The translations under genes and the position numbers were made by a program. This document shows, piece after piece, positions 1 to 64,000 of a DNA stretch of 64,000 nucleotides. Every line of letters starts with the position of its first letter. Position 1 is the first letter of the stretch. This DNA is from Coriobacteriia bacterium. Its GTDB lineage: Bacteria; Actinomycetota; Coriobacteriia; Coriobacteriales; Atopobiaceae. The stretch is taken from contig JAUMVN010000003.1 of NCBI GenBank assembly GCA_030530145.1, positions 23,037 through 87,036 on the forward strand, read 5' to 3'. The notes below the pieces were generated by a model, which had not been told where the DNA came from, did no database searches, and saw only the letters and a program-made list of their open reading frames with translations.

Positions 1-2
1 CC

Positions 3-656
3 GCGCTGTGGCCGCCCTCGGCGAGCGCCGTGGCCGGCCTCGCCTGCGCGCTCGCCGTGGCGACCACGAACCCCGCGAGCTCGTCGTTCATCTACGCCTC
101 GGCGCTCGGGATCGCCGTCGTCGCCTGGTGGGTGCTCGTCGGGCGCGAGGAGGGCATGGCGTCGGTCGCCGTTCTCGCGCCGTGGGCCTCCGGCCAGCCG
201 TTGGCGGGCGCCCTCATGGCAGGCTTCTGCCTCGACCCGGTGCCCGCGCTTCTCACCGGGCCCTTCACATACCTCGCAGGGACCTTAATGGCCGCCGCGG
301 CTCGGGCGGGCTTCTCGGCGGCGGAGGCGAGCGGCCTTGCCCTGGCGGCCCTTTCCCGGCCGGCCACGTGGGTCCTCGCCGTCGCCGCAGGCCTGGCCGC
401 CTGGCTGAGCTCGCTCGTGGCCATGCGCGGCTCCGTGCGCTCGGGAATCGTCGGCCAGGCGCTCGGGGCGGCCGTGCTGCTGGGCGCCGCGTGGCTCGCC
501 GCCGCGGTGGAGAATGACGGTATATGGGGCGCCCCGGAAGCGGGCCCCTGCGCCGTTGCGGTAATCTCTTTTTGTTTTATGTGCATTCTGACCGTCCTCA
601 GGGGCCCGCTCTACCAGGGCCAGGAAAGCGGGGATTTAGATGAACTTCCTCAATGA
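3..656 (+). CDS. Integral membrane protein, 5' end outside the window
   Basis: Frame of ORF 30..656 is open back to the window edge; several hydrophobic Ala/Leu/Val/Gly helices; stop overlaps the fhaA start. Confidence 0.6.
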   Translation, partial: ALWPPSASAVAGLACALAVATTNPASSSFIYASALGIAVVAWWVLVGREEGMASVAVLAPWASGQPLAGALMAGFCLDPVPALLTGPFTYLAGTLMAAAARAGFSAAEASGLALAALSRPATWVLAVAAGLAAWLSSLVAMRGSVRSGIVGQALGAAVLLGAAWLAAAVENDGIWGAPEAGPCAVAVISFCFMCILTVLRGPLYQGQESGDLDELPQ

Positions 657-2013
657 GTTCGAGGGCCGCATCGGCGCCGTCTTCGGAGAGGCCCCCCAGG
701 GCTACATCGAGCCCTTCTCCTTCAAGAAGCTGGCCAAGAAGGCCGCGCGCGAGATGGAGAACGAGACCTACGAGATCGACGGCGTGGACACCGCCCCCGC
801 GCTCTACACGGTGCTCGTCTCGTCCTCGGACGACTCCCTCATGAGGCCCCTGTACCAGAAGATCACCTTCGAGACCGCCGCGTTCGTCACCGCCGAGGCC
901 CAGAAGAAGGGCTACGCGTTCGTCGGCGAGCCGCTCGTGCGCTTTATGGTCGACCCCTCGCTCAAGAGCGGCAAGTTCGCCGTCTTCGCCGAGAACGTCG
1001 ACGCCCGCACCCTCGCCGACCTGCGCGCCGAGGAGATGGCCTTCCTGGGCGCCAACTCGAGCATGGGCGGGGCCGCCGCTCCGAAGCAGCCGGCCCGCGG
1101 CTCCCGCGTCAACGCCGCGCAGCCGGTCAAGCCGGTCCAGGCGGCTCAGCCGGTCCAGGCGGCACAGCCGGTCCAGCCGGCGCAGCCGGCCGCGGCCCAG
1201 CCCGCTCAGCCCTCCGCCGCCCCGGTGAGCGGCGCGGCGAACGTCGCCGCCGGCATGTCCGCCTCCGACCCGTTCTCCGCGCGCGGCGTCTCCGCCGTGC
1301 CCGCCGCCGGCCTCGCCGACGCGGGCCTCGACGTCATGCCCGCCGGCTTCGACGACTTCGAGCGCGGCCTGGCCCCGATGCCCGTGGCCTCCTCCACCTC
1401 CTCGACCCCGATGCCGGTGGCGTCCGCGCCGCTGGTCACCCCCGCCGCCGCGCCGGCGGCCATCCCCGTCCCGATGACCCAGCGCCGCCCGACCCCGAGC
1501 CCGCTCGTCGACCTGCGCCGCGGCGTGGGCTCCGACGCTGCCGCCAACGTCGCCGCCGGCGTCGCGGCCGGCGCCTCCGTGGGCGTGGCCGCCTCCGTCG
1601 CGGCCCAGGCCGACGTCGCCGCCCAGGCCCCCCAGGCGGCGCAGGCCGCTCAGCAGGCCCAGGCGCAGATCGACCCCTACGGCGTGGGCCTCGGCGGCCC
1701 GTCCGCCTACGAGCAGCCCGCCGCCACCTGCCTGCTCATCGACCGCCAGACCGGCCGCACCTTCACCGGCACCGCCCCCTCGACCGTCATCGGCCGCGAG
1801 CGCAGCCAGTCCGGCATCGTGCTGCGCGACCCCAACGTGAGCCGCCGCCACGCTGAGCTGCGCTACGACGGGCGCGACTGGCACATCTACGACCTTCGCT
1901 CCACCAACGGCACCCTGGTCAACGACGTCGACGTGGACGAGTGCGTCCTTCGCGACGGCGACCTTCTCACCCTGGGCCTGGTGAACCTCGAGTTCCGGGA
2001 GAACAACCGATGA
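640..2013 (+). CDS. fhaA: FhaA-like protein: N-terminal DUF3662, low-complexity Ala/Pro/Gln linker, C-terminal FHA domain
   Basis: N-terminus MNFLNEFEGRIGAVF...AAREME resembles DUF3662; C-terminus has FHA motifs VIGR, VSRRHA, STNGTLVN; canonical position upstream of fhaB-pstP. Confidence 0.9.
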   Translation: MNFLNEFEGRIGAVFGEAPQGYIEPFSFKKLAKKAAREMENETYEIDGVDTAPALYTVLVSSSDDSLMRPLYQKITFETAAFVTAEAQKKGYAFVGEPLVRFMVDPSLKSGKFAVFAENVDARTLADLRAEEMAFLGANSSMGGAAAPKQPARGSRVNAAQPVKPVQAAQPVQAAQPVQPAQPAAAQPAQPSAAPVSGAANVAAGMSASDPFSARGVSAVPAAGLADAGLDVMPAGFDDFERGLAPMPVASSTSSTPMPVASAPLVTPAAAPAAIPVPMTQRRPTPSPLVDLRRGVGSDAAANVAAGVAAGASVGVAASVAAQADVAAQAPQAAQAAQQAQAQIDPYGVGLGGPSAYEQPAATCLLIDRQTGRTFTGTAPSTVIGRERSQSGIVLRDPNVSRRHAELRYDGRDWHIYDLRSTNGTLVNDVDVDECVLRDGDLLTLGLVNLEFRENNR

Positions 2014-2423
2014 TCGACCTCGTCCTTTTCATAGGGCGCGTCATCCTCGTCGTCGTCCTCTATCTGTTCCTCTTCGCCGTGATGCGCACGGGCGTGGGCC
2101 TCGTCAAGGGCCAGCGCCGCGACTCGGCGATCTGGTCCATCGACGTCGAGAAGGGCACGCGGAGTCTCCGCGGCCTGCACGTGGACATCCTCGGCCCCGT
2201 CGTCGTGGGCCGCTCCCCCAGCTCCGACATCGTCGTCGACGAGCCTTACGTCTCGTCCGCGCACGCGCGCTTTAGCCTGCAGGGTCCCGCCCTCGTCCTC
2301 GAGGACATGGACTCCACCAACGGCACCCTGGTCAACGGGCACCCCATCACCCAGGCCGTCACGCTGCGCGACGCCGACGAGGTCCAGGTCGGCGACACCA
2401 TCATGAGGGTGAGCCGCGGATGA
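2010..2423 (+). CDS. fhaB: FhaB-like membrane-anchored FHA protein
   Basis: ATG at 2010 overlaps the fhaA stop (ATGA); N-terminal TM helix, then GR...VSSAHA...STNGTLVNG. Confidence 0.85.
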   Translation: MIDLVLFIGRVILVVVLYLFLFAVMRTGVGLVKGQRRDSAIWSIDVEKGTRSLRGLHVDILGPVVVGRSPSSDIVVDEPYVSSAHARFSLQGPALVLEDMDSTNGTLVNGHPITQAVTLRDADEVQVGDTIMRVSRG

Positions 2424-3733
2424 GCTCCGACGAGCTGAACAACACCGCCTCCTCCGAGCCGATGAACGCCCCCGGGCGCGCCGAGATGGCCGTCGAGGGG
2501 CGCGCCGGCGCGGACACCGTGCAGGGCGCCAACGAGTTCATCTCGTGGGGCGGCCGCTCCGACGTGGGCCTGGTCCGCGGTCACAACGAGGACTCCTTCC
2601 TCATGCGCGCGCCGCTCTTCGCGGTCTGCGACGGCATGGGCGGGCACGCGGCCGGCGAGGTCGCGAGCGCCATCGCCGTGCAGACGCTCGCCGACGAGGC
2701 GCCGGCCGTGGCCGACGAGGTGCTTCTGGGCGCCGCGGTCGAGTCCGCCAACATCGCCGTGATCCGCGCGGCCGAGGAGGGCGTGGGCAAGCCCGGCATG
2801 GGCTGCACCGCCTCCTGCTGCTTCATCGAGCGAGGCAAGATGGCCGTGGCCCACGTGGGCGACTCGCGCATCTACCTGCTGCGGCACGGCACGCTCGTGC
2901 GCGTGACGCACGACCACTCCTACGTCGAGGAGCTCGTGGACTCCGGCCAGATCACGGCCGACGAGGCCCGCCTGCACCCCTCGCGCTCCATCATCACCCG
3001 CGCGCTCGGCTCCGACCCCGAGATGTACGCCGACCACTTCACCCTCGAGGTGAGCAGCGGCGACCGCATCATCCTGTGCTCCGACGGCCTCTCGTCCATG
3101 ATCCCGGACAGCGAGATCGAGGCGCTCGCCGTCTCGAGCGCGACCCCCATGCAGGCCGCGGACAACCTCGTGGCCAGCGCCCTCACGGCGGGCGGGCTCG
3201 ACAACGTGACCGTCCTCGTCGTCGACGTCCTCGACGACGGCAGCGCCGAGGAGAACCGCAAGCGCCTGGCCAAGCGCGTCGGCGTCGTCACGGGCGTCCT
3301 CGCGGGCGTCGCGGCGCTGACCCTGGCCATCGTGCTCGTCTTCATCCGCGGCGAGTGGTTCCTCTCCGTGAACGGCGACACCGTGGGCATCTACCAGGGC
3401 GTGAACACGAGCTTCATGGGCGTGAGCCTGAGCACGCTCGTCGAGACGAGCGCCGTCTCGGTCTCGGACCTGCCGGCCTCCGTGCAGGACCAGCTCGTCC
3501 AGGGCATCCGCGTGCAGAGCGAGGAGGCGGGGCGAGAGACCCTGAACGCCTACCGCGAGCAGATCGACAAGGACAAGACCGCCGCCGCCAACGTGGCCGA
3601 GGTGGCAAAGAGCGAGGGCGCCGGCGATGCCGCGGGCACCTCCGCCGACGGCCAGCCGAGCAGCGCCTCGGGCGACCAGTCGGCCGACGGGGCGGCGGCT
3701 TCCACCGACGGCGGCGAGAAGGGAGGGGAATAG
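2420..3733 (+). CDS. pstP: PP2C-family Ser/Thr protein phosphatase with C-terminal TM and extracellular domain
   Basis: Motifs [35 protein letters not shown]; TM helix near residue 290-310; cluster synteny. Confidence 0.92.
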
Positions 3734-3734
3734 C

Positions 3735-6677
3735 ATGCGCAGAAAGCACCGCGCCATGACGCGCGTCTCCACGCAGCAGGGCTTCTCTTCCCAGGTGATC
3801 GAGGAGGGCCGCGGCTTCCAGCGCCGACACACAGAGCTCTTCCTGCTCATCCTCGGCGCCCTGCCGGTCCTTCTCCTGTACTCGATGTACGTGGTCACCT
3901 CCGGCAACGAGCTCGGCCTCGAGGCCCTGGGCGTGCCGCTGGGCCTCTTCGCGGCATTCGCCCTCGCCCACCTGGCCATCCGACGGCTCGCGCCCGCGGC
4001 CGACCCCGCCATCCTGCCTATCGTCTTCGTCCTCTCGGGCGTCGGCATCACGTTCCTCACGCGCCTGAAGCCCGAGCTCGCCGTCAACCAGGTCGTCTGG
4101 CTCTTCGTGAGCGTGGCGGCCATGGTCGCGGTGCTCGCCCTGGCGCGCAACTTCGAGCGCCTCGCTGCGTACAAGTACCCCATCGGCGCCGTCGGCGTCC
4201 TGCTGCTCCTGCTGCCCATGTTCGTGGGCACCGAGAAGGGCGGCAGCAAGCTGTGGGTCTACATCGGCGGCTTCGGCTTCCAGCCCGGCGAGTTCGCGAA
4301 GATCCTCATCGTTTTGTTCCTGGCCTTCTACCTGGCCTCCAACCGAGAAGCGCTCTCCATCACCATGCGCCGCTTCGGCCCCTTCGCGGTGCCGCGCCTG
4401 CGCATGCTGCTGCCGCTGCTCGTCACGTGGGGCGTCTGCCTGCTGCTCGTCGTCTTCGAGCGCGACCTGGGCAGCGCGCTGCTCTTCTTCGTGTTCTTCG
4501 TCATCATGCTCTACGTGGCCACCGGCCGCGTGAGCTACGTGGTCGTCAGCCTGCTGCTGCTCGCCGTGGGCGGCGTGTTCTGCTACTTCGCGTTCAGCCA
4601 CGTGCGCAACCGCGTGAACATCTGGATCGACCCGTGGTCGGCGGCCCAGGAGGGCGGCTACCAGATCGTCCAGTCGCTCTACTCGCTGGCCGACGGCGGC
4701 CTGGTGGGCACCGGCATCGGCAAGGGCCTGCCGACCTACATCCCGGTCGTCGAGTCCGACTTCATCTTCAGCGCGGTCGCCGAGGAGTGCGGCCTGCTCG
4801 GCGGCTCCGCCGTCCTGATCTGCTATCTGCTGCTGTGCGTCCGCGGCTTCGCCACGGCGGCGCGCGCCAAGTCCGACTCCGCCGCCTTCGCGGCCGTGGG
4901 CCTTACGAGCGCGCTCGCCTTCCAGGCGTTCCTCATCGTCGGCGGCGTGACCAAGCTCCTGCCCCTTACCGGCGTGACGCTGCCCTTCATGAGCCAGGGC
5001 GGCACGTCGCTTCTTGCCAGCTTCATCATCGTCGGCCTGCTGCTGCGCGCCGGCGACGACGCCACCGGCCACGCGGTCGAGCTCAAGGGCGCGGGCGACG
5101 ACGCCGGCAGCACGCTGCTGGGCACCGCCTCCGAGCTCAGGGGCGCGGCCGGCGGGCACGTCGCTGGCGTCGTCCGCGGCAAGCACGCCCGCGGCGCCTT
5201 CAAGGTCCAGTCCGCCGAGTCGGGCGTCCTCGGACGCGTCGCGCTGGGCAAGCGCCTCACGGCCCTGATCTCGGTCTTCTCGCTGCTCTTCGCCGTGCTC
5301 ATAGCCAACCTCACCTACGTGCAGGAGATAGACGCCGCGCGCGTGAAGGCGCTTCCGAGCAACAACCACACCATGGCAAAGACCGCCTACGTGCAAAGAG
5401 GCGCCATCGTCACCTCCGACGGCGTCACCCTGGCCGAGTCCGTGCAGCAGCCCGACGGCACCTACCAGCGCAACTACCCGCTCGGCTCGCTCGCGGCCCA
5501 CACCGTGGGCTACGTCTCGACCACCTACGGCTCCTCGGGCGTCGAGTCCACCATGAACGACACCCTGACCGGCCACGCCGACTACTCCGACTGGAGAAGC
5601 GCGCTCTACTCGCTGGCGGGCGTCCAGGTGTCCGGCTCCACCGTGAGCCTGACCATCAACTCGCAGATCCAGAAGGCGGCCGAGGCGGCGCTCGAGGGCT
5701 ACACCGGCTCGATCGTGGTCCTCAACCCGAAGACGGGCGCCGTGCTGGCCAAGGCCTCCGCCCCCACCTACAGCAACAGCGACCTCGACGAGGTCATGAC
5801 CGGCGGCGGCTCGCAGCTGCTCGACCGCGCCACCCAGGCGCTCTACACGCCCGGCTCGACCTTCAAGACCGTCACGCTCGCCGCAGCCGTCGACTCCGGA
5901 GCCGCCACGCTCGACGACGAGGTCGAGGCGCCCTCCTCCATCGAGATCGGCAACGCCCTTATCACCAACTACCACGAGAACGACTACGGCACGCTCAGCC
6001 TGCTCGAGGCCGTAGCGGTCTCGTCGAACACGGCGCTCGCGCAGATCGGCCAGAAGCTCGGCTCCGACAAGCTCGCGAGCTACGCCGACGCGTTCGGCTT
6101 CGGCAAGGAGCTCGGCCTGGACTTCTCGTGCCGCTCCTCGCTCATGCCCAAGGCCTCCGAGATGACCGAGTGGGAGACCGCCTGGGCCGCCTGCGGCCAG
6201 CCGGTCGGCGAGCACGAGAGCCCCGCCGGCCCGCAGGTCACCGTGATGCAGAACGCCGTGATCGCCGCGGCCATCGCCAACGGCGGCGTCGCCATGAACC
6301 CCTACGTCGTGGACCACGTGCTCTCCGCCGAGGGCGCCACGGTCTCCACGACCCAGCCGAAGTCGCTCGGCCAGGCCGTGAGCGCCGAGGCGGCCGCGGC
6401 CACCAAGGAAGCCCTTCTTGCCTGCGTCGAGGAAGGCTCGGGCATGGCCGCCCAGGTCTCCGGCACGCGCGTGGCCGGCAAGACGGGCACCGCCGAGGTG
6501 GGCGACGGCAACGCGAACTCGCTCTTCATCGGCTTCGCGCCCTACGACAACCCGACGCTCGCCATCTCGGTCTGCGTCGAGAGCAACGGCGAGGACGTCG
6601 AGGGGCTCGCCGCGGCCATCGCCGGGCAGGTCATGGCCGCGACCCTGAACATCCAGGCTTCGGGGGCGGGCAACTGA
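3735..6677 (+). CDS. Fused SEDS glycosyltransferase (RodA/FtsW) and class B penicillin-binding transpeptidase (PbpA)
   Basis: Likely start ATG 3735 after GGGAGG; SEDS motifs [27 protein letters not shown], then PBP motifs STFK, SSN, KTG in one uninterrupted frame. Confidence 0.9.
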
Positions 6678-6797
6678 TGAGCAGACGACAATTCGGGCCG
6701 CCCGAGCGGCGGCCGCTACGATTCGATAAACACACCCTAAACGCACTTATCAACACACCAACAAAGACGAAATCGCGCGGGGCGGCCCGCGAAGTGG

Positions 6798-8804
6798 ATG
6801 GGAGAGACGATGCCAGGTAAGGTTCTCGGCGGACGCTACGAGGTCCAGGACAAGATCGGCACGGGCGGCATGGCCACGGTGTTCCGCGGCCGCGACTCCG
6901 TGCTCGGGCGCACCGTCGCCATAAAGACGATGCTGCCGCAGTACGCGGCCGACCCGTCGTTCGCGGCGCGCTTCAAGCAAGAAGCCCAGGCTGCCGCGGC
7001 GCTCCAGAGCCCCTACATCGTGAGCGTCTACGACTGGGGCAAGGACGGCGACACCTACTACATCATCATGGAGTACCTGCGCGGCACCGACCTGAAGAGC
7101 GGCATCCGCAAGCACGGCGCGCTCGACTGCAAGAAGGTCGCGCAGATCGGCAGCCAGATCGCGCAGGCGCTCTCGGTCGCGCACAAGCACGACATCATCC
7201 ACCGCGACATCAAGCCGCAGAACATCATGGTGCAGCCCGACGGCAACATCAAAGTGATGGACTTCGGCATCGCGCGCGCCAAGAACAGCCACCTCACGCA
7301 GGACAACTCCGTGCTCGGCACCGCGCACTACGTCTCGCCGGAGCAGACCCAGGGCAAGGCGCTCGGCCCCACCACCGACATCTATTCTCTCGGCATCGTC
7401 ATGTACGAGTCCGCCACCGGCCAGGTCCCCTTCCAGGGCGACGACGCCATCACCGTGGCGCTCAAGCAGGTCAACGAGCAGCCCAAGCCGCCCTCGCAGC
7501 TCAACCCCAGCATCGACCCCTCGCTCGAGGCCATCATCCTCAAGTGCATGCAGAAGGACCCCGCGGCCCGCTTCCAGACCGCCGACGAGCTCAACCGCGC
7601 GCTGCGCGACTACCTCGCCGGGCGTCTTTCCGCCGTCGCCGGGGCCACGGCCGCCACGACCGCGCTTATGGGCGCCGCGGTGACGAACAAGCTCGAGCCC
7701 GGCCAGGGCGCGACCGCCGTCGGCCCGCGCATCCAGCGCGAGAACCGCTACCGCCCGCAGTCCGCGACCGAGAAGGCCGCCGAGCTCGAGGCCGAGCGCG
7801 AGAAGAAGCACAAGCGCCGCAAGACCCTCGGCATCGTGGCCGTCATCGTGGCCCTTATCGCCGCGGCGGGCATCGCCTACGCGGTCCTCAACTCCGGGAC
7901 CAAGACCTACTCCGTCCCCAACCTCGCTGGCATGACCCAGGACGAGGCCGAGGCCGCCATCGAGAAGGACGGTCACTTCAAGGTGGGCACCGTGAGCCCG
8001 CAGTACGACGACACGGTCCAGGAGGGCTACGTCATCGACCAGAACCCGAACCAGGGTAGCGAGCTCGCCGAGGGCTCGAAGATCGACTTCACCGTGTCCA
8101 AGGGCCCGCAGCCCGCGGCCACGGTAACGGTTCCCGACCTGACCAACATGACGCCCGAAGAGGCCGAGGCCGCGCTCGCCCAGGTCAACCTCAAGGGCAA
8201 GGCCGGCAACTCGAAGACGAGCGACACCATCGAGGTCGGCAAGGTCTGCGACCAGGACGTTCCCGCCAACAGCAACGCCAAGGCCGGCGACACCATCACC
8301 TACTACCTCTCCAGCGGCGCCGAGGAGGTCAGCGTCCCCAACGTCGTAGGCGACTCCGAGACGACCGCCACCGCGACCCTCAAGGAGAACGGCCTCGAGG
8401 TCAAGGTGGTCTACGACAACTCCGACACCGTGGACAGCGGCTACGTGGTCAGGTCCAGCCCGAGCTCCGGCGAGAAGGTCGCCAAGGGCACGACGGTGAC
8501 CATCACCGTCTCCACCGGCCCCGCCGACAAGCGCATCGAGGTCCCCTACGTCGTCGGCGAGACCTATGCCGAGGCCAAGAGCGAGCTCGAGAGCGCCGGG
8601 TTCTACGTGTCCCTCTCCTCCGGCTCGAGCGCGAGCGGCACGGTCACGTACCAGTCCATAACCACCAAGGCCGAGAAGGGCACGACCATCACCCTGACCA
8701 CAGCCTCCAGCGGCGGCGACTCCGACGAGGGCGGGTCCGGCTCCGACGGCGGGACGGGCGGCGGCACCGACTCCGGCAGCACCTCCACCACCAGCACCCG
8801 CTAA
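6798..8804 (+). CDS. pknB: PknB-like Ser/Thr kinase with TM helix and PASTA repeats
   Basis: IGTGGMATV, VAIK, HRDIKPQN, DFGIA, GTAHYVSPEQ; TM segment; about 4 PASTA-like repeats (VPNLAG, VPDLTN, VPNVVG, VPYVVG). Alternative start 6810. Confidence 0.93.
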   Translation: MGETMPGKVLGGRYEVQDKIGTGGMATVFRGRDSVLGRTVAIKTMLPQYAADPSFAARFKQEAQAAAALQSPYIVSVYDWGKDGDTYYIIMEYLRGTDLKSGIRKHGALDCKKVAQIGSQIAQALSVAHKHDIIHRDIKPQNIMVQPDGNIKVMDFGIARAKNSHLTQDNSVLGTAHYVSPEQTQGKALGPTTDIYSLGIVMYESATGQVPFQGDDAITVALKQVNEQPKPPSQLNPSIDPSLEAIILKCMQKDPAARFQTADELNRALRDYLAGRLSAVAGATAATTALMGAAVTNKLEPGQGATAVGPRIQRENRYRPQSATEKAAELEAEREKKHKRRKTLGIVAVIVALIAAAGIAYAVLNSGTKTYSVPNLAGMTQDEAEAAIEKDGHFKVGTVSPQYDDTVQEGYVIDQNPNQGSELAEGSKIDFTVSKGPQPAATVTVPDLTNMTPEEAEAALAQVNLKGKAGNSKTSDTIEVGKVCDQDVPANSNAKAGDTITYYLSSGAEEVSVPNVVGDSETTATATLKENGLEVKVVYDNSDTVDSGYVVRSSPSSGEKVAKGTTVTITVSTGPADKRIEVPYVVGETYAEAKSELESAGFYVSLSSGSSASGTVTYQSITTKAEKGTTITLTTASSGGDSDEGGSGSDGGTGGGTDSGSTSTTSTR

Positions 8805-8842
8805 CGGGCTGCCGACGCAGCAACCGGTAATCGATCGAACGT

Positions 8843-8882
8843 CAATGCCCCCTTCGGCGAAAAGCCGCAAGGGGGCATTTCT
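8843..8882. terminator. Terminator-like hairpin after pknB; copy 1 of a perfect 40-bp direct repeat
   Basis: CAATGCCCCCTTCGGCGAAAAGCCGCAAGGGGGCATTTCT, with stem AATGCCCCCTT/AAGGGGGCATT followed by T-rich sequence; identical copy at 10671-10710. Confidence 0.85.
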
Positions 8883-8920
8883 TTATCGCTATCGAGCAGC
8901 AAAGGGGGCTGGAGCGAGCC

Positions 8921-10228
8921 CTAAACCAACCTCCTCAGCGTCCTGCTGCAATTCTCGGCTATCTCTATTTTCATTGGCTCGCCAACCTCATGAGCTCCGG
9001 GAAAACCAGCAGCCAGCGCATGGTCAACCTCAGCCTCGACCGCCGGCGGGATCATCTCCGCCATAGTCCTGAACCGGCCTACCAGCATGTCTGCGTTTAA
9101 GCCGATTTCGCCAAGGCCGCAGTTGTCCACCATCTTCTCAACCTGCTCGGCACCCACGTGGCCAAAGCGGTTCTCGCCGCCGATGGACAACGCCGCGCGA
9201 AGAGGCTTCCTCGGACGCGGGCTCAGGCTCTGGTATGCAGCGATCGAGGCCACATCATAGAGGGGCGCCAGCCTGATGTCTCCCACGGATGGGTAAACCA
9301 GGGAATGGTTCTTTGCGTGAGCGTCTGTCGCGCCTATTAAATAGTTGAAGAATAGATACAGAATGAATCGATAGGCGTTCGATCGACTCGCCGCACCCGT
9401 GGAACGGAGCAAACTGATTATCCTCGGCGTGTTTGGCCCTCCCTGGTCGGCGTACTTGCACAGAGGCGAGACGCCAAGAGCCTGGCACAAGTCTTCTTGA
9501 TGGACCCGCTCTACACCCTCTTCATTTCTGACGCGGTCATACCGCTCCACAACAATAGCCCACTCATCGCCAAAACGCTCGAAAGACGTATGGGCGACAG
9601 GCATTCCGATGGACTCTGCAATGCGCATCGAGAGGTACTCAACGAGAGCCTGGTTCTCCAAACCGGAGACCCCGGGCTTGAGAATATGCGTGGTCGGTGA
9701 GGAACCCTCGCACCGATACCAACACCCGTCGATTCGGCAGAGAGCAATCTTAGCCTGGCAACCGCCAAGCGACCAGCGCCCTTCAGATGCGTCTTTACCC
9801 GTCCATGCCGCGGCCGCGCTTGATTGCATGTCCGCGAGAAGCCGAGCGATGTCGAAGTCCGACAGCTCTACAAGAGCGCCCAATCCGCCCTTTTCCCACT
9901 TGTCGTCAAGCGGAAGAACCCGAACAGCGCCCGGGCAATCACCGCCGATGTGCGCCAAGAGCTTAAAAGGATTCTCGCCGGAAACGCCGTACTTGGCCCC
10001 GATGGCGGCCCGCGTCGCGCCCTCGTCCGGAAGAAGGCCCATGAGATAGGGGCGAACAATGCGGTCACCGTATTCAGCAAGGCCCACGGGCATCGAGAGC
10101 GACAAGGGAACCCCGTCGTAGCCGGAATCGTAGCGAAAGGCAAGGGCACCGGTGGATGCCTGCGACAAGATGCCGCAGCGGTTCTGACCAATATAAACCG
10201 CAAGCTCGGAGATGTGGCGAGCGCTCAT
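8921..10228 (-). CDS. hipA: HipA-family Ser/Thr kinase toxin (copy 1)
   Basis: HipA N-terminal couple domain (LSLSMP..YLMGLLPD), WSLGGCQAK, THILKPG, HQEDLCQ, DAHAKNHS, LAPLYD. Confidence 0.92.
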   Translation of the reverse strand: MSARHISELAVYIGQNRCGILSQASTGALAFRYDSGYDGVPLSLSMPVGLAEYGDRIVRPYLMGLLPDEGATRAAIGAKYGVSGENPFKLLAHIGGDCPGAVRVLPLDDKWEKGGLGALVELSDFDIARLLADMQSSAAAAWTGKDASEGRWSLGGCQAKIALCRIDGCWYRCEGSSPTTHILKPGVSGLENQALVEYLSMRIAESIGMPVAHTSFERFGDEWAIVVERYDRVRNEEGVERVHQEDLCQALGVSPLCKYADQGGPNTPRIISLLRSTGAASRSNAYRFILYLFFNYLIGATDAHAKNHSLVYPSVGDIRLAPLYDVASIAAYQSLSPRPRKPLRAALSIGGENRFGHVGAEQVEKMVDNCGLGEIGLNADMLVGRFRTMAEMIPPAVEAEVDHALAAGFPGAHEVGEPMKIEIAENCSRTLRRLV

Positions 10229-10551
10229 TTTACCTCCCCCTCAAGGCTCCACACGTCGCCGAGACGGTCCCATTTGGGAGCGAAAACGTCGGCGCCTCGA
10301 CCCGCGGCGGCAGTTTGACCAGGCGTAGGCGAAGCTCCGTCATCCAATGAGACGACCAGGCCAAGCGCCGCCGTGACTCGGAGGAAACCGGCAAGGCCGA
10401 GGTTCTCGTTCTCGCCCTGTTCAAACGCAAACAGTGTCCTGGGGCTAACCTTTGCGAGCCTGGAAAGCTCCGCCCGCGAAATACCCTGATCCTCTCGCAC
10501 CCTACGAACAATGCTGCCTGCTTGAACAGGTTGCGTGACCTGGGTTTTCAT
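10225..10551 (-). CDS. hipB: HipB-like Xre/Cro HTH antitoxin (copy 1)
   Basis: Start MKTQVTQ at 10551; IVRRVREDQGISRAELSRLAKVSPRTLFAFEQG HTH; 4-bp overlap with hipA start. Confidence 0.85.
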   Translation of the reverse strand: MKTQVTQPVQAGSIVRRVREDQGISRAELSRLAKVSPRTLFAFEQGENENLGLAGFLRVTAALGLVVSLDDGASPTPGQTAAAGRGADVFAPKWDRLGDVWSLEGEVK

Positions 10552-10591
10552 GACATCCCTTCTTTTGCAATCGCAATATCTTGCTTTATGC

Positions 10592-10614
10592 ATTATATTG
10601 CGTTACGCAGTATA
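10592..10614 (-). promoter_or_regulatory. Putative hipBA promoter -10 box with an overlapping palindromic operator
   Basis: TATAAT on the minus strand at 10592-10597, overlapped by the imperfect palindrome TATATTGCGTTACGCAGTATA (10594-10614). Confidence 0.5.
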
Positions 10615-10670
10615 TTACGAGCTAAATGCACCGGACACAACAACCCAGCAACCGACAACCAATCGAACGA

Positions 10671-10710
10671 CAATGCCCCCTTCGGCGAAAAGCCGCAAGG
10701 GGGCATTTCT
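10671..10710. repeat. Copy 2 of the perfect 40-bp direct repeat flanking hipBA-1
   Basis: Base-for-base identical to 8843-8882; about 25 bp upstream also similar (CAGCAACCG..ATCGAACG). Confidence 0.92.
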
Positions 10711-10774
10711 ATGCCGCCTATACTGGAACGGTCGCAAATAAACCGCAGCTCGCAACCAGTGAGAGGACGTTCTC

Positions 10775-11983
10775 ATGAAGATTGGTAGGCCTTTTGGCAG
10801 GACCCCCAAGCAGAAGAGCTCGAAACTCTACGACGACCGGATGGAGAATGCGGGCAAGCAGCCGGTGGAGACCCCGGGCTACGAGCCCTTCGCCTCCCTC
10901 GCCGGCTTCGTCGCGTGCCTCGCGGGCGCGGGCGTATTCTGCGTCTCGTCCGGCCATGTGGCCGTCGGGATCGGACTGTTCGTCTTCGCGTTCCTGCCGG
11001 CGGCGCTCGTCGTCGCGCAGGGCGTTCAGCTCGGCAAGCAGATCGCGTCGGGAGAGGTCGCGCTGGCGCCCAAGGTGGCCGGCGAGGCCTACGGACCCGA
11101 GGCCGACCGCTTCTGGGCTATCGAGAACAAAGCGCTGACAAAAGCCGAGCTCGACGACGCAGACGAGAAACGCGCGGCCGAACTCGCAGCGGCAGAGAGC
11201 TGGTTCGAGGCCGCACAGGCTTCTTTCGACACGGTTGACCTGGAGGCAGAGGACGGCGCGAGGCTCGTGGGCCACGCGCTCCGCGCGCAGGAGCCCTCCC
11301 CGTACTGGCTCATCTACGCCCACGGGCTCGGCGGCAGCTGGAAGAGCGGCGCGGCCTTCGCCCGTCGCTTTGCCGAGAGCGGTTACAACCTGCTGCTGGT
11401 CAACATGCGCGCACAGGGCGAGAGCGGCGGGGCGCTCACAGGGTACGGACACTTGGAGCGCCGCGATCTTCTTGCCTGGTCGAGCTGGGTCGCGCGGACC
11501 GACGCGGCCGCGCGAATCGTGCTCGCGGGCTTCTCGGCCGGGGGAGACGCCGTGCTCGAGGCCGCGGGCGAGAAGGACGTTCCCGAGCAGGTCATGGCCG
11601 TTGTCGCGGATTCCGCGTATGCCGACCTGTGGAACGAGGCTATCCACGTGATGGGCCGCATGGGTGCCAACGGAAAAGCCCTTCCCGCGCACCCCGTCCT
11701 CGACATCGCCCGTCTGAGCTTCCGCAGCCGGAAGGGCGGCTTCGACCTCGCGGACGCAAGCGCCGTCAAGGCCGTCGAGCACGCTCAGGTTCCCATCCTC
11801 GTTCTCCACGGAGAGGACGACGCCGCGGTCCCGCCTTTCAGCGCCGATCGCCTGGGCGAGGCCGCCTCGGGCCCCCATGAGGTTGTCAAGTTCCCCGGCG
11901 CCGGCCACTGCTGCGCCAGCGTCGCCGACCCCGAGCCCTACTACGAAGCCGTCTTCTCGTTCCTCGCCAACCTCCCCGCCTAG
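10775..11983 (+). CDS. Membrane-anchored alpha/beta-fold hydrolase
   Basis: Two N-terminal TM helices; YAHGLGG, nucleophile elbow GFSAG, HGEDDAAVP, GAGH. Confidence 0.8.
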   Translation: MKIGRPFGRTPKQKSSKLYDDRMENAGKQPVETPGYEPFASLAGFVACLAGAGVFCVSSGHVAVGIGLFVFAFLPAALVVAQGVQLGKQIASGEVALAPKVAGEAYGPEADRFWAIENKALTKAELDDADEKRAAELAAAESWFEAAQASFDTVDLEAEDGARLVGHALRAQEPSPYWLIYAHGLGGSWKSGAAFARRFAESGYNLLLVNMRAQGESGGALTGYGHLERRDLLAWSSWVARTDAAARIVLAGFSAGGDAVLEAAGEKDVPEQVMAVVADSAYADLWNEAIHVMGRMGANGKALPAHPVLDIARLSFRSRKGGFDLADASAVKAVEHAQVPILVLHGEDDAAVPPFSADRLGEAASGPHEVVKFPGAGHCCASVADPEPYYEAVFSFLANLPA

Positions 11984-11992
11984 CCCGTCCCC

Positions 11993-12135
11993 AAGTTCGG
12001 AAGCCCTCTCAAGTTCGGAAGGCTTCCAAACTCAAACAGACACGCGAGGATTTGTAAAACCGCAGGTAAACAAGGTGCGCCCCTCGGGTTCGGAAGCCTT
12101 CCGAAGTTTGGAAGCCTTCCGAACCCGAGGGGCGC
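11993..12135. repeat. Palindromic repeat family A, copy 1 (four GTTCGGAAGCCTTCCGAAC-like units)
   Basis: Perfect 20-bp inverted repeat 12077-12096/12116-12135; the unit recurs at 19231-19360. Confidence 0.85.
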
Positions 12136-12174
12136 TGGGGGAACAGAACAGGGCAAGAGGACCGTTGCCGGCCG

Positions 12175-13332
12175 CTACTCGACGAGCGCGCCGCCCATGT
12201 ACGTAGCCTCAAGGTTCAGCTCGGAGTCCAGGACGATATAGTCCGCGTCGCGGCCCGGCTTGATGAAGCCGCAGGCCCCGTCGATGCCGGCCGAGCGGGC
12301 GGGGACCTCCGTGGCCATGCGGAGGGCCTGCTCGGCGGTCACGATCTGCCAGTCATAGACGTTCTTGACCACCGATGCGAGCGTGGCGATGGACCCGGCG
12401 AGCGAGCTCCCGTCAGCCAGGTAGCATGCGCCGTCGCGCATGACCACCGGCAAGCCGCCGCTCATGTAGTTGCCGTCGGGCATGCCGCCCGGTCCCAGGC
12501 AGTCGGTGATAAGCGCCACGTGGTCCCAGCCCTTGGCGTCGACCAGGGCCTTGATGGAGGCGGGGTTCACATGGATGCCGTCGCCGATGACCTCGGCGTA
12601 GGTCGCGAGCGTGGTCATCGCGCAGCCGACGACGCCGGGCTGACGGTGGTGCAGGCCGCGCATGCCGTTATAGGTGTGCGTGAAACAGGTAGCACCCGAG
12701 TTCACGGCAGCCATCGCCTCGTCGAATGTGGCGCCCGTGTGCCCGATGCAGACCACGACCCCCTCAGCCGAGACCCTCGCGCAGTACTCGGGCGCGCCCT
12801 CGCACTCGGCCGCGAGCGCGCTCTTGCGGATACGCCCGCCGGCCGCCTCCTGCCAAGAAGCGAACGCCTCATAGGAGGGGTCCATCAGATACGCGGGGTT
12901 CTGCGCGCCCACGTGCTCCTTTGTGAAGAAGGGGCCTTCCAGATAGATGCCCTGGATGTGCGCGCCGACGAAGTCCTCCCCGCGATTCTCGTCCGCCTCC
13001 GCGATGGCGCCGCAAGCGGCGCGGATGCTCTCGACCGACTCGGTAAAGGTCGTGGGAAGCCAGCTCGTGGTGCCGCGACGCGCGAGCTCCCGGCTCGAGA
13101 CGTCGATGCCAGCCGGGTCGCAGTCGGTGGTCGCGTGGTTATAAAAGCCGTGGATGTGCGTGTCCACGAGCCCCGGAGCCACCCACTTACCGGAGCAGTC
13201 GAGAACCTCAAGTCCCTCGGGCGCCTCAGCCGACCAGAATCCGAACTTGCCGTCCTCCACCGTCAGGTACCCGCCGCGCATAACCGCTGCGGGAAGAAGG
13301 AGCTTCTCCGCCTTTATAGCGTATGTGCTCAT
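12175..13332 (-). CDS. nagA: N-acetylhexosamine-6-phosphate deacetylase (NagA/AgaA)
   Basis: PGLVDTHIHG, IYLEGPF, THTYNGM, DGIHV, LITD, LAGS, IKPGRDAD. Confidence 0.92.
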   Translation of the reverse strand: MSTYAIKAEKLLLPAAVMRGGYLTVEDGKFGFWSAEAPEGLEVLDCSGKWVAPGLVDTHIHGFYNHATTDCDPAGIDVSSRELARRGTTSWLPTTFTESVESIRAACGAIAEADENRGEDFVGAHIQGIYLEGPFFTKEHVGAQNPAYLMDPSYEAFASWQEAAGGRIRKSALAAECEGAPEYCARVSAEGVVVCIGHTGATFDEAMAAVNSGATCFTHTYNGMRGLHHRQPGVVGCAMTTLATYAEVIGDGIHVNPASIKALVDAKGWDHVALITDCLGPGGMPDGNYMSGGLPVVMRDGACYLADGSSLAGSIATLASVVKNVYDWQIVTAEQALRMATEVPARSAGIDGACGFIKPGRDADYIVLDSELNLEATYMGGALVE

Positions 13333-13365
13333 CGCAATACCTCGATTCGCTGCTTGGTTTGGCCG

Positions 13366-14532
13366 TTAAGCGTTGAACGGGTGGATGGTCACGCCCTTGA
13401 CCACGCGGTTAACGGTGCCGGTCGGGCTCGGTGTATCGGGGGTGTTGCCCACGCGCACGGAGTTGAGCAGCGAGACCGTCTGCGCGACCATCACGAACGG
13501 GAGCGCCAGATAGCCCTCAGGCAGCGCCTTGTAGCCCTTGAAGGTGAAGGTGTCGCCCTCGTAGAGCTCGCCGGCGTCCTGCTGGATAGCGATGGTGTGC
13601 TGGGCGATGTCGTCGCCGCCGATCTCGCGCAGGATATCGAGGTCGTATTGGCGCGTGTACTCGTCGTTGTTCACGAAGACGAAGACGAGCGTCTTGTCGT
13701 CGACGAAAGACTTCGGCCCATGGCGATAGCCCATGGAGGTGTCGAAGGAGGTGGCCACGAGACCGTGGGCGAGCTCGAGAATCTTGAGCTGCGCCTCCTG
13801 AGCAAGGCCGCCGAACGACCCGGAACCGAGGTAGGTCACGCGATTGAAGTCGCCGGCCAGGAAGTCCGCGACCTCCTGCTCACGCTCGATGACCTCCTCA
13901 CCCATCTTCGCGATCTGCTCGACCCAGACAGCCTTCTGCTCGAGCGACGACTCGTCGAAGATGAGGGTCGAGATGAGGGTCATGCAGCTGTAGCTGCCCG
14001 TCATCGCGAAGCCCTTGTCATTAGCGCGCGGAATCAGGATGGTGTAAGCATTCGGGTCGTCGGCAGACTCAACGGCAAGCTTGCCCTCGGGCGCGCAGGT
14101 GATGTTGAGGAACTTGACGTTCTTGACGTACTCCTTGCAAACGTTGACCGCGGCAAGCGACTCGGGGCTGTTGCCGGAGCGGGCGAACGAGACAACGAGG
14201 GTCGGATCCTCACGACGCAGGAAGTCGCGCGGGGCGCTCACGATGTCGGTCGTGGCAATGGGCTTGAAGTCATACAGGTCGGTGTTGCCGGCGTGGCGCA
14301 GGTACGGTGCACAGGTATCGCCCACGTAGTCGGAGGTGCCGGCGCCGGTGAAGACGACGGAAAGACGCCCCTCCCCCATCGCACGGGCCTCGTCCAGGAA
14401 CTTCTCGACGCCGTCGAGGTTCTCTTTGTAGATGTTGAAAGCTTCGCGCCACAGCTCAGGCTGCTGGACAATCTCGGCGGTGGTGATCTGGGCGCCCATC
14501 TTGGTGAGCTCTGCCACATCGAACTTGAACAT
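13366..14532 (-). CDS. agaS: SIS-domain galactosamine-6-phosphate isomerase/deaminase (AgaS)
   Basis: Start MFKFDV at 14532 after GGGAGG; TGAGTS, SFARSGNSPES, FAMTGSYS, RHGPKS, PDTPSPTGTVNRVVKGV. Confidence 0.9.
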   Translation of the reverse strand: MFKFDVAELTKMGAQITTAEIVQQPELWREAFNIYKENLDGVEKFLDEARAMGEGRLSVVFTGAGTSDYVGDTCAPYLRHAGNTDLYDFKPIATTDIVSAPRDFLRREDPTLVVSFARSGNSPESLAAVNVCKEYVKNVKFLNITCAPEGKLAVESADDPNAYTILIPRANDKGFAMTGSYSCMTLISTLIFDESSLEQKAVWVEQIAKMGEEVIEREQEVADFLAGDFNRVTYLGSGSFGGLAQEAQLKILELAHGLVATSFDTSMGYRHGPKSFVDDKTLVFVFVNNDEYTRQYDLDILREIGGDDIAQHTIAIQQDAGELYEGDTFTFKGYKALPEGYLALPFVMVAQTVSLLNSVRVGNTPDTPSPTGTVNRVVKGVTIHPFNA

Positions 14533-14578
14533 ACTGTCTCCTCCCTGCCAAGGCGTCGGCCTCGGCTTTGTTTGAATG

Positions 14579-15307
14579 CTAGCTACGGGTGTGAACGACC
14601 TTGTACTCGAACATGTCGGCGCGCGCGACGGAGCGCGTGTACTCGATGACGAAGTTTTTGCTGTTATAGGTGGTACGCACAAGATGCAAGACAGGCGCGC
14701 CCTCGTCGATATCCAAGAGCTTGGCCTCGTCGGGGCGCGCAGCGCGGGCGCCGAACGATTCCTCGGCGCTCTTGATCTTGTTGTGGTAGTCCTGCTCCAT
14801 AATCTCGTAGAGCGGCTTGCTCTCGACGTCGCGCTGCGTGAGCCCCACGAACAGCTTCGCCGGCACGTAACTGCGCTCGAGCATCATCGGGATGCCGTCG
14901 GCCAGGCGAAGGCGCCGCATGCGGAAGACCTTCTCGCCGAGCTTGAGGTCCATGTGGGCGCTCACTACCTTCGACGCCTCTCGCAGCTCGAAATCGAGGA
15001 CCTCGGTTCGCGGGACGCGGCCGAGGCTGCGCATTTGGTCGGTGAAGCTGTAGGCACCGGAAAGGTCCGTCGTGTCGCGCCCCACGCTCGAGACGAACGT
15101 GCCCTTTCCGTGGCGGCGCGAGACCAGTCCAAGCTCCTCGAGCTCCGTCATGGCAAGACGAACCGTCGTGCGGCTAAGCCCGTACTTCTCGGCGAGGTCG
15201 CGTTCCGACGGGAGCATGTCTCCGGGGTGCATCTCATGCTCGATTTTGTCGCTCACGAGGTCGACGAGTTGGTCATAGAGCGGTTGCTTACGCGCTGCCG
15301 ATGCCAT
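14579..15307 (-). CDS. GntR/HutC-family regulator with UTRA domain (AgaR-like)
   Basis: LPSERDLAEKYGLSRTTVRLA...HGKGTFV wHTH followed by a UTRA domain; embedded in the aga operon. Confidence 0.88.
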   Translation of the reverse strand: MASAARKQPLYDQLVDLVSDKIEHEMHPGDMLPSERDLAEKYGLSRTTVRLAMTELEELGLVSRRHGKGTFVSSVGRDTTDLSGAYSFTDQMRSLGRVPRTEVLDFELREASKVVSAHMDLKLGEKVFRMRRLRLADGIPMMLERSYVPAKLFVGLTQRDVESKPLYEIMEQDYHNKIKSAEESFGARAARPDEAKLLDIDEGAPVLHLVRTTYNSKNFVIEYTRSVARADMFEYKVVHTRS

Positions 15308-15426
15308 CGGGCCGCCTCCCTTCTCCTTGCCGCCAATCGATATCCCCCTGGACAGGCCTCGCTCCTAGATGCGGGTACCACAGACAAGAAGCGTCGTCTG
15401 TTCAGGATATACCTTGGCTTGAAAAT

Positions 15427-15438
15427 TGGTACCTACCA
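15427..15438. promoter_or_regulatory. Candidate GntR/HutC operator TGGT-N4-ACCA upstream of the regulator
   Basis: TGGTACCTACCA; same geometry as TGGTTGTAACCA at 18856-18867. Confidence 0.4.
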
Positions 15439-15502
15439 CTCAGTGGCAAGAAGGAGGCGCGCGGGCAGGACCCACGCGCCTCCCAAAGTGCGAGCTTACC
15501 GG

Positions 15503-16552
15503 CTACGCCCAGATTCCGAAGAATCCGCCAACGATGCCGAGGACGAGCATAAGAACGATGCCCTTCATCGGGGTGAAGTTGTGCTTGGCGAAGAGGTAGT
15601 AGAGCAGCATGACCAGCGCGAGCGGGATGAGCTTCGGGCAGATCGAGTCGAGGATGGAGGCGAAGTCGACGGTGACCGGGGTGGTCACGAGCTCCATGTA
15701 GGTAACCTCGCTCTTACCGTTGCCGAGGTCCACGGCGCCGGCCTCGACGGCAGCACCAGAGGCGTCGGTGCCGGAGAGGGCGTTGCCCTCAGCGTCGACC
15801 ATGCCGGAGGTGGTGGTGCCCTCGTCGTTCGTGGCGATGATCTCGAAGTCGGCGACATCATCGGTGTCGACAACGCAGGTGTGGGCCACATAGGACTCGG
15901 TGGTGCCGTTGGGGAGGGTCAGCGCGATCTGGGTGCCGCCCATGTTGACGGTCAAGCAGCCAACGACAAAGACGCCGAGGATGGAAGCAGCGCGGGTGAA
16001 GGCCTGCATGCTCCCCATCAGGGAATCGATCGCCTGGGTGCCCATCTTGTAGGACCAGTTCATCAGGCCGAAGCGGATGGCGAACTGGATCACGTTGAAG
16101 ACGACCAGGAAGATGATCGGGCCGGCCGGGTTACCGGCGATGGCCATCTGGGAGGTGATGCCCGCGAGGATCGGCACGAGGGTCATCCAGAACAGGGCGT
16201 CGCCGATGCCGCCGAGCGGGCCCATGAGGGAGACGCGGACGGCGCGGATGGTCGGGATGTCGGCCTTCTTCTGCTCAAGGGACAGGCAGATGCCCATGGC
16301 GAAGGTGACCAGGAACGGGTGGATGTTGAAGAACTCCATGTTGTGGGTCATCGAGGTGGCAAGGTCATCCTTGTCGGTGTGAATCTTCTCGAGGCCCGGG
16401 AGAATGGAGTAGAGCCAGCCGGCGGCCTGCATGCGCTCGTAGTTGAAGGAGCCCTGCAGGAAGCAGGAGCGCCACGCCATCTTGTTCAGAGTCGCTTGAT
16501 CGAGATCAGCGGCCGGCGTGAGGTTCTTGTAGGTAGTGGCGTTAGATGCCAT
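15503..16552 (-). CDS. Mannose-family PTS EIID (GalNAc-type) with a long loop insertion
   Basis: LQGSFNYERMQAAG, FFNIHPF, GPLGGIGDALFW; start MASN at 16552. Confidence 0.9.
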   Translation of the reverse strand: MASNATTYKNLTPAADLDQATLNKMAWRSCFLQGSFNYERMQAAGWLYSILPGLEKIHTDKDDLATSMTHNMEFFNIHPFLVTFAMGICLSLEQKKADIPTIRAVRVSLMGPLGGIGDALFWMTLVPILAGITSQMAIAGNPAGPIIFLVVFNVIQFAIRFGLMNWSYKMGTQAIDSLMGSMQAFTRAASILGVFVVGCLTVNMGGTQIALTLPNGTTESYVAHTCVVDTDDVADFEIIATNDEGTTTSGMVDAEGNALSGTDASGAAVEAGAVDLGNGKSEVTYMELVTTPVTVDFASILDSICPKLIPLALVMLLYYLFAKHNFTPMKGIVLMLVLGIVGGFFGIWA

Positions 16553-17342
16553 CCTCCTCACCTCCGTCCTCAATAGCAACGGCACCCTTCAGCTCGGTCT
16601 GCTGCTGGAAGTCCCAGAAAGCGATGCCGAAGCCGATGAAGGCCAGGATGAGCAGAGCAGGGGTAGCGAGGGCCGTGATGTTGGAAACGACCAGCGCGAG
16701 GCCGAAGCCCATGAAGTAGAAGCCCCACATGTCGCGAGACATCATGAACTTAAGCAGGATGGCGAAGCCGACGAAGCGCATCATGCCACCAGCAGCGGAG
16801 AGGCCGCCGGAGAGCCAAGCGGGGATCGCGTCGACAACGGCCTGGCCCATGGTGGCGCCACCGATGAAGAACAGGGTGACGACGACGCCGAAGATAAGGC
16901 CGAGGAGCGCCATGGCGAGGTAGTTGATGTGCTCGATGCCCTTGGGGTTGGCGTCAGCGGCATACTGGTCGCACTTGGACATGAGCGGGGACATGATGGT
17001 GAAGATGAGCGTCACGCCGTACTGGCCCAGGAGCGAGAACGGGATGGCCATCGCAACGGCCGCGTTCGGGTCGAGGTCCAGGGAGATCGCGAGCGTCGCA
17101 GCCATGATGCCGCCGACGACGGCGTTGGGGGGCTGGGCACCTCCGATCGGCATGTTACCGATGGTCATCAGCTGGTAGGTGCCGCCGACGATAAGGCCGG
17201 TCTGGACATCGCCCAGGATGAGGCCGATCACCATGCCAGTGACGATCGGCTGATACAGAGACTCGAGGAAGCTGAACTGGTCGATAGCCGCGACGAACGT
17301 GACGATGAAGACCAGGGCCACCTGAATGACTGAGTATTCCAT
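16542..17342 (-). CDS. Mannose-family PTS EIIC
   Basis: QPIVTGMVIGLILGD, GGAQPP, AIPFSLLGQ; polytopic membrane protein. Confidence 0.9.
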   Translation of the reverse strand: MEYSVIQVALVFIVTFVAAIDQFSFLESLYQPIVTGMVIGLILGDVQTGLIVGGTYQLMTIGNMPIGGAQPPNAVVGGIMAATLAISLDLDPNAAVAMAIPFSLLGQYGVTLIFTIMSPLMSKCDQYAADANPKGIEHINYLAMALLGLIFGVVVTLFFIGGATMGQAVVDAIPAWLSGGLSAAGGMMRFVGFAILLKFMMSRDMWGFYFMGFGLALVVSNITALATPALLILAFIGFGIAFWDFQQQTELKGAVAIEDGGEEDGI

Positions 17343-17465
17343 CTTTGCTCCTCCTTTCCTTTTTTGTCTTCCCCTCCTTTAGGGGAACCTATTGACTATG
17401 TTCAGCCGCGAGCCCGCGGGGAGAACCATGTGCCGCGGGTCGCGAATACCCGCCCGGAGCCTTGC

Positions 17466-17948
17466 TTACGAGAAGAGCTTGTCGGTAGCCTCGACGGGCG
17501 TGGAAGGCACGCGCTGGATAGAAAGCTCGACGCCCTTGTCCTGTAGCGCCTTGAAGGCGGCGACGTCCTTGTCGTCAACGGCCACAGACGTGGCGACCTG
17601 GCGCTTGCCGTCGGACATGTGCATGTTGCCGATGTTGAGCTTCTTGATGGGCACGCCGCCCTCGACGAGGCGAAGGGCGTCCTCAGGGGTCTCGACGACG
17701 ATGAAGATGTGCTGGCGCGGGGCGGCCTTGAAGATGACGTCGATGGTCTTCTGGATGGAGAAGTAACGGGTGGCGACGCCCTGCGGCGCGGCCATGTTCA
17801 TGAGGTTCTGGCGCATCTTGTTGCCGGCGACCTCGTCGTTGGCGACGAGGATGAGGTTCGCTCCGACGGTGGAGGTCCACTGCGTGGCGACCTGGCCGTG
17901 GATAAGGCGGTTGTCGATGCGGACGAGGACGATGTTCGGCTCTGCCAT
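17466..17948 (-). CDS. Mannose-family PTS EIIB
   Basis: RIDNRLIHGQV phospho-His motif; LNIGNMH. Confidence 0.92.
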   Translation of the reverse strand: MAEPNIVLVRIDNRLIHGQVATQWTSTVGANLILVANDEVAGNKMRQNLMNMAAPQGVATRYFSIQKTIDVIFKAAPRQHIFIVVETPEDALRLVEGGVPIKKLNIGNMHMSDGKRQVATSVAVDDKDVAAFKALQDKGVELSIQRVPSTPVEATDKLFS

Positions 17949-18008
17949 GATGGCTTCCTCTCTACGTGCTCCCGCGGGAGCTCTCAGTACCTGCTTGCGA
18001 TACCGCTA

Positions 18009-18293
18009 CTACTTGTCCAGGATCTCTTGGATGGCGTAGCGGGAAACCTCGATGACGGCGCCCGACTTGACCTCGATGTCGCAGGTCTCCTTGCCGACGC
18101 GGACGAGCTTGCCGATGAGCCCGCTGGAGAACGCGACCTTCTTGCCGACCGCAAGCTCGGTGTGGACGTCCTTGTAGTAATCCTTCTGCTTGCGCATGCG
18201 CAGGTAGTTGACCACGGTCAGGATGATGCCGATGACCAGCAGGAAGGTGAGAAAGACGATCGACGAGGCGAGGATGTTGTCCCAGCTTGGCAT
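18009..18293 (-). CDS. YajC-like small membrane protein
   Basis: One TM helix, then LAVGKKV..SGLIGKLV YajC-like domain; 94 aa. Confidence 0.7.
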   Translation of the reverse strand: MPSWDNILASSIVFLTFLLVIGIILTVVNYLRMRKQKDYYKDVHTELAVGKKVAFSSGLIGKLVRVGKETCDIEVKSGAVIEVSRYAIQEILDK

Positions 18294-18739
18294 TACAGAC
18301 CATCCTCCTCGCCGAACAGGTCGTCGTCATCGGAGTCCTCGGCGAGCTCGAGCTTCTTGCGGTCGACGCCGAAGCGGCCGGCGGTGACGGCGCACTCGGC
18401 GAGCTCGTCGAGGGTGGAGGCGGGGGTGCGGACCGAGAGAACCTCGAGCAGCATCGGCAGGTTAGCCCCGGTGACGACCTCGACGTTCGGGACGGATGCG
18501 GAGGCCATCATGGCCTGATTGAAGGGCGTGCCGCCCATGAGGTCGCAGAACACGAGGACGCCGTCGCAGGCGGAGGCCATCTGCGAGATGGCGGAGGCGA
18601 GCTTCTCGCCGAAAGTGGCGGCCTCATCCTCGTGGAAGGGAACGGCCTCGAAGGACTCCTGGGGGCCGCCCACCATCTCGAGCGCGCCGCCGAGGCCCTC
18701 GGCGAAGGTTCCGTGTCCGGTGAGGATGCATCCGACCAT
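18293..18739 (-). CDS. Mannose-family PTS EIIA
   Basis: ILTGHG, VFCDLMGGTPFN, VVTGANLPML. Confidence 0.92.
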   Translation of the reverse strand: MVGCILTGHGTFAEGLGGALEMVGGPQESFEAVPFHEDEAATFGEKLASAISQMASACDGVLVFCDLMGGTPFNQAMMASASVPNVEVVTGANLPMLLEVLSVRTPASTLDELAECAVTAGRFGVDRKKLELAEDSDDDDLFGEEDGL

Positions 18740-18855
18740 GTGGCGTCTCCTTTAGGTAGGGCTTCGGGCGCTTTGCGTTTGTTGAGAAGTACCCTACGAG
18801 GCTTGAGTTTCGGTTAAGTGCCGTGGATGTTGTGTAGTGATGCGGTTCGATTAAC

Positions 18856-18867
18856 TGGTTGTAACCA
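18856..18867. promoter_or_regulatory. Candidate GntR operator upstream of the aga-PTS operon
   Basis: Near-palindrome TGGTTGTAACCA in the AT-rich leader, about 120 bp upstream of the EIIA start. Confidence 0.5.
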
Positions 18868-19230
18868 TAGGTTCAGTAAGGACACTATAGCGTCGAGCGC
18901 TTCAAATCTCCTTCACAAGTTCTGCAAACAGCAAAAATGACCGTATGTGGTCAATTTCATACCATTCGCGGCGTTTTAATCTGTTTACCAGTATGTTTAA
19001 GCTTCTTGAATATAAAAGTATTTCCTGTTTTTCTCATCATGCATAAGGAGAATGACTTTCGTTTGTTTTTCTTTTTGTGAAGAGAAAGGGCTTAAAGTGG
19101 TTCTATCTATTGATACCAGTTAAAGAACCGCGCCTTAGAGCAGCGCTTCCTTTGAAATCAGTCGACGGCCGTCTCACGGCACCACGTGCCCCGCCCCCGC
19201 CAAACGAAAGCAATCGAAGGCGCCGCCCAT

Positions 19231-19360
19231 CCGAGTTCGGAAGCCTACCAAACTCGTAGGAGTTTCTCGGTCGTCTTATGTCAAGGCCTCTACCTGCGAA
19301 TATATAAGCAGAAACTAAACTTCGGAAGCCTTCTGAAGTTTGGAAGCCTTCCGAACTCGG
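19231..19360. repeat. Palindromic repeat family A, copy 2
   Basis: Perfect 13-bp terminal inverted repeat CCGAGTTCGGAAG/CTTCCGAACTCGG; three TTCGGAAGCCTTCC-type units. Confidence 0.85.
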
Positions 19361-19371
19361 GACGGAGACGG

Positions 19372-20148
19372 CTAGCGCGCGAGGACGAGGTCGCAGGGGA
19401 GGTCTTCGAGCTCGGCGGCCATGACGCCGTCCGGGTCGGCATCCATGACCACCGCGTCGGCGGATTCCGGCGTGCCGAACCACATGAGTCCGCGCGCGCC
19501 CACCTTTGTCGCGTCCATGAGCACGTAGGTCTTCTCGGCGCAGGCGAGAAACGCGCGCTTAAGCTCGGCCATCTCTTGGTTGTTGGTCATGAGGCCGCGT
19601 CCCGGCGCGTAGGCGGTCGGCGTGACGAAGGCCTTGTCGGGTCGCAGCATCTCGAGCGAGCGCAGGGCGATGGGGCCATCCGTGTAGCGATGGCCCTTGC
19701 GCAGGCTGCCGCCGAGCATGATCACGTCCATCGCGGGCATCGAGCGGTCCACGAAATCCGCGATAGTAAAGTCGTCCGTTATAAGAGTCACGCCCGAGCG
19801 TCCCGCGAGCGCGCGGACGAACTCGAGCGCCGTCGTGCCGGAGTCCACGAGCACGGCGTCTCCGTCCCCCACGAGCTGCGACGCGCGCCGGGCGATGGCG
19901 CGCTTAGCCTCGACGTTAACGTTCACGCGCTTGTCCTGCACGCTCACCGTGAGCGTGCGCGAGAGCGAGGTCGCCCCTCCGTGGGTACGGCGCAGCTTGC
20001 CATCGCGCTCGAGGGCGTCAAGGTCAGAGCGGGCCGTCACGCGAGAGACGCCGAAGACCTCGGCAAGCTGCGCGACCTGCACGGACGCGTCTCTTTCCAG
20101 CATAGAAAGAATGGCCACGCGGCGCTCATCGGACGACATCGGATTCAC
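19372..20148 (-). CDS. DeoR/GlpR-family sugar-responsive regulator
   Basis: ERRVAILSML..VSRVTARSDL..RTHGG, DSGTT, GGSLR; GTG start at 20148 with SD GAAGGGG (ATG 20139 is the alternative). Confidence 0.88.
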   Translation of the reverse strand: MNPMSSDERRVAILSMLERDASVQVAQLAEVFGVSRVTARSDLDALERDGKLRRTHGGATSLSRTLTVSVQDKRVNVNVEAKRAIARRASQLVGDGDAVLVDSGTTALEFVRALAGRSGVTLITDDFTIADFVDRSMPAMDVIMLGGSLRKGHRYTDGPIALRSLEMLRPDKAFVTPTAYAPGRGLMTNNQEMAELKRAFLACAEKTYVLMDATKVGARGLMWFGTPESADAVVMDADPDGVMAAELEDLPCDLVLAR

Positions 20149-20459
20149 GGCTACCCCTTCTGCTTCGCCCAAGCCGGCGCGCGGCATCGTTCTGTGAAGG
20201 AAATGTGTTTTCCTTTCCTTGCGTTAGAAGCAAGTTAGCACATTGCTTTTGCTTTCGCATGGAAAATTACGTGTAAGATGCGCGGCATTTCTTGCCAAGA
20301 AGCACTGCGACTGGTTCGCCGACCCCTACGTTTCCTTTCCATTCATGGCTTCAAAAACGCCCGACCACCTGCGCTTCTCTCCCCAAGCGAAAGCTATGCG
20401 AAATACAATGGCCCCACGTTCATCTTGCCGGGAGCCCCGGCAGTCGAAGGGAGTCGCAC

Positions 20460-21311
20460 ATGCTCGTCACCACCACCCAGATGCTCAAGGACGCCCAGGC
20501 CGGCCACTACGCCGTCGGCGCCTTCAACGTCGAGAGCCTCGAGTTCGTCATGGCCGTGATCCGCGCCGCCGAGGACAAGAAGTCCCCGGTCATCATGCAG
20601 ACCACCCCCGGCACCGTCAAGTACGCCAACCTCGACTACTTCGCCGCCATGGCCAAGGTCGCCGCCGACGCCGCGTCCGTGCCCGTGGCCATCCACCTGG
20701 ACCACGGCGACGGCTTCGACCGCTGCGTCCAGGCCATGCACGCCGGCTACACCTCCGTCATGATCGACGGCTCGCACGACACCTTCGAGGACAACATCGC
20801 CCTCACCGCGTCCGTGACCAAGGTCGCCGCTCCTCTCGGCATCCCCGTGGAGGCCGAGCTCGGCAAGGTCGGCGGCAAGGAGGACGACGGCCCGGCCGTG
20901 GAGGGCGAGAACCCCTACACCGACCCGGACGAGGCCGAGGAGTTCGTGGCCCGCACCGGCTGCAGCTCGCTCGCCGTCGGCGTCGGCACCGCGCACGGCG
21001 TCTACAAGGGCACCCCGCACATCGAGCAGGGCGTCCTCAAGGAGATCCGCTCCCGCCTGGAGATCCCGCTGGTGCTCCACGGCACCTCCGGCGTGCCCGA
21101 CGACCAGGTGGCCGAGGCTATCCGCAACGGCATCTGCAAGGTTAACTACGCCACCGAGCTGCGCCAGGCCTACACCAAGGGCTTCATGGGCTACATGGCC
21201 GAGAACCCCGGCTGCTTCGACCCGAAGAAGCCCGCTAAGCCCGGCATGCAGGAGATCTACGACGTCGTCGCGTCCCACATGGACAACCTCGGCTCCACCG
21301 GCCGCGCGTAG
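20460..21311 (+). CDS. Class II fructose/tagatose-1,6-bisphosphate aldolase (GatY/KbaY-like)
   Basis: AVGAFN, IHLDHG, SVMIDGS, VEAELG, GTAHG, LVLHGTSG, KVNYAT; context implies tagatose specificity. Confidence 0.9.
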   Translation: MLVTTTQMLKDAQAGHYAVGAFNVESLEFVMAVIRAAEDKKSPVIMQTTPGTVKYANLDYFAAMAKVAADAASVPVAIHLDHGDGFDRCVQAMHAGYTSVMIDGSHDTFEDNIALTASVTKVAAPLGIPVEAELGKVGGKEDDGPAVEGENPYTDPDEAEEFVARTGCSSLAVGVGTAHGVYKGTPHIEQGVLKEIRSRLEIPLVLHGTSGVPDDQVAEAIRNGICKVNYATELRQAYTKGFMGYMAENPGCFDPKKPAKPGMQEIYDVVASHMDNLGSTGRA

Positions 21312-21323
21312 AGGACGGCACAG

Positions 21324-22262
21324 ATGATCCTCACCGTAACCATGAATCCGTCGATCGACACGGCGTACCCGCTCGACGGCGCGCTCAAGATCGACGACGT
21401 CAACCGCGTGACGCCCACCAAGACCGCGGGCGGCAAGGGCCTGAACGTGACCCGCGTGCTCGGGCAGCTGGGCGACGACGTGGTGGCCACCGGGCTTCTC
21501 GGCGGCAAGATGGGCATGTTCCTGGCTGACCGCATGGACGAGGACGGCGTTACGCACGACTTCGCGCAGATCGCCGGCGAGAGCCGCGTGTGCATCGCCG
21601 TGCTGCACGAGGGCAACCAGACCGAATTCCTGGAGGCCGGGCCCGAGGTGTCTGCCGACGAGCTGGCCGGATTTACCGAGAAGTTCCGCGGGCTCGCGGC
21701 CCGCGCCGACGTGGTGACCATGTCCGGCAGCCTGCCGCGCGGCGTCGACGCCGGCTACTATGCCGAGCTCGTGGGCATCGCGACCGAGGCCGGGGCCAAG
21801 GTGCTTCTCGACACCTCGGGCGCATCCCTCGACGCGGCGCTCGCGGCCGACGTCAAGCCTTACCTGGTCAAACCCAACCTGAGCGAGCTCGGAGCGCTCC
21901 TGGGCAAGACGTTCGAGCCGGGCGACCTCGCCTCGGTCAAGGCCGCCATCGAGGAGGACGGGCGCTTCGACGGCGTCGCGTGGGTCGTCGTCTCCATGGG
22001 CGCCGCCGGCTCCGCCGCCTTCCACGACGGGCAGGTCTTCCGCGCCGTGCCGCCGCGCATCGAGTGCGTGAACGCGACCGGCTCGGGCGACTCCACCATC
22101 GCCGGCTTCGCGCACGGCATCGCCGCCGGCGCCGAGTCCGCCGAGGTCCTGCGCCTGGGCAACACCTGCGGCACCCTCAACGCGATGGACCCCAAGACCG
22201 GCCACCTGCCGATGGAGCGCTGGGACGAGGTCTACGCCGCCGTGACCGTCACGGAGGAGTAG
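21324..22262 (+). CDS. PfkB-family kinase, tagatose-6-phosphate/1-phosphofructokinase (LacC-like)
   Basis: TVTMNPSID, GGKGLNV, KPNLSEL, NATGSGDS. Confidence 0.9.
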   Translation: MILTVTMNPSIDTAYPLDGALKIDDVNRVTPTKTAGGKGLNVTRVLGQLGDDVVATGLLGGKMGMFLADRMDEDGVTHDFAQIAGESRVCIAVLHEGNQTEFLEAGPEVSADELAGFTEKFRGLAARADVVTMSGSLPRGVDAGYYAELVGIATEAGAKVLLDTSGASLDAALAADVKPYLVKPNLSELGALLGKTFEPGDLASVKAAIEEDGRFDGVAWVVVSMGAAGSAAFHDGQVFRAVPPRIECVNATGSGDSTIAGFAHGIAAGAESAEVLRLGNTCGTLNAMDPKTGHLPMERWDEVYAAVTVTEE

Positions 22263-22280
22263 CCGACGCGCTTCTCGCCG

Positions 22281-22410
22281 TCCCCTGCCGACAGCAACGG
22301 GCCTGTTGTGTACGCCTACGGAGGTACACAACAGGCCCGTTTTCGTCTCTCGGCGGCTAAGCGCCCGAGTTCTGTACGTCTTCACACGTACAGAACACCG
22401 CTCTAAGCGC
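22281..22410 (+). repeat. Palindromic repeat family B, copy 1 (two hairpins)
   Basis: Perfect 17-bp stem ACGGGCCTGTTGTGTAC/GTACACAACAGGCCCGT and 11-bp stem GTTCTGTACGT/ACGTACAGAAC; direct copy at 23953-24080. Confidence 0.88.
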
Positions 22411-22483
22411 CTTGACCCGGTTCCCGCCAGCTCATCTCCGCCAAACAAGAGCTCTCTCGGAAGCACATCCTTTCGAGCGGGTT

Positions 22484-22554
22484 TTCTAACCATTATTCTC
22501 CCCATGATGGTTAGGGTGGTTAGCTAATGGTTAGAATGGTTAACAAACGGTTAG
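22484..22554. repeat. Array of GGTTAG-type hexamers immediately upstream of the AlbA gene
   Basis: Direct copies at 22508, 22517, 22528, 22537, 22548 (spacing 9/11/9/11) and one inverted copy at 22486-22492. Confidence 0.75.
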
Positions 22555-22567
22555 AAAGGTGGATGAG

Positions 22568-23893
22568 ATGCGCTTTCAAGAGACGGAAACGGTCGAATTA
22601 AAGGCAGTCGTACGAGATGACGTTAAGAAGGAAATCGTCGCATTCGCCAACTGCAACGGCGGGACCGTCTTTATCGGCGTTGCCGATGACGGCACCGTTA
22701 TAGGCGTGGAGAACCCTGACGACTGCGCCCTGCAGATCTCCAATACGGTTCGTGATTCCATAAAGCCCGATATAACGATGTTCGTTCACTACGAGACGTT
22801 AGAACTTGAGGGCAAGAAGATGATCGCCGTCGAGGTCCAACGCGGCACGAACCGCCCCTATTACCTCGCAAAGAAAGGACTGAGGCCCGAAGGCGTGTAT
22901 GTGCGGCAGGGCTATTCCTCTGTGCCAGCAACGGATGCGGCCATTCGCCAGATGATCAAGGAGACTGACGGGGACAGCTTTGAAGACATGCGCTCGGTGG
23001 ACCAAGAGCTGACTTTTGAGGCCACCCAAAAGGAATTTCGAGTTCGCGGCATTGAATTTGGTCGACCGCAGATTAAGACCTTGAAATTGATTTCCGACGA
23101 CGGGCTCTACACCAATCTCGGCCTTCTCTTGTCCGATCAGTGCCCCCACACCATCAAGGTGGCGGTATTTGACGGGACGGACCAAAACGTCTTTAAGGAC
23201 CGTAGGGAATTCCACGGTTCGCTGATGAGACAGCTCAACGAGGTCTATGAATACATTGACCTGCAGAACAAGACTCAGGCCACCTTCGAAAAGCTGCTGA
23301 GGATTGACACTAGGGATTACCCCGAGGCCGCCGTTCGTGAAGCGCTTCTCAACACATTGATACATCGCGACTATTCCTTTAGTGCCAGCTCCTTGATCAG
23401 CGTTTACGACGACCGGATTGAGTTCGTCTCAATCGGCGGGCTTGTGCAGGGCATGGAACTAGAGGATCTGTCGCTGGGAATTTCCGTTTGCAGGAACCCT
23501 CAACTTGCCAACGTCTTTTACAGGCTGCAGCTAATCGAGGCGTACGGCACGGGCATGAAGAAGATAATGGGCGCCTACGCCGGCCTTAAAGAAACGCCGC
23601 AGGTCCTTGCGACCAATAACGCTTTCAAAGTCGTGCTTCCAAATATGAACGCAATCACGACGGATGCAGACGGTACCTCAATCGGAGTGGATGACAATCG
23701 CAATCCGGAGTCAAACGAAAAGAGGGTCTTGGTATATCTCCGCGCTAATCAATGGATCACAAGAAAGCAGGCGCAGGAATTACTCGGGGTAGGTCAAACC
23801 CAGGCGGGTCGTGTTCTCAAGTCGATGGTGGACGACGGGCTTATCAGGCAGATTGGCGGTAGCCGCACTACCCGTTATGAACTTACCCGCTAG
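22568..23893 (+). CDS. Schlafen/AlbA_2 domain + GHKL-like (HATPase_c_4, often annotated RecG-like) + C-terminal wHTH protein
   Basis: ETETVELK, EIVAFANCNGGTVFIGVADDG; YPEAAVREALLNTLIHRDY, RNPQLANVF..IEAYGTG; WITRKQAQELLGV. Visibly lower GC than its neighbours. Confidence 0.85.
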   Translation: MRFQETETVELKAVVRDDVKKEIVAFANCNGGTVFIGVADDGTVIGVENPDDCALQISNTVRDSIKPDITMFVHYETLELEGKKMIAVEVQRGTNRPYYLAKKGLRPEGVYVRQGYSSVPATDAAIRQMIKETDGDSFEDMRSVDQELTFEATQKEFRVRGIEFGRPQIKTLKLISDDGLYTNLGLLLSDQCPHTIKVAVFDGTDQNVFKDRREFHGSLMRQLNEVYEYIDLQNKTQATFEKLLRIDTRDYPEAAVREALLNTLIHRDYSFSASSLISVYDDRIEFVSIGGLVQGMELEDLSLGISVCRNPQLANVFYRLQLIEAYGTGMKKIMGAYAGLKETPQVLATNNAFKVVLPNMNAITTDADGTSIGVDDNRNPESNEKRVLVYLRANQWITRKQAQELLGVGQTQAGRVLKSMVDDGLIRQIGGSRTTRYELTR

Positions 23894-23952
23894 AAGGTGT
23901 GGGCGAGGTCGGAACCTTGCAGGCGACGCCCTCGGCGTCACGGGACTCGTCG

Positions 23953-24080
23953 CCCTTGCCGACAGCAAACGGGCCTGTTATGTACGTCTTCGGAGGTACA
24001 CAACAGGCTCGTTTTCGTTTCTCAACGGCCAAATGCTCGAGTTCTGTACGCCTTCGCACGTGCAGAACTCCGCTCCAAGC
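23953..24080 (+). repeat. Palindromic repeat family B, copy 2
   Basis: Colinear, diverged direct copy of 22281-22410 that retains both hairpins. Confidence 0.88.
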
Positions 24081-24100
24081 ACGTACGTACAGCTCAGCCT

Positions 24101-24403
24101 TTACGCAACCCCAAGCTCCAGCGGGTCCTCCACGCGTTCCGCCTCATATGCGACAAAGGGGTCGATGTCGATGCACGTCGTCGGGTCGTAGTTGCCGCTC
24201 ACGTCCCAGGCGACGCTTCCGTTGAGAACCGTCAACGCGTCGCGGAAGAACGAGTCGTCAGCCAAGGCCGAAAACACCCCGCCGCCTGCTATAGCCGCAG
24301 ACATGTCCAACTTGGTTATCTTGCCATCAGAAAAGTAGGTGTAGACCGTCTTACCGGGCCCAGCAACCGACTGCACCACCTCTGGATAGTATTCCAACAA
24401 CAT
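24101..24403 (-). CDS. DUF2442-like small protein
   Basis: VYTYFSDG..KLDMS..VFSALAD..FF...GSVAW...IDIDP pattern. Confidence 0.7.
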   Translation of the reverse strand: MLLEYYPEVVQSVAGPGKTVYTYFSDGKITKLDMSAAIAGGGVFSALADDSFFRDALTVLNGSVAWDVSGNYDPTTCIDIDPFVAYEAERVEDPLELGVA

Positions 24404-24482
24404 GCCAGCCCCCTTATCAGCATGCTTGCATATTACCCCGAGACGGCTCCACCTCAGCCACGGAACAGCGCAACGAACAAAA

Positions 24483-24518
24483 GCGGGTCAGCCGCGATAA
24501 GCGGCTGACCTGCTGTTT
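24483..24518. terminator. Terminator hairpin downstream of tRNA-Arg
   Basis: GCGGGTCAGCCGC-GATAA-GCGGCTGACCTGC flanked by A and T runs. Confidence 0.7.
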
Positions 24519-24522
24519 TGTC

Positions 24523-24598
24523 TGGTGCCCCCGGACGGATTCGAACCGCCGACACCGGCTTTAGGAGAGCCGTGCTCTATCCCCTGAGCTACGAAGGC
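24523..24598 (-). tRNA. tRNA-Arg (anticodon CCT)
   Basis: Reverse complement folds as a cloverleaf: GCCTTCG acceptor, anticodon arm CGGCT-CT-CCT-AA-AGCCG, TTCGAAT T-loop, encoded CCA. Confidence 0.96.
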
Positions 24599-24734
24599 AT
24601 GGATGATTAGTTTAGCACGTGGACCCCTATAGGTCATCGATTAGTCAAGCGCGGGGATCAGGCCACTCAAAAGTAAAGGCCGAGAGCAAGATTACGCGCT
24701 CTGTCCGTCATTTCATACCCTTGATAACAGCTAG

Positions 24735-24867
24735 GTCTGACTTTTCACACTTTAAAATAGGACTGTCTAAGTGGCAAAGTAGGTCAACACTGCATTTTCC
24801 CAGGTAAACAGCTTATGGATTGAACAGCTACTCAATGTAGCCAATTTTAAAGTGTGAAAAGTCAGAC
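24735..24867. repeat. MITE-like element (family C) with a perfect 24-bp inverted repeat
   Basis: GTCTGACTTTTCACACTTTAAAAT (24735-24758) and its exact reverse complement (24844-24867); 85-bp AT-rich spacer. Confidence 0.85.
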
Positions 24868-25021
24868 TTTGTTCGTTCCCAGTCCCACGTGATCGGCACA
24901 CACGCAGCCAACCCCCGGCACAACCCTTTGCAAAACGCCGCCGCGTCCCCCACGGCAAAGAAAAACCCGCCGGGGCGCTCTGCCGCGGCGGGTCTCGTTT
25001 CGCTATGAAGAAGGACTTCCC

Positions 25022-25696
25022 TTACTTGTCCTTCTTGGCGGCCTTGGCGGCCTCCTTCTCGGCGGCGAGCTTGGCAGCCTTGCCGTTCTCGGACTTGAGG
25101 AAGTCGGAGACCTTCTTGTCGTTCATGCCCTGCAGGCGCCTCTCGGCGGCCTTGCGGAACGGGCGGCGCTTGCGGAAGTCGTAGACGAACGCCGCGATGA
25201 TGAACGCGTACGCGAGCACGAGCGTGACGAGGCCGGCGATGCCCTGCACGGTCGTGTACTCCTTCGACTCGCTCGGGAAGACGTACGTGACCAGCAGCGA
25301 GATGACCGTGAAGCCGAAGCCCAGGCCCAGCAGGATCCACCACATCTTCTCGGTCTTCTTGAACGCCGGGTCGCCCTTGAGGATGTAGTCGTACGCCTGG
25401 TTGCGCTTGTCCTCGAGCGCGCGCTCCTCGGCGCGGGCGGCCTTCTTCTCTTCCTTGGTCATGGTGGCGGGGTTCTTCTTCGGGCGGCTGCCCTCCATGC
25501 GCACGGAAGCGGCAGCCTCGCGGGCCGGCTTGGCGCCCGCCGCGGTGGCCTTGCCGGTCTTGAACGGGTCGTAGGCGGCGACGGCCTTCTCGTCGTCGAC
25601 GGCCTTCTCTTCGCCGTCCTTGGCCTTCTTGGTCATGGACTCGGCGGTTTCCTTGGCCTCGTCTCGAGCGCCTTCGATGGTCTCACGCAGGGACAT
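25022..25696 (-). CDS. Conserved hypothetical membrane protein (two TM helices, Lys/Ala/Glu-rich ends)
   Basis: 224-aa ORF with host-like codon usage, directly downstream of purC. Confidence 0.7.
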   Translation of the reverse strand: MSLRETIEGARDEAKETAESMTKKAKDGEEKAVDDEKAVAAYDPFKTGKATAAGAKPAREAAASVRMEGSRPKKNPATMTKEEKKAARAEERALEDKRNQAYDYILKGDPAFKKTEKMWWILLGLGFGFTVISLLVTYVFPSESKEYTTVQGIAGLVTLVLAYAFIIAAFVYDFRKRRPFRKAAERRLQGMNDKKVSDFLKSENGKAAKLAAEKEAAKAAKKDK

Positions 25697-25702
25697 TAGA
25701 CT

Positions 25703-26584
25703 CTAGACTCCTTTGGGGTCGAACTCGGTACCGGTGATGATCTGGAACGCCTCCTGATAGCGGTTGGAGGTTCCCTCGATGACGTCCGCGGGGATGCGGG
25801 GCGGCTCGCCCTGCATGTTCCAGTTGGCGCGCAGCCAGTCGCGGACGTACTGCTTGTCGTAGCTGGGCTGGACATGGCCCTCGGCGTAGCCCTCGGCCGG
25901 CCAGAAGCGGCTGGAGTCCGGGGTCAGGCACTCGTCGATAAGGGTGAGCTGGCCGTCAATGAAGCCGAACTCGAACTTGGTGTCGGCGATGATGATGCCG
26001 CGGGTGGCGGCATACTCGGCAGCAGCCTTGTAGATGGAAAGAGACGCGTCGCGCAGCTGCTCGGCCACGTCGGCGCCCACGATCTGGGCGCAGCGCTCGA
26101 AGCTGATGTTCTCGTCGTGGTCGCCGAGCTCAGCCTTGGTAGACGGCGTGAAGATGGGCTCGGGGAGCTTGGACGCCTCGGTCAGACCCTCGGGAAGCTT
26201 GATGCCGCAGACAGTGCCGTCGGCGTCGTAGGTCTTCTTGCCGGAGCCGGTGAGGTAGCCGCGGACGATGCACTCGATGGGCACGGTCTGGGCCTTCTTC
26301 ACGAGCATGGAGCGGCCGGCAAGGTAGTCGCCGTACTGCTGGTACTCGGCCGGGAAGTCGGCGACGTCGCAGGAGATCATGTGGTTGGGCATGAGGTCGG
26401 CGAAGCGCTCGAACCAGAACGCGGAGATGCGGGTCAGAACCTCGCCCTTGTGCGGGATCTCGTCGGGGAGGATGAAGTCGTACGCGGAGATGCGGTCGGA
26501 GGCGACCATGAGCAGGCTGTCGCCGCAATCGTAGATGTCGCGCACCTTGCCGTGGGAATCCGGGCGCTTCTGGATCTCGGACAT
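25703..26584 (-). CDS. purC: Phosphoribosylaminoimidazole-succinocarboxamide synthase
   Basis: GKVRDIY, SDRISAYD, ECIVRGYLTGSG, IIADTKFEFG, DECLTPDSSRFW, DKQYVRDWL. Confidence 0.96.
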   Translation of the reverse strand: MSEIQKRPDSHGKVRDIYDCGDSLLMVASDRISAYDFILPDEIPHKGEVLTRISAFWFERFADLMPNHMISCDVADFPAEYQQYGDYLAGRSMLVKKAQTVPIECIVRGYLTGSGKKTYDADGTVCGIKLPEGLTEASKLPEPIFTPSTKAELGDHDENISFERCAQIVGADVAEQLRDASLSIYKAAAEYAATRGIIIADTKFEFGFIDGQLTLIDECLTPDSSRFWPAEGYAEGHVQPSYDKQYVRDWLRANWNMQGEPPRIPADVIEGTSNRYQEAFQIITGTEFDPKGV

Positions 26585-26705
26585 CGAATACCTCGATTTC
26601 GTTGGTCGGCGGCTCTGGTTCGCCGCCTTGCTCCATAACGTGCAAAAGTATACGTCAGCGCGCCGGGCGCTGCCGTGGCAAGAAGCGCGCGTCGCCGTCC
26701 CAGCC

Positions 26706-28256
26706 CTATGCCTCCTGGAGCGCCTGCGCGAGGTTGCGGCGCTTCTGGTCGCGCGGGATGCGCAGCGTGAAGGTGGTGCCGCGGCCCAGCTCGGACTCGA
26801 CCAGGATCGTGCCGTTGTGCTTGTCCACGATCTCCTTGGTCAGCGAGAGGCCGACGCCGAGCCCGCCGCTCACGCGCTCGCGGCTCACGTCGGAGCGCCA
26901 GAAGCGCGAGAAGGTCTGGGGGATGTCCTCTTTCGCGATGCCGATGCCCGTGTCCTGCACCGAGATCAGCACGTCTCCCCGCTCCTGCCGCACCGACACG
27001 GTGACGTAGCCGTCGGAGTCCGTGTAGCGCATGGCGTTGCTCATCAGGTTGACCACGGCCTCGCGGATCATGTCCGCGTCGATGTCGGCCATGAGCTCTT
27101 CTCGCCCGGTGTCGTTAATAAACCGCAGGTGGAGGCCCTTCTCGTGGAACAGCGCGTGCTGCGAGTTCACGAGGCTGCGGATCAGGTAGACCACGTCGGC
27201 GCGCTCGGTCTTGAGCTCGGTGCCGCCGTTCTCCAGGCGGCTCAGCTTGAGCATAGCGTCCACCAGGCGAGATAAGCGCCGCACCTCGGAGGCCACCGTC
27301 TCGAAGTGCTCGTCGTCGGCGGGGAGCACGCCGTCCTGCATAGCCTCGACCGTGGCCTGCATGGCCATGAGCGGGGTGCGCAGCTCGTGGGCCACGTCGC
27401 CCGTCAGGCGGTGCTCGAGCTTGAGGTCGCGCTCGAGGGAGGTGGCCATGTCGTCGAACGTCTCGCCAAGTTGGCCGATCTCGTCGGCGCCCTTGACGCC
27501 GGAGCGGGCCGTGAGGTCGCCGTTGCGGATCTGCTTGGCGGTGTTGGTGATCTTCTGGATGGGGCTCGTCATGCGCCGCGACGTGAAGTAGCCGATCACG
27601 CAGGCCAGGATCACGCCCGCCGCCGCCGCGATGCCGATGGCCTCGAACGAGCTGTCCTTGAACGCCGAGTCCGCCTTGGTAAGAAGCGCGTCCGACCCGA
27701 AGGCCCACAGCCGGACCGTGCCGACCTCGCGCCCCTCGTCGTCCGTGATCGAGGCGGTGACCACCGAGTCGGCCCCCGTTGGCGCCAGCGAGCTCACGCT
27801 CTGCGCCGCGAGGGTGCCGTCGCCCTTGACCTTGGCGGAGTCTCCCCCGGCGGCCCAGGTGTCGTCGTAGAGCACGCCGCCCTCGGCGTCGATGACCTGC
27901 ACGCCGATGTCGGACGAGAAGGTCGACGCCGTGGAGGCGGCCGAGACCACCTGCGCGGTCCAGCGGCCCTCATCGCCGTACGCCTCCGAGATCGAGGCGG
28001 CCGTGGAATCGGCGATGGACTGCATGTTCTGCCTGGTGTAGCTGGAGAACTGCCCGCCCCACACCACGGCCAGCACCGTGACGAAGATGAGCGCCATCAT
28101 CAGCGCGATGAGCGCGAAGGCCATGGTCATGCTCGCCGTGAAGGACGGGCCGCCCGCGGGCTTGCGCTTGATGGTGTTCCACGAGTTACGAGACGAGGGC
28201 CGCTTGGAGCCCTCGTCTACGTGCGCGTTCTTTCCGATGACGAACTTTGCCGCCAC
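26706..28256 (-). CDS. Sensor histidine kinase (two TM, HAMP, HisKA, HATPase; BaeS-like)
   Basis: DVAHELRTPL H-box, NLMSNAMRY N-box, DTGIGI, FSRFWR, GLGVGL. Confidence 0.92.
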   Translation of the reverse strand: MAAKFVIGKNAHVDEGSKRPSSRNSWNTIKRKPAGGPSFTASMTMAFALIALMMALIFVTVLAVVWGGQFSSYTRQNMQSIADSTAASISEAYGDEGRWTAQVVSAASTASTFSSDIGVQVIDAEGGVLYDDTWAAGGDSAKVKGDGTLAAQSVSSLAPTGADSVVTASITDDEGREVGTVRLWAFGSDALLTKADSAFKDSSFEAIGIAAAAGVILACVIGYFTSRRMTSPIQKITNTAKQIRNGDLTARSGVKGADEIGQLGETFDDMATSLERDLKLEHRLTGDVAHELRTPLMAMQATVEAMQDGVLPADDEHFETVASEVRRLSRLVDAMLKLSRLENGGTELKTERADVVYLIRSLVNSQHALFHEKGLHLRFINDTGREELMADIDADMIREAVVNLMSNAMRYTDSDGYVTVSVRQERGDVLISVQDTGIGIAKEDIPQTFSRFWRSDVSRERVSGGLGVGLSLTKEIVDKHNGTILVESELGRGTTFTLRIPRDQKRRNLAQALQEA

Positions 28257-28347
28257 GTCTGCCTCCTTGCGGCCATCCTATCGAGAAGGGCGCGCCGAGC
28301 CTCCGCGGCCCCGCGCGCCCGTTGCTAGCTGCTCGAGCCTGCGAACC

Positions 28348-29061
28348 TTACTTGCCCTCGGCCTTCTCGGGGGCCTCGAAGCGGTAGCCGACGCCGTGGA
28401 CGGTGTAGAGCCAGCGCGGGTTGCGCGGGTCGTCGCCGAGCTTGGCGCGCAGGTTCTTGACGTGCGAGTCGATGGTGCGCTCGTAGCCCTCGAAGTCGTA
28501 GCCGAGGACCTTCTCGACGAGCTCCATGCGCGTGTAGACGCGGCCCGGATAGCGCGCCAGCGTGGTGAGCAGCTTGAACTCGGACGCGGTGAGGTCGACC
28601 TCCTTGCCTTCGACGAGGACCTTGTGGCCGCTGATGTCGATGACGAGGTCGCCGAAGTCGAGCACCTCGAGCGCCGGCTCGGCCTCGGTGTGCGCGCGGC
28701 GAAGAAGCGCGCGGACGCGGGCCACGAGCTCGCGCGGGCTGAACGGCTTGATCAGGTAGTCGTCGGCGCCGAGCTCGAGGCCGATGATGCGGTCCTCGAC
28801 CTCGCCCTTGGCGGTGAGCATGATGATGGGCACGTTGGAGGTCTCGCGGATGGCGCGGCAGACGCGCTCGCCGGAGAGCTTGGGGAGCATAAGGTCGAGG
28901 ATCACGAGGTCGAAGGAGTGCTTCTCGAACTCCTCAACGGCAGATTGACCGTCGCCCACGCCGCGCACGATATAGCTCTCGCGCTCGAGATAGGCCGCGA
29001 CGGCGTCGCGAATGGCCTTCTCGTCCTCAACCAGCAGAATCTTCTTCTCGTCTGAAGCCAT
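28348..29061 (-). CDS. OmpR/PhoB-family response regulator
   Basis: ILLVEDE, DLMLP, MLTAK, GADDYLIKPF, RTIDSHVKNLRAKL, TVHGVGY. Confidence 0.94.
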   Translation of the reverse strand: MASDEKKILLVEDEKAIRDAVAAYLERESYIVRGVGDGQSAVEEFEKHSFDLVILDLMLPKLSGERVCRAIRETSNVPIIMLTAKGEVEDRIIGLELGADDYLIKPFSPRELVARVRALLRRAHTEAEPALEVLDFGDLVIDISGHKVLVEGKEVDLTASEFKLLTTLARYPGRVYTRMELVEKVLGYDFEGYERTIDSHVKNLRAKLGDDPRNPRWLYTVHGVGYRFEAPEKAEGK

Positions 29062-29150
29062 GGCGGCCTCCTTGCATGTGTTTTGCGTGTATTCAGGCCG
29101 TCATGCGGCCCATAAGTGGAATTAGTTTACCCCACCGCGGGGCGCGGCGG

Positions 29151-30374
29151 TCAGCTGTTCAGGCGGAAGGTACGAACCGTTACGGAAGCGGGGTAGCCCG
29201 TGTCGGCGTCCTTGACCGTGGCGAACGTGACGAAGAGGTCGCACTCGCCGCAGCGCGCCGGGTACTCGCCGTAGTCGACGGCGCGGTCCACGGAAAGAAG
29301 CGCCGAGTACTTCTGGTTCTGCTCGTCGACGACCGCGTAGGACGAACGGCTCTTTATGACGTAGACGCCGTCGGTGGATCCGGCCGGGCACTCGGAGGGC
29401 TCGCGGTCGATCTTTATGAAGTCGCCGGAGCGCGTGCCGATGTAGGTGCCCATCTTTGAAAGAAGCCCGCCCGAGCTGTAGCTCGCCTCGATGGAGATCA
29501 GGAACTTCTCGCCGACGCGGGTGGCGCGGAACGGCTTGACGCTGGCCGGCAAGACGAGCTGGTCAACCTGGGTGGAGAGGTTGTCCGAGATCGAATAGGC
29601 CGTGGCGCCGTAGTAGGTGCCCTCGTCGGCGCGGACTCGCGGCGTGAGCACGCAGACGTCGCCCGAGACGGTCGGCCGCGTGGCAAAGCGCCCGGGAGAC
29701 TCGACGGCGCGCTTGGCGTTCGAGTCGCCGGTGGCCCATATGTAGCAGTAGGAGTGCTCGGAGGTCTTCTTGCCCGAGAGCGAGGGCTGGACCTGCCAGA
29801 TGACCTTCGAGCCCGAGGCGGCAAGAGGCGCCGGGTCGTAGTCGGAGGTGCCGTCCCAGAGCTTCTGCGTGTCCCCCTCCAGGGCGCCGTCGGAGAACTT
29901 TGAGGCGTAGAGCGTCCAAGCGCGGGTGGTCACGTCGAGCTCGACCCAGGCGTAGACCTTGTCCGAGCAGGCCACGTCGTAGATGACGGTGGTGGTTGCG
30001 GTGCCGAGCGGGGCCGAGACGACCTCGTTCAAGGTGCCGGACTCGACCGAGAGGGCGCCGCCCTTGCACATGGGGAGCGCCGAGGAGCCCGCGAGCGTGG
30101 CGGGGACCCAGGTGCCCTCGGCCGGGCGCAGGACCGTGCCCAGGGGCAGCGTCCAGGTGTTCTCCAGCGTGTACCCGTGGTCGTCGACGTACTCGTAGGG
30201 AGACTCGTCCGCCATGACGTCGACGGCCGAGTCGGAGTCGACGACCACGGGCTCGGTCGTGTCCTGCGAGTTGCCCGAACCGCAGCCGGCGAGGGCCGAG
30301 ACGGCCGCGCCCGCGACGCCCGCGGCGGCGGACGCCTTGAAGAGGCCTCGTCTGGTGAGCTTGAGTCGACGCAT
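29151..30374 (-). CDS. Tat-exported lipoprotein of unknown function
   Basis: LTRRGLFK twin-arginine motif, hydrophobic core, LAGC lipobox; beta-rich mature part. Confidence 0.75.
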   Translation of the reverse strand: MRRLKLTRRGLFKASAAAGVAGAAVSALAGCGSGNSQDTTEPVVVDSDSAVDVMADESPYEYVDDHGYTLENTWTLPLGTVLRPAEGTWVPATLAGSSALPMCKGGALSVESGTLNEVVSAPLGTATTTVIYDVACSDKVYAWVELDVTTRAWTLYASKFSDGALEGDTQKLWDGTSDYDPAPLAASGSKVIWQVQPSLSGKKTSEHSYCYIWATGDSNAKRAVESPGRFATRPTVSGDVCVLTPRVRADEGTYYGATAYSISDNLSTQVDQLVLPASVKPFRATRVGEKFLISIEASYSSGGLLSKMGTYIGTRSGDFIKIDREPSECPAGSTDGVYVIKSRSSYAVVDEQNQKYSALLSVDRAVDYGEYPARCGECDLFVTFATVKDADTGYPASVTVRTFRLNS

Positions 30375-30390
30375 GGGGCTTGACCTGGGG

Positions 30391-30723
30391 TTAGTTGGCT
30401 GCGGAGGCAGCGTCGGCAGAGGCGGGGGCCGCGGGCTTCTCGCCGTCGGCGGCGTTCGCCGCGTCGATGGCGTCCATGGCTTGGAGAAGCGCCTGCGAGA
30501 ACTGGTCGGCGCAGGAGGTCTTGCGCGGGCCGCAGAGGTTGCCCTTGAGGACCTCGGCGACCTCCTCGGTCGGGCGGCCGGCCACGAGCTTGGAGATGGC
30601 GGCGAGGTTGCCGGAGCAGCCGCCCTCGAAGTTGACGGCCTCGATCGTCTTGCCGTCGTCGGAAAGGTCGATGTGAATCATGCGCGAGCAGACCCCGCGC
30701 GGACGGAAATCAACGTGCTGCAT
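30391..30723 (-). CDS. TIGR03905-family TSCPD-domain protein
   Basis: Start MQHVDFRPRGVCSR; GGCSGNLAAISKLVAG, CGPRKTSCADQ. Confidence 0.85.
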   Translation of the reverse strand: MQHVDFRPRGVCSRMIHIDLSDDGKTIEAVNFEGGCSGNLAAISKLVAGRPTEEVAEVLKGNLCGPRKTSCADQFSQALLQAMDAIDAANAADGEKPAAPASADAASAAN

Positions 30724-30801
30724 TGCGAATCCCCTCTCTTTGATTGCGCGTTCCAGTATACCCGCGGCCAGCGCGGGGCCGCAGGCGGCGCGCGGGATGG
30801 G

Positions 30802-30923
30802 CTCGAGGTGGTACCTCGTACACCACCTCGGCCGATTTTCTTGGCAGTTTCGCGCCACCTCGGCGAGAATCGCCTCCAGGTGGCGCCACCTCGAGGGCAA
30901 CACCACCTGGAGGCACCACCTCG
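30802..30923 (+). repeat. Repeat family D, copy 1 (~120 bp, about eight CCACCTCG/CGAGGTGG motifs)
   Basis: Core GCGATTTTCTTGGCAGTTTCGC(A/G)CCACCTCGGCGAGAA..GCCTCCAGGTGGCGCCACCTCGAGGGCAACACCACCT is shared with four other copies. Confidence 0.92.
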
Positions 30924-30936
30924 CCGGGCAACAGCG

Positions 30937-32148
30937 CTACGCCAACGCCCGCCCCGAAACGATGCGACAGACCCCCTCGGTGCTGGAAATCTCCTCAAGC
31001 ACGTCGATGATCTGGTCCGACTGGAAGAACTCGCCGCGACGCCGGTTCCCCATCGGGCGCAGCACGCCGTACTCAACGGCCCTTCTTACCAGGGAAAGAG
31101 CGGCGCGGGGAGTAATTCCGAGGCGCTTGGCCAGGTAGTCGATGCTCACCACGGGCTGCTCGACCAGCACGGCGGGCAGGCGATGGATGCTCGACCCCTT
31201 CCGCTCGGTGAACCTGCGGCCCCATTCCTCGACGACCGCATCGACCCGCATCGCCGTCAGGTTCCCCACGACGACCGCCAGCTCAAGCGCATCAACCAGA
31301 CGCTCGATAACGCTTACGGGATTCCCCTGCTGATACTCCGTGATGGCCGCCATGTACGCGTCGACATCGTGAAGCAAGCCCGCCGACACCGGAAGCGTCG
31401 TCTGGCTCAACACACCCTCGTCGCGCAGGATCTTGTGCAGCAGAACGCGTCCGGTCCTTCCGTTCCCATCGATAAAAGGATGAATCGTCTCAAGCTGAGC
31501 ATGAGCTATCGCCGCCTTCACAATGGGGTCGACGTCATCCCGCCCGGCGAATTCAACCAGATCGTCAAGGTAGCCGCGCACTCGTGAGCTCCGGGGCGGC
31601 ACGTAGGCGGCGTCATGGGGGCTGTATGACGATCCGCCCACCCAGACTTGCTCGTCTCTGAGCTCGCCGCCGAAGCTTCCCTCGGCGCCATTGATAAGCG
31701 CAGCATGGATTCCCAGGATGCTGTCGACGGTAAGAGGAGCGCTCAGGGCCAGGGCTTTTCTCATCGCCTCGATATTGCCGACGATGAGCTTTGCGTTGTG
31801 CGGGGCATCGGGCGAGACCTCGGCTAAGGCCACGTTCCGCGCGCTGGAAGTGAGGCTCTCGATCTGGGAGCTCGCGGAAGATTCGCTTCTGAGCAGCATG
31901 GCGGGCAAGGCATAGCCGCGCGCCTTCTGCTCGGTGTCGAAGCGCGAGAGCTTGACGAGGAGCTCGGAGATTCGGGCGCCGAGCGCGGCGGGCACAACGA
32001 GGGTCCTGTCCGAGATGTAGAGAGGGACCGCAGCTTCATACGTTGAGCCGATCTTTCGCCGCTGGGTCTTCGAGATGTAGGGAAGAAGGTCAGGGTCGGA
32101 GACCCAAGGCAGCGTTTCAGACCCAATCGGGGGCCATTGAGCAGTCAT
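30937..32148 (-). CDS. Fic-family protein with C-terminal HTH
   Basis: Canonical HPFIDGNGRTGR; N-terminal SSASSQIE segment where the inhibitory helix usually lies; start MTAQW at 32148 after GGAGG. Confidence 0.92.
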   Translation of the reverse strand: MTAQWPPIGSETLPWVSDPDLLPYISKTQRRKIGSTYEAAVPLYISDRTLVVPAALGARISELLVKLSRFDTEQKARGYALPAMLLRSESSASSQIESLTSSARNVALAEVSPDAPHNAKLIVGNIEAMRKALALSAPLTVDSILGIHAALINGAEGSFGGELRDEQVWVGGSSYSPHDAAYVPPRSSRVRGYLDDLVEFAGRDDVDPIVKAAIAHAQLETIHPFIDGNGRTGRVLLHKILRDEGVLSQTTLPVSAGLLHDVDAYMAAITEYQQGNPVSVIERLVDALELAVVVGNLTAMRVDAVVEEWGRRFTERKGSSIHRLPAVLVEQPVVSIDYLAKRLGITPRAALSLVRRAVEYGVLRPMGNRRRGEFFQSDQIIDVLEEISSTEGVCRIVSGRALA

Positions 32149-32164
32149 CGCGAATCCTCCCTTG

Positions 32165-32245
32165 TGCAATTTCGCTTCCGATTAGTATAGCTAACGGAAG
32201 TGAATTGCATTTCACTTCCGTTAGTGCGGGCACATCGGAAGCAAA
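32165..32245. promoter_or_regulatory. Four-copy operator-like array upstream of fic
   Basis: TTCGCTTCCGATTAG / CTAACGGAAGTGAA / TTCACTTCCGTTAG / CATCGGAAGCAAA in alternating orientation. Confidence 0.65.
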
Positions 32246-32265
32246 GTAATACACCAAGTACAAAT

Positions 32266-32298
32266 AGCCGCCCCGGGCTCGGAGAGCTCGGGGCGGCT
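32266..32298 (-). terminator. Adhesin terminator hairpin (copies also at 36524-36556 and 41283-41312)
   Basis: AGCCGCCCCGGGCTC..GAGCTCGGGGCGGCT just after each adhesin stop codon. Confidence 0.8.
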
Positions 32299-32325
32299 GG
32301 TGCGCAGGTGGTTATCCGCTGCTAC

Positions 32326-34338
32326 TTACTTCTTGCGGCGAATCCTGGAAACAACGACGCCGAGGACGCCGGTGCCGGCGATGGCAGCGATCGCCTCGTT
32401 GGCAAGAAGCGCGTCGCCGGTCTTCGGGGTGGCGGACTTCTTTGCGGCGGAGCCGTTGTCCTTGCTGTCGCTGGCCTTCTTCCCGTCATCCTTCTTGGAC
32501 GGGGTCACGTCGTCGGCCTTGGTCACCTTAAGGGTGCCAAGCACGGTCTTGACGTCGTAGTTGTTGGCGTCGGTGCCGGCGTTCAGGGTGTAGGTGAAGG
32601 TGTTCTTGGACTCACCCACCTCGGTCTGGGAGCCGGTCACACTATAGGTCGCGCCCTGACCGGACACGAAACCGTCGCCCGAGACAGTCACCTTGTTGTT
32701 GGTCAACGCCTTGCCGTTGTAGGTCTTCTCGGCGGATGCGGAGGTCAGGACCACGGAGCGCTTAGTGACGGTCAGGCTCTGGGTCGTAGTGACATATCCG
32801 GTGTAGTGGCCATCGACAAACGCGCGGACGTTAACGGTCTTCGTGTCGCTTACATTGATGGCGGTGATGTCGGTGGGGTTCGTCGTCCACGTGCCGTCGG
32901 CCTTCTGGTACTCGACCGTCACAGCGTAGCCGTTGTCATCCTTCGCCGTCGCGGTACCGGCGGCGAGGGCAGCCCCATCATAGACCTTGGACGCATCCTT
33001 GCCGGTGAGCACGATGTGATCGCTCGCGTTGTCGGACGCGAACTCCCAGGTACCGGTGAAGGTAACGCCGTCCTTGGTCATGGTCGCGGAATCGTGGTCC
33101 CAGCCCTTGAAGGTCCAGGTGCCGTCGGAGACCTTGACGGTCTGCTCTTTCGGAGACGCAGGGTACACGGTATCGCCCACGTAGTGGACCTCATCATCGG
33201 TGGGCAGGCAGGCGTTCACCGCGTCGGGAACCGACTTGCCGTCGGCATCGACAAACTTATAGGTAATGACCGCCTTCGAGGCGACCTGACAGTCGCACGA
33301 GGCGTCCTTGGTAATGGTTGTCGTGGTGGTGACGGAAGAGCCTGCCTTCATGCTCGTCTTGACCGAGTAGGTGGTGGAAGCGTTGACGGCAAACGTTACA
33401 GTCCCCTTGTCGTACGCATCCTGAGAAACCTTATAGCTAACGGTGCCCACGTAGGTACCGTCGGCCTTACGAGTGAGGTTTGAGACCGTGACGGACTCGC
33501 CGTTAACGGTGGCGCTGTTCACCTTGACGTCGGAAACCGTGACGTCCTTCTGGGTCACGGGCTTCTGAGGGGCGAGCGTAACGGTGAAGGTGAGGGTATC
33601 GCCGGGCTTAACGCCGGTGGTCTTATCGCTCTTAGCGGTAACAGTTAGGTCCGGGCTCTGGCCCTTGATGGAAGTGGAGACGGTATTCGGCTGCTCGGAG
33701 CCGGCCTTTCTGCTCCATCCAAAGACGCCGATGTAACCAGCGGTCTTCGCCGCGGTAACAACATTGCTCAGGCCGGGATAATCCTTGATGTTTTCGAAGG
33801 TCTCGGTATCGTCCTGCAGGCTGTAGAAGTCGCCGTTGCTCAGCCGATCAACGCCAATATCGGTGAGCAGATAGCCATCGTCCGGCTTGATGAAGAACAG
33901 AACGTAGCCGTCGGCGCCGTCGAAATCATAGCCGTCCTTCTTGTAGTAGAAGTTTTCAATGATGTTTTTACCCTGAGCCTGGGTAAAGTCATCAGCCGTT
34001 ACCCCCTGCGTATCCTTTTCGCAGTGATACGCGAAGTACGCCACGTCCGCGTTCTCAATCTCGGCTTCGATGATGAATTCGTTAAAGCCCCAGCTTGCGC
34101 GCAGGACCTGGGCGCTGTTCAAGCTCGTGAGCGCGATGGCGTTGTCGTCAACGGTGGTGGAATCGGCCTCTACCGCAGACTCGTCTTCAGACGACCCCCC
34201 GACGGTATTTGCATACGCCGGGACAACGGCGCCGAAGGTCTGCGTCAGCATAAGAGCGGACAGCGCGACGGCCGTCACCTTGCCCTTCGTGTTGGGTTCG
34301 CCGCTCCCCGGGGTGCGGTCCTTGCAAAACAAAGCCAT
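32326..34338 (-). CDS. Sortase-anchored surface protein 1 (SHIRT-like and MBG-like domains, TPKTGD anchor)
   Basis: True start MALFCKDR at 34338 after GAGGAG (the ORF-track extension to 34881 is spurious); signal peptide ..VVPAYA; GTWTFKGWD, SAEKTYNGKAL; TPKTGD-TM-RIRRKK. Confidence 0.85.
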   Translation of the reverse strand: MALFCKDRTPGSGEPNTKGKVTAVALSALMLTQTFGAVVPAYANTVGGSSEDESAVEADSTTVDDNAIALTSLNSAQVLRASWGFNEFIIEAEIENADVAYFAYHCEKDTQGVTADDFTQAQGKNIIENFYYKKDGYDFDGADGYVLFFIKPDDGYLLTDIGVDRLSNGDFYSLQDDTETFENIKDYPGLSNVVTAAKTAGYIGVFGWSRKAGSEQPNTVSTSIKGQSPDLTVTAKSDKTTGVKPGDTLTFTVTLAPQKPVTQKDVTVSDVKVNSATVNGESVTVSNLTRKADGTYVGTVSYKVSQDAYDKGTVTFAVNASTTYSVKTSMKAGSSVTTTTTITKDASCDCQVASKAVITYKFVDADGKSVPDAVNACLPTDDEVHYVGDTVYPASPKEQTVKVSDGTWTFKGWDHDSATMTKDGVTFTGTWEFASDNASDHIVLTGKDASKVYDGAALAAGTATAKDDNGYAVTVEYQKADGTWTTNPTDITAINVSDTKTVNVRAFVDGHYTGYVTTTQSLTVTKRSVVLTSASAEKTYNGKALTNNKVTVSGDGFVSGQGATYSVTGSQTEVGESKNTFTYTLNAGTDANNYDVKTVLGTLKVTKADDVTPSKKDDGKKASDSKDNGSAAKKSATPKTGDALLANEAIAAIAGTGVLGVVVSRIRRKK

Positions 34339-34667
34339 TGTTGCTCCTCTTCGAACCGGCCGGAAAGCCCCTCTTGCCGGCCATGGCGCCCCATCCGGCG
34401 AATGCAGACAGGTCGCCCATTTCATTCCTGATTGTGATTCTGCCGTAAAGGAGCTGGCTTCGACGGGGGAACTTGAGGGTGACTTGACGGTTTGGAGCGC
34501 GAAAGAGCGCAGCCGAGCAATCATTCTTGCCTGTTTGCCTTTGGTTTTACCTGCGGAGGGTTCGAACCGGCGGCGATGCCGAGGCGGCCCTCGACCGATA
34601 CGTAATTTATCCGGGGGTACCTTAGAACCGAGAGGTCGAATCACGGATTCTCCACATGCTGAATGGC

Positions 34668-34805
34668 GCTCGAAGTGGTGTTTGGTCCGAGGTGGTGCGC
34701 GCGGCGCCACCTCGAGCGATTTTCTTGGCAGTTTCGCACCACCTCGGCGAGAAATGCCTCCAGGTGGCGCCACCTCGAGGGCAACACCACCTCGAGGCAC
34801 CGCCG
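34668..34805 (+). repeat. Repeat family D, copy 2
   Basis: Same core and orientation as copy 1; ends 13 bp from the hipA-2 stop. Confidence 0.92.
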
Positions 34806-34817
34806 CGCACCGCTCCG

Positions 34818-36071
34818 TCACACGTGGGCGAGCACTTCTCGCCTCGGAGCGATGTCCTCCAAGAGCGTCTCCGCATCCCACGCAACATCCTCAAACTCGT
34901 CGCCAGCCTCGGAAGCCGCCGCCATGACCGCATCTCCCACGGATTCCGCCACCTCATGAGCGATCTTCTGGAAGGTTTTCTTTCCCAATACGAAGTCCCT
35001 TGAGCATTCGCGCAGGTCGTCTGCCTCGATGCTGTCGATGTCCCACTTGCCGTTGATCGCCATGGCCATCGTGCGCGAGAGGTCCTCGTACCATGTCGTG
35101 CACACGAGGTCGTACGCCGGCGCCAGCCGCACCGTCGACCAGTCCACTCCGTACACGAGCGAGAAGTTCTTCAAGTGAGCGTCGCAGTTTCCGATCGCGT
35201 AGTTGAAGCACGTGAGCCGCGCGAGGCGGCGAACATCCTCCAGCACGTCGTCGGACTGTTCATAGAGAAGGCTGGCCAACGCCCTTATCGACCCGCCTTC
35301 GAGCTCGGCGTACTTCGAGCCTGAGGTCAGGCCGAACGCCTGGGTAAGGTCCTCCTGGTGCAAACGCGTAACACTCAGTGCGCCGGAATCCCCAGCAACC
35401 AGGCGGTCGAACCTACGGCTGCAGAGAACCGGCACGCCGAAGTCGAGGAGATGAACTTCCGCTGCATCGATTCCGCACAGCGACGCCGCTCGGGTGCAGA
35501 GAAACTCGAGGCCGGTCAGCCGGTCCCGTGCGCCGACCTTGAGTATATGAGTCGAGGCCGCGCAGTTGAGGCATCTGAACCAGCCGCTGGTCAGAGGCTC
35601 GTTCGGACCGTGTGCCAGGCCAACCTTGCTCTGCGTACCGGCAAGCGAGAGCCGGTCGGAACCGTTGAGCTCCGCCATGCTTGCGCGCCGGGAGAACAGT
35701 TCTTTGAGCTCGGATGACGAGACCGGCTCGTATCGCGGCGGCTCTGGCAGCTCACCCGCCGTGATGAGAAGGTCGCCGACGCAGTCGAGGCCACAGCTGC
35801 CCAGCATAGAGAGCCAGTCGTTCTCCCGTACATGCAGCTCCGCGGACATAATTCGCCTCGCTGCGCCTTCGGGAACGAGGCCCTCGAAGAACGGCTCTGC
35901 CTCTGCCGGCGAGAAGCGCTTGTCCGAAATAGGCAGGCTAGCCGAGATAGGGCGGTTCGACAGGTCGGCCGAATAAGCGGCATCGTATTCGAACGACCCG
36001 TCAGCAAGAAGTCGCCCAACTAGGGCTGGCTCCGCTTCACCGTATCGATATACCTCGAGATCGTTCTCCAT
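34818..36071 (-). CDS. hipA: HipA-family kinase toxin (copy 2)
   Basis: ISASLP..FFEGLVPEG, LSLAGTQSK, THILKVG, HQEDLTQ, DAHLKNFS, LAPAYD; strongly diverged from copy 1. Confidence 0.92.
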   Translation of the reverse strand: MENDLEVYRYGEAEPALVGRLLADGSFEYDAAYSADLSNRPISASLPISDKRFSPAEAEPFFEGLVPEGAARRIMSAELHVRENDWLSMLGSCGLDCVGDLLITAGELPEPPRYEPVSSSELKELFSRRASMAELNGSDRLSLAGTQSKVGLAHGPNEPLTSGWFRCLNCAASTHILKVGARDRLTGLEFLCTRAASLCGIDAAEVHLLDFGVPVLCSRRFDRLVAGDSGALSVTRLHQEDLTQAFGLTSGSKYAELEGGSIRALASLLYEQSDDVLEDVRRLARLTCFNYAIGNCDAHLKNFSLVYGVDWSTVRLAPAYDLVCTTWYEDLSRTMAMAINGKWDIDSIEADDLRECSRDFVLGKKTFQKIAHEVAESVGDAVMAAASEAGDEFEDVAWDAETLLEDIAPRREVLAHV

Positions 36072-36286
36072 TCGCGCCTCTCACCTCCCACGATGGTCAG
36101 GCCGAGGACCGCGACGAGGCGCAGCACGCGGTCGAGCTCGGCAGTCGGCTTCCCGCGCTCGACCTGCGAGACGAAGTTGATGCCGACGTTAGCCGCATCG
36201 GCGACCTCGGCCTGGGTATAACCCTTCTTCCGGCGCTCGTCCCGTATCAGTTTGCCGAGCGCCGCGGCATCGAGAATCACTTGCAT
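36020..36286 (-). CDS. hipB: HipB-like HTH antitoxin (copy 2)
   Basis: Start MQVILD at 36286; LIRDERRKKGYTQAEVADAANVGINFVSQVERGK; overlaps hipA-2 by 52 nt. Confidence 0.88.
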   Translation of the reverse strand: MQVILDAAALGKLIRDERRKKGYTQAEVADAANVGINFVSQVERGKPTAELDRVLRLVAVLGLTIVGGERREWRTISRYIDTVKRSQP

Positions 36287-36302
36287 AACAGTTGCTTTCA
36301 CG

Positions 36303-36347
36303 CGAACGAATGAATTCTTGTTCAGTTTAGCAGATTTCACTCGTTCG
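36303..36347. promoter_or_regulatory. Candidate HipB-2 operator (inverted repeat)
   Basis: CGAACGAATGAA (36303-36314) and TTCACTCGTTCG (36336-36347), 11/12 match, directly upstream of the start codon. Confidence 0.55.
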
Positions 36348-36391
36348 GGGGAATTTGCGGTTATCCTGCGTCTGCCCCGTCGGTAGACAGG

Positions 36392-36511
36392 CCGAGGTGG
36401 TGCCGTGCGCGCCGCCTCGGGCGATTTTCTTGGCAGTTTCGCACCACCTCGGCGAGAAATGCCTCCAGGTGGCGCCACCTCGAGGGCAACGCCACCTGGA
36501 GGCACCACCTC
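36392..36511 (+). repeat. Repeat family D, copy 3
   Basis: Same core; abuts the adhesin-2 terminator. Confidence 0.92.
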
Positions 36512-36582
36512 AACGCACGAAAAAGCCGCCCCGGCTCAATTGAGCTCGGGGCGGCTGGCGCGCAGGCGGTTTCCGCAGCTAC

Positions 36583-39500
36583 TTACTTCTTGCGGCGGAT
36601 CCTGGAAGCGACGACGCCGAGGACGCCGGTGCCGGCGATAGCGGCAATCGCCTCGCTGGCAAGAAGCGCGTCGCCGGTCTTCGGCGTGGCCTCCTTCTTG
36701 GTGTCCTTCTTCGTCTCCTCCTTCTTCTCTTCCTTCTTCGGCTCGGTGTAGGTGTTGTTGAACACAACGCTCGCACCGGAGACCTTGGCCTCGAGCTGGC
36801 CCTTGCCGTTGTCGGTGACGGTGACGGTCACGTCATAGGACTTGGTGTCGTAGGTGACGTCGGCCTGGTGGTCATTGACCTCGGAGATCGTGAACTTGTA
36901 CTCACCGGCGGCGGTGAATTCCTGAGAGAACTTGATGTTGCCGTTGGCGTCGTTCTTCGCGGTCTCGACGACGTTGCCGTCAGCGTCCTTCAGCTGGAAG
37001 CTGAACTGGCCGTCCTTGAGGGTGGCGCCGGAAAGGACCTTGGCGGCGCCGAAGGTGACGCTCGCGGTGCCGGCCTTGTAGGTGTTGTTGAAGGTGCCGT
37101 TGGCGACGACCGGGGTGGCAACGAGCTTGCCCTCGCCGTTATCGACGACGGTGATGGTGACGGTGGCCTCGTGGGTGTCGTAGGTGACGCCCTCGCCGTC
37201 GGTGCCCTGCTCGGCCACGGTGTACTCGTAGGTGCCGGCCTCGTTGAAGGTGAAGTCGTTGAAGCTGACAGTCTTGCCGGCCTTGGTAGCGACGCCCGTG
37301 GTGCCGTTGCTCGGCATCGGGTTGTTCGCGTCCTTCGCGGTGATGACGAAGGTGAACTTATCGTCGTCGGTCCAGTCGCGGCCCTCGAGGTTCTTGGTCA
37401 CCTCGACGCCGGAGGTCAGCTTGGCGGGCTCGGACGCGTACTTGTTCTTGAAGGTGATGCCCTCGTCGGACTCGGTCGCGGCCTTGGCGGAGAGGGTGCC
37501 GTCGCCGTTGTCGGTGACGGTGACGGTCACGGTGTACGTGGACTCGTCGTAGGTCACGCCGCCGAGGGTGCCCTGGACCTCCTTGACGGTGTAGACATAG
37601 TCACCGGCCGCGGTGTAGGTCTGAGCCTTGAAGGAAACCTTGCCGTCAGCGGCGTTGGTCGCGGTGTCGACAACGTTGTTCTGGGCGTCGACCAGCTGGA
37701 AGCTGAACTCGCCGGCCTTGAGGGTGCGGCCCTCGAGGGACTTGGTCACGTCGACGTCGGTGGTCACGGAGTACTCAACCGGCTCGGTCTTATAGGTGTT
37801 CTTGAAGGTAATGCCCTCGCCGGACTCGGTGGAGGCCTTGGCGGAGAGGGTGCCGTCGCCGTTGTCGGAGACGGTGACCTTCACGGTGTACTCGGACGTG
37901 TCGTAGGTCACGCCGCCGAGGGAACCCTTGACCTCGCGTACCTTGTAGGTGTGCTCGCCGAGGTCAGCGGCGGTATAGGTTAGAGCCTTGAAGTACACCT
38001 TGCCGTCATCGCCGTTGGTGGCCTCGGCAACGACCTCGTCGCCGTCGACCAGCTGGAAGGTGAACTCGCCCTCGTTGAGCGCGCGGCCCTCGAGGGACTT
38101 GGTCACGTCGACGTCGGCGGTCACGGAGTACTCAACCGGCTTGACGGTGTAGGTGTTCTCGAAACCGGCGATCTTCGAGGCGGTGGCGGTCATGGTGCCG
38201 TCGCCGTTGTCGACCACGGTGACCGTGAAGGTCTTGGCCTCAGCGTCGTTGGTCACGCCAGGCATGGAACCGGACTCGGTGATGGTGTAGTGGTACTCGC
38301 CGGCCTCGGTGAAGGTGATCTTGCCGAAGGCAACGCTGCCGGAAGCATCGTTGGTAACGGTGGTCTGCTCAGGGAGCGGGCCGTCGGTGGAGCTGATGGT
38401 GAAGCTGAAGTCGCCGCCCTTGAGCGCGGGAGGCGTGACGCCGTCCTGGGTAGCCTTGATCACCTTGGTGGTAAGGAGGCTCTCGATGGTGGTGGAGTCG
38501 GCCTTGTAGGTGTTCTTGAAGGTCTTGTCCTCAGGCGTGGCAACGGTGGCCACGAGCTGGCCCTCGTTGTTGTCGGTCACGGTAACGGTGACCTGCTTGG
38601 CGCCCTGGGTGACAGCGGTAACGCCGCCAGGCAGGTCGTCGGTGACCTCGGAGACCTCGTAGGTGTAGACGCCGGCCTTGTTGTAGGTGATGTCGCCGAA
38701 GGAGACGGTACCGTCAGCCGTGTTTTTAACGGTGGTCAACTCGGGCAGCGGAGCGTTGTTGTTGCTCGTCGCCTCGATCTGGAAGCTGAACTCGCCGGCC
38801 TTGAGGTCGCGGCCCTCGAGCACCTTCGTGAAGGAGAAGTTCGCGGCACCGTCGACGGTGACAGGCTTGGCCTCATAGCTGTTCTTGAAGACGCAGGAAG
38901 CGCCGTCCTCGTAGCTAGTGGTCGCGACCAGCTTGCCATCCTTCTCGACGACCTCGACGGTCACGACGGAGGTGTGCGTGTCGTAGGTGTAGCCCGCGGG
39001 AGCGGCGCCGGTCTCGGTCACGTTGAACTTATAGGTGCCGGACTCGTAGAAGGTGACCGCGCCGAACGAGAAGGACTTGGCCTCGCCGTCCTTGGCGCCC
39101 GAGACGGATGCGGTGTCCGCGCCCTGGGCGATGGAAACCTTATCGCCGTAGTTCTCGGCGGCGGTCAGCTTGAAGTTGAACGCGGAGGTCATGTCGTGGC
39201 CGGTCAGCGTCTTCGTGCCCTTGATGGCGGTCTCGCCCTCGAGCGTGACGGGCCAGGTCTCGTGGGTGTTGGTCACGGTGAGGGTGCCCGAGCCGGTGAC
39301 GGCGTCGCTGTAGGTGGTGACATAGCCGTCAACCGCGTCCTCCTCGACGGCCCAGGTGAGCTGGCCCACGCCCGCGGGGACGGTGACGGTCTTGATCCAG
39401 TTATCGGCCGCGGTGAGCTGGAAGGGGGCGCCGTAGTTCTGGCCGTTCTTCTTCAGCTGGACGGTGACGGAGGCGGGGAGCTGGGCGTCGCCGGTGTTCT

Positions 39501-40827
39501 CCCATGCCTTGGTCACGGTGACGGTGTCGACGGGGACCTTAATGGTCGGCTCCTCGTAGCCGTCGGACTTCTCGTCGGAGACCTGGTCGGGCTTGCCGGT
39601 CTCCTTGACGATGGTCTTGTAATAGACCTTGGTGCCAGTGGCGTCGTTGGAGGGGAGCTCAGTCTCCTTGCCGGCGGCGGCAGCGGCGTCGTAGGCCTTC
39701 TGGTTAGGCTTGATGGTAAAGATGACCTTGTAGGTCGCGCCCTTCTCGAGCTCGTAGTCCTTACCGTTCACGGTCGAGAGGTCCCACGTCAGGGTGTCGC
39801 CGCTGATGGTCGCCTGAGGGGCGTCAGTCCACGTAGAGGTGCCCTGGTCGGTGCCCTTCTCGTAGCGGACGTTTACGACGTCGTTGAAATCGACGTACTG
39901 GGAGAGCTTATCGACGATCTTCACGTCCTTGTAGAACGCGGACTTCTTGATGGTCTGGGCAATCTGCTCGAAGGCGGTCTTCACCTTCTCCTCGGACGTG
40001 CCGTCGAGGAAGGTGCTATTGGTGTCCTTTGCGAAGGACTGCATCTTGGTGGCGTCGTTGGAAATGCTTACCGCGAACATCCCAACGGAAGTTCCGCGCT
40101 TATTCGCCTCGTCCTTGGCAGCGCCGTAGTTCCAGCCATTGCGGTCAGAATTGCCGGTGCCGTAGACCTGGTAACCCCAATTATAATCATCTGCACGGTC
40201 ATTGTACTTACTGTCGCGGTACGTCGCGTTACCGTCGGACAGGAAAACGATGTACTTCTCGGCGCCCTCGCGGCCCGTGGAAAGGCTATTCGCGTTGGAG
40301 AGACCAGCTTCCCAGTTTGTTCCCTGGTTTTGATTGGCGCGTGACGGCACGCTGCTGTAAACAGCATTCGCGTCGGTGGTCCAGCCCTGAACCGTCTGAG
40401 CATGGGTGCCGAATGTGACCACAGACATCTTGATCTGCTGGTTCTCCGGCAGCTTGGAGTTGTTCTCGTTCAGGAGGGTATCCGCAAGCACCTTAGTGGC
40501 GTTCTTTGCGGCCTGCATCTTAGAAGTCCGGCTCCCTCCACCGATTCCCTCATTCATCGAGGTGGAGACGTCCACGACGACCACGACGTCGATCGGCTTG
40601 CCGTACTCGGACTCGGCCGCGTCGCCGATGACGGAGAGGGCCAGGTCGTAGGTGCCATCGCCGTTGTCGGTGATGGTCTTGTGGTGCGCGGGGGCCTGGT
40701 CGGTGATGTCGCTCGCCAGGGCAGCGGTCGGCACGAGGGCCGTCGCGCCGAGAATAGCGCTAAGCGCCACGGCGAAGAGTGCGACCCCCCCTCGCAGCTG
40801 TTTTCCGGCCTTACTAAACAACTTCAT
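36583..40827 (-). CDS. Sortase-anchored adhesin 2: vWA domain, CnaB-like domain, about seven Spy0128/FctA-like repeats, TPKTGD anchor
   Basis: Signal peptide; MIDAS-like DVSTS; TNWEAGL, VFLSDG; repeated xTKxLxGR..F.F.L modules; TPKTGD-TM-RIRRKK. Confidence 0.88.
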   Translation of the reverse strand: MKLFSKAGKQLRGGVALFAVALSAILGATALVPTAALASDITDQAPAHHKTITDNGDGTYDLALSVIGDAAESEYGKPIDVVVVVDVSTSMNEGIGGGSRTSKMQAAKNATKVLADTLLNENNSKLPENQQIKMSVVTFGTHAQTVQGWTTDANAVYSSVPSRANQNQGTNWEAGLSNANSLSTGREGAEKYIVFLSDGNATYRDSKYNDRADDYNWGYQVYGTGNSDRNGWNYGAAKDEANKRGTSVGMFAVSISNDATKMQSFAKDTNSTFLDGTSEEKVKTAFEQIAQTIKKSAFYKDVKIVDKLSQYVDFNDVVNVRYEKGTDQGTSTWTDAPQATISGDTLTWDLSTVNGKDYELEKGATYKVIFTIKPNQKAYDAAAAAGKETELPSNDATGTKVYYKTIVKETGKPDQVSDEKSDGYEEPTIKVPVDTVTVTKAWENTGDAQLPASVTVQLKKNGQNYGAPFQLTAADNWIKTVTVPAGVGQLTWAVEEDAVDGYVTTYSDAVTGSGTLTVTNTHETWPVTLEGETAIKGTKTLTGHDMTSAFNFKLTAAENYGDKVSIAQGADTASVSGAKDGEAKSFSFGAVTFYESGTYKFNVTETGAAPAGYTYDTHTSVVTVEVVEKDGKLVATTSYEDGASCVFKNSYEAKPVTVDGAANFSFTKVLEGRDLKAGEFSFQIEATSNNNAPLPELTTVKNTADGTVSFGDITYNKAGVYTYEVSEVTDDLPGGVTAVTQGAKQVTVTVTDNNEGQLVATVATPEDKTFKNTYKADSTTIESLLTTKVIKATQDGVTPPALKGGDFSFTISSTDGPLPEQTTVTNDASGSVAFGKITFTEAGEYHYTITESGSMPGVTNDAEAKTFTVTVVDNGDGTMTATASKIAGFENTYTVKPVEYSVTADVDVTKSLEGRALNEGEFTFQLVDGDEVVAEATNGDDGKVYFKALTYTAADLGEHTYKVREVKGSLGGVTYDTSEYTVKVTVSDNGDGTLSAKASTESGEGITFKNTYKTEPVEYSVTTDVDVTKSLEGRTLKAGEFSFQLVDAQNNVVDTATNAADGKVSFKAQTYTAAGDYVYTVKEVQGTLGGVTYDESTYTVTVTVTDNGDGTLSAKAATESDEGITFKNKYASEPAKLTSGVEVTKNLEGRDWTDDDKFTFVITAKDANNPMPSNGTTGVATKAGKTVSFNDFTFNEAGTYEYTVAEQGTDGEGVTYDTHEATVTITVVDNGEGKLVATPVVANGTFNNTYKAGTASVTFGAAKVLSGATLKDGQFSFQLKDADGNVVETAKNDANGNIKFSQEFTAAGEYKFTISEVNDHQADVTYDTKSYDVTVTVTDNGKGQLEAKVSGASVVFNNTYTEPKKEEKKEETKKDTKKEATPKTGDALLASEAIAAIAGTGVLGVVASRIRRKK

Positions 40828-41149
40828 GCGACCACTCCCAACGTTTACTACGTGTATGCAGCGTTTATAGAACCCGACCGAATTTCGGCAGGATTCATCC
40901 AGTGAGACAAAGGTATTGTCGCAGAGGTTGAGTTGCAGGGGGATGAAGGTTGGTTGAATGTTGGTCGAGGGGGTACGTCTTAACTTGAGCCGAGCTGAAA
41001 CCGCGAGCCGCTAGATGCTAGCCTGAAGGAAATTCTGCTTGCTTTTCTGATATTTCATCAGATAACAGTCTTCACAGGTTCTTCACAGTTAGCGGTAAAT
41101 TAGGGCAAATCAGTGCGCCCGGGGTACAGAGTCTTCGGCCACCGCCACG

Positions 41150-41271
41150 CTCGAGGTGGTGCGCGCGACACCACCTCGAGCGATTTTCTTGACAGTTTCG
41201 CACCACCTCGGCGAGAAACGCCTCCAGGTGGCGCCACCTCGAGGGCAGCACCACCTGGAGGCACCACCTCG
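41150..41271 (+). repeat. Repeat family D, copy 4
   Basis: Perfect 12-bp stems CTCGAGGTGGTG/CACCACCTCGAG and GCCTCCAGGTGG/CCACCTGGAGGC; abuts the adhesin-3 terminator. Confidence 0.92.
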
Positions 41272-41341
41272 ACGCATGAAACAGCCGCCCCGGGCTCGGA
41301 GAGCTCGGGGCGACCGGCGCGCGGGAGATTATCCGCAGCGT

Positions 41342-43342
41342 TTACTTCTTGCGGCGGATCCTGGAAGCGGCGACCCCGAGGATGCCGGTGCCGGCGATGG
41401 CTGCGATAGCCTCGCTGGCAAGAAGCGCGTCGCCGGTCTTCGGCGTGGCGCCCTTCTTGGTTTTCTTCGTGGCGGTCTTGTTGGAGTCGTCCTTACCGGA
41501 GTCGTCCTTCTTGCCCTCGTTCTTCTTCGTGCCGGTATAGGTGTTGGTCACGGTGAGGGTGCCCGAGCCGGTGACGGCATCGCTGTAGGCGGTGGTGTAG
41601 TTGGGCACAGCATCCTCGACAACGGACCAGGTGAGCTGGCCCACGCCGGCGGGGACGGTGACGGTCTTGGTCCAGTTGTCGCCCGCAGTGAGCTGGAAGG
41701 CCTCGCCGTAGTTCTGGCCGTTCTTCTTCAGCTGGACGGTAACGGAGGCGGGAAGCTGGGCGTCGCCGGTGTTCTTCCACTCCTTGGTCACGGTGACGGT
41801 GGCGACGGGGACCTTGATGGTCGGCTCCTCGTAGCCATCAGTACCTTTGTACCTGTCGACCTCCTCGTTATTCTTCTTTGCGACGACGTCATAGGACAGC
41901 TTGGTGCCGTCGGGATCGTTGGAGGGCAACTCGGTCTCCGCGCCGGCAGCCGCTGCGGCGTCGTAAGCATTCTGGTTCGGCTTAACGGTAAAGGTCATCT
42001 TGTAGGTGACGCCGTCCTCGAGCTCACCTTCGCCCGAGAGGTCCCAAGTGATGGTCTTCCCGCTCACAGTAGCCTTGGGAGCACCGTCCCAGGTGGTAGC
42101 CACGCCATCGACGACCTTCTCGTAGCGGACGTCGGTCACGTCGGCAAAGTCGACGTAGTCAGAAAGCTGGTCGGTAATCTTCACGTTCTCGTAGGAGGCG
42201 GAGTTCGTCACGAGGTTGGCAATCTTGGCGAACGCGTTCTTGAGGGTCCCCTCATCGTAGCCGTCGACCTCGTTGTTGCCCTCGTAGTAGGTTCCGTTGA
42301 TATCGGAAGCGAACTTCTTCATCTCGGTCGGGTCGGTCGAGACGTTCACCAGGAGCATCTGAACCGAGGAATCGATCTTCTGAGCCTCGGCCAATGCGGA
42401 CGCGTAGTTACGCCCAAGCTTGTCAGAACTGCCGGTGCCGTACTTACCGGTCGAGAATGCCCAACGGTCGTCACTGCCATGAATAGCGTCGTCGTAGCCG
42501 TGATCGTGACTGTCCCCCCAGGGATTACCCTGGACGAAGCCATTGACGCTGGTACGCAACGTGGGAAGACCGTCGGAGACAAAGACGATGTACTTCTTCG
42601 CGCCATCTCGACCGTCTTCGGTAAGCTTCTTGTTGGCGGCAGCGAGGGCATCTTCCCAGTTCGTTCCCCCGTTGGCGGTAAGTTGGTCGACCGCGGCCTT
42701 GAACTCGTCCGAATCGCCACCCTTGTAGACCACATCATCCGCCTGCGCCTCGGTCGAATATGTGACCAGCGAGACCTGAACGTCGCTCTTCTCGTTCTCA
42801 ATCAGCTGGTCGCCCAGCGTGTTGAGAGCCTTCTTTACGACCTCATTCCACGTCGTTTCGTAGAAGACTGGATCGCGGCCATCACTCTTGCATCGGTCTA
42901 GATAGTCCATTTTTTGACCGTTAGACATCTTGTAATACCACGTGTCTTTGTCGCAGCTTCTTATCTTTCCGTAATAGACCTCAACATAATCGTTGATACC
43001 CTGGTTAATGAACCCGATTACGCCCATGTACGACTTCGACGTATCTGGCGAGGAAACCTCGCGTATGGGCCGACTCATCGAGCCGGAGACGTCCTGCACC
43101 ACGACGACGTCGGCCTTCGTCGAGGTGGTGGAAGCCTCGACGGCTCCCTTGACCGTAAGGGACAGATCGTAGGTGCCGTCGCCGTTGTCGGTGATCGTCT
43201 TCTCGTGCTCAGGAACCTGATCGTTGATGGCCGCGAGCGCAGTCGACGGCGCGACAGCCGCAAGGGCCAAAAGCGCGCTAAGCGCTACCGTGAAGAGCGC
43301 GACCCCCCGAAGCCTCTTTCCAGCATTAGCGAACGACTTCAT
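41342..43342 (-). CDS. Sortase-anchored adhesin 3: vWA domain, CnaB-like domain, TPKTGD anchor (short paralog of adhesin 2)
   Basis: Start MKSFANAGK at 43342 after AAGGAG; DVSGS, TNWEDAL, VFVSDG; shares N-terminal KTITDNGDGTYDL and the C-terminal modules with adhesin 2. Confidence 0.88.
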   Translation of the reverse strand: MKSFANAGKRLRGVALFTVALSALLALAAVAPSTALAAINDQVPEHEKTITDNGDGTYDLSLTVKGAVEASTTSTKADVVVVQDVSGSMSRPIREVSSPDTSKSYMGVIGFINQGINDYVEVYYGKIRSCDKDTWYYKMSNGQKMDYLDRCKSDGRDPVFYETTWNEVVKKALNTLGDQLIENEKSDVQVSLVTYSTEAQADDVVYKGGDSDEFKAAVDQLTANGGTNWEDALAAANKKLTEDGRDGAKKYIVFVSDGLPTLRTSVNGFVQGNPWGDSHDHGYDDAIHGSDDRWAFSTGKYGTGSSDKLGRNYASALAEAQKIDSSVQMLLVNVSTDPTEMKKFASDINGTYYEGNNEVDGYDEGTLKNAFAKIANLVTNSASYENVKITDQLSDYVDFADVTDVRYEKVVDGVATTWDGAPKATVSGKTITWDLSGEGELEDGVTYKMTFTVKPNQNAYDAAAAAGAETELPSNDPDGTKLSYDVVAKKNNEEVDRYKGTDGYEEPTIKVPVATVTVTKEWKNTGDAQLPASVTVQLKKNGQNYGEAFQLTAGDNWTKTVTVPAGVGQLTWSVVEDAVPNYTTAYSDAVTGSGTLTVTNTYTGTKKNEGKKDDSGKDDSNKTATKKTKKGATPKTGDALLASEAIAAIAGTGILGVAASRIRRKK

Positions 43343-43630
43343 GCGACCACTCCTTAGCTTTGCCGCGCATGCGGCAACCGATTCGCCCAATAATCCGAAG
43401 CTATTTTTGCGGATGCTTGTTTTCGGAGGGGTGACAGTCGCTTAACGATTGGTTGAGAGTAACGCACAGGCTTGAAGTTTGCTGAAATAGATTACGAGAA
43501 AACTGCGCTTCACAGGCGGTTTCTTATGTAGTTTGCTTCATATCCTTATATGTAAAGAAGCACAGGTCTTCACAGGTTCTCCACTTTATGGAAGACTTCA
43601 CTCAGGAGAGGGGGCTAGAACCGAGTTGTC

Positions 43631-43756
43631 CCAGGTGGTGTATAGCTCGAGGTGGTGCGCGCGACACCACCTCGGGCGATTTTCTTGGCAGTTTCGCGCC
43701 ACCTCGGCGAGAAACGCCTCCAGGTGTCACCACCTCGAGGGCAACACCACCTCGAG
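43631..43756 (+). repeat. Repeat family D, copy 5
   Basis: Same core and orientation; lies just past the purB terminator. Confidence 0.92.
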
Positions 43757-43844
43757 CGCACCGGGCGTACGCGGCAAGAAAAACGCCGCCGACCCGAGCG
43801 GGGACGGCGGCGCGAACAGCGCTTCTTACCAGTGAATCGCGACC

Positions 43845-45191
<1,347 letters not shown>

Positions 45192-45314
45192 GCGGTTTCC
45201 TCCAAGGAGTCGATCAGGCCAGATACGGCCATTCTACCAGCAGCGGGTATCGGCGTGACGGCAGGTGGCCGGCTGTCGGCGCGGGGCCGGCGGCCGGCCA
45301 CCCGATGAAGCGGG

Positions 45315-46708
45315 TTAGGCGGTGGCGGAGACGGCGCGCGCCGCCGTGTCGCTACGCGTGGAGTCGCTCGTGTCGATGGTCATGGACTGGAAACGGTTGG
45401 CCATGAAGTCGTCGCCGCAGTACTCGGCGAAGAACCACTCGATGGGCGTCGACGGCTGCACGCCGGAGGTGCGCTCAAACCAGCAGTCGAGGCTGCCCAG
45501 CGTCAGCAGGCCGTCGGCGATCATCAGCGCGGCGAACACCGCCGTGGCGCCGTAGCGAAGGCGCCACGGGATGGCGTTGATCCCGCGCAGGATCACCGGC
45601 AGGATCAGCTTGACCCACACCAGGCCGAGCACGCCCCACATGGCCAGGAAGAACGTCGAGGTGTCTCCCCCGGTCAGCCCCGCCACCGGGTCCGGGCAGA
45701 GGCCGAAGAGCGTGTAGCTGCTGTAGTTCCACGCCGTGATGCCGAACGACGTGCGCATAAAGACGGCCGTCGCCCACTCGAACCCGCCGCCCACGAGGCC
45801 GGCGACCACGAACGTGATCACGGGGTTCTTGTTGTACAGGCGGTTGAGCGCGAGCGAGACGAGCACCGCGCCGAACCCGTAGATCGGCGAGAAGGGCCCG
45901 ACGAGCAGGCCGGCGCGGTCCTGGTAGACGCCGGGGTCGACGACGGTCACGTGCCAGACGATCTCCAGCAGAAGCCCCAGGATGCTGCAGGTAAAGAACA
46001 TCCAGAATACGTTGAAGAAGTCCACGCGCATGAATCCCTTGCCGCTCAGGTCGCGCCCGAGCATGCCGTGCGCGGCGGCGTCGAGGTCGACGGCCTGGTC
46101 GTGGGCCCTCTTTCCGCGGCGCTCCGCGATGAGCGCGGGGTCGAGCGCGGTCGAGAAGATGATGAGCGCGATTATCTCCACGAACGAGAGCAGCGCGGTG
46201 GTCGAGAAGCCCGAGAGCATGAACGAGAGCGCCAGGCTGATGGCCTCGAGCCACACCAGCCAGCGCGACCAGACGGCGGCGCGGCGCGGCACGCTCCTTC
46301 GCAGCGAGCGGCCCACCTTGAGCATGATGACGCACTCGACGACGGCAGCGACCGTCGCGGCGGCGGTGAGGATAAGCGCGAGCTTGCTGTCGATGTAGTC
46401 GGAGACCTCGATGTCGAAGGGGCCGTCGAGCAGGTAGTACGCGGTCAGCGCGGCGCCGGCGAGGCCGAAGGCGAGCAGCGTCAGCCAGCCGGAGACGGTG
46501 AGCCACCAACCGTAGATGCGCAGGCCGAGGGCAAACTTGCCGTCCTCGGGGCCGCCCACCTCGTGCGCCCACGCGGAGACGCCCTCGGCCGGGGCGGCAT
46601 CCGGCTACTCGGGGGGCGGGGGGGCGGCGGGCGCGGGGGCCGGCGCTGCCTCGGCCGCGGCATCAGCCGCAGCGGTTTCCTCGGGCTCAGGCTTCTTTAT
46701 ATCGGTCA
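45315..46708 (-). CDS. Putative ABC-transporter permease-like membrane protein (CmpB/DUF975-type), with an in-frame TAG at codon 35 if the GTG 46708 start is used
   Basis: GPFSPIYGFG, FEWATAVF..AWNYS motifs; SD GGGAGA precedes GTG 46708; TAG at 46605-46607 is in frame with the 45315..46559 ORF. Confidence 0.7.
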
Positions 46709-46829
46709 CGAAAATATCTCCCGTTCGTTGACGTCGCAGGCGGCCGCGGGCGGGCGGCACTTCTCGTTTATTATCAGTCTGGTCAAGCCCGGATGGGCGC
46801 AGGATATAAAAGCCGAGGCAGGAGGCCGC

Positions 46830-48251
46830 ATGAGAGACCCGCATCGCACCAGGCGCGCGCTTCTTGCCGTCGGGGCCGCCGTGCTTCTGTGCGCGGCGAG
46901 CGCGAACGCCCTCGTGCAGCACCGCATCTCGCTCGCGCGCGCCGGCGCGGGCGATATCGGCGAGCCGACGCCCATCGAGAAGGTCGCCGACCCTGCCGGC
47001 GGCTCCGCCGGCGCCGACGAATCGAACGCGTCGGACTCCCCCACCCGCTTCGAGGTCACCGCCGACTACGCGAGCATCGTCGCCGAAGAGGGCGCCGAGG
47101 CCCACTCGACCTTTACCTGGGACGACGCGTGGTTCTTCCAGGACCCAACCGTCTACAACGCCGAGCTCGCCCACGCATGCACGGTCTTCTCTTCCGTGGC
47201 CAACTGCGAGTCCAGCCACTACCAGCAGGGCAGCAACGTTCCCGCCTACATGGAGCAGCTGCTCGGCAAGCTCGGGTTCGAGAACGTCTCGACCGCGTCG
47301 TACCGCTACCGCAGCGAGATCGTTGATCAGATAGCCAACGTATTCACGCCCGGCGGGACCGACACGACCGCCTACGCCATCGCGAGCAAGCACGTGACCG
47401 ACGCCGCTACCGGAAAGAAGAAACTCCTGGTCATGGTGGCCATCCGCGGCAGCTACGGCACCGAATGGCTGAGCAACCTGCGCTTTAGGATCTCGAGCGG
47501 CATCGTCCAGGGCTTCGGCGTGGGCGCGGGCGACCACGAGGGCTTCTCCGACGCTGCGCTCGACATAACGAACGCGACTTATCAGTTCCTCGACTCGGTG
47601 CTCGACGAGGACGCTGGCGAGACGCTCGACGACGTATGCCTGCTGTTCTGCGGGCATTCGCGCGGCGGCGCTACGGCCAACATCTGCGCTTCTTACCTGG
47701 ACCAAATCGCTGGCGAGGTCGCCGACGCGGAGGCGGCAAACCCCGAGCTCGCGGGCGCGGCGTCGGTCGTCCCGGCAGGCAACATCTACTGCTACACGTT
47801 CGCCACGCCCGGCGTCACCGACTCCGGCGACTGCAAGGCCGGCACCTACGACAATATCTTCAACGTGCTGAACCCGGCCGACATCGTGCCGCGGATGCCC
47901 CTTGCGAGCTGGGGTTTCGAGCGCTATGGCCGCGACCTGTGGCTCCCCGAGAGCGGCATGGACGACTTCGACGCCACGTGGGGAGAAGTGCGCGCGGCGT
48001 TCGCCGCCAACATCGGCTGCGAAACGAAGGCGGATCCCACCGACGTCGCCGACGTCGACCAAATCGTGGCCGACCTGGGCAGCATCGCCCCCACCGCCGA
48101 CGACTTCAACTCGCCGGTCACCGTGGCAAAGGCGCTCGGGGCGCTCGTCTCTGGCCACGACGTGTTGCGAATCGTCAACGGGCACGCGCCCGACCTTTAC
48201 GACGCCTGGCTCAGCGTCGTCGACCCGTCCCAACTGCGCACCTCCCGCTAG
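46830..48251 (+). CDS. Secreted or membrane-anchored class-3 lipase-like hydrolase (paralog 1)
   Basis: ATG 46830 after GGAGG; N-terminal hydrophobic helix; IRGS..EWLSN, GHEGF, GHSRGG, YTFATP, DIVPRMP. Confidence 0.85.
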   Translation: MRDPHRTRRALLAVGAAVLLCAASANALVQHRISLARAGAGDIGEPTPIEKVADPAGGSAGADESNASDSPTRFEVTADYASIVAEEGAEAHSTFTWDDAWFFQDPTVYNAELAHACTVFSSVANCESSHYQQGSNVPAYMEQLLGKLGFENVSTASYRYRSEIVDQIANVFTPGGTDTTAYAIASKHVTDAATGKKKLLVMVAIRGSYGTEWLSNLRFRISSGIVQGFGVGAGDHEGFSDAALDITNATYQFLDSVLDEDAGETLDDVCLLFCGHSRGGATANICASYLDQIAGEVADAEAANPELAGAASVVPAGNIYCYTFATPGVTDSGDCKAGTYDNIFNVLNPADIVPRMPLASWGFERYGRDLWLPESGMDDFDATWGEVRAAFAANIGCETKADPTDVADVDQIVADLGSIAPTADDFNSPVTVAKALGALVSGHDVLRIVNGHAPDLYDAWLSVVDPSQLRTSR

Positions 48252-48277
48252 CCCGTTACTGCCCGCATGCGGCCGTG

Positions 48278-48503
48278 CTGCAAGGTTTTGCTGTTCGTGC
48301 GACGTTTGGGGGGACTCGCTGCAAGGTTTTGCCCTTCGTGCAGCGTAATTTCCATCGCGAAAGCTGTATTTCAGGGCTGGCAGATTCGCTTACCAGGGAT
48401 TTTTCTGTTCTTGTGGGCGCGGCCGCTGGTTTTTACGCTGCACGAAGGGCAAAACCTTGCAGACGATGCCGGGTAACGTCGCACGAACGACAAAACCTTG
48501 CAG
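48278..48503. repeat. Nested palindromic element (family E): four ~30-bp units forming two concentric inverted repeats
   Basis: Inner perfect 30-bp inverted repeat 48319-48348/48433-48462; outer 27/29 inverted repeat 48278-48306/48475-48503. Confidence 0.9.
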
Positions 48504-48660
48504 AGCCGCCCCCCGGATAGCACCATACCGAGGGATTTGGGCCGGCATCAAGCCCCGCCCGCGTTTCAAGCCGCCACGCAACCTTGACCGCCGGTCGAAC
48601 GCACAGCGCCTGCCGTTTGACTTATGATTCATCAGTCAAAGCGTCGAGCAGGAGCTATGC

Positions 48661-50124
48661 GTGAAGAAGCAGCCCGAGACAACCGAAGACTCGCCAAAGA
48701 CGGCGGCTGCAGCCAAGAAGCGCCGGCGCGGACGGGTCGCGCTTCTCGTCGTCGCCTGCGTCCTCGTCGCGCTAATAGCGACCGTCGCTGGCGTCCTGCG
48801 CTGGAGAATCGACCTTTCCGACGCATCGGTCTCGACCATCAGCGACCCGCAGCCCGTCGCGACCGCGGTAAGCACGTCCAGCGACAGCTCCGGCGACGTG
48901 GAGACCCTGGCCGACGGCTCAATCTGCGTTACCGCCGACTACGCCATCTCGGGCTCCAAGGAGAACGGCACTGCCACCGCCCAGATGACCTGGAACGACG
49001 ACTGGTTCTTCTCCGACTCCACGATTTACAACCACGAGCTCGCGCAGGCGGCCGCAGCCATAGCCTGCGTGGCCAACGGCGAGTCTTATCATTTCTACGA
49101 CAAGGACGCCACGCCGAACGACCACATGCAGGCGCTTTTTTCAAAGCTCGGCTTCGAGTACGCCTCGACGGCGAGCTACCGCTTCCGCACCACGGTCATC
49201 GACCAGATCGCGCGCGTCTTCGACCCCAGCGGGACGAACACAACGGCCTACGCTATCGCGAGCAAGCACGTCACGAACTCCCAGACCGGCGAGAAGAAGC
49301 TCCTCATCCTCGTGGCCGCGCGCGGCTCTTGGGGCCCCGAATGGCTCTCCAACCTGCAAATGAGCCTCTCCTCCGCCTTCGTCGAGGGCACCGACGTCGG
49401 CGAGGGCGACCACACCGGGTTCTCGAACACAGCCCGCGACCTGTGCCAACAAATCTATGACTACATCGAGAAACTCCAGGAAATCGACCCCGACATCTCG
49501 CTCGGCGACGTGAGCCTCATGCTCTGCGGCCACTCGCGCGGCGGCGCCATGGCTAATCTTTCCGCGGCCTACTTCGACCAGCTCGCGAGCGAGTTCGAGG
49601 GCTCAGAGCTCGACGACGCGGCAGGGCTCGACGGCGAGTACATCCACCGCGAGTCGATCTTCTCGTACACCTTCGCCAGCCCTGAGGTCACCGACAACGA
49701 GGACTGCCAAGACGCCCTCTACGACAACATCTTCAACATCATCAACCCCGCCGACATCGTGCCGAGGCTCCCCCTTGCGAGCTGGGGATACAGCCGCTAC
49801 GGCCGCGACCTCTGGCTCCCCGAGTACGGCATGGACGGCTTCGACGAGAAGTACAGGCAGGCGGCGGACGAGTTTTATCGGATCGTGGGCAGCGAGGCGA
49901 ACACCGACCCGACCGACGTCAAGGAGATCGAGCAGATAATCGCCAAGCTTGGCGATCTCTTCCCCTCGCTGTCGGACATCCAAGGCCCGGCCAGCGCCAT
50001 AAAGACGGTATGGACCTTCGTAAACGGCCACGACTTCGTGCAGATCGTGCGCAGCCACGTGTGCAGCTTCTATCTCTCGTGGATGAACGTGATCGACGCA
50101 TCCGACCTGCGCGCCGACCGCTAA
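48661..50124 (+). CDS. Class-3 lipase-like hydrolase (paralog 2)
   Basis: Basic N-terminus plus TM helix; ARGS..EWLSN, GHSRGG, YTFASP, DIVPRLP; colinear with paralog 1. Confidence 0.85.
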   Translation: MKKQPETTEDSPKTAAAAKKRRRGRVALLVVACVLVALIATVAGVLRWRIDLSDASVSTISDPQPVATAVSTSSDSSGDVETLADGSICVTADYAISGSKENGTATAQMTWNDDWFFSDSTIYNHELAQAAAAIACVANGESYHFYDKDATPNDHMQALFSKLGFEYASTASYRFRTTVIDQIARVFDPSGTNTTAYAIASKHVTNSQTGEKKLLILVAARGSWGPEWLSNLQMSLSSAFVEGTDVGEGDHTGFSNTARDLCQQIYDYIEKLQEIDPDISLGDVSLMLCGHSRGGAMANLSAAYFDQLASEFEGSELDDAAGLDGEYIHRESIFSYTFASPEVTDNEDCQDALYDNIFNIINPADIVPRLPLASWGYSRYGRDLWLPEYGMDGFDEKYRQAADEFYRIVGSEANTDPTDVKEIEQIIAKLGDLFPSLSDIQGPASAIKTVWTFVNGHDFVQIVRSHVCSFYLSWMNVIDASDLRADR

Positions 50125-50209
50125 TCGGCTCCGGCCGGCGCGGCGCGCGCCGCGGGCTGCGGGTCGCGGGCCGGATGCCGCTCCACGTGCGCTGCCCACA
50201 AACTCGGCC

Positions 50210-50366
50210 GAGTACCAATCCGACCTTCTCAGCCGCTTCCGAACTCCGACGAATACCAATCGCACGTGCGGATTCAGGCCAGATTCGGCCGAGTACCAAT
50301 CGAGAACCGCGCTCGCCTTGGTATTCGCCCCAATCTCCGCGCAGGCAGAAATCCCGATTGGTATTC
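50210..50366. repeat. Repeat family F: GA(G/A)TACCAATC units
   Basis: Direct copies at 50210, 50251, 50291 (40-41 bp period) and inverted copies at 50318-50326 and 50356-50366. Confidence 0.75.
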
Positions 50367-50454
50367 GAAGCCATAAAAAAGCGCCCGCCTCAGGCTGGGA
50401 AGCCCCAACCCGAGACGGGCGCCGAACACCAAAGCAATAACCCGCGAAGAAGCC

Positions 50455-51822
50455 CTACAGCACGGCCTTGGCCTCCTCGAGCTGCGCGCGGACGGCCGCG
50501 TGGCCGGTGCCGCCGTAGGTCGTGCGGGCGCGCGCGATGCCCTCGGGGTCCAGGTCGGCGGCGATGTCGTCGTCGAAGAGCTCGCTCGCGGCGCGGAACT
50601 CGTCGGCCGTCAGGTCCTCGAGGCCCTTGCCGTTCTTCTCGCAATAGAGCACCAGCTCGCCGACCACGCGGTGCGCGTCGCGGAACGGCATGCCCTTCTT
50701 GGCCAGGTAGTCGGCCACGTCGGTGGCGGCGGTGAAGCCGGTCTTGGCCTGCGCGAGCATGACGTCGGCGTTGACCTGCATGGTCTCGAGCATGCCGGCG
50801 GCGATCTCCATGCAGTCGGAGAGCGTCTTCGCCGCGTCCATCGGGCCTTCCTTGCACTCCTGGAGGTCCTTGTTGTACGCGAGTGGCAGCGACTTCATCG
50901 TGGTGAGAAGCGCCATCAGGTCGCCGTAGACGCGGCCGCACTTGCCGCGCGTGAGCTCGGCGAAGTCGGGGTTCTTCTTCTGCGGCATGATCGACGAGCC
51001 GGTGGAGTAGCTGTCCGAGAGCGTGATGAAGCCGAACTCGGTCGAGCTCCACAGGACGATCTCCTCACAGAGGCGCGAGAGGTGCATCATGCTCACGCTG
51101 CACGCGTACTCGAGGTCGAGCAGGTAGTCGCGGTCGGAGACGGCGTCGAGCGAGTTGGGGATGGCGCGCGAGAAGCCGAGGAGCTCCGTGGTGCGCTGGC
51201 GGTTCAGCGGGTAGGTCGTGCCGGCGAGCGCGGCGGCGCCGAGCGGGTTCGCGTCGGCGGCGTCGAGCGCGGCCACCAGGCGCGTGTGGTCGCGCGTGAA
51301 CATCCAGAAATACGCCAGCATGTGGTGAGAGAAGAGCACCGGCTGCGCGTGCTGCAAGTGGGTGTAACCCGGCATGACCACATCAAAGTTCTTCTCGGCA
51401 ACGTCAACGAGCACGCGGCGCAGGGCGTCGTTGCCCTCGATAAGGTGCTGGCAGAGCTCCTTGGCGTAGAGGCGGATGTCGGTGGCAACCTGGTCGTTGC
51501 GGGAGCGGCCGGTGTGCAGGCGCGCGCCCGGGGTGCCGATGTTGCGCGTGAGGGCGCCCTCGACGGCCATGTGGATGTCCTCGTCGTTGACGTCCCACGC
51601 GAACTCGCCGCGCTCGATCTGGCCGGAGATGTCCGCCAGGCCCGCGTCGATGGCCGCCTGGTCGTCCTCGGAGATGATGCCCTGCTCGGCGAGCATCTTC
51701 GCGTGCGCGCGGCTACCGGCGATGTCCTGCTGCGCCATGGCCTTGTCGACCTCGAGCGAAGCGCCGAACTCCTGCGTGAAGGCGTCGACGCCCTTCTCGA
51801 ACCTACCGCCCCAAAGAGCCAT
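50455..51822 (-). CDS. argH: Argininosuccinate lyase
   Basis: MALWGGRF, LHTGRSRNDQ, MPGYTHLQ, GSSIMPQKKNPD, YNKDLQE. Confidence 0.96.
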   Translation of the reverse strand: MALWGGRFEKGVDAFTQEFGASLEVDKAMAQQDIAGSRAHAKMLAEQGIISEDDQAAIDAGLADISGQIERGEFAWDVNDEDIHMAVEGALTRNIGTPGARLHTGRSRNDQVATDIRLYAKELCQHLIEGNDALRRVLVDVAEKNFDVVMPGYTHLQHAQPVLFSHHMLAYFWMFTRDHTRLVAALDAADANPLGAAALAGTTYPLNRQRTTELLGFSRAIPNSLDAVSDRDYLLDLEYACSVSMMHLSRLCEEIVLWSSTEFGFITLSDSYSTGSSIMPQKKNPDFAELTRGKCGRVYGDLMALLTTMKSLPLAYNKDLQECKEGPMDAAKTLSDCMEIAAGMLETMQVNADVMLAQAKTGFTAATDVADYLAKKGMPFRDAHRVVGELVLYCEKNGKGLEDLTADEFRAASELFDDDIAADLDPEGIARARTTYGGTGHAAVRAQLEEAKAVL

Positions 51823-51921
51823 TGAGCTCCCCTTTCGTCGTAATCGTCCAAGTTAGGTTACCGCACCGGGCACGTGCTCGCCACGCATAGCAACCAGGAC
51901 GCAATCCAGCAGGCGCGAACA

Positions 51922-52014
51922 GCGCTTCTTTGTGAATAACGCGCAAGTTTGTCCTTAACTTCACGATTGAAACGCTTCACTCGACAAACTTGTGCGCTAT
52001 TTGCAAAGAAGCGC
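51922..52014. repeat. Family G hairpin, left flank of the nuclease-fold gene
   Basis: 28/32 inverted repeat 51922-51953/51983-52014, ending 1 bp from the stop codon. Confidence 0.85.
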
Positions 52015-52015
52015 C

Positions 52016-53170
52016 TCAGACCGCGTACCTAAAAAGACGCGCCTTGAGCCACTCGGGGGTTCGCGAGGCCTCTCTCTCCAATTCCCGGGCGATTGCCGCC
52101 GCCTCCGCCCAGGGAAGCATCGACCACAGAAGCTCCTGTCGCTTACTCGCAGCGCCCGGGCTCGCCAGATAGTCCCTGGCAAACGAAGGCACCTCGACCC
52201 CGGTCAGCTCGACACAGCCCAATGCCTCGAGCACCAGCGTGTCCAAGCCGCCTTGCTCAAAGAGGTCCTCCGAGCAAACCGGCAGGATCACCCTGCCCAT
52301 GGCAAGAAGCTCGCGGTTCCTGCGCAGGTCATCGACGTATTTAGCACGGGCAGCGCGAACAGCGTCACGTTGCGCGGCGTCGTCTGGGGCGGCCGCCACC
52401 ATCTCCAAATCGTAGTGGCCGCGACCGTCATAGTTAAAGCCCACCGGCGCTACGGCCAACTCGATATCCGGCACGCGCGAGGTCGGGCAACCAAGGTCGA
52501 TGAGCTGCGCGGGATTTACGTATCGCGTGTTCAGGCGCAACTCGCCGAGGCCATAGCCGCCAACGGGCAACGGCAGCGTGAGCATCGTCGCCAACACCGC
52601 TTCCATGGGCGACCACGCGTTGTCGGCCACATACCCCAAGGCCCGAATCGCATCTTCCTTACCGGGCAGGTATGTGCATGCGTCGATGAACGCGCGGATT
52701 CTCTCGACCGAGGTCGCGGGAGGAAGGCCGAAGGCCACGTCCCCCATCATGGGGTCGCGCGGGTCGCGGCCGAAGCTACCGCACAGCTCATACCCCAACA
52801 GCACCAACACGGGAAAGCGCAAATGCCCGACCAAGTCGACGAAGAGCAGCTCAGGGCACGGTATCGCGATGCTGCCGCCAACGTCCACAAACGACCCCGG
52901 CGCGATTCCGGCGCCGTAGACGGTGTTTCGAACGAACCCGGCACGCAGCCTATGGACGGAATCGGGCACTGCCACATCCAAAGGATGTTCCTTGCTCGGC
53001 CGTTCGGTCATCAACAGCGCTTCCAGCGGCATCATGCCCGCCGTCCAACGCTTGCGCGGCGACGGGTCCGGGACCGGCGCCGCGGTCCTTCTCTCCAAGG
53101 CCGCAGGATCGCGGCGCCGCACGTCGCGCAGGACCTTTAAGGCGCACAAACCGCACACCGCGAGCTGCAT
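52016..53170 (-). CDS. AbiEi-like N-terminal region fused to a DUF559/Vsr-like PD-(D/E)XK nuclease-fold domain
   Basis: Start MQLAV at 53170 after GGAGG; SPMEAVL..LP..GGYGL, RVPD, GFNYDGRGH, DDLRRNRELLAMG match the DUF559 pattern SxxE..D..EyDGxxH..DxxR. Confidence 0.65.
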   Translation of the reverse strand: MQLAVCGLCALKVLRDVRRRDPAALERRTAAPVPDPSPRKRWTAGMMPLEALLMTERPSKEHPLDVAVPDSVHRLRAGFVRNTVYGAGIAPGSFVDVGGSIAIPCPELLFVDLVGHLRFPVLVLLGYELCGSFGRDPRDPMMGDVAFGLPPATSVERIRAFIDACTYLPGKEDAIRALGYVADNAWSPMEAVLATMLTLPLPVGGYGLGELRLNTRYVNPAQLIDLGCPTSRVPDIELAVAPVGFNYDGRGHYDLEMVAAAPDDAAQRDAVRAARAKYVDDLRRNRELLAMGRVILPVCSEDLFEQGGLDTLVLEALGCVELTGVEVPSFARDYLASPGAASKRQELLWSMLPWAEAAAIARELEREASRTPEWLKARLFRYAV

Positions 53171-53190
53171 AGGCGCCCTCCAAAAAAAGA

Positions 53191-53257
53191 AATAACGCAC
53201 AAGTTCGTGCAAAGAAGCGCTTCTAAACACGCTCTAAGCATGAACTTGTGCGTTATT
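53191..53257. repeat. Family G hairpin, right flank
   Basis: 19/20 inverted repeat 53191-53210/53238-53257; shares AATAACGC(A/G)CAAGTT and GCAAAGAAGCGC with the left flank. Confidence 0.85.
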
Positions 53258-53294
53258 GGCCTAGCGAGAAACGCCGAACGGCTCGGCAGGCGCC

Positions 53295-54524
53295 TTAGTC
53301 GACCGGGGTGAGGCCGCTCTTCGGGCCCTGGACCTTGGACCAGGTCTGGGACTCGAGGCCGTGGAGAGCGATGAAGCCGCGGGAAGCGGTGTGGTCGAAG
53401 GTGTCGCCCTCGTCGTAGGTGGCCAGGCCGTAGTCGTAGAGGCTGTACGGCGAGCGCATGCCGTCGACGAACAGGCCGCCCTTGCAGAGCTTGATGCGGA
53501 CGTCGCCGGTCACGAACTGCGAGGTGAAGTCGTTGTAGGCGTCGATGGCGAGCTTGGCCTGGCTGAACCAGAGGCCGTCGTACACGAGGTCGGCCCACTT
53601 CTCGTCGAGCTCGCGCTTGGTCTTCTGCGTGTTGACGTCGAGGCACATCTGCTCCATGGTCTCGTGCGCCTGGATGAGGAGAAGCGCGCCCGGGCACTCG
53701 TAGCACTCGCGGGACTTGATGCCGACGACGCGGTTCTCGACCATGTCGATGCGGCCGAAGCCGTTGCGGCCGGCGATCTCGTTGGCCTTGAGGATGAGGG
53801 AGAGGATGTCCATCTTCTCGCCGTTGATGGCGGAAGGCACGCCCTGCTCGAAGGAGATGACGACGGTCTCGGGCTCAGCGGGGCAGTCCTCGAGGTTGTT
53901 GGTCATCGTCCAGATGTCCGCCGGCGGCTCGTTCCAGGTGTCCTCGAGGACGCCGCACTCGATGGCGCGGCCCCAGAGGTTGTCGTCGATGGAGTAGGGC
54001 TTCTTCTTGGTGGTCGGCACGGGCACGTCGTGAGCCTCGGCCCACTCCATCTCGGAGTCACGGGTGGTCAGGTCCCAGACGCGGACAGGGGCGATGATCT
54101 CGAGGGAGGGGTCGAGCGCGCGGATCTCGGTCTCGAAGCGGACCTGGTCGTTGCCCTTGCCGGTGCAGCCGTGGGCGACGTACTTGGCGCCGGTCTCGTG
54201 CGCGATGTCCACGATGTGCTTGGAGATCAGCGGGCGGGAGAGGGCGGAGAGCAGCGGGTAGACCTTCTGGTACTTGGCGTTGGCCTTGATGGCGTGGGTC
54301 AGGTACTTCTCGGCGTACTCCTGGCGCATGTCGACGGCCTTGGAGTAGACGGCGCCCATGTCGAGGGCCTTCTGCTCGACCCACGAGAGGTCCTTCTCGT
54401 CCTGGCCCACGTTGCCGCAGATGGCGACGACGTCGAGGTTCTTCTCGATCTGGAGCCACTTGACGATGACGGACGTGTCCAGGCCACCGGAGTACGCGAG
54501 GACGACCTTTTCCTTCTCAGCCAT
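53295..54524 (-). CDS. argG: Argininosuccinate synthase
   Basis: VVLAYSGGLDTS, YPLLSALSRP, HGCTGKGNDQVRF, ENRVVGIKSRECYE. Confidence 0.96.
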   Translation of the reverse strand: MAEKEKVVLAYSGGLDTSVIVKWLQIEKNLDVVAICGNVGQDEKDLSWVEQKALDMGAVYSKAVDMRQEYAEKYLTHAIKANAKYQKVYPLLSALSRPLISKHIVDIAHETGAKYVAHGCTGKGNDQVRFETEIRALDPSLEIIAPVRVWDLTTRDSEMEWAEAHDVPVPTTKKKPYSIDDNLWGRAIECGVLEDTWNEPPADIWTMTNNLEDCPAEPETVVISFEQGVPSAINGEKMDILSLILKANEIAGRNGFGRIDMVENRVVGIKSRECYECPGALLLIQAHETMEQMCLDVNTQKTKRELDEKWADLVYDGLWFSQAKLAIDAYNDFTSQFVTGDVRIKLCKGGLFVDGMRSPYSLYDYGLATYDEGDTFDHTASRGFIALHGLESQTWSKVQGPKSGLTPVD

Positions 54525-54984
54525 TTTTGATTTCCTTTCGATTGGCTAATTGCGCGGAGACTGCGCGGTTAAGCAGGTTAATTACAGCAGAACACAACAC
54601 CCGTCGATGCCGGACGTTGCAGGGAATTCATCTAAGGGCAGGTTTGGTGCCGCCAGACAAAGAAGCGCAGCGCACGCGACATCGCGGGCTAGATTCGTCG
54701 GTTCTGGCGTCGGTTAAGGGGAGAAGAGAGGGCGATGGCCTCGTCAAGGCACGCAGATATAGCGCGGTAACTCTTCATTAGGCTTCTTTCGCCTCCCCTA
54801 AAGACTAGTGGCCCGCGATATGTGCGCGGGGCTGCAATCAACGAAACCGACTATAGGCCCGCGCGGGGTCGCCGCGCAACCCAAAACGCGGATTAATTTC
54901 GTTGAGAAACAATGGGAGCGGGCACTTTGAGAGGAAAGAAGAAAGGCCGCAACCGGATACCGGCTGCGGCCTACAAATTCGAGG

Positions 54985-55060
54985 TGGTGCGCCGTCAGGG
55001 TTTCGAACCCTGGACCTTGGGATTAAAAGTCCCCTGCTCTACCAGCTGAGCTAACGGCGC
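54985..55060 (-). tRNA. tRNA-Lys (anticodon TTT)
   Basis: Reverse complement GCGCCGTTAGCTCAGCTGGTAGAGCAGGGGACTTTTAATCCC...GGTTCGAAACC...GCGCACCA. Confidence 0.96.
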
Positions 55061-55093
55061 AAGCTCGTTGATTGTAGCACGAGGGCGCGGGGC

Positions 55094-56377
55094 CTACTCT
55101 TCCCAAACCCACTGGCCGTTGACGAAGACCGGGGTCTCGGCCCCATCGGCGGCGACGCCCCAGATGTTCAGGTCGTCGGAGCCGATCATGAAGTCGACGT
55201 GCGTCACGCTCTGGTTGACGCCGAGGGCAAGAAGCCCGTCTTTGTCCGTGTCCAGGCCGCCCTCGACGCACTCGGGGAAGCCGGTGCCGAGCGCCAGGTG
55301 ACAGCTCGCGTTCTCGTCGTAGAGCGTGTCGAAGAAGAGCGTCTTGCTCTGGCGGATCGGCGTGTTCTTGGACACGAGCGCGCACTCGCCCAGCCGGCAG
55401 CTGTTCTCATCGCGCTCGATGATGGTCCGCAGCACGTCTTTGCCCTGCTCGGCGTCGTACTCGACGACGCGGCCGCCCTCGAAGCACAGCCAGAAGTCGC
55501 GGACGATCTGCCCCGCGTGGACGAGCGGCATGGCCGAATGGACGATGCCCTCGGCGCGCATGCGGTCCGGAGACGTAAAGACCTCTTCGGTTGGGATGTT
55601 CGGGAAGAAGCTCGTGCCCGTGACCGTGCGGCCCGCGCCGCCGTCCCAGATGTGGCCCGCGGTGAGGCCGACGGTGAAGTCGGTGCCGTTGGAGGACTGG
55701 TAGCGCAGTGCATCGAAGTGGTGGCTGTTCAGGAAGCGCTTGGACTTCTCAAAGGACGCGTTGTGCGTCTCCCAGGCGCTCTCGGGGTCCTCGCCGTCCG
55801 CGCGGGACGTGGCCAGGATCAGGTTCCACAGGCGATACACCGCCTCGGCCTCGGAGAGCTCCGGGAAGATGTGCTTGGCCCAGGCGGCGACCGGAACGCC
55901 GGCGATGCACCAGACGTTGCGGCCGAAGTCCATGCCGTCACGGAACGACTTGCACTGGGTGTTGCGCGCGCGGGCGGCCGCCGCGGGCTTCGCCGGGTCG
56001 ATGCCCTTGAGGGCGGAGGGGTCCGACCCTTCCAGGAAGAGGAACGCCGCACCCGCCTCGGCGAGGCTGTTGAGCTGCTCGATCTTCCACGAGGGCGTCT
56101 GCTCGAACCAGGAAGCTTCGACGTTCTCGTAGGTCAGGCGGCTGATGGCGTCGTCTGCCCAGATCACGGTCACGTGACCGGCTCCGGCACGGTAGGCCGC
56201 GGCGACGACGCGGCGCGCGAAGTCGGCGCGCTCGACGGGAGCCTGCAGCACGAGTTCCTGGCCGTGCTTGACGGCGACGCCCTTCTTTACCAGCAGATTC
56301 GCATAAAGGTCAAGTTGATCGGAGAGCGCGTCGGTGGCGATGCGGCACTCTTCGTCGGTCATGGGGATATGAGGCAT
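55094..56377 (-). CDS. M29-family aminopeptidase (AmpS/PepS-like)
   Basis: Start MPHIP at 56377; NIPTEEVFTSP, LGECALV, LYDENASCHLALG, HVDFMIG. Confidence 0.92.
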   Translation of the reverse strand: MPHIPMTDEECRIATDALSDQLDLYANLLVKKGVAVKHGQELVLQAPVERADFARRVVAAAYRAGAGHVTVIWADDAISRLTYENVEASWFEQTPSWKIEQLNSLAEAGAAFLFLEGSDPSALKGIDPAKPAAAARARNTQCKSFRDGMDFGRNVWCIAGVPVAAWAKHIFPELSEAEAVYRLWNLILATSRADGEDPESAWETHNASFEKSKRFLNSHHFDALRYQSSNGTDFTVGLTAGHIWDGGAGRTVTGTSFFPNIPTEEVFTSPDRMRAEGIVHSAMPLVHAGQIVRDFWLCFEGGRVVEYDAEQGKDVLRTIIERDENSCRLGECALVSKNTPIRQSKTLFFDTLYDENASCHLALGTGFPECVEGGLDTDKDGLLALGVNQSVTHVDFMIGSDDLNIWGVAADGAETPVFVNGQWVWEE

Positions 56378-56582
56378 ACAAAAATCCTTTCGGGGTCGGC
56401 GTGCCTTCTTCCGTATACCCAGCGAAGGCGAGGAGCCGGGGTAAAAAGGGCCAAAGGCCGCATAAGGCACGGCAGGCGCAGCAGCGAGCGGCAAGAAGGG
56501 CCGGGCGTCCATCAAACCGCCATCGGCAAACTGCCAGCAGAGCGCTTTTGGCCGGTGCGCTTGTGTTAGTATGAAATCTCAC

Positions 56583-56657
56583 GCGGGCATCGCCAAGTGG
56601 TAAGGCATCAGCTTCCCAAGCTGACATCCGCGGGTTCGAGTCCCGTTGCCCGCTCCA
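56583..56657 (+). tRNA. tRNA-Gly (anticodon CCC)
   Basis: GCGGGCA acceptor, TCAGC-TT-CCC-AA-GCTGA anticodon arm, TTCGAGT T-loop, CCA; terminator hairpin follows at about 56667-56698. Confidence 0.96.
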
Positions 56658-56858
56658 GAAATGTATGCGCCGGCTTCCTCACGGAGGCCGGCGTTTTTCG
56701 TGCGAGAACCCCTCCAGCCCGAGCTGATTTGCCTGCGCGGCCGCTCTAACGGGCGCCACAACGGGCACGCTCGGCCGGGCATAAGAAAAGGGGCCGCGCC
56801 TCGCAACGCGGCCCCTTTCGGTTTGAAATCGTGCTCAGGACGCCCTTCTTTGCAGCTC

Positions 56859-59771
56859 CTAGCTGCGGCGGATAAGCTCACAGACGGCCTCGGCGACGGC
56901 GACGGCCTGCTCAGGGACCACGTTCTCGGCCACGTCGTCCAGCGTGCGCGAGAGGGCGCGCTTGCCCGAGACGTCGGTGCCCATAACGGTCATCGCGCGC
57001 ATCGACGAGAGCATGGCCGGCGTGGCGTCGGTCGTCGCCCAATCATGCTTGGACATCTCGATCGGGATGTGCAGGTCGTTGGCCACGGAACCCATGATCC
57101 GGAGCATGCGGCGGTCGGCGCGGCGGGTGACCAGCAGCCCCTCATGGGTCAGCAGCGTGAGCTCGCCGGCGGCCACGGAGTCCAGGTTGATGACGAAGGC
57201 GCCGCGGACCTGCTTGCGGTGCTGCGCGAGGAAAGCGCGCATGCCCGCGTGGTCGCAGTCGCTCGCGCCGAGCGCGACGAACCAGATGTCGTGGCTGATA
57301 AGCGCGTCGTCGCCCAGGCCGAGGATCTCGTCGCGGAGGTCGTCCTCGGTCGGCGCCTCGGCCGCGTCGTCGCCGTCGACGACCCTCAGGCCGGCGCGGG
57401 GCGCGGCGCCGCCCTTCCAGCCGCCGTGCTTGGCGCCGGAGCCGTCGGAGGAGCCCTTCTTGCCAAAGAGGCCCTTCAGGCGACCGAGCGCGCCCTCGCC
57501 GTCGTTGGTGCGGGCGTCGGCGCGCTGGAGCTTCGCGAACTCCTCGTCCTCGGCCGAGATCGTGTCCACCTTGGCCTCGACCGGCGCCGAGAAGAGCGTG
57601 CCGGAATCGGAGCTCGTGGGGACGGCGGGCGCGACGTAGCCGTTCGCAGGCTTGCTCGCGGAAGCGTCGGTCTTCTGCGCGTGCGGGTCGGTGCCGAACG
57701 GGTCGTTGCCGGCGGCGGAGGGGTCGGGCAGGTCAAAGAGGGTCGCGCGGCGGGCGACGTTGCCGGCCTGCGGGCGGAAGCTCGTCTTGCCCCACTCCGG
57801 GTCGTCGGGAGCGGCGGGCTTCGGCGCGGGGGCCACAGGAGCGGACGGCATGGTCGCGTCGGGGTCGCCCTCGGCGGTCAGGCCGGAGTTGTCGGGGTTG
57901 AGGAACACGCTGTCCTCGAGGCCGTCGAAATTGACCTTGGAGCCGTTGGGCTCTGGGGCGGGAGCGGCATCGGCGTCAGCGGCCGCACCCTCTGCGAGGA
58001 CCGCCTGCGCGGCCGTCTTCGCGGCGTCCTCCTCGGCAGCCTGCTGAGCAAGAGGCGCCATCGCGGCGGTAGCGGCGACGGGGCGGGCCGCGGTGCGCTC
58101 GGCGGTCGCCTCGAGGGCGGCGTCGGCATCCTCGCCGGCAACGGGGACCTCGCCGGAGGGCTCGTCGCGCGGGCCCTCCTCGTCGAAGGCCTCCACGGCG
58201 TAGCCAGAATCCTCGCCGGCGGCCCCCCCGTCGACGGGGTCGGCGGCCTCGGGGCGGAACGGAATCACGCTGGGAAGAGGTGCCTCGGGCTGCTCGGCAT
58301 CGTCGACCTGCTCGTACTGGGCGTCAGCCACGAGGTCCTCCGGCACGGCGTCGTCGCCGGCGGCGTCGCCCTGGCGGGCCTGCTCGGCGCGCGCCTTGAC
58401 GTCGGCGACCTTCTCGCCGATCTGGTGGCCGGCGACGGAGAGCTTGTCGCCCACGCCGCGCAGGAACGAGAGCGCCTTGGCGGCGAAGTCCTCGCCCTGA
58501 CCGTCGTCCTCGCCGTAGGGCCCCGGCTGATAAGCGATCTGCTCGGCGTCGAGCGCTTCCGCGGCGCCCTCGCCGGGGGCGGCCCAGGCGGGGGCCTCCG
58601 CTGCGGGCGCGGCGGCGGGGGCGGGCTTCTTCACCAGACGCTTCTTCGCAGGCTTGCCCGGGACAGCGACCTTCACGGGCTCAGGCTCGACGTACTCGAC
58701 GTCGCACGCCTCGGAGAGCATGCCGAGGCTCTTTACGATGTCGGCGCCGTGGCGGACGCCCTCGACCTTGCCGCGCTTGTAGACGAACTGCGGCTCGGGC
58801 TCCTCCTCGACCTCCTCCTCGTAGAAGGCGGCCTCGGGCTGGGAGGCGCCGGCGCCCGGGGCGGCGGCGGGCTCGCTGCCCGGCTCGGGCGCGATCTGCG
58901 CGAGCTTGTCGCCCAGGCCGACGTACGGGATCTCGGGCTGCTCGGCCACGCTCTGCGCGGCGGCGGCAGCGGCGGCCTGCTCGGCGGCCTGGTGCATGGC
59001 CTCGACCGCGGCCTCGATGCTCTCGGCGCCGTGGACGCTCTCGAGCCCGGAGGGGCGGACATTCTCGAGCACGCCGAGAAGGGCCGCGACGCCGGACTTG
59101 TTGTCGTTGGCGCCGTCGGTGCAGTTGGAGAAGCGCTCGAGGACGCTCGTCACGCCGAGGACGGCAAGCGGGAGCGCGGCGAGGATGCCGATGATCCACA
59201 GGAATCGGCGGAACGACTCGGGGAGGAACACGAGGACCTGGATGAGCATGCAAACGGCCACGACGGGAACGCAGAACTTGCTGAGCCTCCACATCGTCGG
59301 CACGAACCGCGCCAGCGGCGAGGTGTAGAGCACGTTCTCGTGCGGGGAATCGTAGTGCGCGACGATGACGATGGGGCGGTTGCCCTTGATGACCATGGGG
59401 CCTGTGGCCTCGTGGAACGCGACGACGTTCTGGCTGCGGGTCGTGGGGCCGAGGCCGCTGATGAAGTCGTGGCCCAGGAACTTGAGCACAAAGAGGACCG
59501 CCGGCCCGACGGCGAGCACGAAGCCGATCGCGATGAGGATGGGCACGCCGATGCCGCCCAGGACGATGCCGACGAACATAAGGGCGTACAGGAAGCCCGT
59601 GACGGCGCCGCCATAGGTCTTCGCGTCGAATTCCTCGATGTTGGGCTCGGTATCGTGCTGACGCATGAGGTCGGCGATGGTGTTCGCTGCCTGGAACTCC
59701 TCTTGGCTTCCGGCCGGGCAGATGCCGACCTTCTCGTTGAGGTAGTCCATGTAGTCGTGTGTCATGGCCAT
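56859..59771 (-). CDS. Membrane-bound M28-family peptidase interrupted by a very long acidic low-complexity insertion
   Basis: PAGSQEE, VAHYDS, GANDNKSG in the N-terminal part; FVALGAS, INLDSV in the C-terminal part; about 500 aa of A/E/P/D-rich sequence between them. Confidence 0.78.
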   Translation of the reverse strand: MAMTHDYMDYLNEKVGICPAGSQEEFQAANTIADLMRQHDTEPNIEEFDAKTYGGAVTGFLYALMFVGIVLGGIGVPILIAIGFVLAVGPAVLFVLKFLGHDFISGLGPTTRSQNVVAFHEATGPMVIKGNRPIVIVAHYDSPHENVLYTSPLARFVPTMWRLSKFCVPVVAVCMLIQVLVFLPESFRRFLWIIGILAALPLAVLGVTSVLERFSNCTDGANDNKSGVAALLGVLENVRPSGLESVHGAESIEAAVEAMHQAAEQAAAAAAAQSVAEQPEIPYVGLGDKLAQIAPEPGSEPAAAPGAGASQPEAAFYEEEVEEEPEPQFVYKRGKVEGVRHGADIVKSLGMLSEACDVEYVEPEPVKVAVPGKPAKKRLVKKPAPAAAPAAEAPAWAAPGEGAAEALDAEQIAYQPGPYGEDDGQGEDFAAKALSFLRGVGDKLSVAGHQIGEKVADVKARAEQARQGDAAGDDAVPEDLVADAQYEQVDDAEQPEAPLPSVIPFRPEAADPVDGGAAGEDSGYAVEAFDEEGPRDEPSGEVPVAGEDADAALEATAERTAARPVAATAAMAPLAQQAAEEDAAKTAAQAVLAEGAAADADAAPAPEPNGSKVNFDGLEDSVFLNPDNSGLTAEGDPDATMPSAPVAPAPKPAAPDDPEWGKTSFRPQAGNVARRATLFDLPDPSAAGNDPFGTDPHAQKTDASASKPANGYVAPAVPTSSDSGTLFSAPVEAKVDTISAEDEEFAKLQRADARTNDGEGALGRLKGLFGKKGSSDGSGAKHGGWKGGAAPRAGLRVVDGDDAAEAPTEDDLRDEILGLGDDALISHDIWFVALGASDCDHAGMRAFLAQHRKQVRGAFVINLDSVAAGELTLLTHEGLLVTRRADRRMLRIMGSVANDLHIPIEMSKHDWATTDATPAMLSSMRAMTVMGTDVSGKRALSRTLDDVAENVVPEQAVAVAEAVCELIRRS

Positions 59772-59922
59772 ATGTAGAGTCCTTTTGCGGAGTCAGTACC
59801 TGTGAAGAGCTGTGTGCATACAATCAAAAGAGTATACGTCTAGAGTCCCGTGTTCACTGATTCCGTATCCGTTTGTCGGCGTAATGCCCTTATTTTTAGT
59901 TGAGGCGACGCCGGGGGCACCG

Positions 59923-60951
59923 ATGCGGGCACCGAGCCCGAAAGGTCACGAAGTGGCAAGAAACACACTCGGTCTTTCCGAGGACGAGCGGCGCGCCCAG
60001 CGCGCGTGCGAGCTGGCGGCCTTCTTTATGAACGCCCTGGCGCCCCAACCGACATCGGCCGTCTACGAGCGGTTTTACGCCGAGCTCGAGCCCGCCAACC
60101 AGCGCAAGACCTTCGGGCGCGACCGCGAGCTTCTTGCCAGCCTCGGCGTCGTCATCGTCGACGCGGGCTGGGGCGACGGCGAGAAGGTCTGGCGCGTGGA
60201 CGAGGAGGTCTCCTTTGCGAGCGGCGCCGAGCTCGGCGCGCTCGAGGCCATCGCGCTCGACGTCGCGTGCCAGCCGCTGCTCGAGGACGGCGGCTTCGCG
60301 CACGGCGAGGCCCTGCGCCACGCCCTTGCGAAGATCGACCGGACCTTCGGCGACGCCGATCAGGCGGTCGAGACCAGCGCCCCCGAGCAGGGGCGCGCGG
60401 TGAGGGCGCTTCTCGACTGCGCCCAGCAAGGGCTGGTCGCGGCTGTCGCCTATCGCGACGCGCAGGGGCGCCAGTCCAAGCGAGAGTTCGCCCCCTACGG
60501 GACGTTCTCCTGCCGCAACAAGGGCTATATCGTCGGCGATTTCCTGGACGGGGACGAGGCGGCGCGGCGGACGCTGCGGCTCGACCGCGTGGCGCAGGCA
60601 CGGCCGACCGCCCGGACGTTCCGCGCGCCCGACGATTTCTGCATCGACGACTACCTGCTGCTTCCTTTCCAGATCGGGAAGACGACCTGCCGCGCGAGCT
60701 TCTTCGTGCCCGATGCTCAGGAGGAGGCGCTACGGGCGGCGAGCCTCGGGAAAGGGGATTTTCGCAGGGCGCGCAGCAGCGGCAACGGGGCTGAAGGCGA
60801 CCTCACCTGGACCGTCGAGGTGAGCAGCGTCGGCGACGCCGCATGCTGGGCGGTCGCGCAGGGGATCGTCCCACTCTCGCCGAGCGAGCTCGCCGACGCG
60901 TGGCGAGCGTGCCTGAACTCGAACTTGAAGGGGGTCGCGATCGATGGCTAG
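59923..60951 (+). CDS. WYL-domain transcription factor, PafB-like
   Basis: RKTFGRDRELLASLGV (PafB-type RDK..L..LG), YRDAQG...REFAPYG..GYIVG..RTLRLDRV WYL domain. GTG 59953 is an alternative start. Confidence 0.8.
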   Translation: MRAPSPKGHEVARNTLGLSEDERRAQRACELAAFFMNALAPQPTSAVYERFYAELEPANQRKTFGRDRELLASLGVVIVDAGWGDGEKVWRVDEEVSFASGAELGALEAIALDVACQPLLEDGGFAHGEALRHALAKIDRTFGDADQAVETSAPEQGRAVRALLDCAQQGLVAAVAYRDAQGRQSKREFAPYGTFSCRNKGYIVGDFLDGDEAARRTLRLDRVAQARPTARTFRAPDDFCIDDYLLLPFQIGKTTCRASFFVPDAQEEALRAASLGKGDFRRARSSGNGAEGDLTWTVEVSSVGDAACWAVAQGIVPLSPSELADAWRACLNSNLKGVAIDG

Positions 60952-61876
60952 CAAGAAGAGCGCGCAGGGCAGGCGCGGGGCATCCGAGGTCACCCGCAAC
61001 CTGCTCGACCTCACCTCGGCACTCAGCGAGCCGGGCGACTATGTGAGCGAGGAGGCTATCCGCAAGCGCTTCGGATGCAGCGCCGAGCAGGCGGCCAAGC
61101 TCTACTCCATGCTCGTCAACGTGACCTCCAGCGGCGACGGCATCGTCGCTTATGAGGACGCCGACGGGCTCGCCATCGACCGCGGGGGCGCGGGCGGCCG
61201 CGCGCTCAGGCTCGACGCGACCGAGACGTTTGCGCTGGTCTGCGCCCTGCAGCGACTCGGCATCCCCGAGGGCCATCCGACCCGCGAGAAGCTGCAGGGG
61301 GCGGTGGCCGCCGGAGGCGTGGACAAGGGGCTTCTTTCCCGCGTGCTCGCACAGGCGCCCGACGAGGGGACGGCAACGGCGCTCGGAGCCTGTTCCGAGG
61401 CCATTGCGTCGCGCGCCGACATCGCGTGCGACTACCGCAAGCCCGGAGCGACCGCCGCCGAGGCGCGCGTCGTGCGGCCCGTCTCGCTCACGCAGACGGA
61501 TGGGACCTGGTACCTGAACTGCGTCGACGTGGAGCGCGGCGGAAAGAGGACCTTCCGCCTGGACCGCATGTCCGAGACGCGCTGCGTCCCGCGCGCGGCG
61601 GGCGCGGCAGACGAGGGGCGCGAGGGCGGCCGCATGGTCGAGCTCGTGTTCGCCGACCCGCGGTTCCTCGACCTCTTCGTGTGGCCGGGCCTCAAGTTGG
61701 AGAGCGGCGGCGAGCGGCGCGGGACCATCCCCTACTTCGGCGGCATGTGGCTGCCGCGCCAGATCGCCGGGTGCGGAGGCGCCGTCACGACCGACGACCC
61801 CGAGCTCTGCTCCCTTATCCACTCGTATTTGAACGATTTGGTCGATTTAGGGACGAAGGCTGCGCCTCTCGAATGA
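60944..61876 (+). CDS. WYL-domain protein, PafC-like
   Basis: Overlaps the upstream stop; RVVRPVSL..TWYLNC..RTFRLDRM; C-terminal WLPRQIAGCGG resembling WCX. Confidence 0.82.
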   Translation: MASKKSAQGRRGASEVTRNLLDLTSALSEPGDYVSEEAIRKRFGCSAEQAAKLYSMLVNVTSSGDGIVAYEDADGLAIDRGGAGGRALRLDATETFALVCALQRLGIPEGHPTREKLQGAVAAGGVDKGLLSRVLAQAPDEGTATALGACSEAIASRADIACDYRKPGATAAEARVVRPVSLTQTDGTWYLNCVDVERGGKRTFRLDRMSETRCVPRAAGAADEGREGGRMVELVFADPRFLDLFVWPGLKLESGGERRGTIPYFGGMWLPRQIAGCGGAVTTDDPELCSLIHSYLNDLVDLGTKAAPLE

Positions 61877-61919
61877 GAATTCGTTGCGCGCCGTCCTTTT
61901 GCAACCCTCCGCGGTCCCG

Positions 61920-62075
61920 CGTGCAACTAATCGACGACTTTGCGGCAAACTTTGAGCCTCGAGGGCCTCTAAAAGGGCCTCCGGGGGCTCAATTGAAGCG
62001 ATTTCCCACGGTCTTGGCCCTCTCTAGGGCCCTAATAGCCTGAAACCTGCCGCAAAGTCGTCGATTAGTTGCACG
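61920..62075. repeat. MITE-like element (family H) with a perfect 28-bp inverted repeat
   Basis: CGTGCAACTAATCGACGACTTTGCGGCA (61920-61947) and its exact reverse complement (62048-62075); 100-bp spacer. Confidence 0.88.
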
Positions 62076-62174
62076 GGCTGCACCGGCAACCCCACCCTAA
62101 CCTGTGGTTGCCGCCACGCGGCGGGGAGCTTACCATAAAACCGAAGGTCGGACCCCCAGTCGAAGGAGAAGACT

Positions 62175-62495
62175 ATGGCAGATGCCGAGAACGAGAACCT
62201 GCCCGTGCAGCCGCTGCAGGATGAGGAGCTTGCCGACGTTGCCGGGGGAACCATCGACAGCATCCCCGGCGCGAAGACACCCATTTACGGCACAACCTGG
62301 AGCTATTGCGGGTATTACAACGAGCTCACCTACGAGATCTATTACTATCCCTGCTCGAAGTGCCACACGCCCATGTACACGCAGAAGTTCAATCCCGTGT
62401 GGGTCTGCGACTGCTGCGGGAACAAAGAGTTCAGCCCCGTTGCCGAGGTCTGGACGAAGTCGCGCGAGCAGCTCATCTCAGATGCCCTCTACTAA
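62175..62495 (+). CDS. Small protein with a double-glycine (bacteriocin-type) leader and a Tyr-rich, zinc-ribbon-like core
   Basis: SD AAGGAG; PLQDEELADVAGG leader; core contains CSKC and CDCC; own terminator at about 62535-62568. Confidence 0.7.
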   Translation: MADAENENLPVQPLQDEELADVAGGTIDSIPGAKTPIYGTTWSYCGYYNELTYEIYYYPCSKCHTPMYTQKFNPVWVCDCCGNKEFSPVAEVWTKSREQLISDALY

Positions 62496-62647
62496 GCCCT
62501 TGCCGCTCGAAATAGCTGCATAAGCACAGCAAGAAGGCCGCGCCCCCCAAACAGGAGGCGCGGCCTTATTTGTTGCTCAGGTTGACGTCCGGAAGGTGTG
62601 TCCCCGGATTCGTCAAATGACGACCAGAAGGAACGTCCCCAAACTCG

Positions 62648-64000
62648 TCAGAGGCAGAAGGCGGGGACGACGCCGATCTCGCCGGTGAGGGCGGGGTTGC
62701 GGGCGTAGCCGGGGTAGCCGTCGCTGTTGCGCGGCGCGATGAAGAGGCCTGAGTTCACCGGGTCGGGGCTGCGGGTCCACCAGTTGGCGCAGTCGCCCTG
62801 CACGATCAAGACCTCACCGGGTTCATGCCAAGAAATACCCATGTCGGAGAAGAGCTGGTACTGCGCACCCTCGCTCTGGTAGGTCGAGTAACGGTCGCAG
62901 CTCGAGTCCAGCTCCCCCACGAGCTCCGAGTACGAGGCCACCCAGACCTTGTCCTGCGTCGTCTCCTGCGCACCAGCCGACGAGAAGCTGTTCGTGGTCT
63001 TAGCCACGCTCACGAGCTTGGCCTGCAGCTCCTCGGGCAGCGTCGCGACGAAGTCGCCGTTGAGCCAGCTGCGCAGCGTGGTCGCGCCCCAGTCGGCCCC
63101 CGACCCCGTGTTCATCTCGCGCGTGGCGACCGAGGTGTCGGAGATAAAGGTGATGCCGGCGAGCCCCGAGCCGTCGGCCTTCGCGTCATGGCGGAAGCCG
63201 GCGATGCGCATCCGGACCGTGACGCCGTCGGCCACGAGGGTCTTCGCCTGCGTGCCGTCCAGGCGCCCGTCGGCCGCGCAGAGGTTGTACTTCTTAGCGA
63301 TCTCGAGCCCGGAGGAATCGCTCGCGGCGGCCGAGATCATCTCGGCGATCTGCGAGAGCTCGTCCCACGAGTACTCCTCGACGGTCGAGCGGACCTCAGG
63401 CTCCGTTGACTCGGGCTCGGTCGCCTCGGGCTCCTCGGCGGCCGGTTCCTCGACGGCGGTCTCATCCTGCGACGGCTTGAGGACCGGGTCGGGGGTGTCC
63501 TGCGACCCGCCGAGGGCGTGCGCGAACGCGAAGCCGGCGACGACCGCGACCACCACGATTGCGGCGACGATGGCAACAGCAGGGTTGACCTTCGTGCGGG
63601 AAGAGGAGGCGCTGCGTGCGCGGGCGCCCCTTTCCGCAGCGAAGAAGCCGCTGCTTGCCTGCGCGGCCGCCCCCACAGGCTCCTCATCAAGAAGCGCCGC
63701 GGCGGCCGAGAGGTCGCGCGTGGACGCCTCGCCGAAGTCGTCGTCCGCGGCAGGGGCCGCGCCCTCGTCTTCATCCGCGCCCCACAGCGCCGAGATATCG
63801 TCGGAGCTGGCGGACAGCGGCGCCGGCCCGTCGGCGGGATAGCTCGCCTCGGAGAGCGCGGGGTCGTGCACGGGGGCCGCCACCTGCGTCGCGCCGAGGT
63901 CGGCGGCAAGAAGCGCCTCGTCGACGCATGGCCTCGCGACCTCGCCCGGGATCGCGGAGGTTTCCGCGGAAGGCGCCTCCACCACGGCGTCCTGCGCGGC
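62648..64000 (-). CDS. Membrane-anchored DUF6273-like protein, 5' end outside the window
   Basis: Frame is open to the window edge; acidic low-complexity region, TM helix, then DWGATTLRSWLNGDF..DKVWVASYSEL..WWTRSP..GVVPAFCL. Confidence 0.7.
   Translation of the reverse strand, partial: AAQDAVVEAPSAETSAIPGEVARPCVDEALLAADLGATQVAAPVHDPALSEASYPADGPAPLSASSDDISALWGADEDEGAAPAADDDFGEASTRDLSAAAALLDEEPVGAAAQASSGFFAAERGARARSASSSRTKVNPAVAIVAAIVVVAVVAGFAFAHALGGSQDTPDPVLKPSQDETAVEEPAAEEPEATEPESTEPEVRSTVEEYSWDELSQIAEMISAAASDSSGLEIAKKYNLCAADGRLDGTQAKTLVADGVTVRMRIAGFRHDAKADGSGLAGITFISDTSVATREMNTGSGADWGATTLRSWLNGDFVATLPEELQAKLVSVAKTTNSFSSAGAQETTQDKVWVASYSELVGELDSSCDRYSTYQSEGAQYQLFSDMGISWHEPGEVLIVQGDCANWWTRSPDPVNSGLFIAPRNSDGYPGYARNPALTGEIGVVPAFCL

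Follow-up and report, generated by a model that had tools for sequence, protein, structure and literature searches.

In the window, meaning the whole 64,000-nt stretch that was analysed (contig JAUMVN010000003.1 of a Coriobacteriia bacterium, a gut actinobacterium in the family Atopobiaceae), nine dispersed hairpin families are represented by 16 loci, and two terminators are duplicated locally. They are listed below with the Fam1 gene discussed later (strand given where assigned; z, folding against shuffles).

8843-8882, plus strand: terminator hairpin of pknB, the left of two direct copies flanking the hipBA-1 insert (similarity spans 8820-8890; z -5.6)
10671-10710, plus strand: right copy of the terminator duplication, a perfect 40-nt match to 8843-8882
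11991-12128: copy of the GTTCGGAAGCC (GGAAGCC) family, label B, where hydrolase and amidohydrolase genes converge (nhmmer, 87 bits)
19231-19361: second GTTCGGAAGCC family copy, 5' of a PTS operon and 3' of deoR (nhmmer, 112 bits)
22281-22440, plus strand: terminator region with two hairpins 3' of pfkB, the left copy, flanking an AlbA_2/Schlafen gene (~85% identical direct duplication)
23955-24080, plus strand: right copy of the double hairpin (~130-nt duplication), the copy that on its right side comes closest to the single one in the related genome G008
24733-24875: f1 element (label C), 27-nt arms and 79-nt spacer (nhmmer, 74 bits; z -5.2)
30797-30945, plus strand: D1, array (~145 nt) built from some seven CACCACCTCG units, marking a 13-kb island on the left
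34681-34824, plus strand: D2, CACCACCTCG array between adhesin-1 and hipA-2
36388-36534, plus strand: D3, CACCACCTCG array between hipB-2 and the adhesin-2 terminator
41148-41296, plus strand: D4, CACCACCTCG array between adhesin-2 and adhesin-3 (z -5.9)
43640-43787, plus strand: D5, CACCACCTCG array at the right island end, adjoining the purB terminator
48276-48509: f9 element (label E), nested palindrome between two lipase genes (nhmmer, 159 bits)
50208-50368: f25 (label F), five GTACCAATCG-type units, weakly palindromic (z -0.45)
51921-52016: G1 hairpin (f22, AATAACGCRCAAGTT), 32-nt stem, directly 3' of the Fam1 gene stop (z -8.0)
52016-53230, minus strand: Fam1 gene, 404 aa, unannotated, between G1 and G2, without Pfam or NCBIfam match; putative enzyme cognate to the G hairpins
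53189-53264: G2 hairpin (f22, AATAACGCRCAAGTT), 20-nt stem, 5' of the Fam1 gene (z -8.0)
61918-62078: f6 element (label H), 60-nt arms GTGCAAC..TTGCGGCAAA (z -9.1)
62582-62660: f5 fragment, TTTGGGGACG units, from the family flanking the genome's only Y1 transposase

All the repeats listed by an earlier sequence-only reading of this DNA were recovered where it had placed them or close by. Apart from the two local duplications, every one belongs to a family with members elsewhere in the genome (nhmmer, E<1e-4), and folding against shuffles gave z values of -5 to -9 for every window element but F. Its idea of a genome-wide ecosystem of unrelated palindromic families was also borne out, since all-vs-all BLAST of intergenic regions combined with nhmmer profiles delineated ~25 families with ~355 loci, amounting to 42.6 kb or 1.7% of the 2.47 Mb genome. 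The families are mutually unrelated in sequence and their solitary hairpins occur in 5-40 copies each, for example ~38 loci for f1, ~29 for the GTTCGGAAGCC family, ~26 arm loci for f6, ~15 loci for f9 and five for f22. The f9 element of the window consists of ~30-nt units, two forward and two reverse, in a REPIN-like layout. The window is comparatively rich in such repeats, with 16 loci against the 9.2 expected at the genome-wide density (Poisson p 0.026).

The two G hairpins enclose the Fam1 gene, the downstream one lying exactly at its stop codon and the upstream one near its start. An HMM search of the genome retrieved 15 Fam1 genes of ~350-440 aa, and nearly each of the 14 paralogs of the window gene is bracketed by a different repeat family. 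The families found at Fam1 genes are f19, f1 (twice), f6, f8, f22, f17, f14, f7, f20, f9, f2 and two unnamed ones, so that families C, E and H of the window also flank Fam1 paralogs. For f1 there are two cognates, one at C25:38693, with f1 at either end, and one at C3:52; for f6 there is one at C40:5754 (f6 on both sides), and f9 borders the Fam1 gene at C26:161379 at its 3' end, on that side only; the f2-flanked gene is a pseudogene. A second uncharacterised family, Fam2 (three genes, ~340 aa), is flanked by f16, f15 and f12, and the sole Y1_Tnp gene of the genome (C52:19442-20257), which is RAYT/TIRYT-like (NF047646, 57.9 bits), has inverted f5 copies on either side, a layout repeated in G008. 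When the 15 Fam1, 3 Fam2 and single Y1 genes were tested together under strict conditions, bracketing by copies of the same family was found for 11/19, versus 10/2000 other genes (OR 274, p 4.6e-19). The pairing is one-to-one: most families bracket one single-copy gene, in agreement with the earlier description of the families as protein-specific. Ten families, among them three of the window (GGAAGCC, D and F), bracket no gene.

Pfam and NCBIfam searches with Fam1 and Fam2 returned nothing above cut-off, and no relationship between the two families was detectable. One Fam1 paralog matched REase_MTES_1575 at only 20 bits. The window Fam1 protein gave an AF2 model with pLDDT 86. No significant structural neighbour emerged, the best matches being Vsr (TMt 0.47, probability 0.25) and, at E 0.25, a nuclease of the cap-snatching type. 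Indications of a C-terminal domain like Vsr/PD-(D/E)XK in the bracketed proteins are only weak.

The association of gene and hairpin is conserved across genera. Hairpins of 76-86 nt with G-like arms enclose the Fam1 homologues of Olsenella uli, of Thermophilibacter and of a metagenome contig, and orthologues of the H-cognate Fam1 gene in G006 and G007 (78-81% aa) are bracketed by H-type arms, while G008, G005 and G010 have neither the orthologue nor H arms. G010, a congener, carries 7 Fam1 genes, one of them adjoining f1, the only Fam1-linked family of the present genome (G000) kept there. Between close species, both the units and the solitary elements are polymorphic for presence. G1, the Fam1 gene and G2 form one unit inserted between argH and argG in G000, G008, G009 and G017, which is missing in G015, G005 and G010 (empty sites of 70-109 bp). 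In G008 (88% nucleotide identity), E, H, C and most of F, of which one unit is left, are missing at the orthologous sites, C being missing in G015 and G005 as well; the latter two hold the same families at other sites. The GTTCGGAAGCC copy at 19231-19361 has an orthologous copy in G008, and the site between the hydrolase and amidohydrolase genes carries an f2 element in G008 and G005 and plain terminators in G015 and G017. This slot, holA-rpsT and pfkB-tRNA-Arg have been repeatedly occupied, by different elements across species. Neither target-site duplications nor products of excision were observed, and intergenic divergence prevented the empty-site junctions from being defined to the base.

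The account that we favour, and hold to be rather probable, sees the repeats as mobile elements of the REP/REPIN/MITE kind that form hairpins and are non-autonomous, in a system made up of many gene-repeat family pairs, each independent of the others. The autonomous unit would be one gene between two copies of its own hairpin, with the gene coming from Fam1, Fam2 or a Y1/HUH RAYT/TIRYT-like transposase, and the bracketed protein would bind and cut that hairpin. Solitary hairpins of the same family would be derivatives spread in trans, landing chiefly right after genes, in terminator space. The excess at gene-content borders may arise because young elements and new genes both pile up in permissive, recently changed intergenic DNA, and dispersed repeats could later serve as substrates for homologous recombination, D, which lacks a cognate gene, being the clearest case.

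The sequence-only reading had viewed the palindromes as pre-existing landing pads, that is, as chromosomal integration sites for defence, toxin-antitoxin and surface-protein genes. The enrichment of repeats at gene-content borders counts in favour of this idea. In the window, 12/14 repeat-bearing intergenic regions have at least one flanking gene that is missing from G010, the two GGAAGCC copies sitting between conserved sugar-utilisation genes. Genome-wide, repeats prefer convergent intergenic regions (OR ~2) and are in excess at synteny breakpoints, with OR 2.5 where one flank is absent from the congener and 3.5 where the adjacency is rearranged, in a comparison with one reference genome (G010) that relied on a home-made gene caller. 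The predicted enrichment at accessory borders withstood control for net intergenic length and gene orientation, remaining at 2-3.5x overall and present in each orientation stratum (OR 2.2, 3.1 and 2.9 against conserved adjacencies); with a GC3 proxy, the OR was only 1.0-1.5. The claim that core blocks are free of repeats held for the FHA-PknB and purC-TCS blocks of this genome, although the related genome G005 has one repeat between purC and the kinase gene. The same slots taken by different elements across species and the varying number and order of D-delimited modules among G000, G008 and G001 also fit landing pads, and the literature offers a comparable hypothesis on the dRS3/NIME arrays of Neisseria (PMC1797815). 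However, no element is present in the empty sites of E, H, C, the G unit or the island, and the families of longest residence show no border excess. Old genus-wide families occupy conserved adjacencies as often as the background does (24/70, 34%; baseline 31%), whereas young ones are rarer there (38/244) and do show the excess. Moreover, what flanks hipBA-1 and AlbA_2 is in each case a resident terminator that was duplicated, unique and not part of a dispersed family. The pknB terminator hairpin has two copies only in the whole genome and the pfkB double hairpin is found nowhere else in it; G015, G005 and G008 have one pknB terminator copy and no hipBA, and the downstream flank of the copy at 10671-10710 is the ancestral sequence GCCGCCTATACT seen in empty sites. 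The empty AlbA_2 site of G008 has a single double-hairpin copy, and HipA-1 homologues elsewhere have no flanking repeats. Finally, the only integrase-type genes of G000 are two tyrosine recombinases common to all six genomes searched, probably XerC/XerD. Landing pads are therefore mostly unsupported, and we consider them unlikely as a general explanation.

It is likewise improbable that the bracketed genes are defence/TA-like or selfish homing-type nucleases whose hairpins act as their own terminators or operators, with the dispersed copies spread by other means such as host recombination or template switching. Such roles would suit hairpins placed at the stop codon and near the start of proteins with no detectable transposase-like domain, and replication or repair does shape palindromes in this genome, as the hairpin arms of f3 and f13 evolve in concert, differing copy by copy; template-switch correction of quasipalindromes is documented (PMC7202029). 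Nevertheless, regulatory sites of one gene are not expected at 5-40 unrelated loci, for ~18 genes, and the logic of mobile gene-repeat pairs is already established for RAYT/TIRYT (PMC3733652), with one such pair in this very genome.

Family D calls for separate consideration, because the D array on the purB side is the only one that behaves as a junction, at which adhesin and hipBA modules have been gained, lost and permuted. Its five co-oriented copies divide 13 kb into co-oriented modules, arranged as purB-D-adhesin-D in G001, purB-D-hipBA-D-adhesin in G008 and four modules in G000; D directly adjoins purB in G008 and G001 too, and the island is empty, without D at the site, in four species (G015, G017, G009 and G010). 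The edges of D are sharp and it opens with a 12-7-12 inverted repeat (CTCGAGGTGGTG-N7-CACCACCTCGAG). The modules are diverged orthologues (HipA-2 88% aa, adhesin 71% aa), meaning that the array was inherited vertically, not freshly captured. It is very improbable that D plays the part of attC in an integron-like, site-specific system whose cassettes carry adhesin and TA genes: the co-oriented modules, a hipBA slot that differs between G008 and G000 and an inverted repeat resembling a recombinase core site speak for it, but there is no IntI or dedicated recombinase beside the two conserved tyrosine recombinases, ~17 further copies are solitary and occur in either orientation, for the most part where core genes converge, and the ~320-bp, ~90% identical blocks of D, terminator and anchor-coding sequence offer ample homology for RecA.

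The mobile gene-repeat pairs that we favour can be compared with several known systems. Integron attC sites and Vibrio VCR similarly separate co-oriented modules, including TA genes, by imperfect palindromes of ~120-150 nt, as D does; D differs in lacking IntI, attI and Pc, in occurring also as solitary copies genome-wide and in comprising several short hairpins, where attC has one stem. Homing endonucleases of the Vsr-fold/PD-(D/E)XK type, for example I-Bth0305I (PMC3239194), offer a possible analogy only, fold and profile matches being below significance: they are free-standing selfish nuclease genes polymorphic at a fixed site, as a Fam1 gene may be. Introns and inteins are not part of the Fam1 context, and such nucleases have no described repeat family. 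In Neisseria, NIME/dRS3 arrays and minimal mobile elements (PMC1797815) also place intergenic arrays beside surface-protein genes and alternative cassettes in syntenic slots between conserved genes, with the repeats proposed as recombination substrates; however, the sequences are unrelated, the phylum is another, no phage recombinase is implicated here, and dRS3 is a 20-bp repeat while D is a ~120-nt multi-unit array. MITEs (Correia/CREE, ERIC/IRU, RUP) resemble our elements in size (90-240 bp), terminal inverted repeats, long stems, intergenic position near gene ends and variable presence between close relatives; unlike them, the present elements show no evident target-site duplication and no parent DDE insertion sequence with matching ends, the TIRs of the ISLre2-, IS3- and IS30-like contigs of the genome differing from the repeat ends.

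The closest parallel is provided by REPtrons and TIRtrons, in which REP or TIR families are paired with a single-copy RAYT/TIRYT tyrosine (HUH/Y1) transposase (Bertels & Rainey, PMC3116915, PMC3337134; Di Nocera et al., PMC3733652). There too, a single-copy gene lies between inverted copies of a repeat thought to be mobilised by its own product, solitary or doublet hairpins are found between unidirectional and convergent genes, and several independent families coexist in a genome. Together, f5 and the Y1 gene on C52 make up a true example, and the motif in the flanks, GGGGACAC, fits the published TIRYT motif GGGGWSAS. In contrast, at least 14 families here are paired with a non-Y1/HUH gene drawn from two unannotated families that are unrelated to each other and show no recognisable transposase domain, giving 18 non-Y1 bracketed genes in one 2.5-Mb genome, and the host belongs to Actinomycetota, a phylum name missing from the text of PMC3733652. 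These small hairpin repeats, mostly with a private bracketed gene, look like an undescribed relative of REP/RAYT systems.

The window spans positions 23037-87036 of contig C26. The gene labels assigned to it from its sequence alone agree with Pfam, according to which its content is as follows.

Gene content of the window (Pfam)
Accessory genes: two hipBA pairs, a Fic gene and an AlbA_2/Schlafen gene
Surface or secreted proteins: three LPXTG-type adhesins (VWA, Cna_B, FctA and SHIRT domains) and two class-3 lipases
Regulators: two WYL regulators
Core blocks: FHA-PknB, a PTS operon, purC-TCS, purB, argH and argG

Every palindromic element listed in the sequence-only reading was recovered by scanning the window for inverted and direct repeats and by reading its intergenic DNA, together with one dispersed family missing from that reading, at 62582-62660 (a fragment of f5, the family of a Y1 transposase). 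The families are named here by letter where they had one, with the equivalents C (f1), E (f9), F (f25), G (f22) and H (f6), D being an array of CACCACCTCG units and the GGAAGCC family the former B. When folded as single-stranded DNA the elements gave z values of -5 to -9 relative to dinucleotide shuffles, the exceptions being F (-0.45) and the f5 fragment (-3.0). Most of the listed palindrome families are indeed dispersed families, while two turned out to be local direct duplications with no other genomic site, namely the 40-nt pknB terminator flanking the first hipBA pair (hipBA-1) and a double hairpin of about 130 nt flanking the AlbA_2 gene.

The genome carrying the window (G000; 2.47 Mb, 57 contigs, 65% GC) was then the object of de novo repeat discovery, based on home-made GC3 gene calls, all-vs-all BLAST of 1374 intergenic regions, clustering, nhmmer profiles and a genome rescan. 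This yielded about 355 repeat loci occupying 42.6 kb (1.7% of the genome) and falling into about 25 families of 4-40 copies each, nearly all of them strong hairpins, so that the proposed genome-wide ecosystem of hairpin families is borne out. In the window itself, 16 repeat loci were counted where 9.2 would be expected (p = 0.026). The families consist of short extragenic palindromes that recur at many scattered sites, with E, f2 and f5 taking the form of multi-unit inverted doublets. Spacer length differs among copies of the GGAAGCC family, f1 and f9, and because of this variability an axis-based conservation analysis gave no information for these three. The repeats are not a known structured RNA, since Rfam matched only three tRNAs in the window and no repeat, and returned for 20 representative repeat loci only sub-threshold matches to generic hairpins (miRNA precursors). 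An origin as IS-derived MITEs is likewise dismissed, the IS contigs (C35, C36 and C38) having unrelated ends, with no terminal inverted repeats in common with the DDE-transposase IS. Exact matches to a 20-mer from one of the repeat families were confined to records under the names Paratractidigestivibacter sp., "uncultured Atopobium", an "Alloprevotella" bin and one further bacterium, which places the organism in the Atopobiaceae (Coriobacteriales). In the public bin named "Alloprevotella sp." (CAVJHQ01...; loci L001, L004, L005 and others) the Atopobiaceae GTTCGGAAGCC repeat is present in dozens of copies, and for this reason the label of the bin is probably wrong.

A single Y1_Tnp gene was identified in G000 (contig C52, 19442-20257; 48 bits, cut-off 23), with inverted f5 repeats on both sides, as is also the case in G008, the closest relative (about 88% nucleotide identity). 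No second Y1 gene was found in G000, f5 being the sole family that flanks a Y1/HUH transposase gene, which rules out one RAYT serving all families. The C52 protein scored 57.9 bits with the NCBIfam REP_Tyr_transpos equivalog, below the cut-off of 80, and is therefore a distant RAYT/TIRYT relative, nearer to the TIRYT type.

Other families accompany other proteins. The 404-aa product of the gene at window 52016-53230, which lies between G hairpins, led by tblastn and then HMM searches to a family of 15 members in G000 (Fam1), whose flanking repeats are G (the window gene), H, C (two genes), f8, f19, f17, f14, f7, f20, f2, E and two unnamed repeats; the f2 gene is frameshifted, E is found on one side only and one member has no repeats. 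When the whole genome was searched for genes flanked left and right by one and the same family, three mutually homologous proteins of about 340 aa (Fam2) were added, bracketed by f16, f15 and f12. Strict bracketing in this sense applies to 11 of the 19 Fam1, Fam2 and Y1 genes as compared to 10 of 2000 other genes (OR 274, p = 4.6e-19), which supports, and extends beyond the window, the suggestion that the repeats are protein-specific. Outside Fam1 and Fam2, a HipA_C-like kinase of 446 aa with an N-terminal HTH, encoded beyond the window at C26:145249-146589, has f12 repeats on both sides and is another toxin-type gene adjoining repeats.

The pairing was also seen in other genomes. At least 298 public homologs of the window protein exist, all without names, and the three inspected (Olsenella uli, Thermophilibacter sp. 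and a metagenome contig) were all bracketed by hairpins of 76-86 nt. Two of these three outside hairpins have G-like arms, (A/G)ATAAYGCGC, and both genes lie in the holA-rpsT spacer. In Olsenella uli and Thermophilibacter sp. (L240, L241) the Fam1 gene and its hairpins are inserted in that spacer, which in the genus of the window holds f13, f3 or other hairpins; the spacer is a recurrent insertion hotspot. Orthologs of the H-cognate gene in the congeners G006 and G007 (78-81% amino acid identity) are bracketed by H-type arms, as judged by reading the ortholog flanks directly, cross-genome BLAST being too insensitive for arms of about 30 nt. G008, G005 and G010 have neither the ortholog nor the arms. 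In G010, one of seven Fam1 genes adjoins f1 and several more are flanked by repeats of their own.

Neither the window protein nor Fam2 matched Pfam or NCBIfam, and one Fam1 paralog reached 20.1 bits with REase_MTES_1575 (cut-off 38.2). Searches of the PDB with Fam1 by sequence and by fold gave nothing significant: with a confident AlphaFold (AF2) model of the window protein (pLDDT 86), Foldseek returned no match below E = 0.25, the top one being an arenavirus PD-(D/E)XK nuclease at E = 0.25, and the Vsr endonuclease (1vsr) aligned with a TMt of 0.47 over 117 columns at a probability of 0.25, which is not significant. Residues D255, D268 and H272 are invariant in Fam1 and E257 is nearly so, a pattern compatible with, though not proof of, a PD-(D/E)XK/Vsr fold. 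A single superfamily for Fam1 and Fam2 was rejected, as hhalign detects no relation between them, and their putative nuclease identity should be taken as a lead rather than as a finding.

Eighteen congeneric species genomes were available for studying the history of the repeats, with syntenic regions being compared from five of them, the whole chromosome in the case of G010 and many sites in that of G008. At the orthologous sites of G008, elements E, H and C are missing and F is mostly so; the two genomes have in common a single GGAAGCC copy, the G unit, the fragment of f5 and the D nearest to purB. The G-bracketed gene is missing in G015, G005 and G010, where 70-109 bp are left, and G008, G009 and G017 have both the gene and its hairpins. 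Other positions in G005 and G015 carry f2, f9, f10, f1 and a D-like element, and the site between a hydrolase and an amidohydrolase gene holds a GGAAGCC element in G000, f2 in G008 and G005, and plain terminators in G015 and G017. D is restricted to G000, G008 and G001, and the only families retained in G010 are f1, f3, f13 and f21. Taken together, these presence/absence differences and the turnover at individual sites indicate that the families are mobile or subject to rapid turnover, and that most of them are young. In G008 the empty sites of E, H, C and F have flanks that have diverged too far for base-precise junctions and display no clear target-site duplications; the intergenic DNA at the empty sites of G015, G005 and G017 is likewise too diverged for base-precise comparison. 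Two other sites deserve mention. The tRNA-Lys gene (window 54860-55100) is an integration hotspot of the classical tRNA kind. It is empty in G000; in G005 it holds an insertion of 8.3 kb including a Phage_integrase-domain gene (G005:C3:45372-45917), and in G010 one of 2.6 kb. The 106-aa gene that follows H (62175-62495, the "GG-leader peptide") is without a match in Pfam or NCBIfam; both this gene and its promoter region are conserved in G008, which lacks H at the site.

Three families, f13, f3 and f21, have a distinct architecture. An asymmetric core of 40-62 nt, conserved among copies, forms the tip of a hairpin whose arms (19-45 nt) are perfect and differ from copy to copy without being related. 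Loci outside the window include the following.

C45:15252-15397 of G000
C37:48028-48169 of G000
C17:45596-45714 of G000
L207-L217

The f13 core was found in all 11 congeners searched, and f13 occupies the holA-rpsT spacer with different arms in seven species. Between G000 and G008 the arms in this spacer are homologous and diverged, each pair being perfectly complementary, and the core is inverted; in G005 the spacer is empty, its unique flank resembling the outer portion of one of the G000 arms. Such arms might arise by concerted evolution or by outward growth through replication template switching (PMC7202029). That f3, f13 and f21 are genus-wide hairpins whose arms are re-templated and whose core can flip is a reading to which we give an even chance, as a companion to that of mobile elements with non-HUH proteins.

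The repeats had also been proposed to lie at accessory-gene borders and to serve there as landing pads. Each intergenic region of G000 was classed by whether homologs of its flanking genes are adjacent in G010, the single reference genome, and a logistic model included log net intergenic length and gene orientation as covariates. Repeats were enriched where one flanking gene is absent from G010 (OR 2.5, p = 3.5e-6) and where the adjacency is rearranged (OR 3.5, p = 1e-6), and not significantly so inside accessory regions (OR 1.4), convergent orientation on its own contributing an OR of about 2. Within orientation strata, borders exceeded conserved adjacencies with ORs of 2.2 (p = 0.04), 3.1 (p = 8e-7) and 2.9 (p = 0.06). 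The border enrichment is therefore real, having persisted after control for length and orientation, the refutation test set beforehand. GC3 was a weak and threshold-dependent proxy for accessory genes (OR 1.0-1.5), and synteny with G010 was used in its place. As to landing pads, these predict a border excess for old families too, and none was observed: four old families have 24 of 70 loci in conserved adjacencies, which is the background rate, and young families, with 38 of 244, are depleted there (OR 2.8, p = 0.001, versus old), which counts against that role. What stands of the proposal is that the repeats, D above all, are recombination junctions; they mark sites of gene-content change, now quantified in a new lineage.

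D is an array of about 120 nt with sharp edges, formed by about seven CACCACCTCG units, with 17-nt units in variable number at one end, and it folds as several short hairpins. G000 has 22 copies, mostly solitary between convergent core genes, and no gene bracketed by D was found in this genome in the sense applied to Fam1 and Fam2. Five copies bound the adhesin, hipBA and Fic modules of a 13-kb island beside purB; the island is missing in G015, G017, G009 and G010, with no D at those empty sites.

Arrangement of the purB array
G001: purB-D-adhesin-D
G008: purB-D-hipBA-D-adhesin; on another contig, FctA adhesin-D-SHIRT adhesin and MBG protein-D
G000: purB-D-adhesin3-D-adhesin2-D-hipBA-D-adhesin1-Fic-D

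Between G000 and G008, HipA-2 shows 88% identity and the adhesin 71%, and for this reason the array is ancestral and rearranged rather than a recent import. The three adhesin genes have in common a 3' block of 127 nt, 86-91% identical, that encodes the sorting signal and is followed by near-identical terminators.

Adhesin 3' blocks in the window
32326-32452
36583-36709
41342-41468

With the terminator and D, this anchor-coding block makes up a recombination substrate of about 320 bp, repeated at about 90% identity. The two Phage_integrase-domain genes of G000, probably XerC/XerD, lie away from the array and are both conserved in each of the six genomes searched. Since only these two conserved tyrosine recombinases and the 320-bp block are at hand, RecA-mediated excision and reinsertion between direct D copies would be the simplest mechanism. 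An integron is ruled out, there being no IntI and no attI-adjacent recombinase; moreover, attC sites are confined to arrays and form a single long imperfect stem, whereas D has about 17 solitary copies outside the array and several short hairpins. The adhesin and persistence (hipBA) modules framed by D form an array that varies, a point of relevance to how the surface of gut commensals varies.

The two local duplications seem to have another origin. The hipBA-1 pair is missing in G015, G005 and G008, with a single terminator copy at each empty site, and the AlbA_2 cassette is missing in G008, which has one double-hairpin copy, its slot in G015 and G005 being taken by an E element and a DeoR gene. 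The copies flanking both cassettes are mosaics in which one side continues the ancestral flank and the other has diverged, the pattern expected from single-crossover integration of a terminator-carrying circle. Both insertions could thus have occurred by a single crossover with circular DNA containing a homologous terminator region, and the homology anchor would be the resident terminator and not a dispersed family. Terminator duplication is not a general hipBA trait, as HipA-1 homologs in G002, G010 and G001 are without flanking direct repeats. Three further elements were noted in the window.

10572-10616: three CGCAATATATTGCG-type palindromic units of about 17 nt directly 5' of hipB-1, probably HipB operators and not a mobile repeat
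22507-22560: five ATGGTTAG/ACGGTTAG units immediately 5' of the AlbA_2/Schlafen-HATPase_c_4 gene, resembling an iteron or operator array
32191-32224: a near-perfect palindrome of 17+17 nt (CTAACGGAAGTGAATTG/CATTTCACTTCCGTTAG), unique in the genome, just 5' of Fic, between Fic and the adhesin-1 terminator

To our knowledge, REP/REPIN-RAYT systems, known almost entirely from Proteobacteria, are the only well-supported case of bacterial repeats in which every family has an enzyme of its own that is inherited vertically, and we know of no transposase for most bacterial hairpin repeats. A literature search returned no paper on hairpin families paired with non-HUH proteins, nor any description of such repeats in Coriobacteriia. 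Atopobiaceae may harbour a new class of autonomous mobile element, a view that we hold to be equally balanced between right and wrong, in which a single gene of the Fam1 or Fam2 type is bracketed by cognate hairpins and each pair drives its own MITE-like family, with at least 18 pairs in a 2.5-Mb genome and hundreds of homologs in gut metagenomes; the proteins are possibly structure-specific nucleases. If this is true, the gene-hairpin pairs would be the non-HUH counterpart of the REP/RAYT system. The logic of that system is seen many times in G000, a member of the gut Actinomycetota, with other proteins that have no annotation. This offers a likely function for a large set of "hypothetical" proteins from gut metagenomes and makes the G000 pairs a directly testable entry into how transposase-less hairpin repeats are made and spread. 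In REP/RAYT and TIRYT systems the gene lies between its own repeats and positions after genes are preferred (PMC3116915, PMC3337134, PMC3733652), and both the gene-between-repeats logic and the post-gene location are common to the G000 families. For D-type framing of surface-gene cassettes, the closest precedent is that of the Neisseria NIME/dRS3 arrays and minimal mobile elements, in which repeats frame variable surface-gene cassettes (PMC1797815).

Follow-up and report, generated by a model that had tools for sequence, protein, structure and literature searches.

A row of adhesin and toxin-antitoxin modules separated by a dispersed REP/BIME-like repeat varies among strains at the purB-TSCPD locus of a Collinsella-like gut bacterium

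Next to purB, a gut Collinsella-like bacterium carries adhesin and toxin-antitoxin modules lined up in a row, with copies of a ~120-bp palindromic repeat, called D here, between them, and the number and order of these modules differ from strain to strain. D is a lineage-restricted, dispersed and mosaic repeat of the REP/BIME-like kind. The locus is probably a horizontally acquired island of sortase-anchored adhesins and toxin-antitoxin genes at a conserved hotspot, in which RecA-type recombination or gene conversion between D copies rearranges the modules. Below, the window is the whole stretch of DNA analysed (64,000 nucleotides), G000 is the genome under study, and the other G- and L-numbers are compared genomes and loci.

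The five D copies of the window cut into four modules the interval between purB (adenylosuccinate lyase; 43845..45191, minus strand), the conserved left-hand border of the island, and a TSCPD-domain gene (TIGR03905; 30391..30723, minus strand), its conserved right-hand border. From purB to TSCPD, these are adhesin 3, adhesin 2, hipBA, and adhesin 1 with fic. The five same-orientation repeats described by the sequence-only reading of this DNA were recovered as one direct family of five copies, with starts at 30804, 34688, 36393, 41152 and 43648, all on the plus strand. D5 (43646..43760) lies between the purB terminator and the 5' side of adhesin 3, D4 (41150..41271) between the adhesin-3 terminator and the 5' side of adhesin 2, D3 (36391..36512) between the adhesin-2 terminator and the 5' side of hipB, D2 (34686..34807) ~10 bp past the stop codon of hipA, ahead of adhesin 1, and D1 (30802..30923; repeat search, alignment and nhmmer) between the fic 3' end and the TSCPD gene. 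No other copy occurs in the window, as had been claimed, the nearest being a weak one ~4 kb before its start. The GC content of the island is 54-65%, whereas that of the flanks is 65-72%. The modules have terminators of their own and, judging from an upstream spacing of 100-320 bp, also appear to have their own upstream regions; a promoter search upstream of the array modules detected none.

All six minus-strand genes read earlier from the sequence are present, namely those encoding Fic, a SHIRT adhesin, HipA, an HTH-type HipB and two VWA/DUF7604/Cna_B adhesins, the second from purB also carrying FctA. Adhesin 3 (41342..43342, minus strand) contains VWA, DUF7604 and Cna_B domains and a TPKTGD sorting signal. 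Adhesin 2 (36583..40827, minus strand) displays a signal peptide, the same three domains, seven FctA repeats and the same sorting signal, and both proteins are paralogues sharing 45-48% identity. In adhesin 1 (32326..34881, minus strand), a SHIRT domain is combined with a C-terminal TPKTGD signal, and the first ~75 codons of the ORF, which overrun D2, are spurious. The C-termini of all three read ATPKTGDALLA...RIRRKK, and the VWA, Cna_B, FctA and SHIRT domains as well as the motif followed by a hydrophobic stretch and a basic tail are those of sortase-anchored (LPXTG-type) adhesins. The adhesin 3' end, which encodes the sorting signal, forms with the intrinsic terminator a block at 36520..36699 (minus strand), also found at 41279-41458 and 32262-32442. 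In the adhesin 2 and adhesin 3 modules, this block and D together constitute a repeat of ~330 nt.

In the hipBA module, hipA (34818..36071, minus strand) encodes a kinase toxin with Couple_hipA and HipA_C domains, and hipB (36020..36286, minus strand) an HTH_3/HTH_31 antitoxin, 88 aa long according to the calls in homologous loci; a longer hipB ORF (to 36508) overruns D3. With an HTH antitoxin gene that precedes and overlaps the kinase gene, as in type II HipBA systems, hipBA is predicted to be a complete toxin-antitoxin pair. The fic gene (30937..32148, minus strand), of the Fic/DOC family with an intact HPFIDGNGR motif, forms a single module with adhesin 1, no D lying between them. A fic counterpart of 402 aa stands at the same position in L145, and no partner gene accompanies fic. 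The modules may have a selective role in adhesin variation, and their toxin-antitoxin genes may stabilize the array, as the sequence-only reading proposed with its addiction modules.

Comparing the interval among related strains and species, a check proposed with the sequence-only reading, revealed modules gained, lost and reordered, with zero, one, three or four modules and always n + 1 direct D copies. The order in G000 is purB, D, adhesin 3, D, adhesin 2, D, hipBA, D, adhesin 1 with fic, D, TSCPD. In L156, it is purB, D, adhesin 3, D, hipBA, D, adhesin 2, D, and in L157, L158, L160, L161 and L164, purB, D, hipBA, D, adhesin 2, D, adhesin Y with fic, D, TSCPD. G008 displays purB, D, hipBA, D, adhesin 3 to adhesin 2, D, adhesins 1 and 1b, D, TSCPD, and G001 a single adhesin between two D copies. 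L159 and L162, whose PurB protein is identical to that of L156-L165, keep only a solo D between purB and TSCPD. Identical-PurB strains present, at the same site, either one D or n modules with n + 1 direct D copies. The hipBA pair occupies slot 1, 2 or 3 depending on the strain and has D on both sides in every array. Strict co-orientation and the n + 1 rule are also expected from a site-specific system. As for the outer junctions, the purB/D junction (D5 site) is kept in G008, G001 and L145-L165, and the D1-type D/TSCPD junction is orthologous in G008, G001 and L145. Several comparison arrays are short-read metagenome contigs, and the order adhesin 3, hipBA, adhesin 2 comes from the single contig L156, with part support from L163. 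A chimeric assembly at D in L156 is unlikely, because the shared exact stretches are at most 37 bp long, but not impossible.

In 11 congeners and most loci of the C. aerofaciens group, purB is directly beside TSCPD, and other loci hold unrelated cargo devoid of D. These loci mark the space between purB and TSCPD as a conserved hotspot in which accessory DNA is found. G005 carries adhesins there with a single diverged D, which indicates that cargo does not depend on D to occupy the site. The proposal that D belongs inherently to a mobile hipBA unit was rejected, hipBA homologues at 56-71% identity having no D.

Each D has two conserved hairpins built from the 10-mer CACCACCTCG, loops that vary, a linker rich in T and, in some copies, extra half-units, and is ended by terminal inverted 10-11-mers (CGAGGTGGTG...CACCACCTCG). 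Two strong hairpins are predicted in each copy, in keeping with the two stems noted earlier; their stems measure 10-14 and 12-20 bp, and the fold z-scores of the five copies range from -4.4 to -8.1. The figure of about eight motifs per copy holds only when the CCACCTGG/CCAGGTGG variants are counted, exact CCACCTCG 8-mers numbering 3-5 per copy. In the window, CCACCTCG occurs 31 times versus 3.9 expected, and 23 of these occurrences are inside the five D copies. The stems are almost invariant and the loops vary freely; ~100 columns of the five-copy alignment are invariant. Covariation was discarded as support for the hairpins, since just one pair covaries and nearly invariant stems make this measure say little. 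A permissive Rfam scan of 28-46 kb gave no match to D and only a chance miRNA match. D copies are mosaics in which loop, centre and right-end variants are combined differently at the same junction across strains, and the boundaries of the patches also differ between strains. The D pair flanking hipBA has private variants in common, with 98% identity in G008 and, in G000, a 70-bp exact block shared by D2 and D3.

Mapped over the whole genome (2.47 Mb) with nhmmer, D is present in ~22 copies on 16 contigs, all intergenic. Five of these copies within 13 kb correspond to a Poisson P of ~1.6e-7, and, beyond what the window could show, 17 further copies are spread over 15 other contigs. All but one of the 22 copies adjoin at least one gene 3' end. 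Most directly follow the stop codon of a housekeeping gene, and both orientations occur; the neighbours, identified from C-terminal sequence or Pfam alone, include nrdD, pgi, serS, malQ and ABC-transporter genes. As short and imperfect palindromes that lie only outside genes, are dispersed in both orientations and consist of mosaic units, these elements have the characteristics of REP/BIME-like repeats. D is found in four of the 19 species of the genus; G000 and G008 have orthologous copies in common, which five other species lack at the corresponding position. The D core had 0 matches among JGI metagenome contigs, and no description of D was found in the literature on Collinsella. The idea that island copies resemble one another far more than dispersed copies do was not retained (means of 85.5% for island-island, 83% for island-dispersed and 82% for dispersed-dispersed pairs). 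Nor was D retained as a general cassette boundary: a D-ABC-ABC-D unit (contig C7) is an operon conserved across the genus, not a mobile module, and the variable segments beside D elsewhere are ordinary accessory genes, e.g., LuxR, PTS and oxidoreductase genes.

In the favoured explanation, the purB/TSCPD hotspot would hold lower-GC, horizontally acquired units (sortase-anchored adhesins, hipBA, and adhesin with fic) with one direct D copy between neighbouring transcription units. RecA-type unequal crossing-over and gene conversion between D copies would delete, duplicate or reorder modules as wholes and leave them facing the same way, the outcome being n modules with n + 1 D copies and, upon complete loss, a solo D. 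Such shuffling is possible because D copies are direct repeats sharing exact stretches of 27-70 bp. For most pairs, these stretches measure 27-41 bp, which is near the lower limit for RecA, so that D-to-D rates may be low. The ~330-nt blocks of adhesin 3' end, terminator and D would provide additional homology, and strains exchanging DNA through crossovers located in D or in the core flanks would arrive at the same result. The variable patch boundaries of the mosaics fit homologous recombination or gene conversion, and we infer that recombination within D, performed by RecA, caused the rearrangements. Of the trans-acting recombinase or RecA suggested from the sequence, RecA is consistent with these boundaries, whereas no dedicated recombinase candidate was found in the genome.

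It is rather unlikely that D is only a passive passenger, each gene bringing its terminator-associated D while cargo is replaced horizontally through homology in purB, TSCPD and the adhesins, as in a minimal mobile element. Several observations are in line with this explanation: the D-free, unrelated cargo that C. aerofaciens-group loci carry there, the adhesins with one diverged D in G005, the co-variation of the D right end with the gene to its right, and the modules being far more diverged (82% identity for hipBA, 76% for adhesin 3) than the flanks (91-94%). On its own, however, it accounts neither for the permuted module order nor for the solo D at the empty site in identical-PurB strains, nor for the patchwork D centres common to non-adjacent junctions.

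A dedicated site- or structure-specific cassette system, in which D would act like attC as a folded site from which a trans-acting recombinase excises and re-inserts modules, is distinctly improbable. It would explain the n modules with n + 1 co-oriented D copies, the solo D of empty strains and the D-bounded hipBA in three slots, and near-invariant stems with free loops are expected of a protein-recognized hairpin. Yet the genome (97.5% complete) contains no IntI, integron-integrase models scoring far below their cut-offs, no serine or resolvase-type recombinase and no IS110 transposase. Its tyrosine recombinases (Pfam PF00589) amount to two genes, neither in the window, assigned by NCBIfam to XerD (330.5 bits for a cut-off of 329.6) and to an XerC-like tyrosine recombinase. 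An IS110 bridge-type recombinase was also rejected as a mover of D, and the IS110 copy in L150 sits in an adhesin 5' end, not in D. The sole Y1_Tnp (RAYT-like) gene (contig C52; REP_Tyr_transpos E=1e-15, below cut-off) was rejected as the mobilizer of D, and with it a REPIN-RAYT assignment, since the 77-nt inverted repeats on either side of it belong to another family (GAGAGCTTTGGGGAC, 21 exact matches). D beside housekeeping genes in both orientations, the variable breakpoints of its mosaics, the lack of an Rfam match and the more distant hipBA homologues without D also stand against such a system. The cassette reading made from the sequence thus holds for D-bounded modules as units of gain, loss and reordering, and fails for an integron-like dedicated system, D being dispersed and IntI missing. 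That modules are moved genome-wide at D by XerC/D, a structure-specific nuclease or an undetected protein is equally doubtful; if true, this integrase-less system, with a dispersed repeat as its basis, would be the functional counterpart of integrons in a Gram-positive actinobacterium.

Least probable is a MITE-like mobile D, inserted independently behind each terminator of a static array born from old tandem duplication: its terminal inverted 10-11-mers, its presence/absence polymorphism at orthologous sites and the terminator and D block common to the paralogous adhesins 2 and 3 fit, but no cognate transposase or target-site duplication was found, the flanks being too diverged to read one, and the locus is far from static among identical-PurB strains.

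Collinsella and relatives are abundant Coriobacteriia of the human gut, and little is known, to our knowledge, about their surface variation. Here, sortase-anchored adhesins, a HipBA module and Fic differ between strains in number and order, a variation apparently driven by a dispersed palindromic repeat. With RecA-type recombination between D copies, the locus would be a concrete example, open to testing, of how REP-like repeats supply portable homology by which modules are shuffled in a high-GC Gram-positive bacterium, and an integron-like geometry (n cassettes, n + 1 sites, a solo site when empty) could arise without integrase. Metagenome assemblies of these taxa are also likely to break at D copies and at the island, and to owe strain heterogeneity to them.

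Several known systems resemble parts of this locus. In Acinetobacter, pdif sites bound small modules, often toxin-antitoxin ones, for which the housekeeping Xer recombinases suffice. The island likewise has repeat-bounded modules with toxin-antitoxin genes, and XerC/D are the only tyrosine recombinases of the genome; however, pdif sites alternate in orientation and are plasmid-borne, and no dif-like 11-6-11 XerC/XerD site is visible in D on inspection. Chromosomal integron arrays, such as those of Vibrio, share co-oriented ~120-bp imperfect palindromes (VCR/attC) between co-oriented genes, interspersed toxin-antitoxin modules, a cassette number and order varying by strain, and n cassettes with n + 1 sites. 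Unlike them, the island has no adjacent intI, attI or Pc, D is not confined to the array and is dispersed among housekeeping genes, the modules (1.7-4.8 kb) have their own terminators, the adhesin 1 and fic module lacks an internal site, and the crossover patches are variable.

The hif pilus cluster of Haemophilus influenzae reportedly has REP-like "intergenic dyad sequences" on its flanks, a repeat that strains lacking the cluster are said to retain (Mhlanga-Mutangadura 1998; Read 1998). It is located between purE and pepN (PMC3928620). Like the island, it is an adhesin/pilus cluster at a conserved intergenic site beside a purine gene, present or absent according to the strain, but it is a single operon rather than shuffled modules, without toxin-antitoxin modules, in a Gram-negative, naturally competent host. 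Minimal mobile elements of Neisseria place alternative cargo between conserved genes, and NIME/dRS3 repeats mark recombination-prone DNA of surface proteins and toxins. Conserved flanks with alternative cargo and dispersed repeats beside surface-protein and toxin cassettes are found here too, whereas repeats and host are different, Neisseria depends on transformation for exchange, and phages also integrate at dRS3.

REP/BIME elements (REPINs) of enterobacteria and pseudomonads are short, GC-rich, imperfect extragenic palindromes present in tens of copies and in both orientations, often just past stop codons or between convergent genes, as mosaic, expandable units. They are strictly extragenic and reportedly substrates for duplications and deletions (Stern 1984; Shyamala 1990). 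D is unrelated to them in sequence, has no cognate RAYT and only ~22 copies, five of which space a gene-module array, but, like them, it is extragenic, dispersed in both orientations and mosaic.

The five window copies of D, a palindromic repeat of ~120 bp, form a single direct family on the + strand, starting at 30804, 34688, 36393, 41152 and 43648 in the repeat search and sharing ~100 invariant columns across a ~120-nt core in the MAFFT alignment. An nhmmer profile of these copies finds no sixth within the 64-kb window, in agreement with the sequence-only reading. The window contains 31 occurrences of the 8-mer CCACCTCG vs 3.9 expected, 23 of them inside D. Two strong hairpins are predicted per copy (fold z-scores -4.4 to -8.1 vs shuffles), the first being CGAGGTGGTG-loop-CACCACCTCG and the second CCTC(C/G)AGGTGGCGCCACCTCGAGG plus extensions. 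A terminator pattern, hairpin 1 followed by ATTTTCTT, is matched on the + strand of D. Rfam yields no match for D, and no description of it was found in the searchable literature.

The host genome (2.47 Mb, 66% GC, 57 contigs, 97.5% complete), in which the window corresponds to contig C26:23037-87036, is that of a Collinsella-like member of Coriobacteriaceae, as shown by 86% identity between its PurB and the PurB of Collinsella aerofaciens-group genomes. With the same profile, ~22 D copies are detected in it, 17 of them on 15 contigs other than the window's. All are intergenic and 21/22 adjoin at least one gene 3' end, frequently 25-80 bp past the stop codon or in the gap of a convergent gene pair; with respect to the upstream gene, both orientations occur. 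Neighbours of the dispersed copies, identified by C-terminal sequence or Pfam matches only, are housekeeping-like (nrdD, pgi, serS, malQ, ABC transporters), with no adhesins or toxins. D is modular: stems are nearly invariant, loops vary freely, a third part is absent from many copies, and the left edge can hold one to three tandem CCCGAGGTGGTGTTTGG half-units. Up to three are seen in loci L111 and L145, and a D copy of the congener G008 (L112:2141-2308) carries an internal 1.5-unit duplication of the CACCACCTCGGCGAGAAACGCCTCCAGGTGG block; D thus expands and contracts internally, with BIME-like mosaicism. The family occurs in 4/19 species of the genus. The host and G008 have some orthologous copies, at sites where five other congeners are without D. 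Related sub-families exist in congeners scored as D-negative, since G005 has a diverged variant in TSCPD-proximal position (L120:15866-15971; CTCCAGGTGGTA...CACCACCTGGAG, its stem changes being compensated) and, at other places, several partial matches of 33 nt. A scan of JGI metagenome contigs for the D core gave zero matches. By anatomy and distribution, D is a lineage-restricted REP/BIME-like element.

The host possesses a single RAYT-like Y1 transposase gene, outside the window (contig C52:19.3-20.6 kb, L119:955-2203; 271 aa; NCBIfam REP_Tyr_transpos, E=1e-15, below cut-off). D was rejected as its REPIN because the gene is flanked by a different dispersed family, in the form of 77-nt inverted repeats built from GAGAGCTTTGGGGAC, a 15-mer with 21 exact matches at ~13 loci of the genome. 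With its repeats, the gene makes up a second system of the REP/REPIN-RAYT type in this genome, separate from D.

Pfam and NCBIfam confirm the gene content first proposed for the purB-TSCPD interval, all on the minus strand: the TSCPD gene, Fic with an intact HPFIDGNGR motif, the SHIRT-domain adhesin 1, HipA with an overlapping HTH HipB, adhesin 2 (1414 aa; VWA/DUF7604/Cna_B/7xFctA), adhesin 3 (VWA/DUF7604/Cna_B) and purB. The three adhesins end in near-identical C-termini (ATPKTGD sorting signal, hydrophobic stretch, RIRRKK). Adhesin 1 and fic belong to one module, no D separating them. The longest ORFs of TSCPD (30391-30906), adhesin 1 (32326-34881) and hipB (36020-36508) extend 5' across a D copy, translated there as '...GGVALEVAPPGG...', and automatic gene callers may over-extend these three genes. 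A second hipA paralogue, 30% identical to the island HipA, lies on the minus strand at about 9107-10141 of the window (contig C26:32143-33177) with no D close by, and a third on contig C30.

Cassette number and order in this interval differ among strains, as the cassette idea anticipated. The window array reads purB-D5-adh3-D4-adh2-D3-hipBA-D2-adh1+fic-D1-TSCPD. G008 displays purB-D-hipBA-D-adh3, then, after a contig gap, adh2-D-adh1+adh1b-D-TSCPD; the congener G001 has purB-D-one adhesin-D-TSCPD, and in G005 one diverged D accompanies an adhesin fragment and a SHIRT adhesin. An exact-PurB look-up with a metagenomic relative's protein returned ten contigs from different samples, all with identical PurB, whose arrays include purB-one D-TSCPD (L159, L162), purB-D-adh3-D-hipBA-D-adh2-D (L156) and purB-D-hipBA-D-adh2-D-adhY+fic(-D-TSCPD) (L157, L158, L160, L161, L164). 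Always, n modules come with n+1 co-oriented D copies, the empty state being a solo D. hipBA is bounded by D on both sides wherever a contig covers both flanks, in slot 1, 2 or 3 depending on the strain. These arrays come from short-read assemblies; chimeric joins at D in L156 are unlikely since the longest exact stretch common to its copies is 37 bp, and the commonest array recurs in five samples. In another relative (GCA_963609885.1, L150:1900-3600), an IS110-family transposase (DEDD_Tnp_IS110 + Transposase_20) interrupts the adhesin past hipBA-D ~45 bp into the gene; as unrelated genes lie beyond, the IS has truncated the island in this relative.

In most C. aerofaciens-group loci and in 11 species of the genus, TSCPD comes directly after purB, and beyond TSCPD lie a 407-aa gene that matches nothing in Pfam or NCBIfam and a gene for a response regulator. 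The purB-TSCPD intergenic site is a conserved hotspot independent of D, because it is empty in many relatives and holds unrelated D-free cargo in others, such as SBP_bac_3+GGDEF in some C. aerofaciens-group genomes. Such cargo is seen at L033:11487-14119 and L031:2121-8311, neither with D, and one genome of the group has in addition a 1116-aa Big_2 surface protein there, also without D. In the window, insert GC is 54-65% vs 65-72% for the flanks.

In the alignment of all island D copies plus flanks, the left flank of D, one extra half-motif included, goes with the left module and the right end with the right-hand gene. Variants of the hairpin-1 loop and of the centre (TTCTCAGCGTTTTC / TTCTCCGCAGTTTC) occur in patches, and at one and the same junction the patch limits vary from strain to strain: at hipB<D<purB, L161 has a loop and a right end of purB type around a hip-type centre, and L157 and L160 have a purB-type centre. 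The two D copies on either side of hipBA have private variants in common (98% identity in G008, the TCAGCG variant in L161, a 70-bp exact block in the window), other pairs sharing exact stretches of 27-41 bp. These variable boundaries and private variants point to homologous recombination with gene conversion, not to a single fixed crossover. Unequal exchange between direct D repeats, followed by deletions, would permute module order and invert nothing, which would explain the strict co-orientation. The only tyrosine recombinases in the 97.5% complete genome are XerD and an XerC-like protein, and neither a resolvase-type recombinase nor an IS110 transposase is present. Together with the mosaic footprint, this makes RecA-type recombination at D the probable mechanism; the sequence-only reading had left the choice between RecA and a trans-acting recombinase, and the latter half loses ground. 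Replacement at the hotspot with D as a passive passenger comes next and is unlikely. A dedicated site-specific system is more doubtful still, against which stand the variable patch boundaries and the lack in this genome of tyrosine recombinases other than XerD and the XerC-like protein. Independent MITE insertion of each D is the least credible.

D does not mark cassettes in general. This role was rejected because a D-ABC-ABC-D unit on contig C7 is an operon conserved across the genus. Variable segments adjoining D at other loci are ordinary accessory genes, and in other taxa the hipBA homologues, 56-71% identical, are without D.

The integron-like interpretation does not survive: there is no IntI, D sites are not confined to the array, and the modules carry their own terminators and, judging from spacing, apparently their own upstream regions. 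D itself has the defining features of REP/BIME-like repeats. Functionally, the locus most resembles repeat-flanked adhesin islands at conserved hotspots. The hif island of H. influenzae, flanked by dyad repeats, is one of this kind. It lies between purE and pepN (PMC3928620). Neisseria minimal mobile elements are a second system resembling the island. Two features appear new for a dispersed REP-like repeat in a lineage of Coriobacteriia: the geometry of the array, and the reordering from strain to strain of several independent modules, a TA pair among them.
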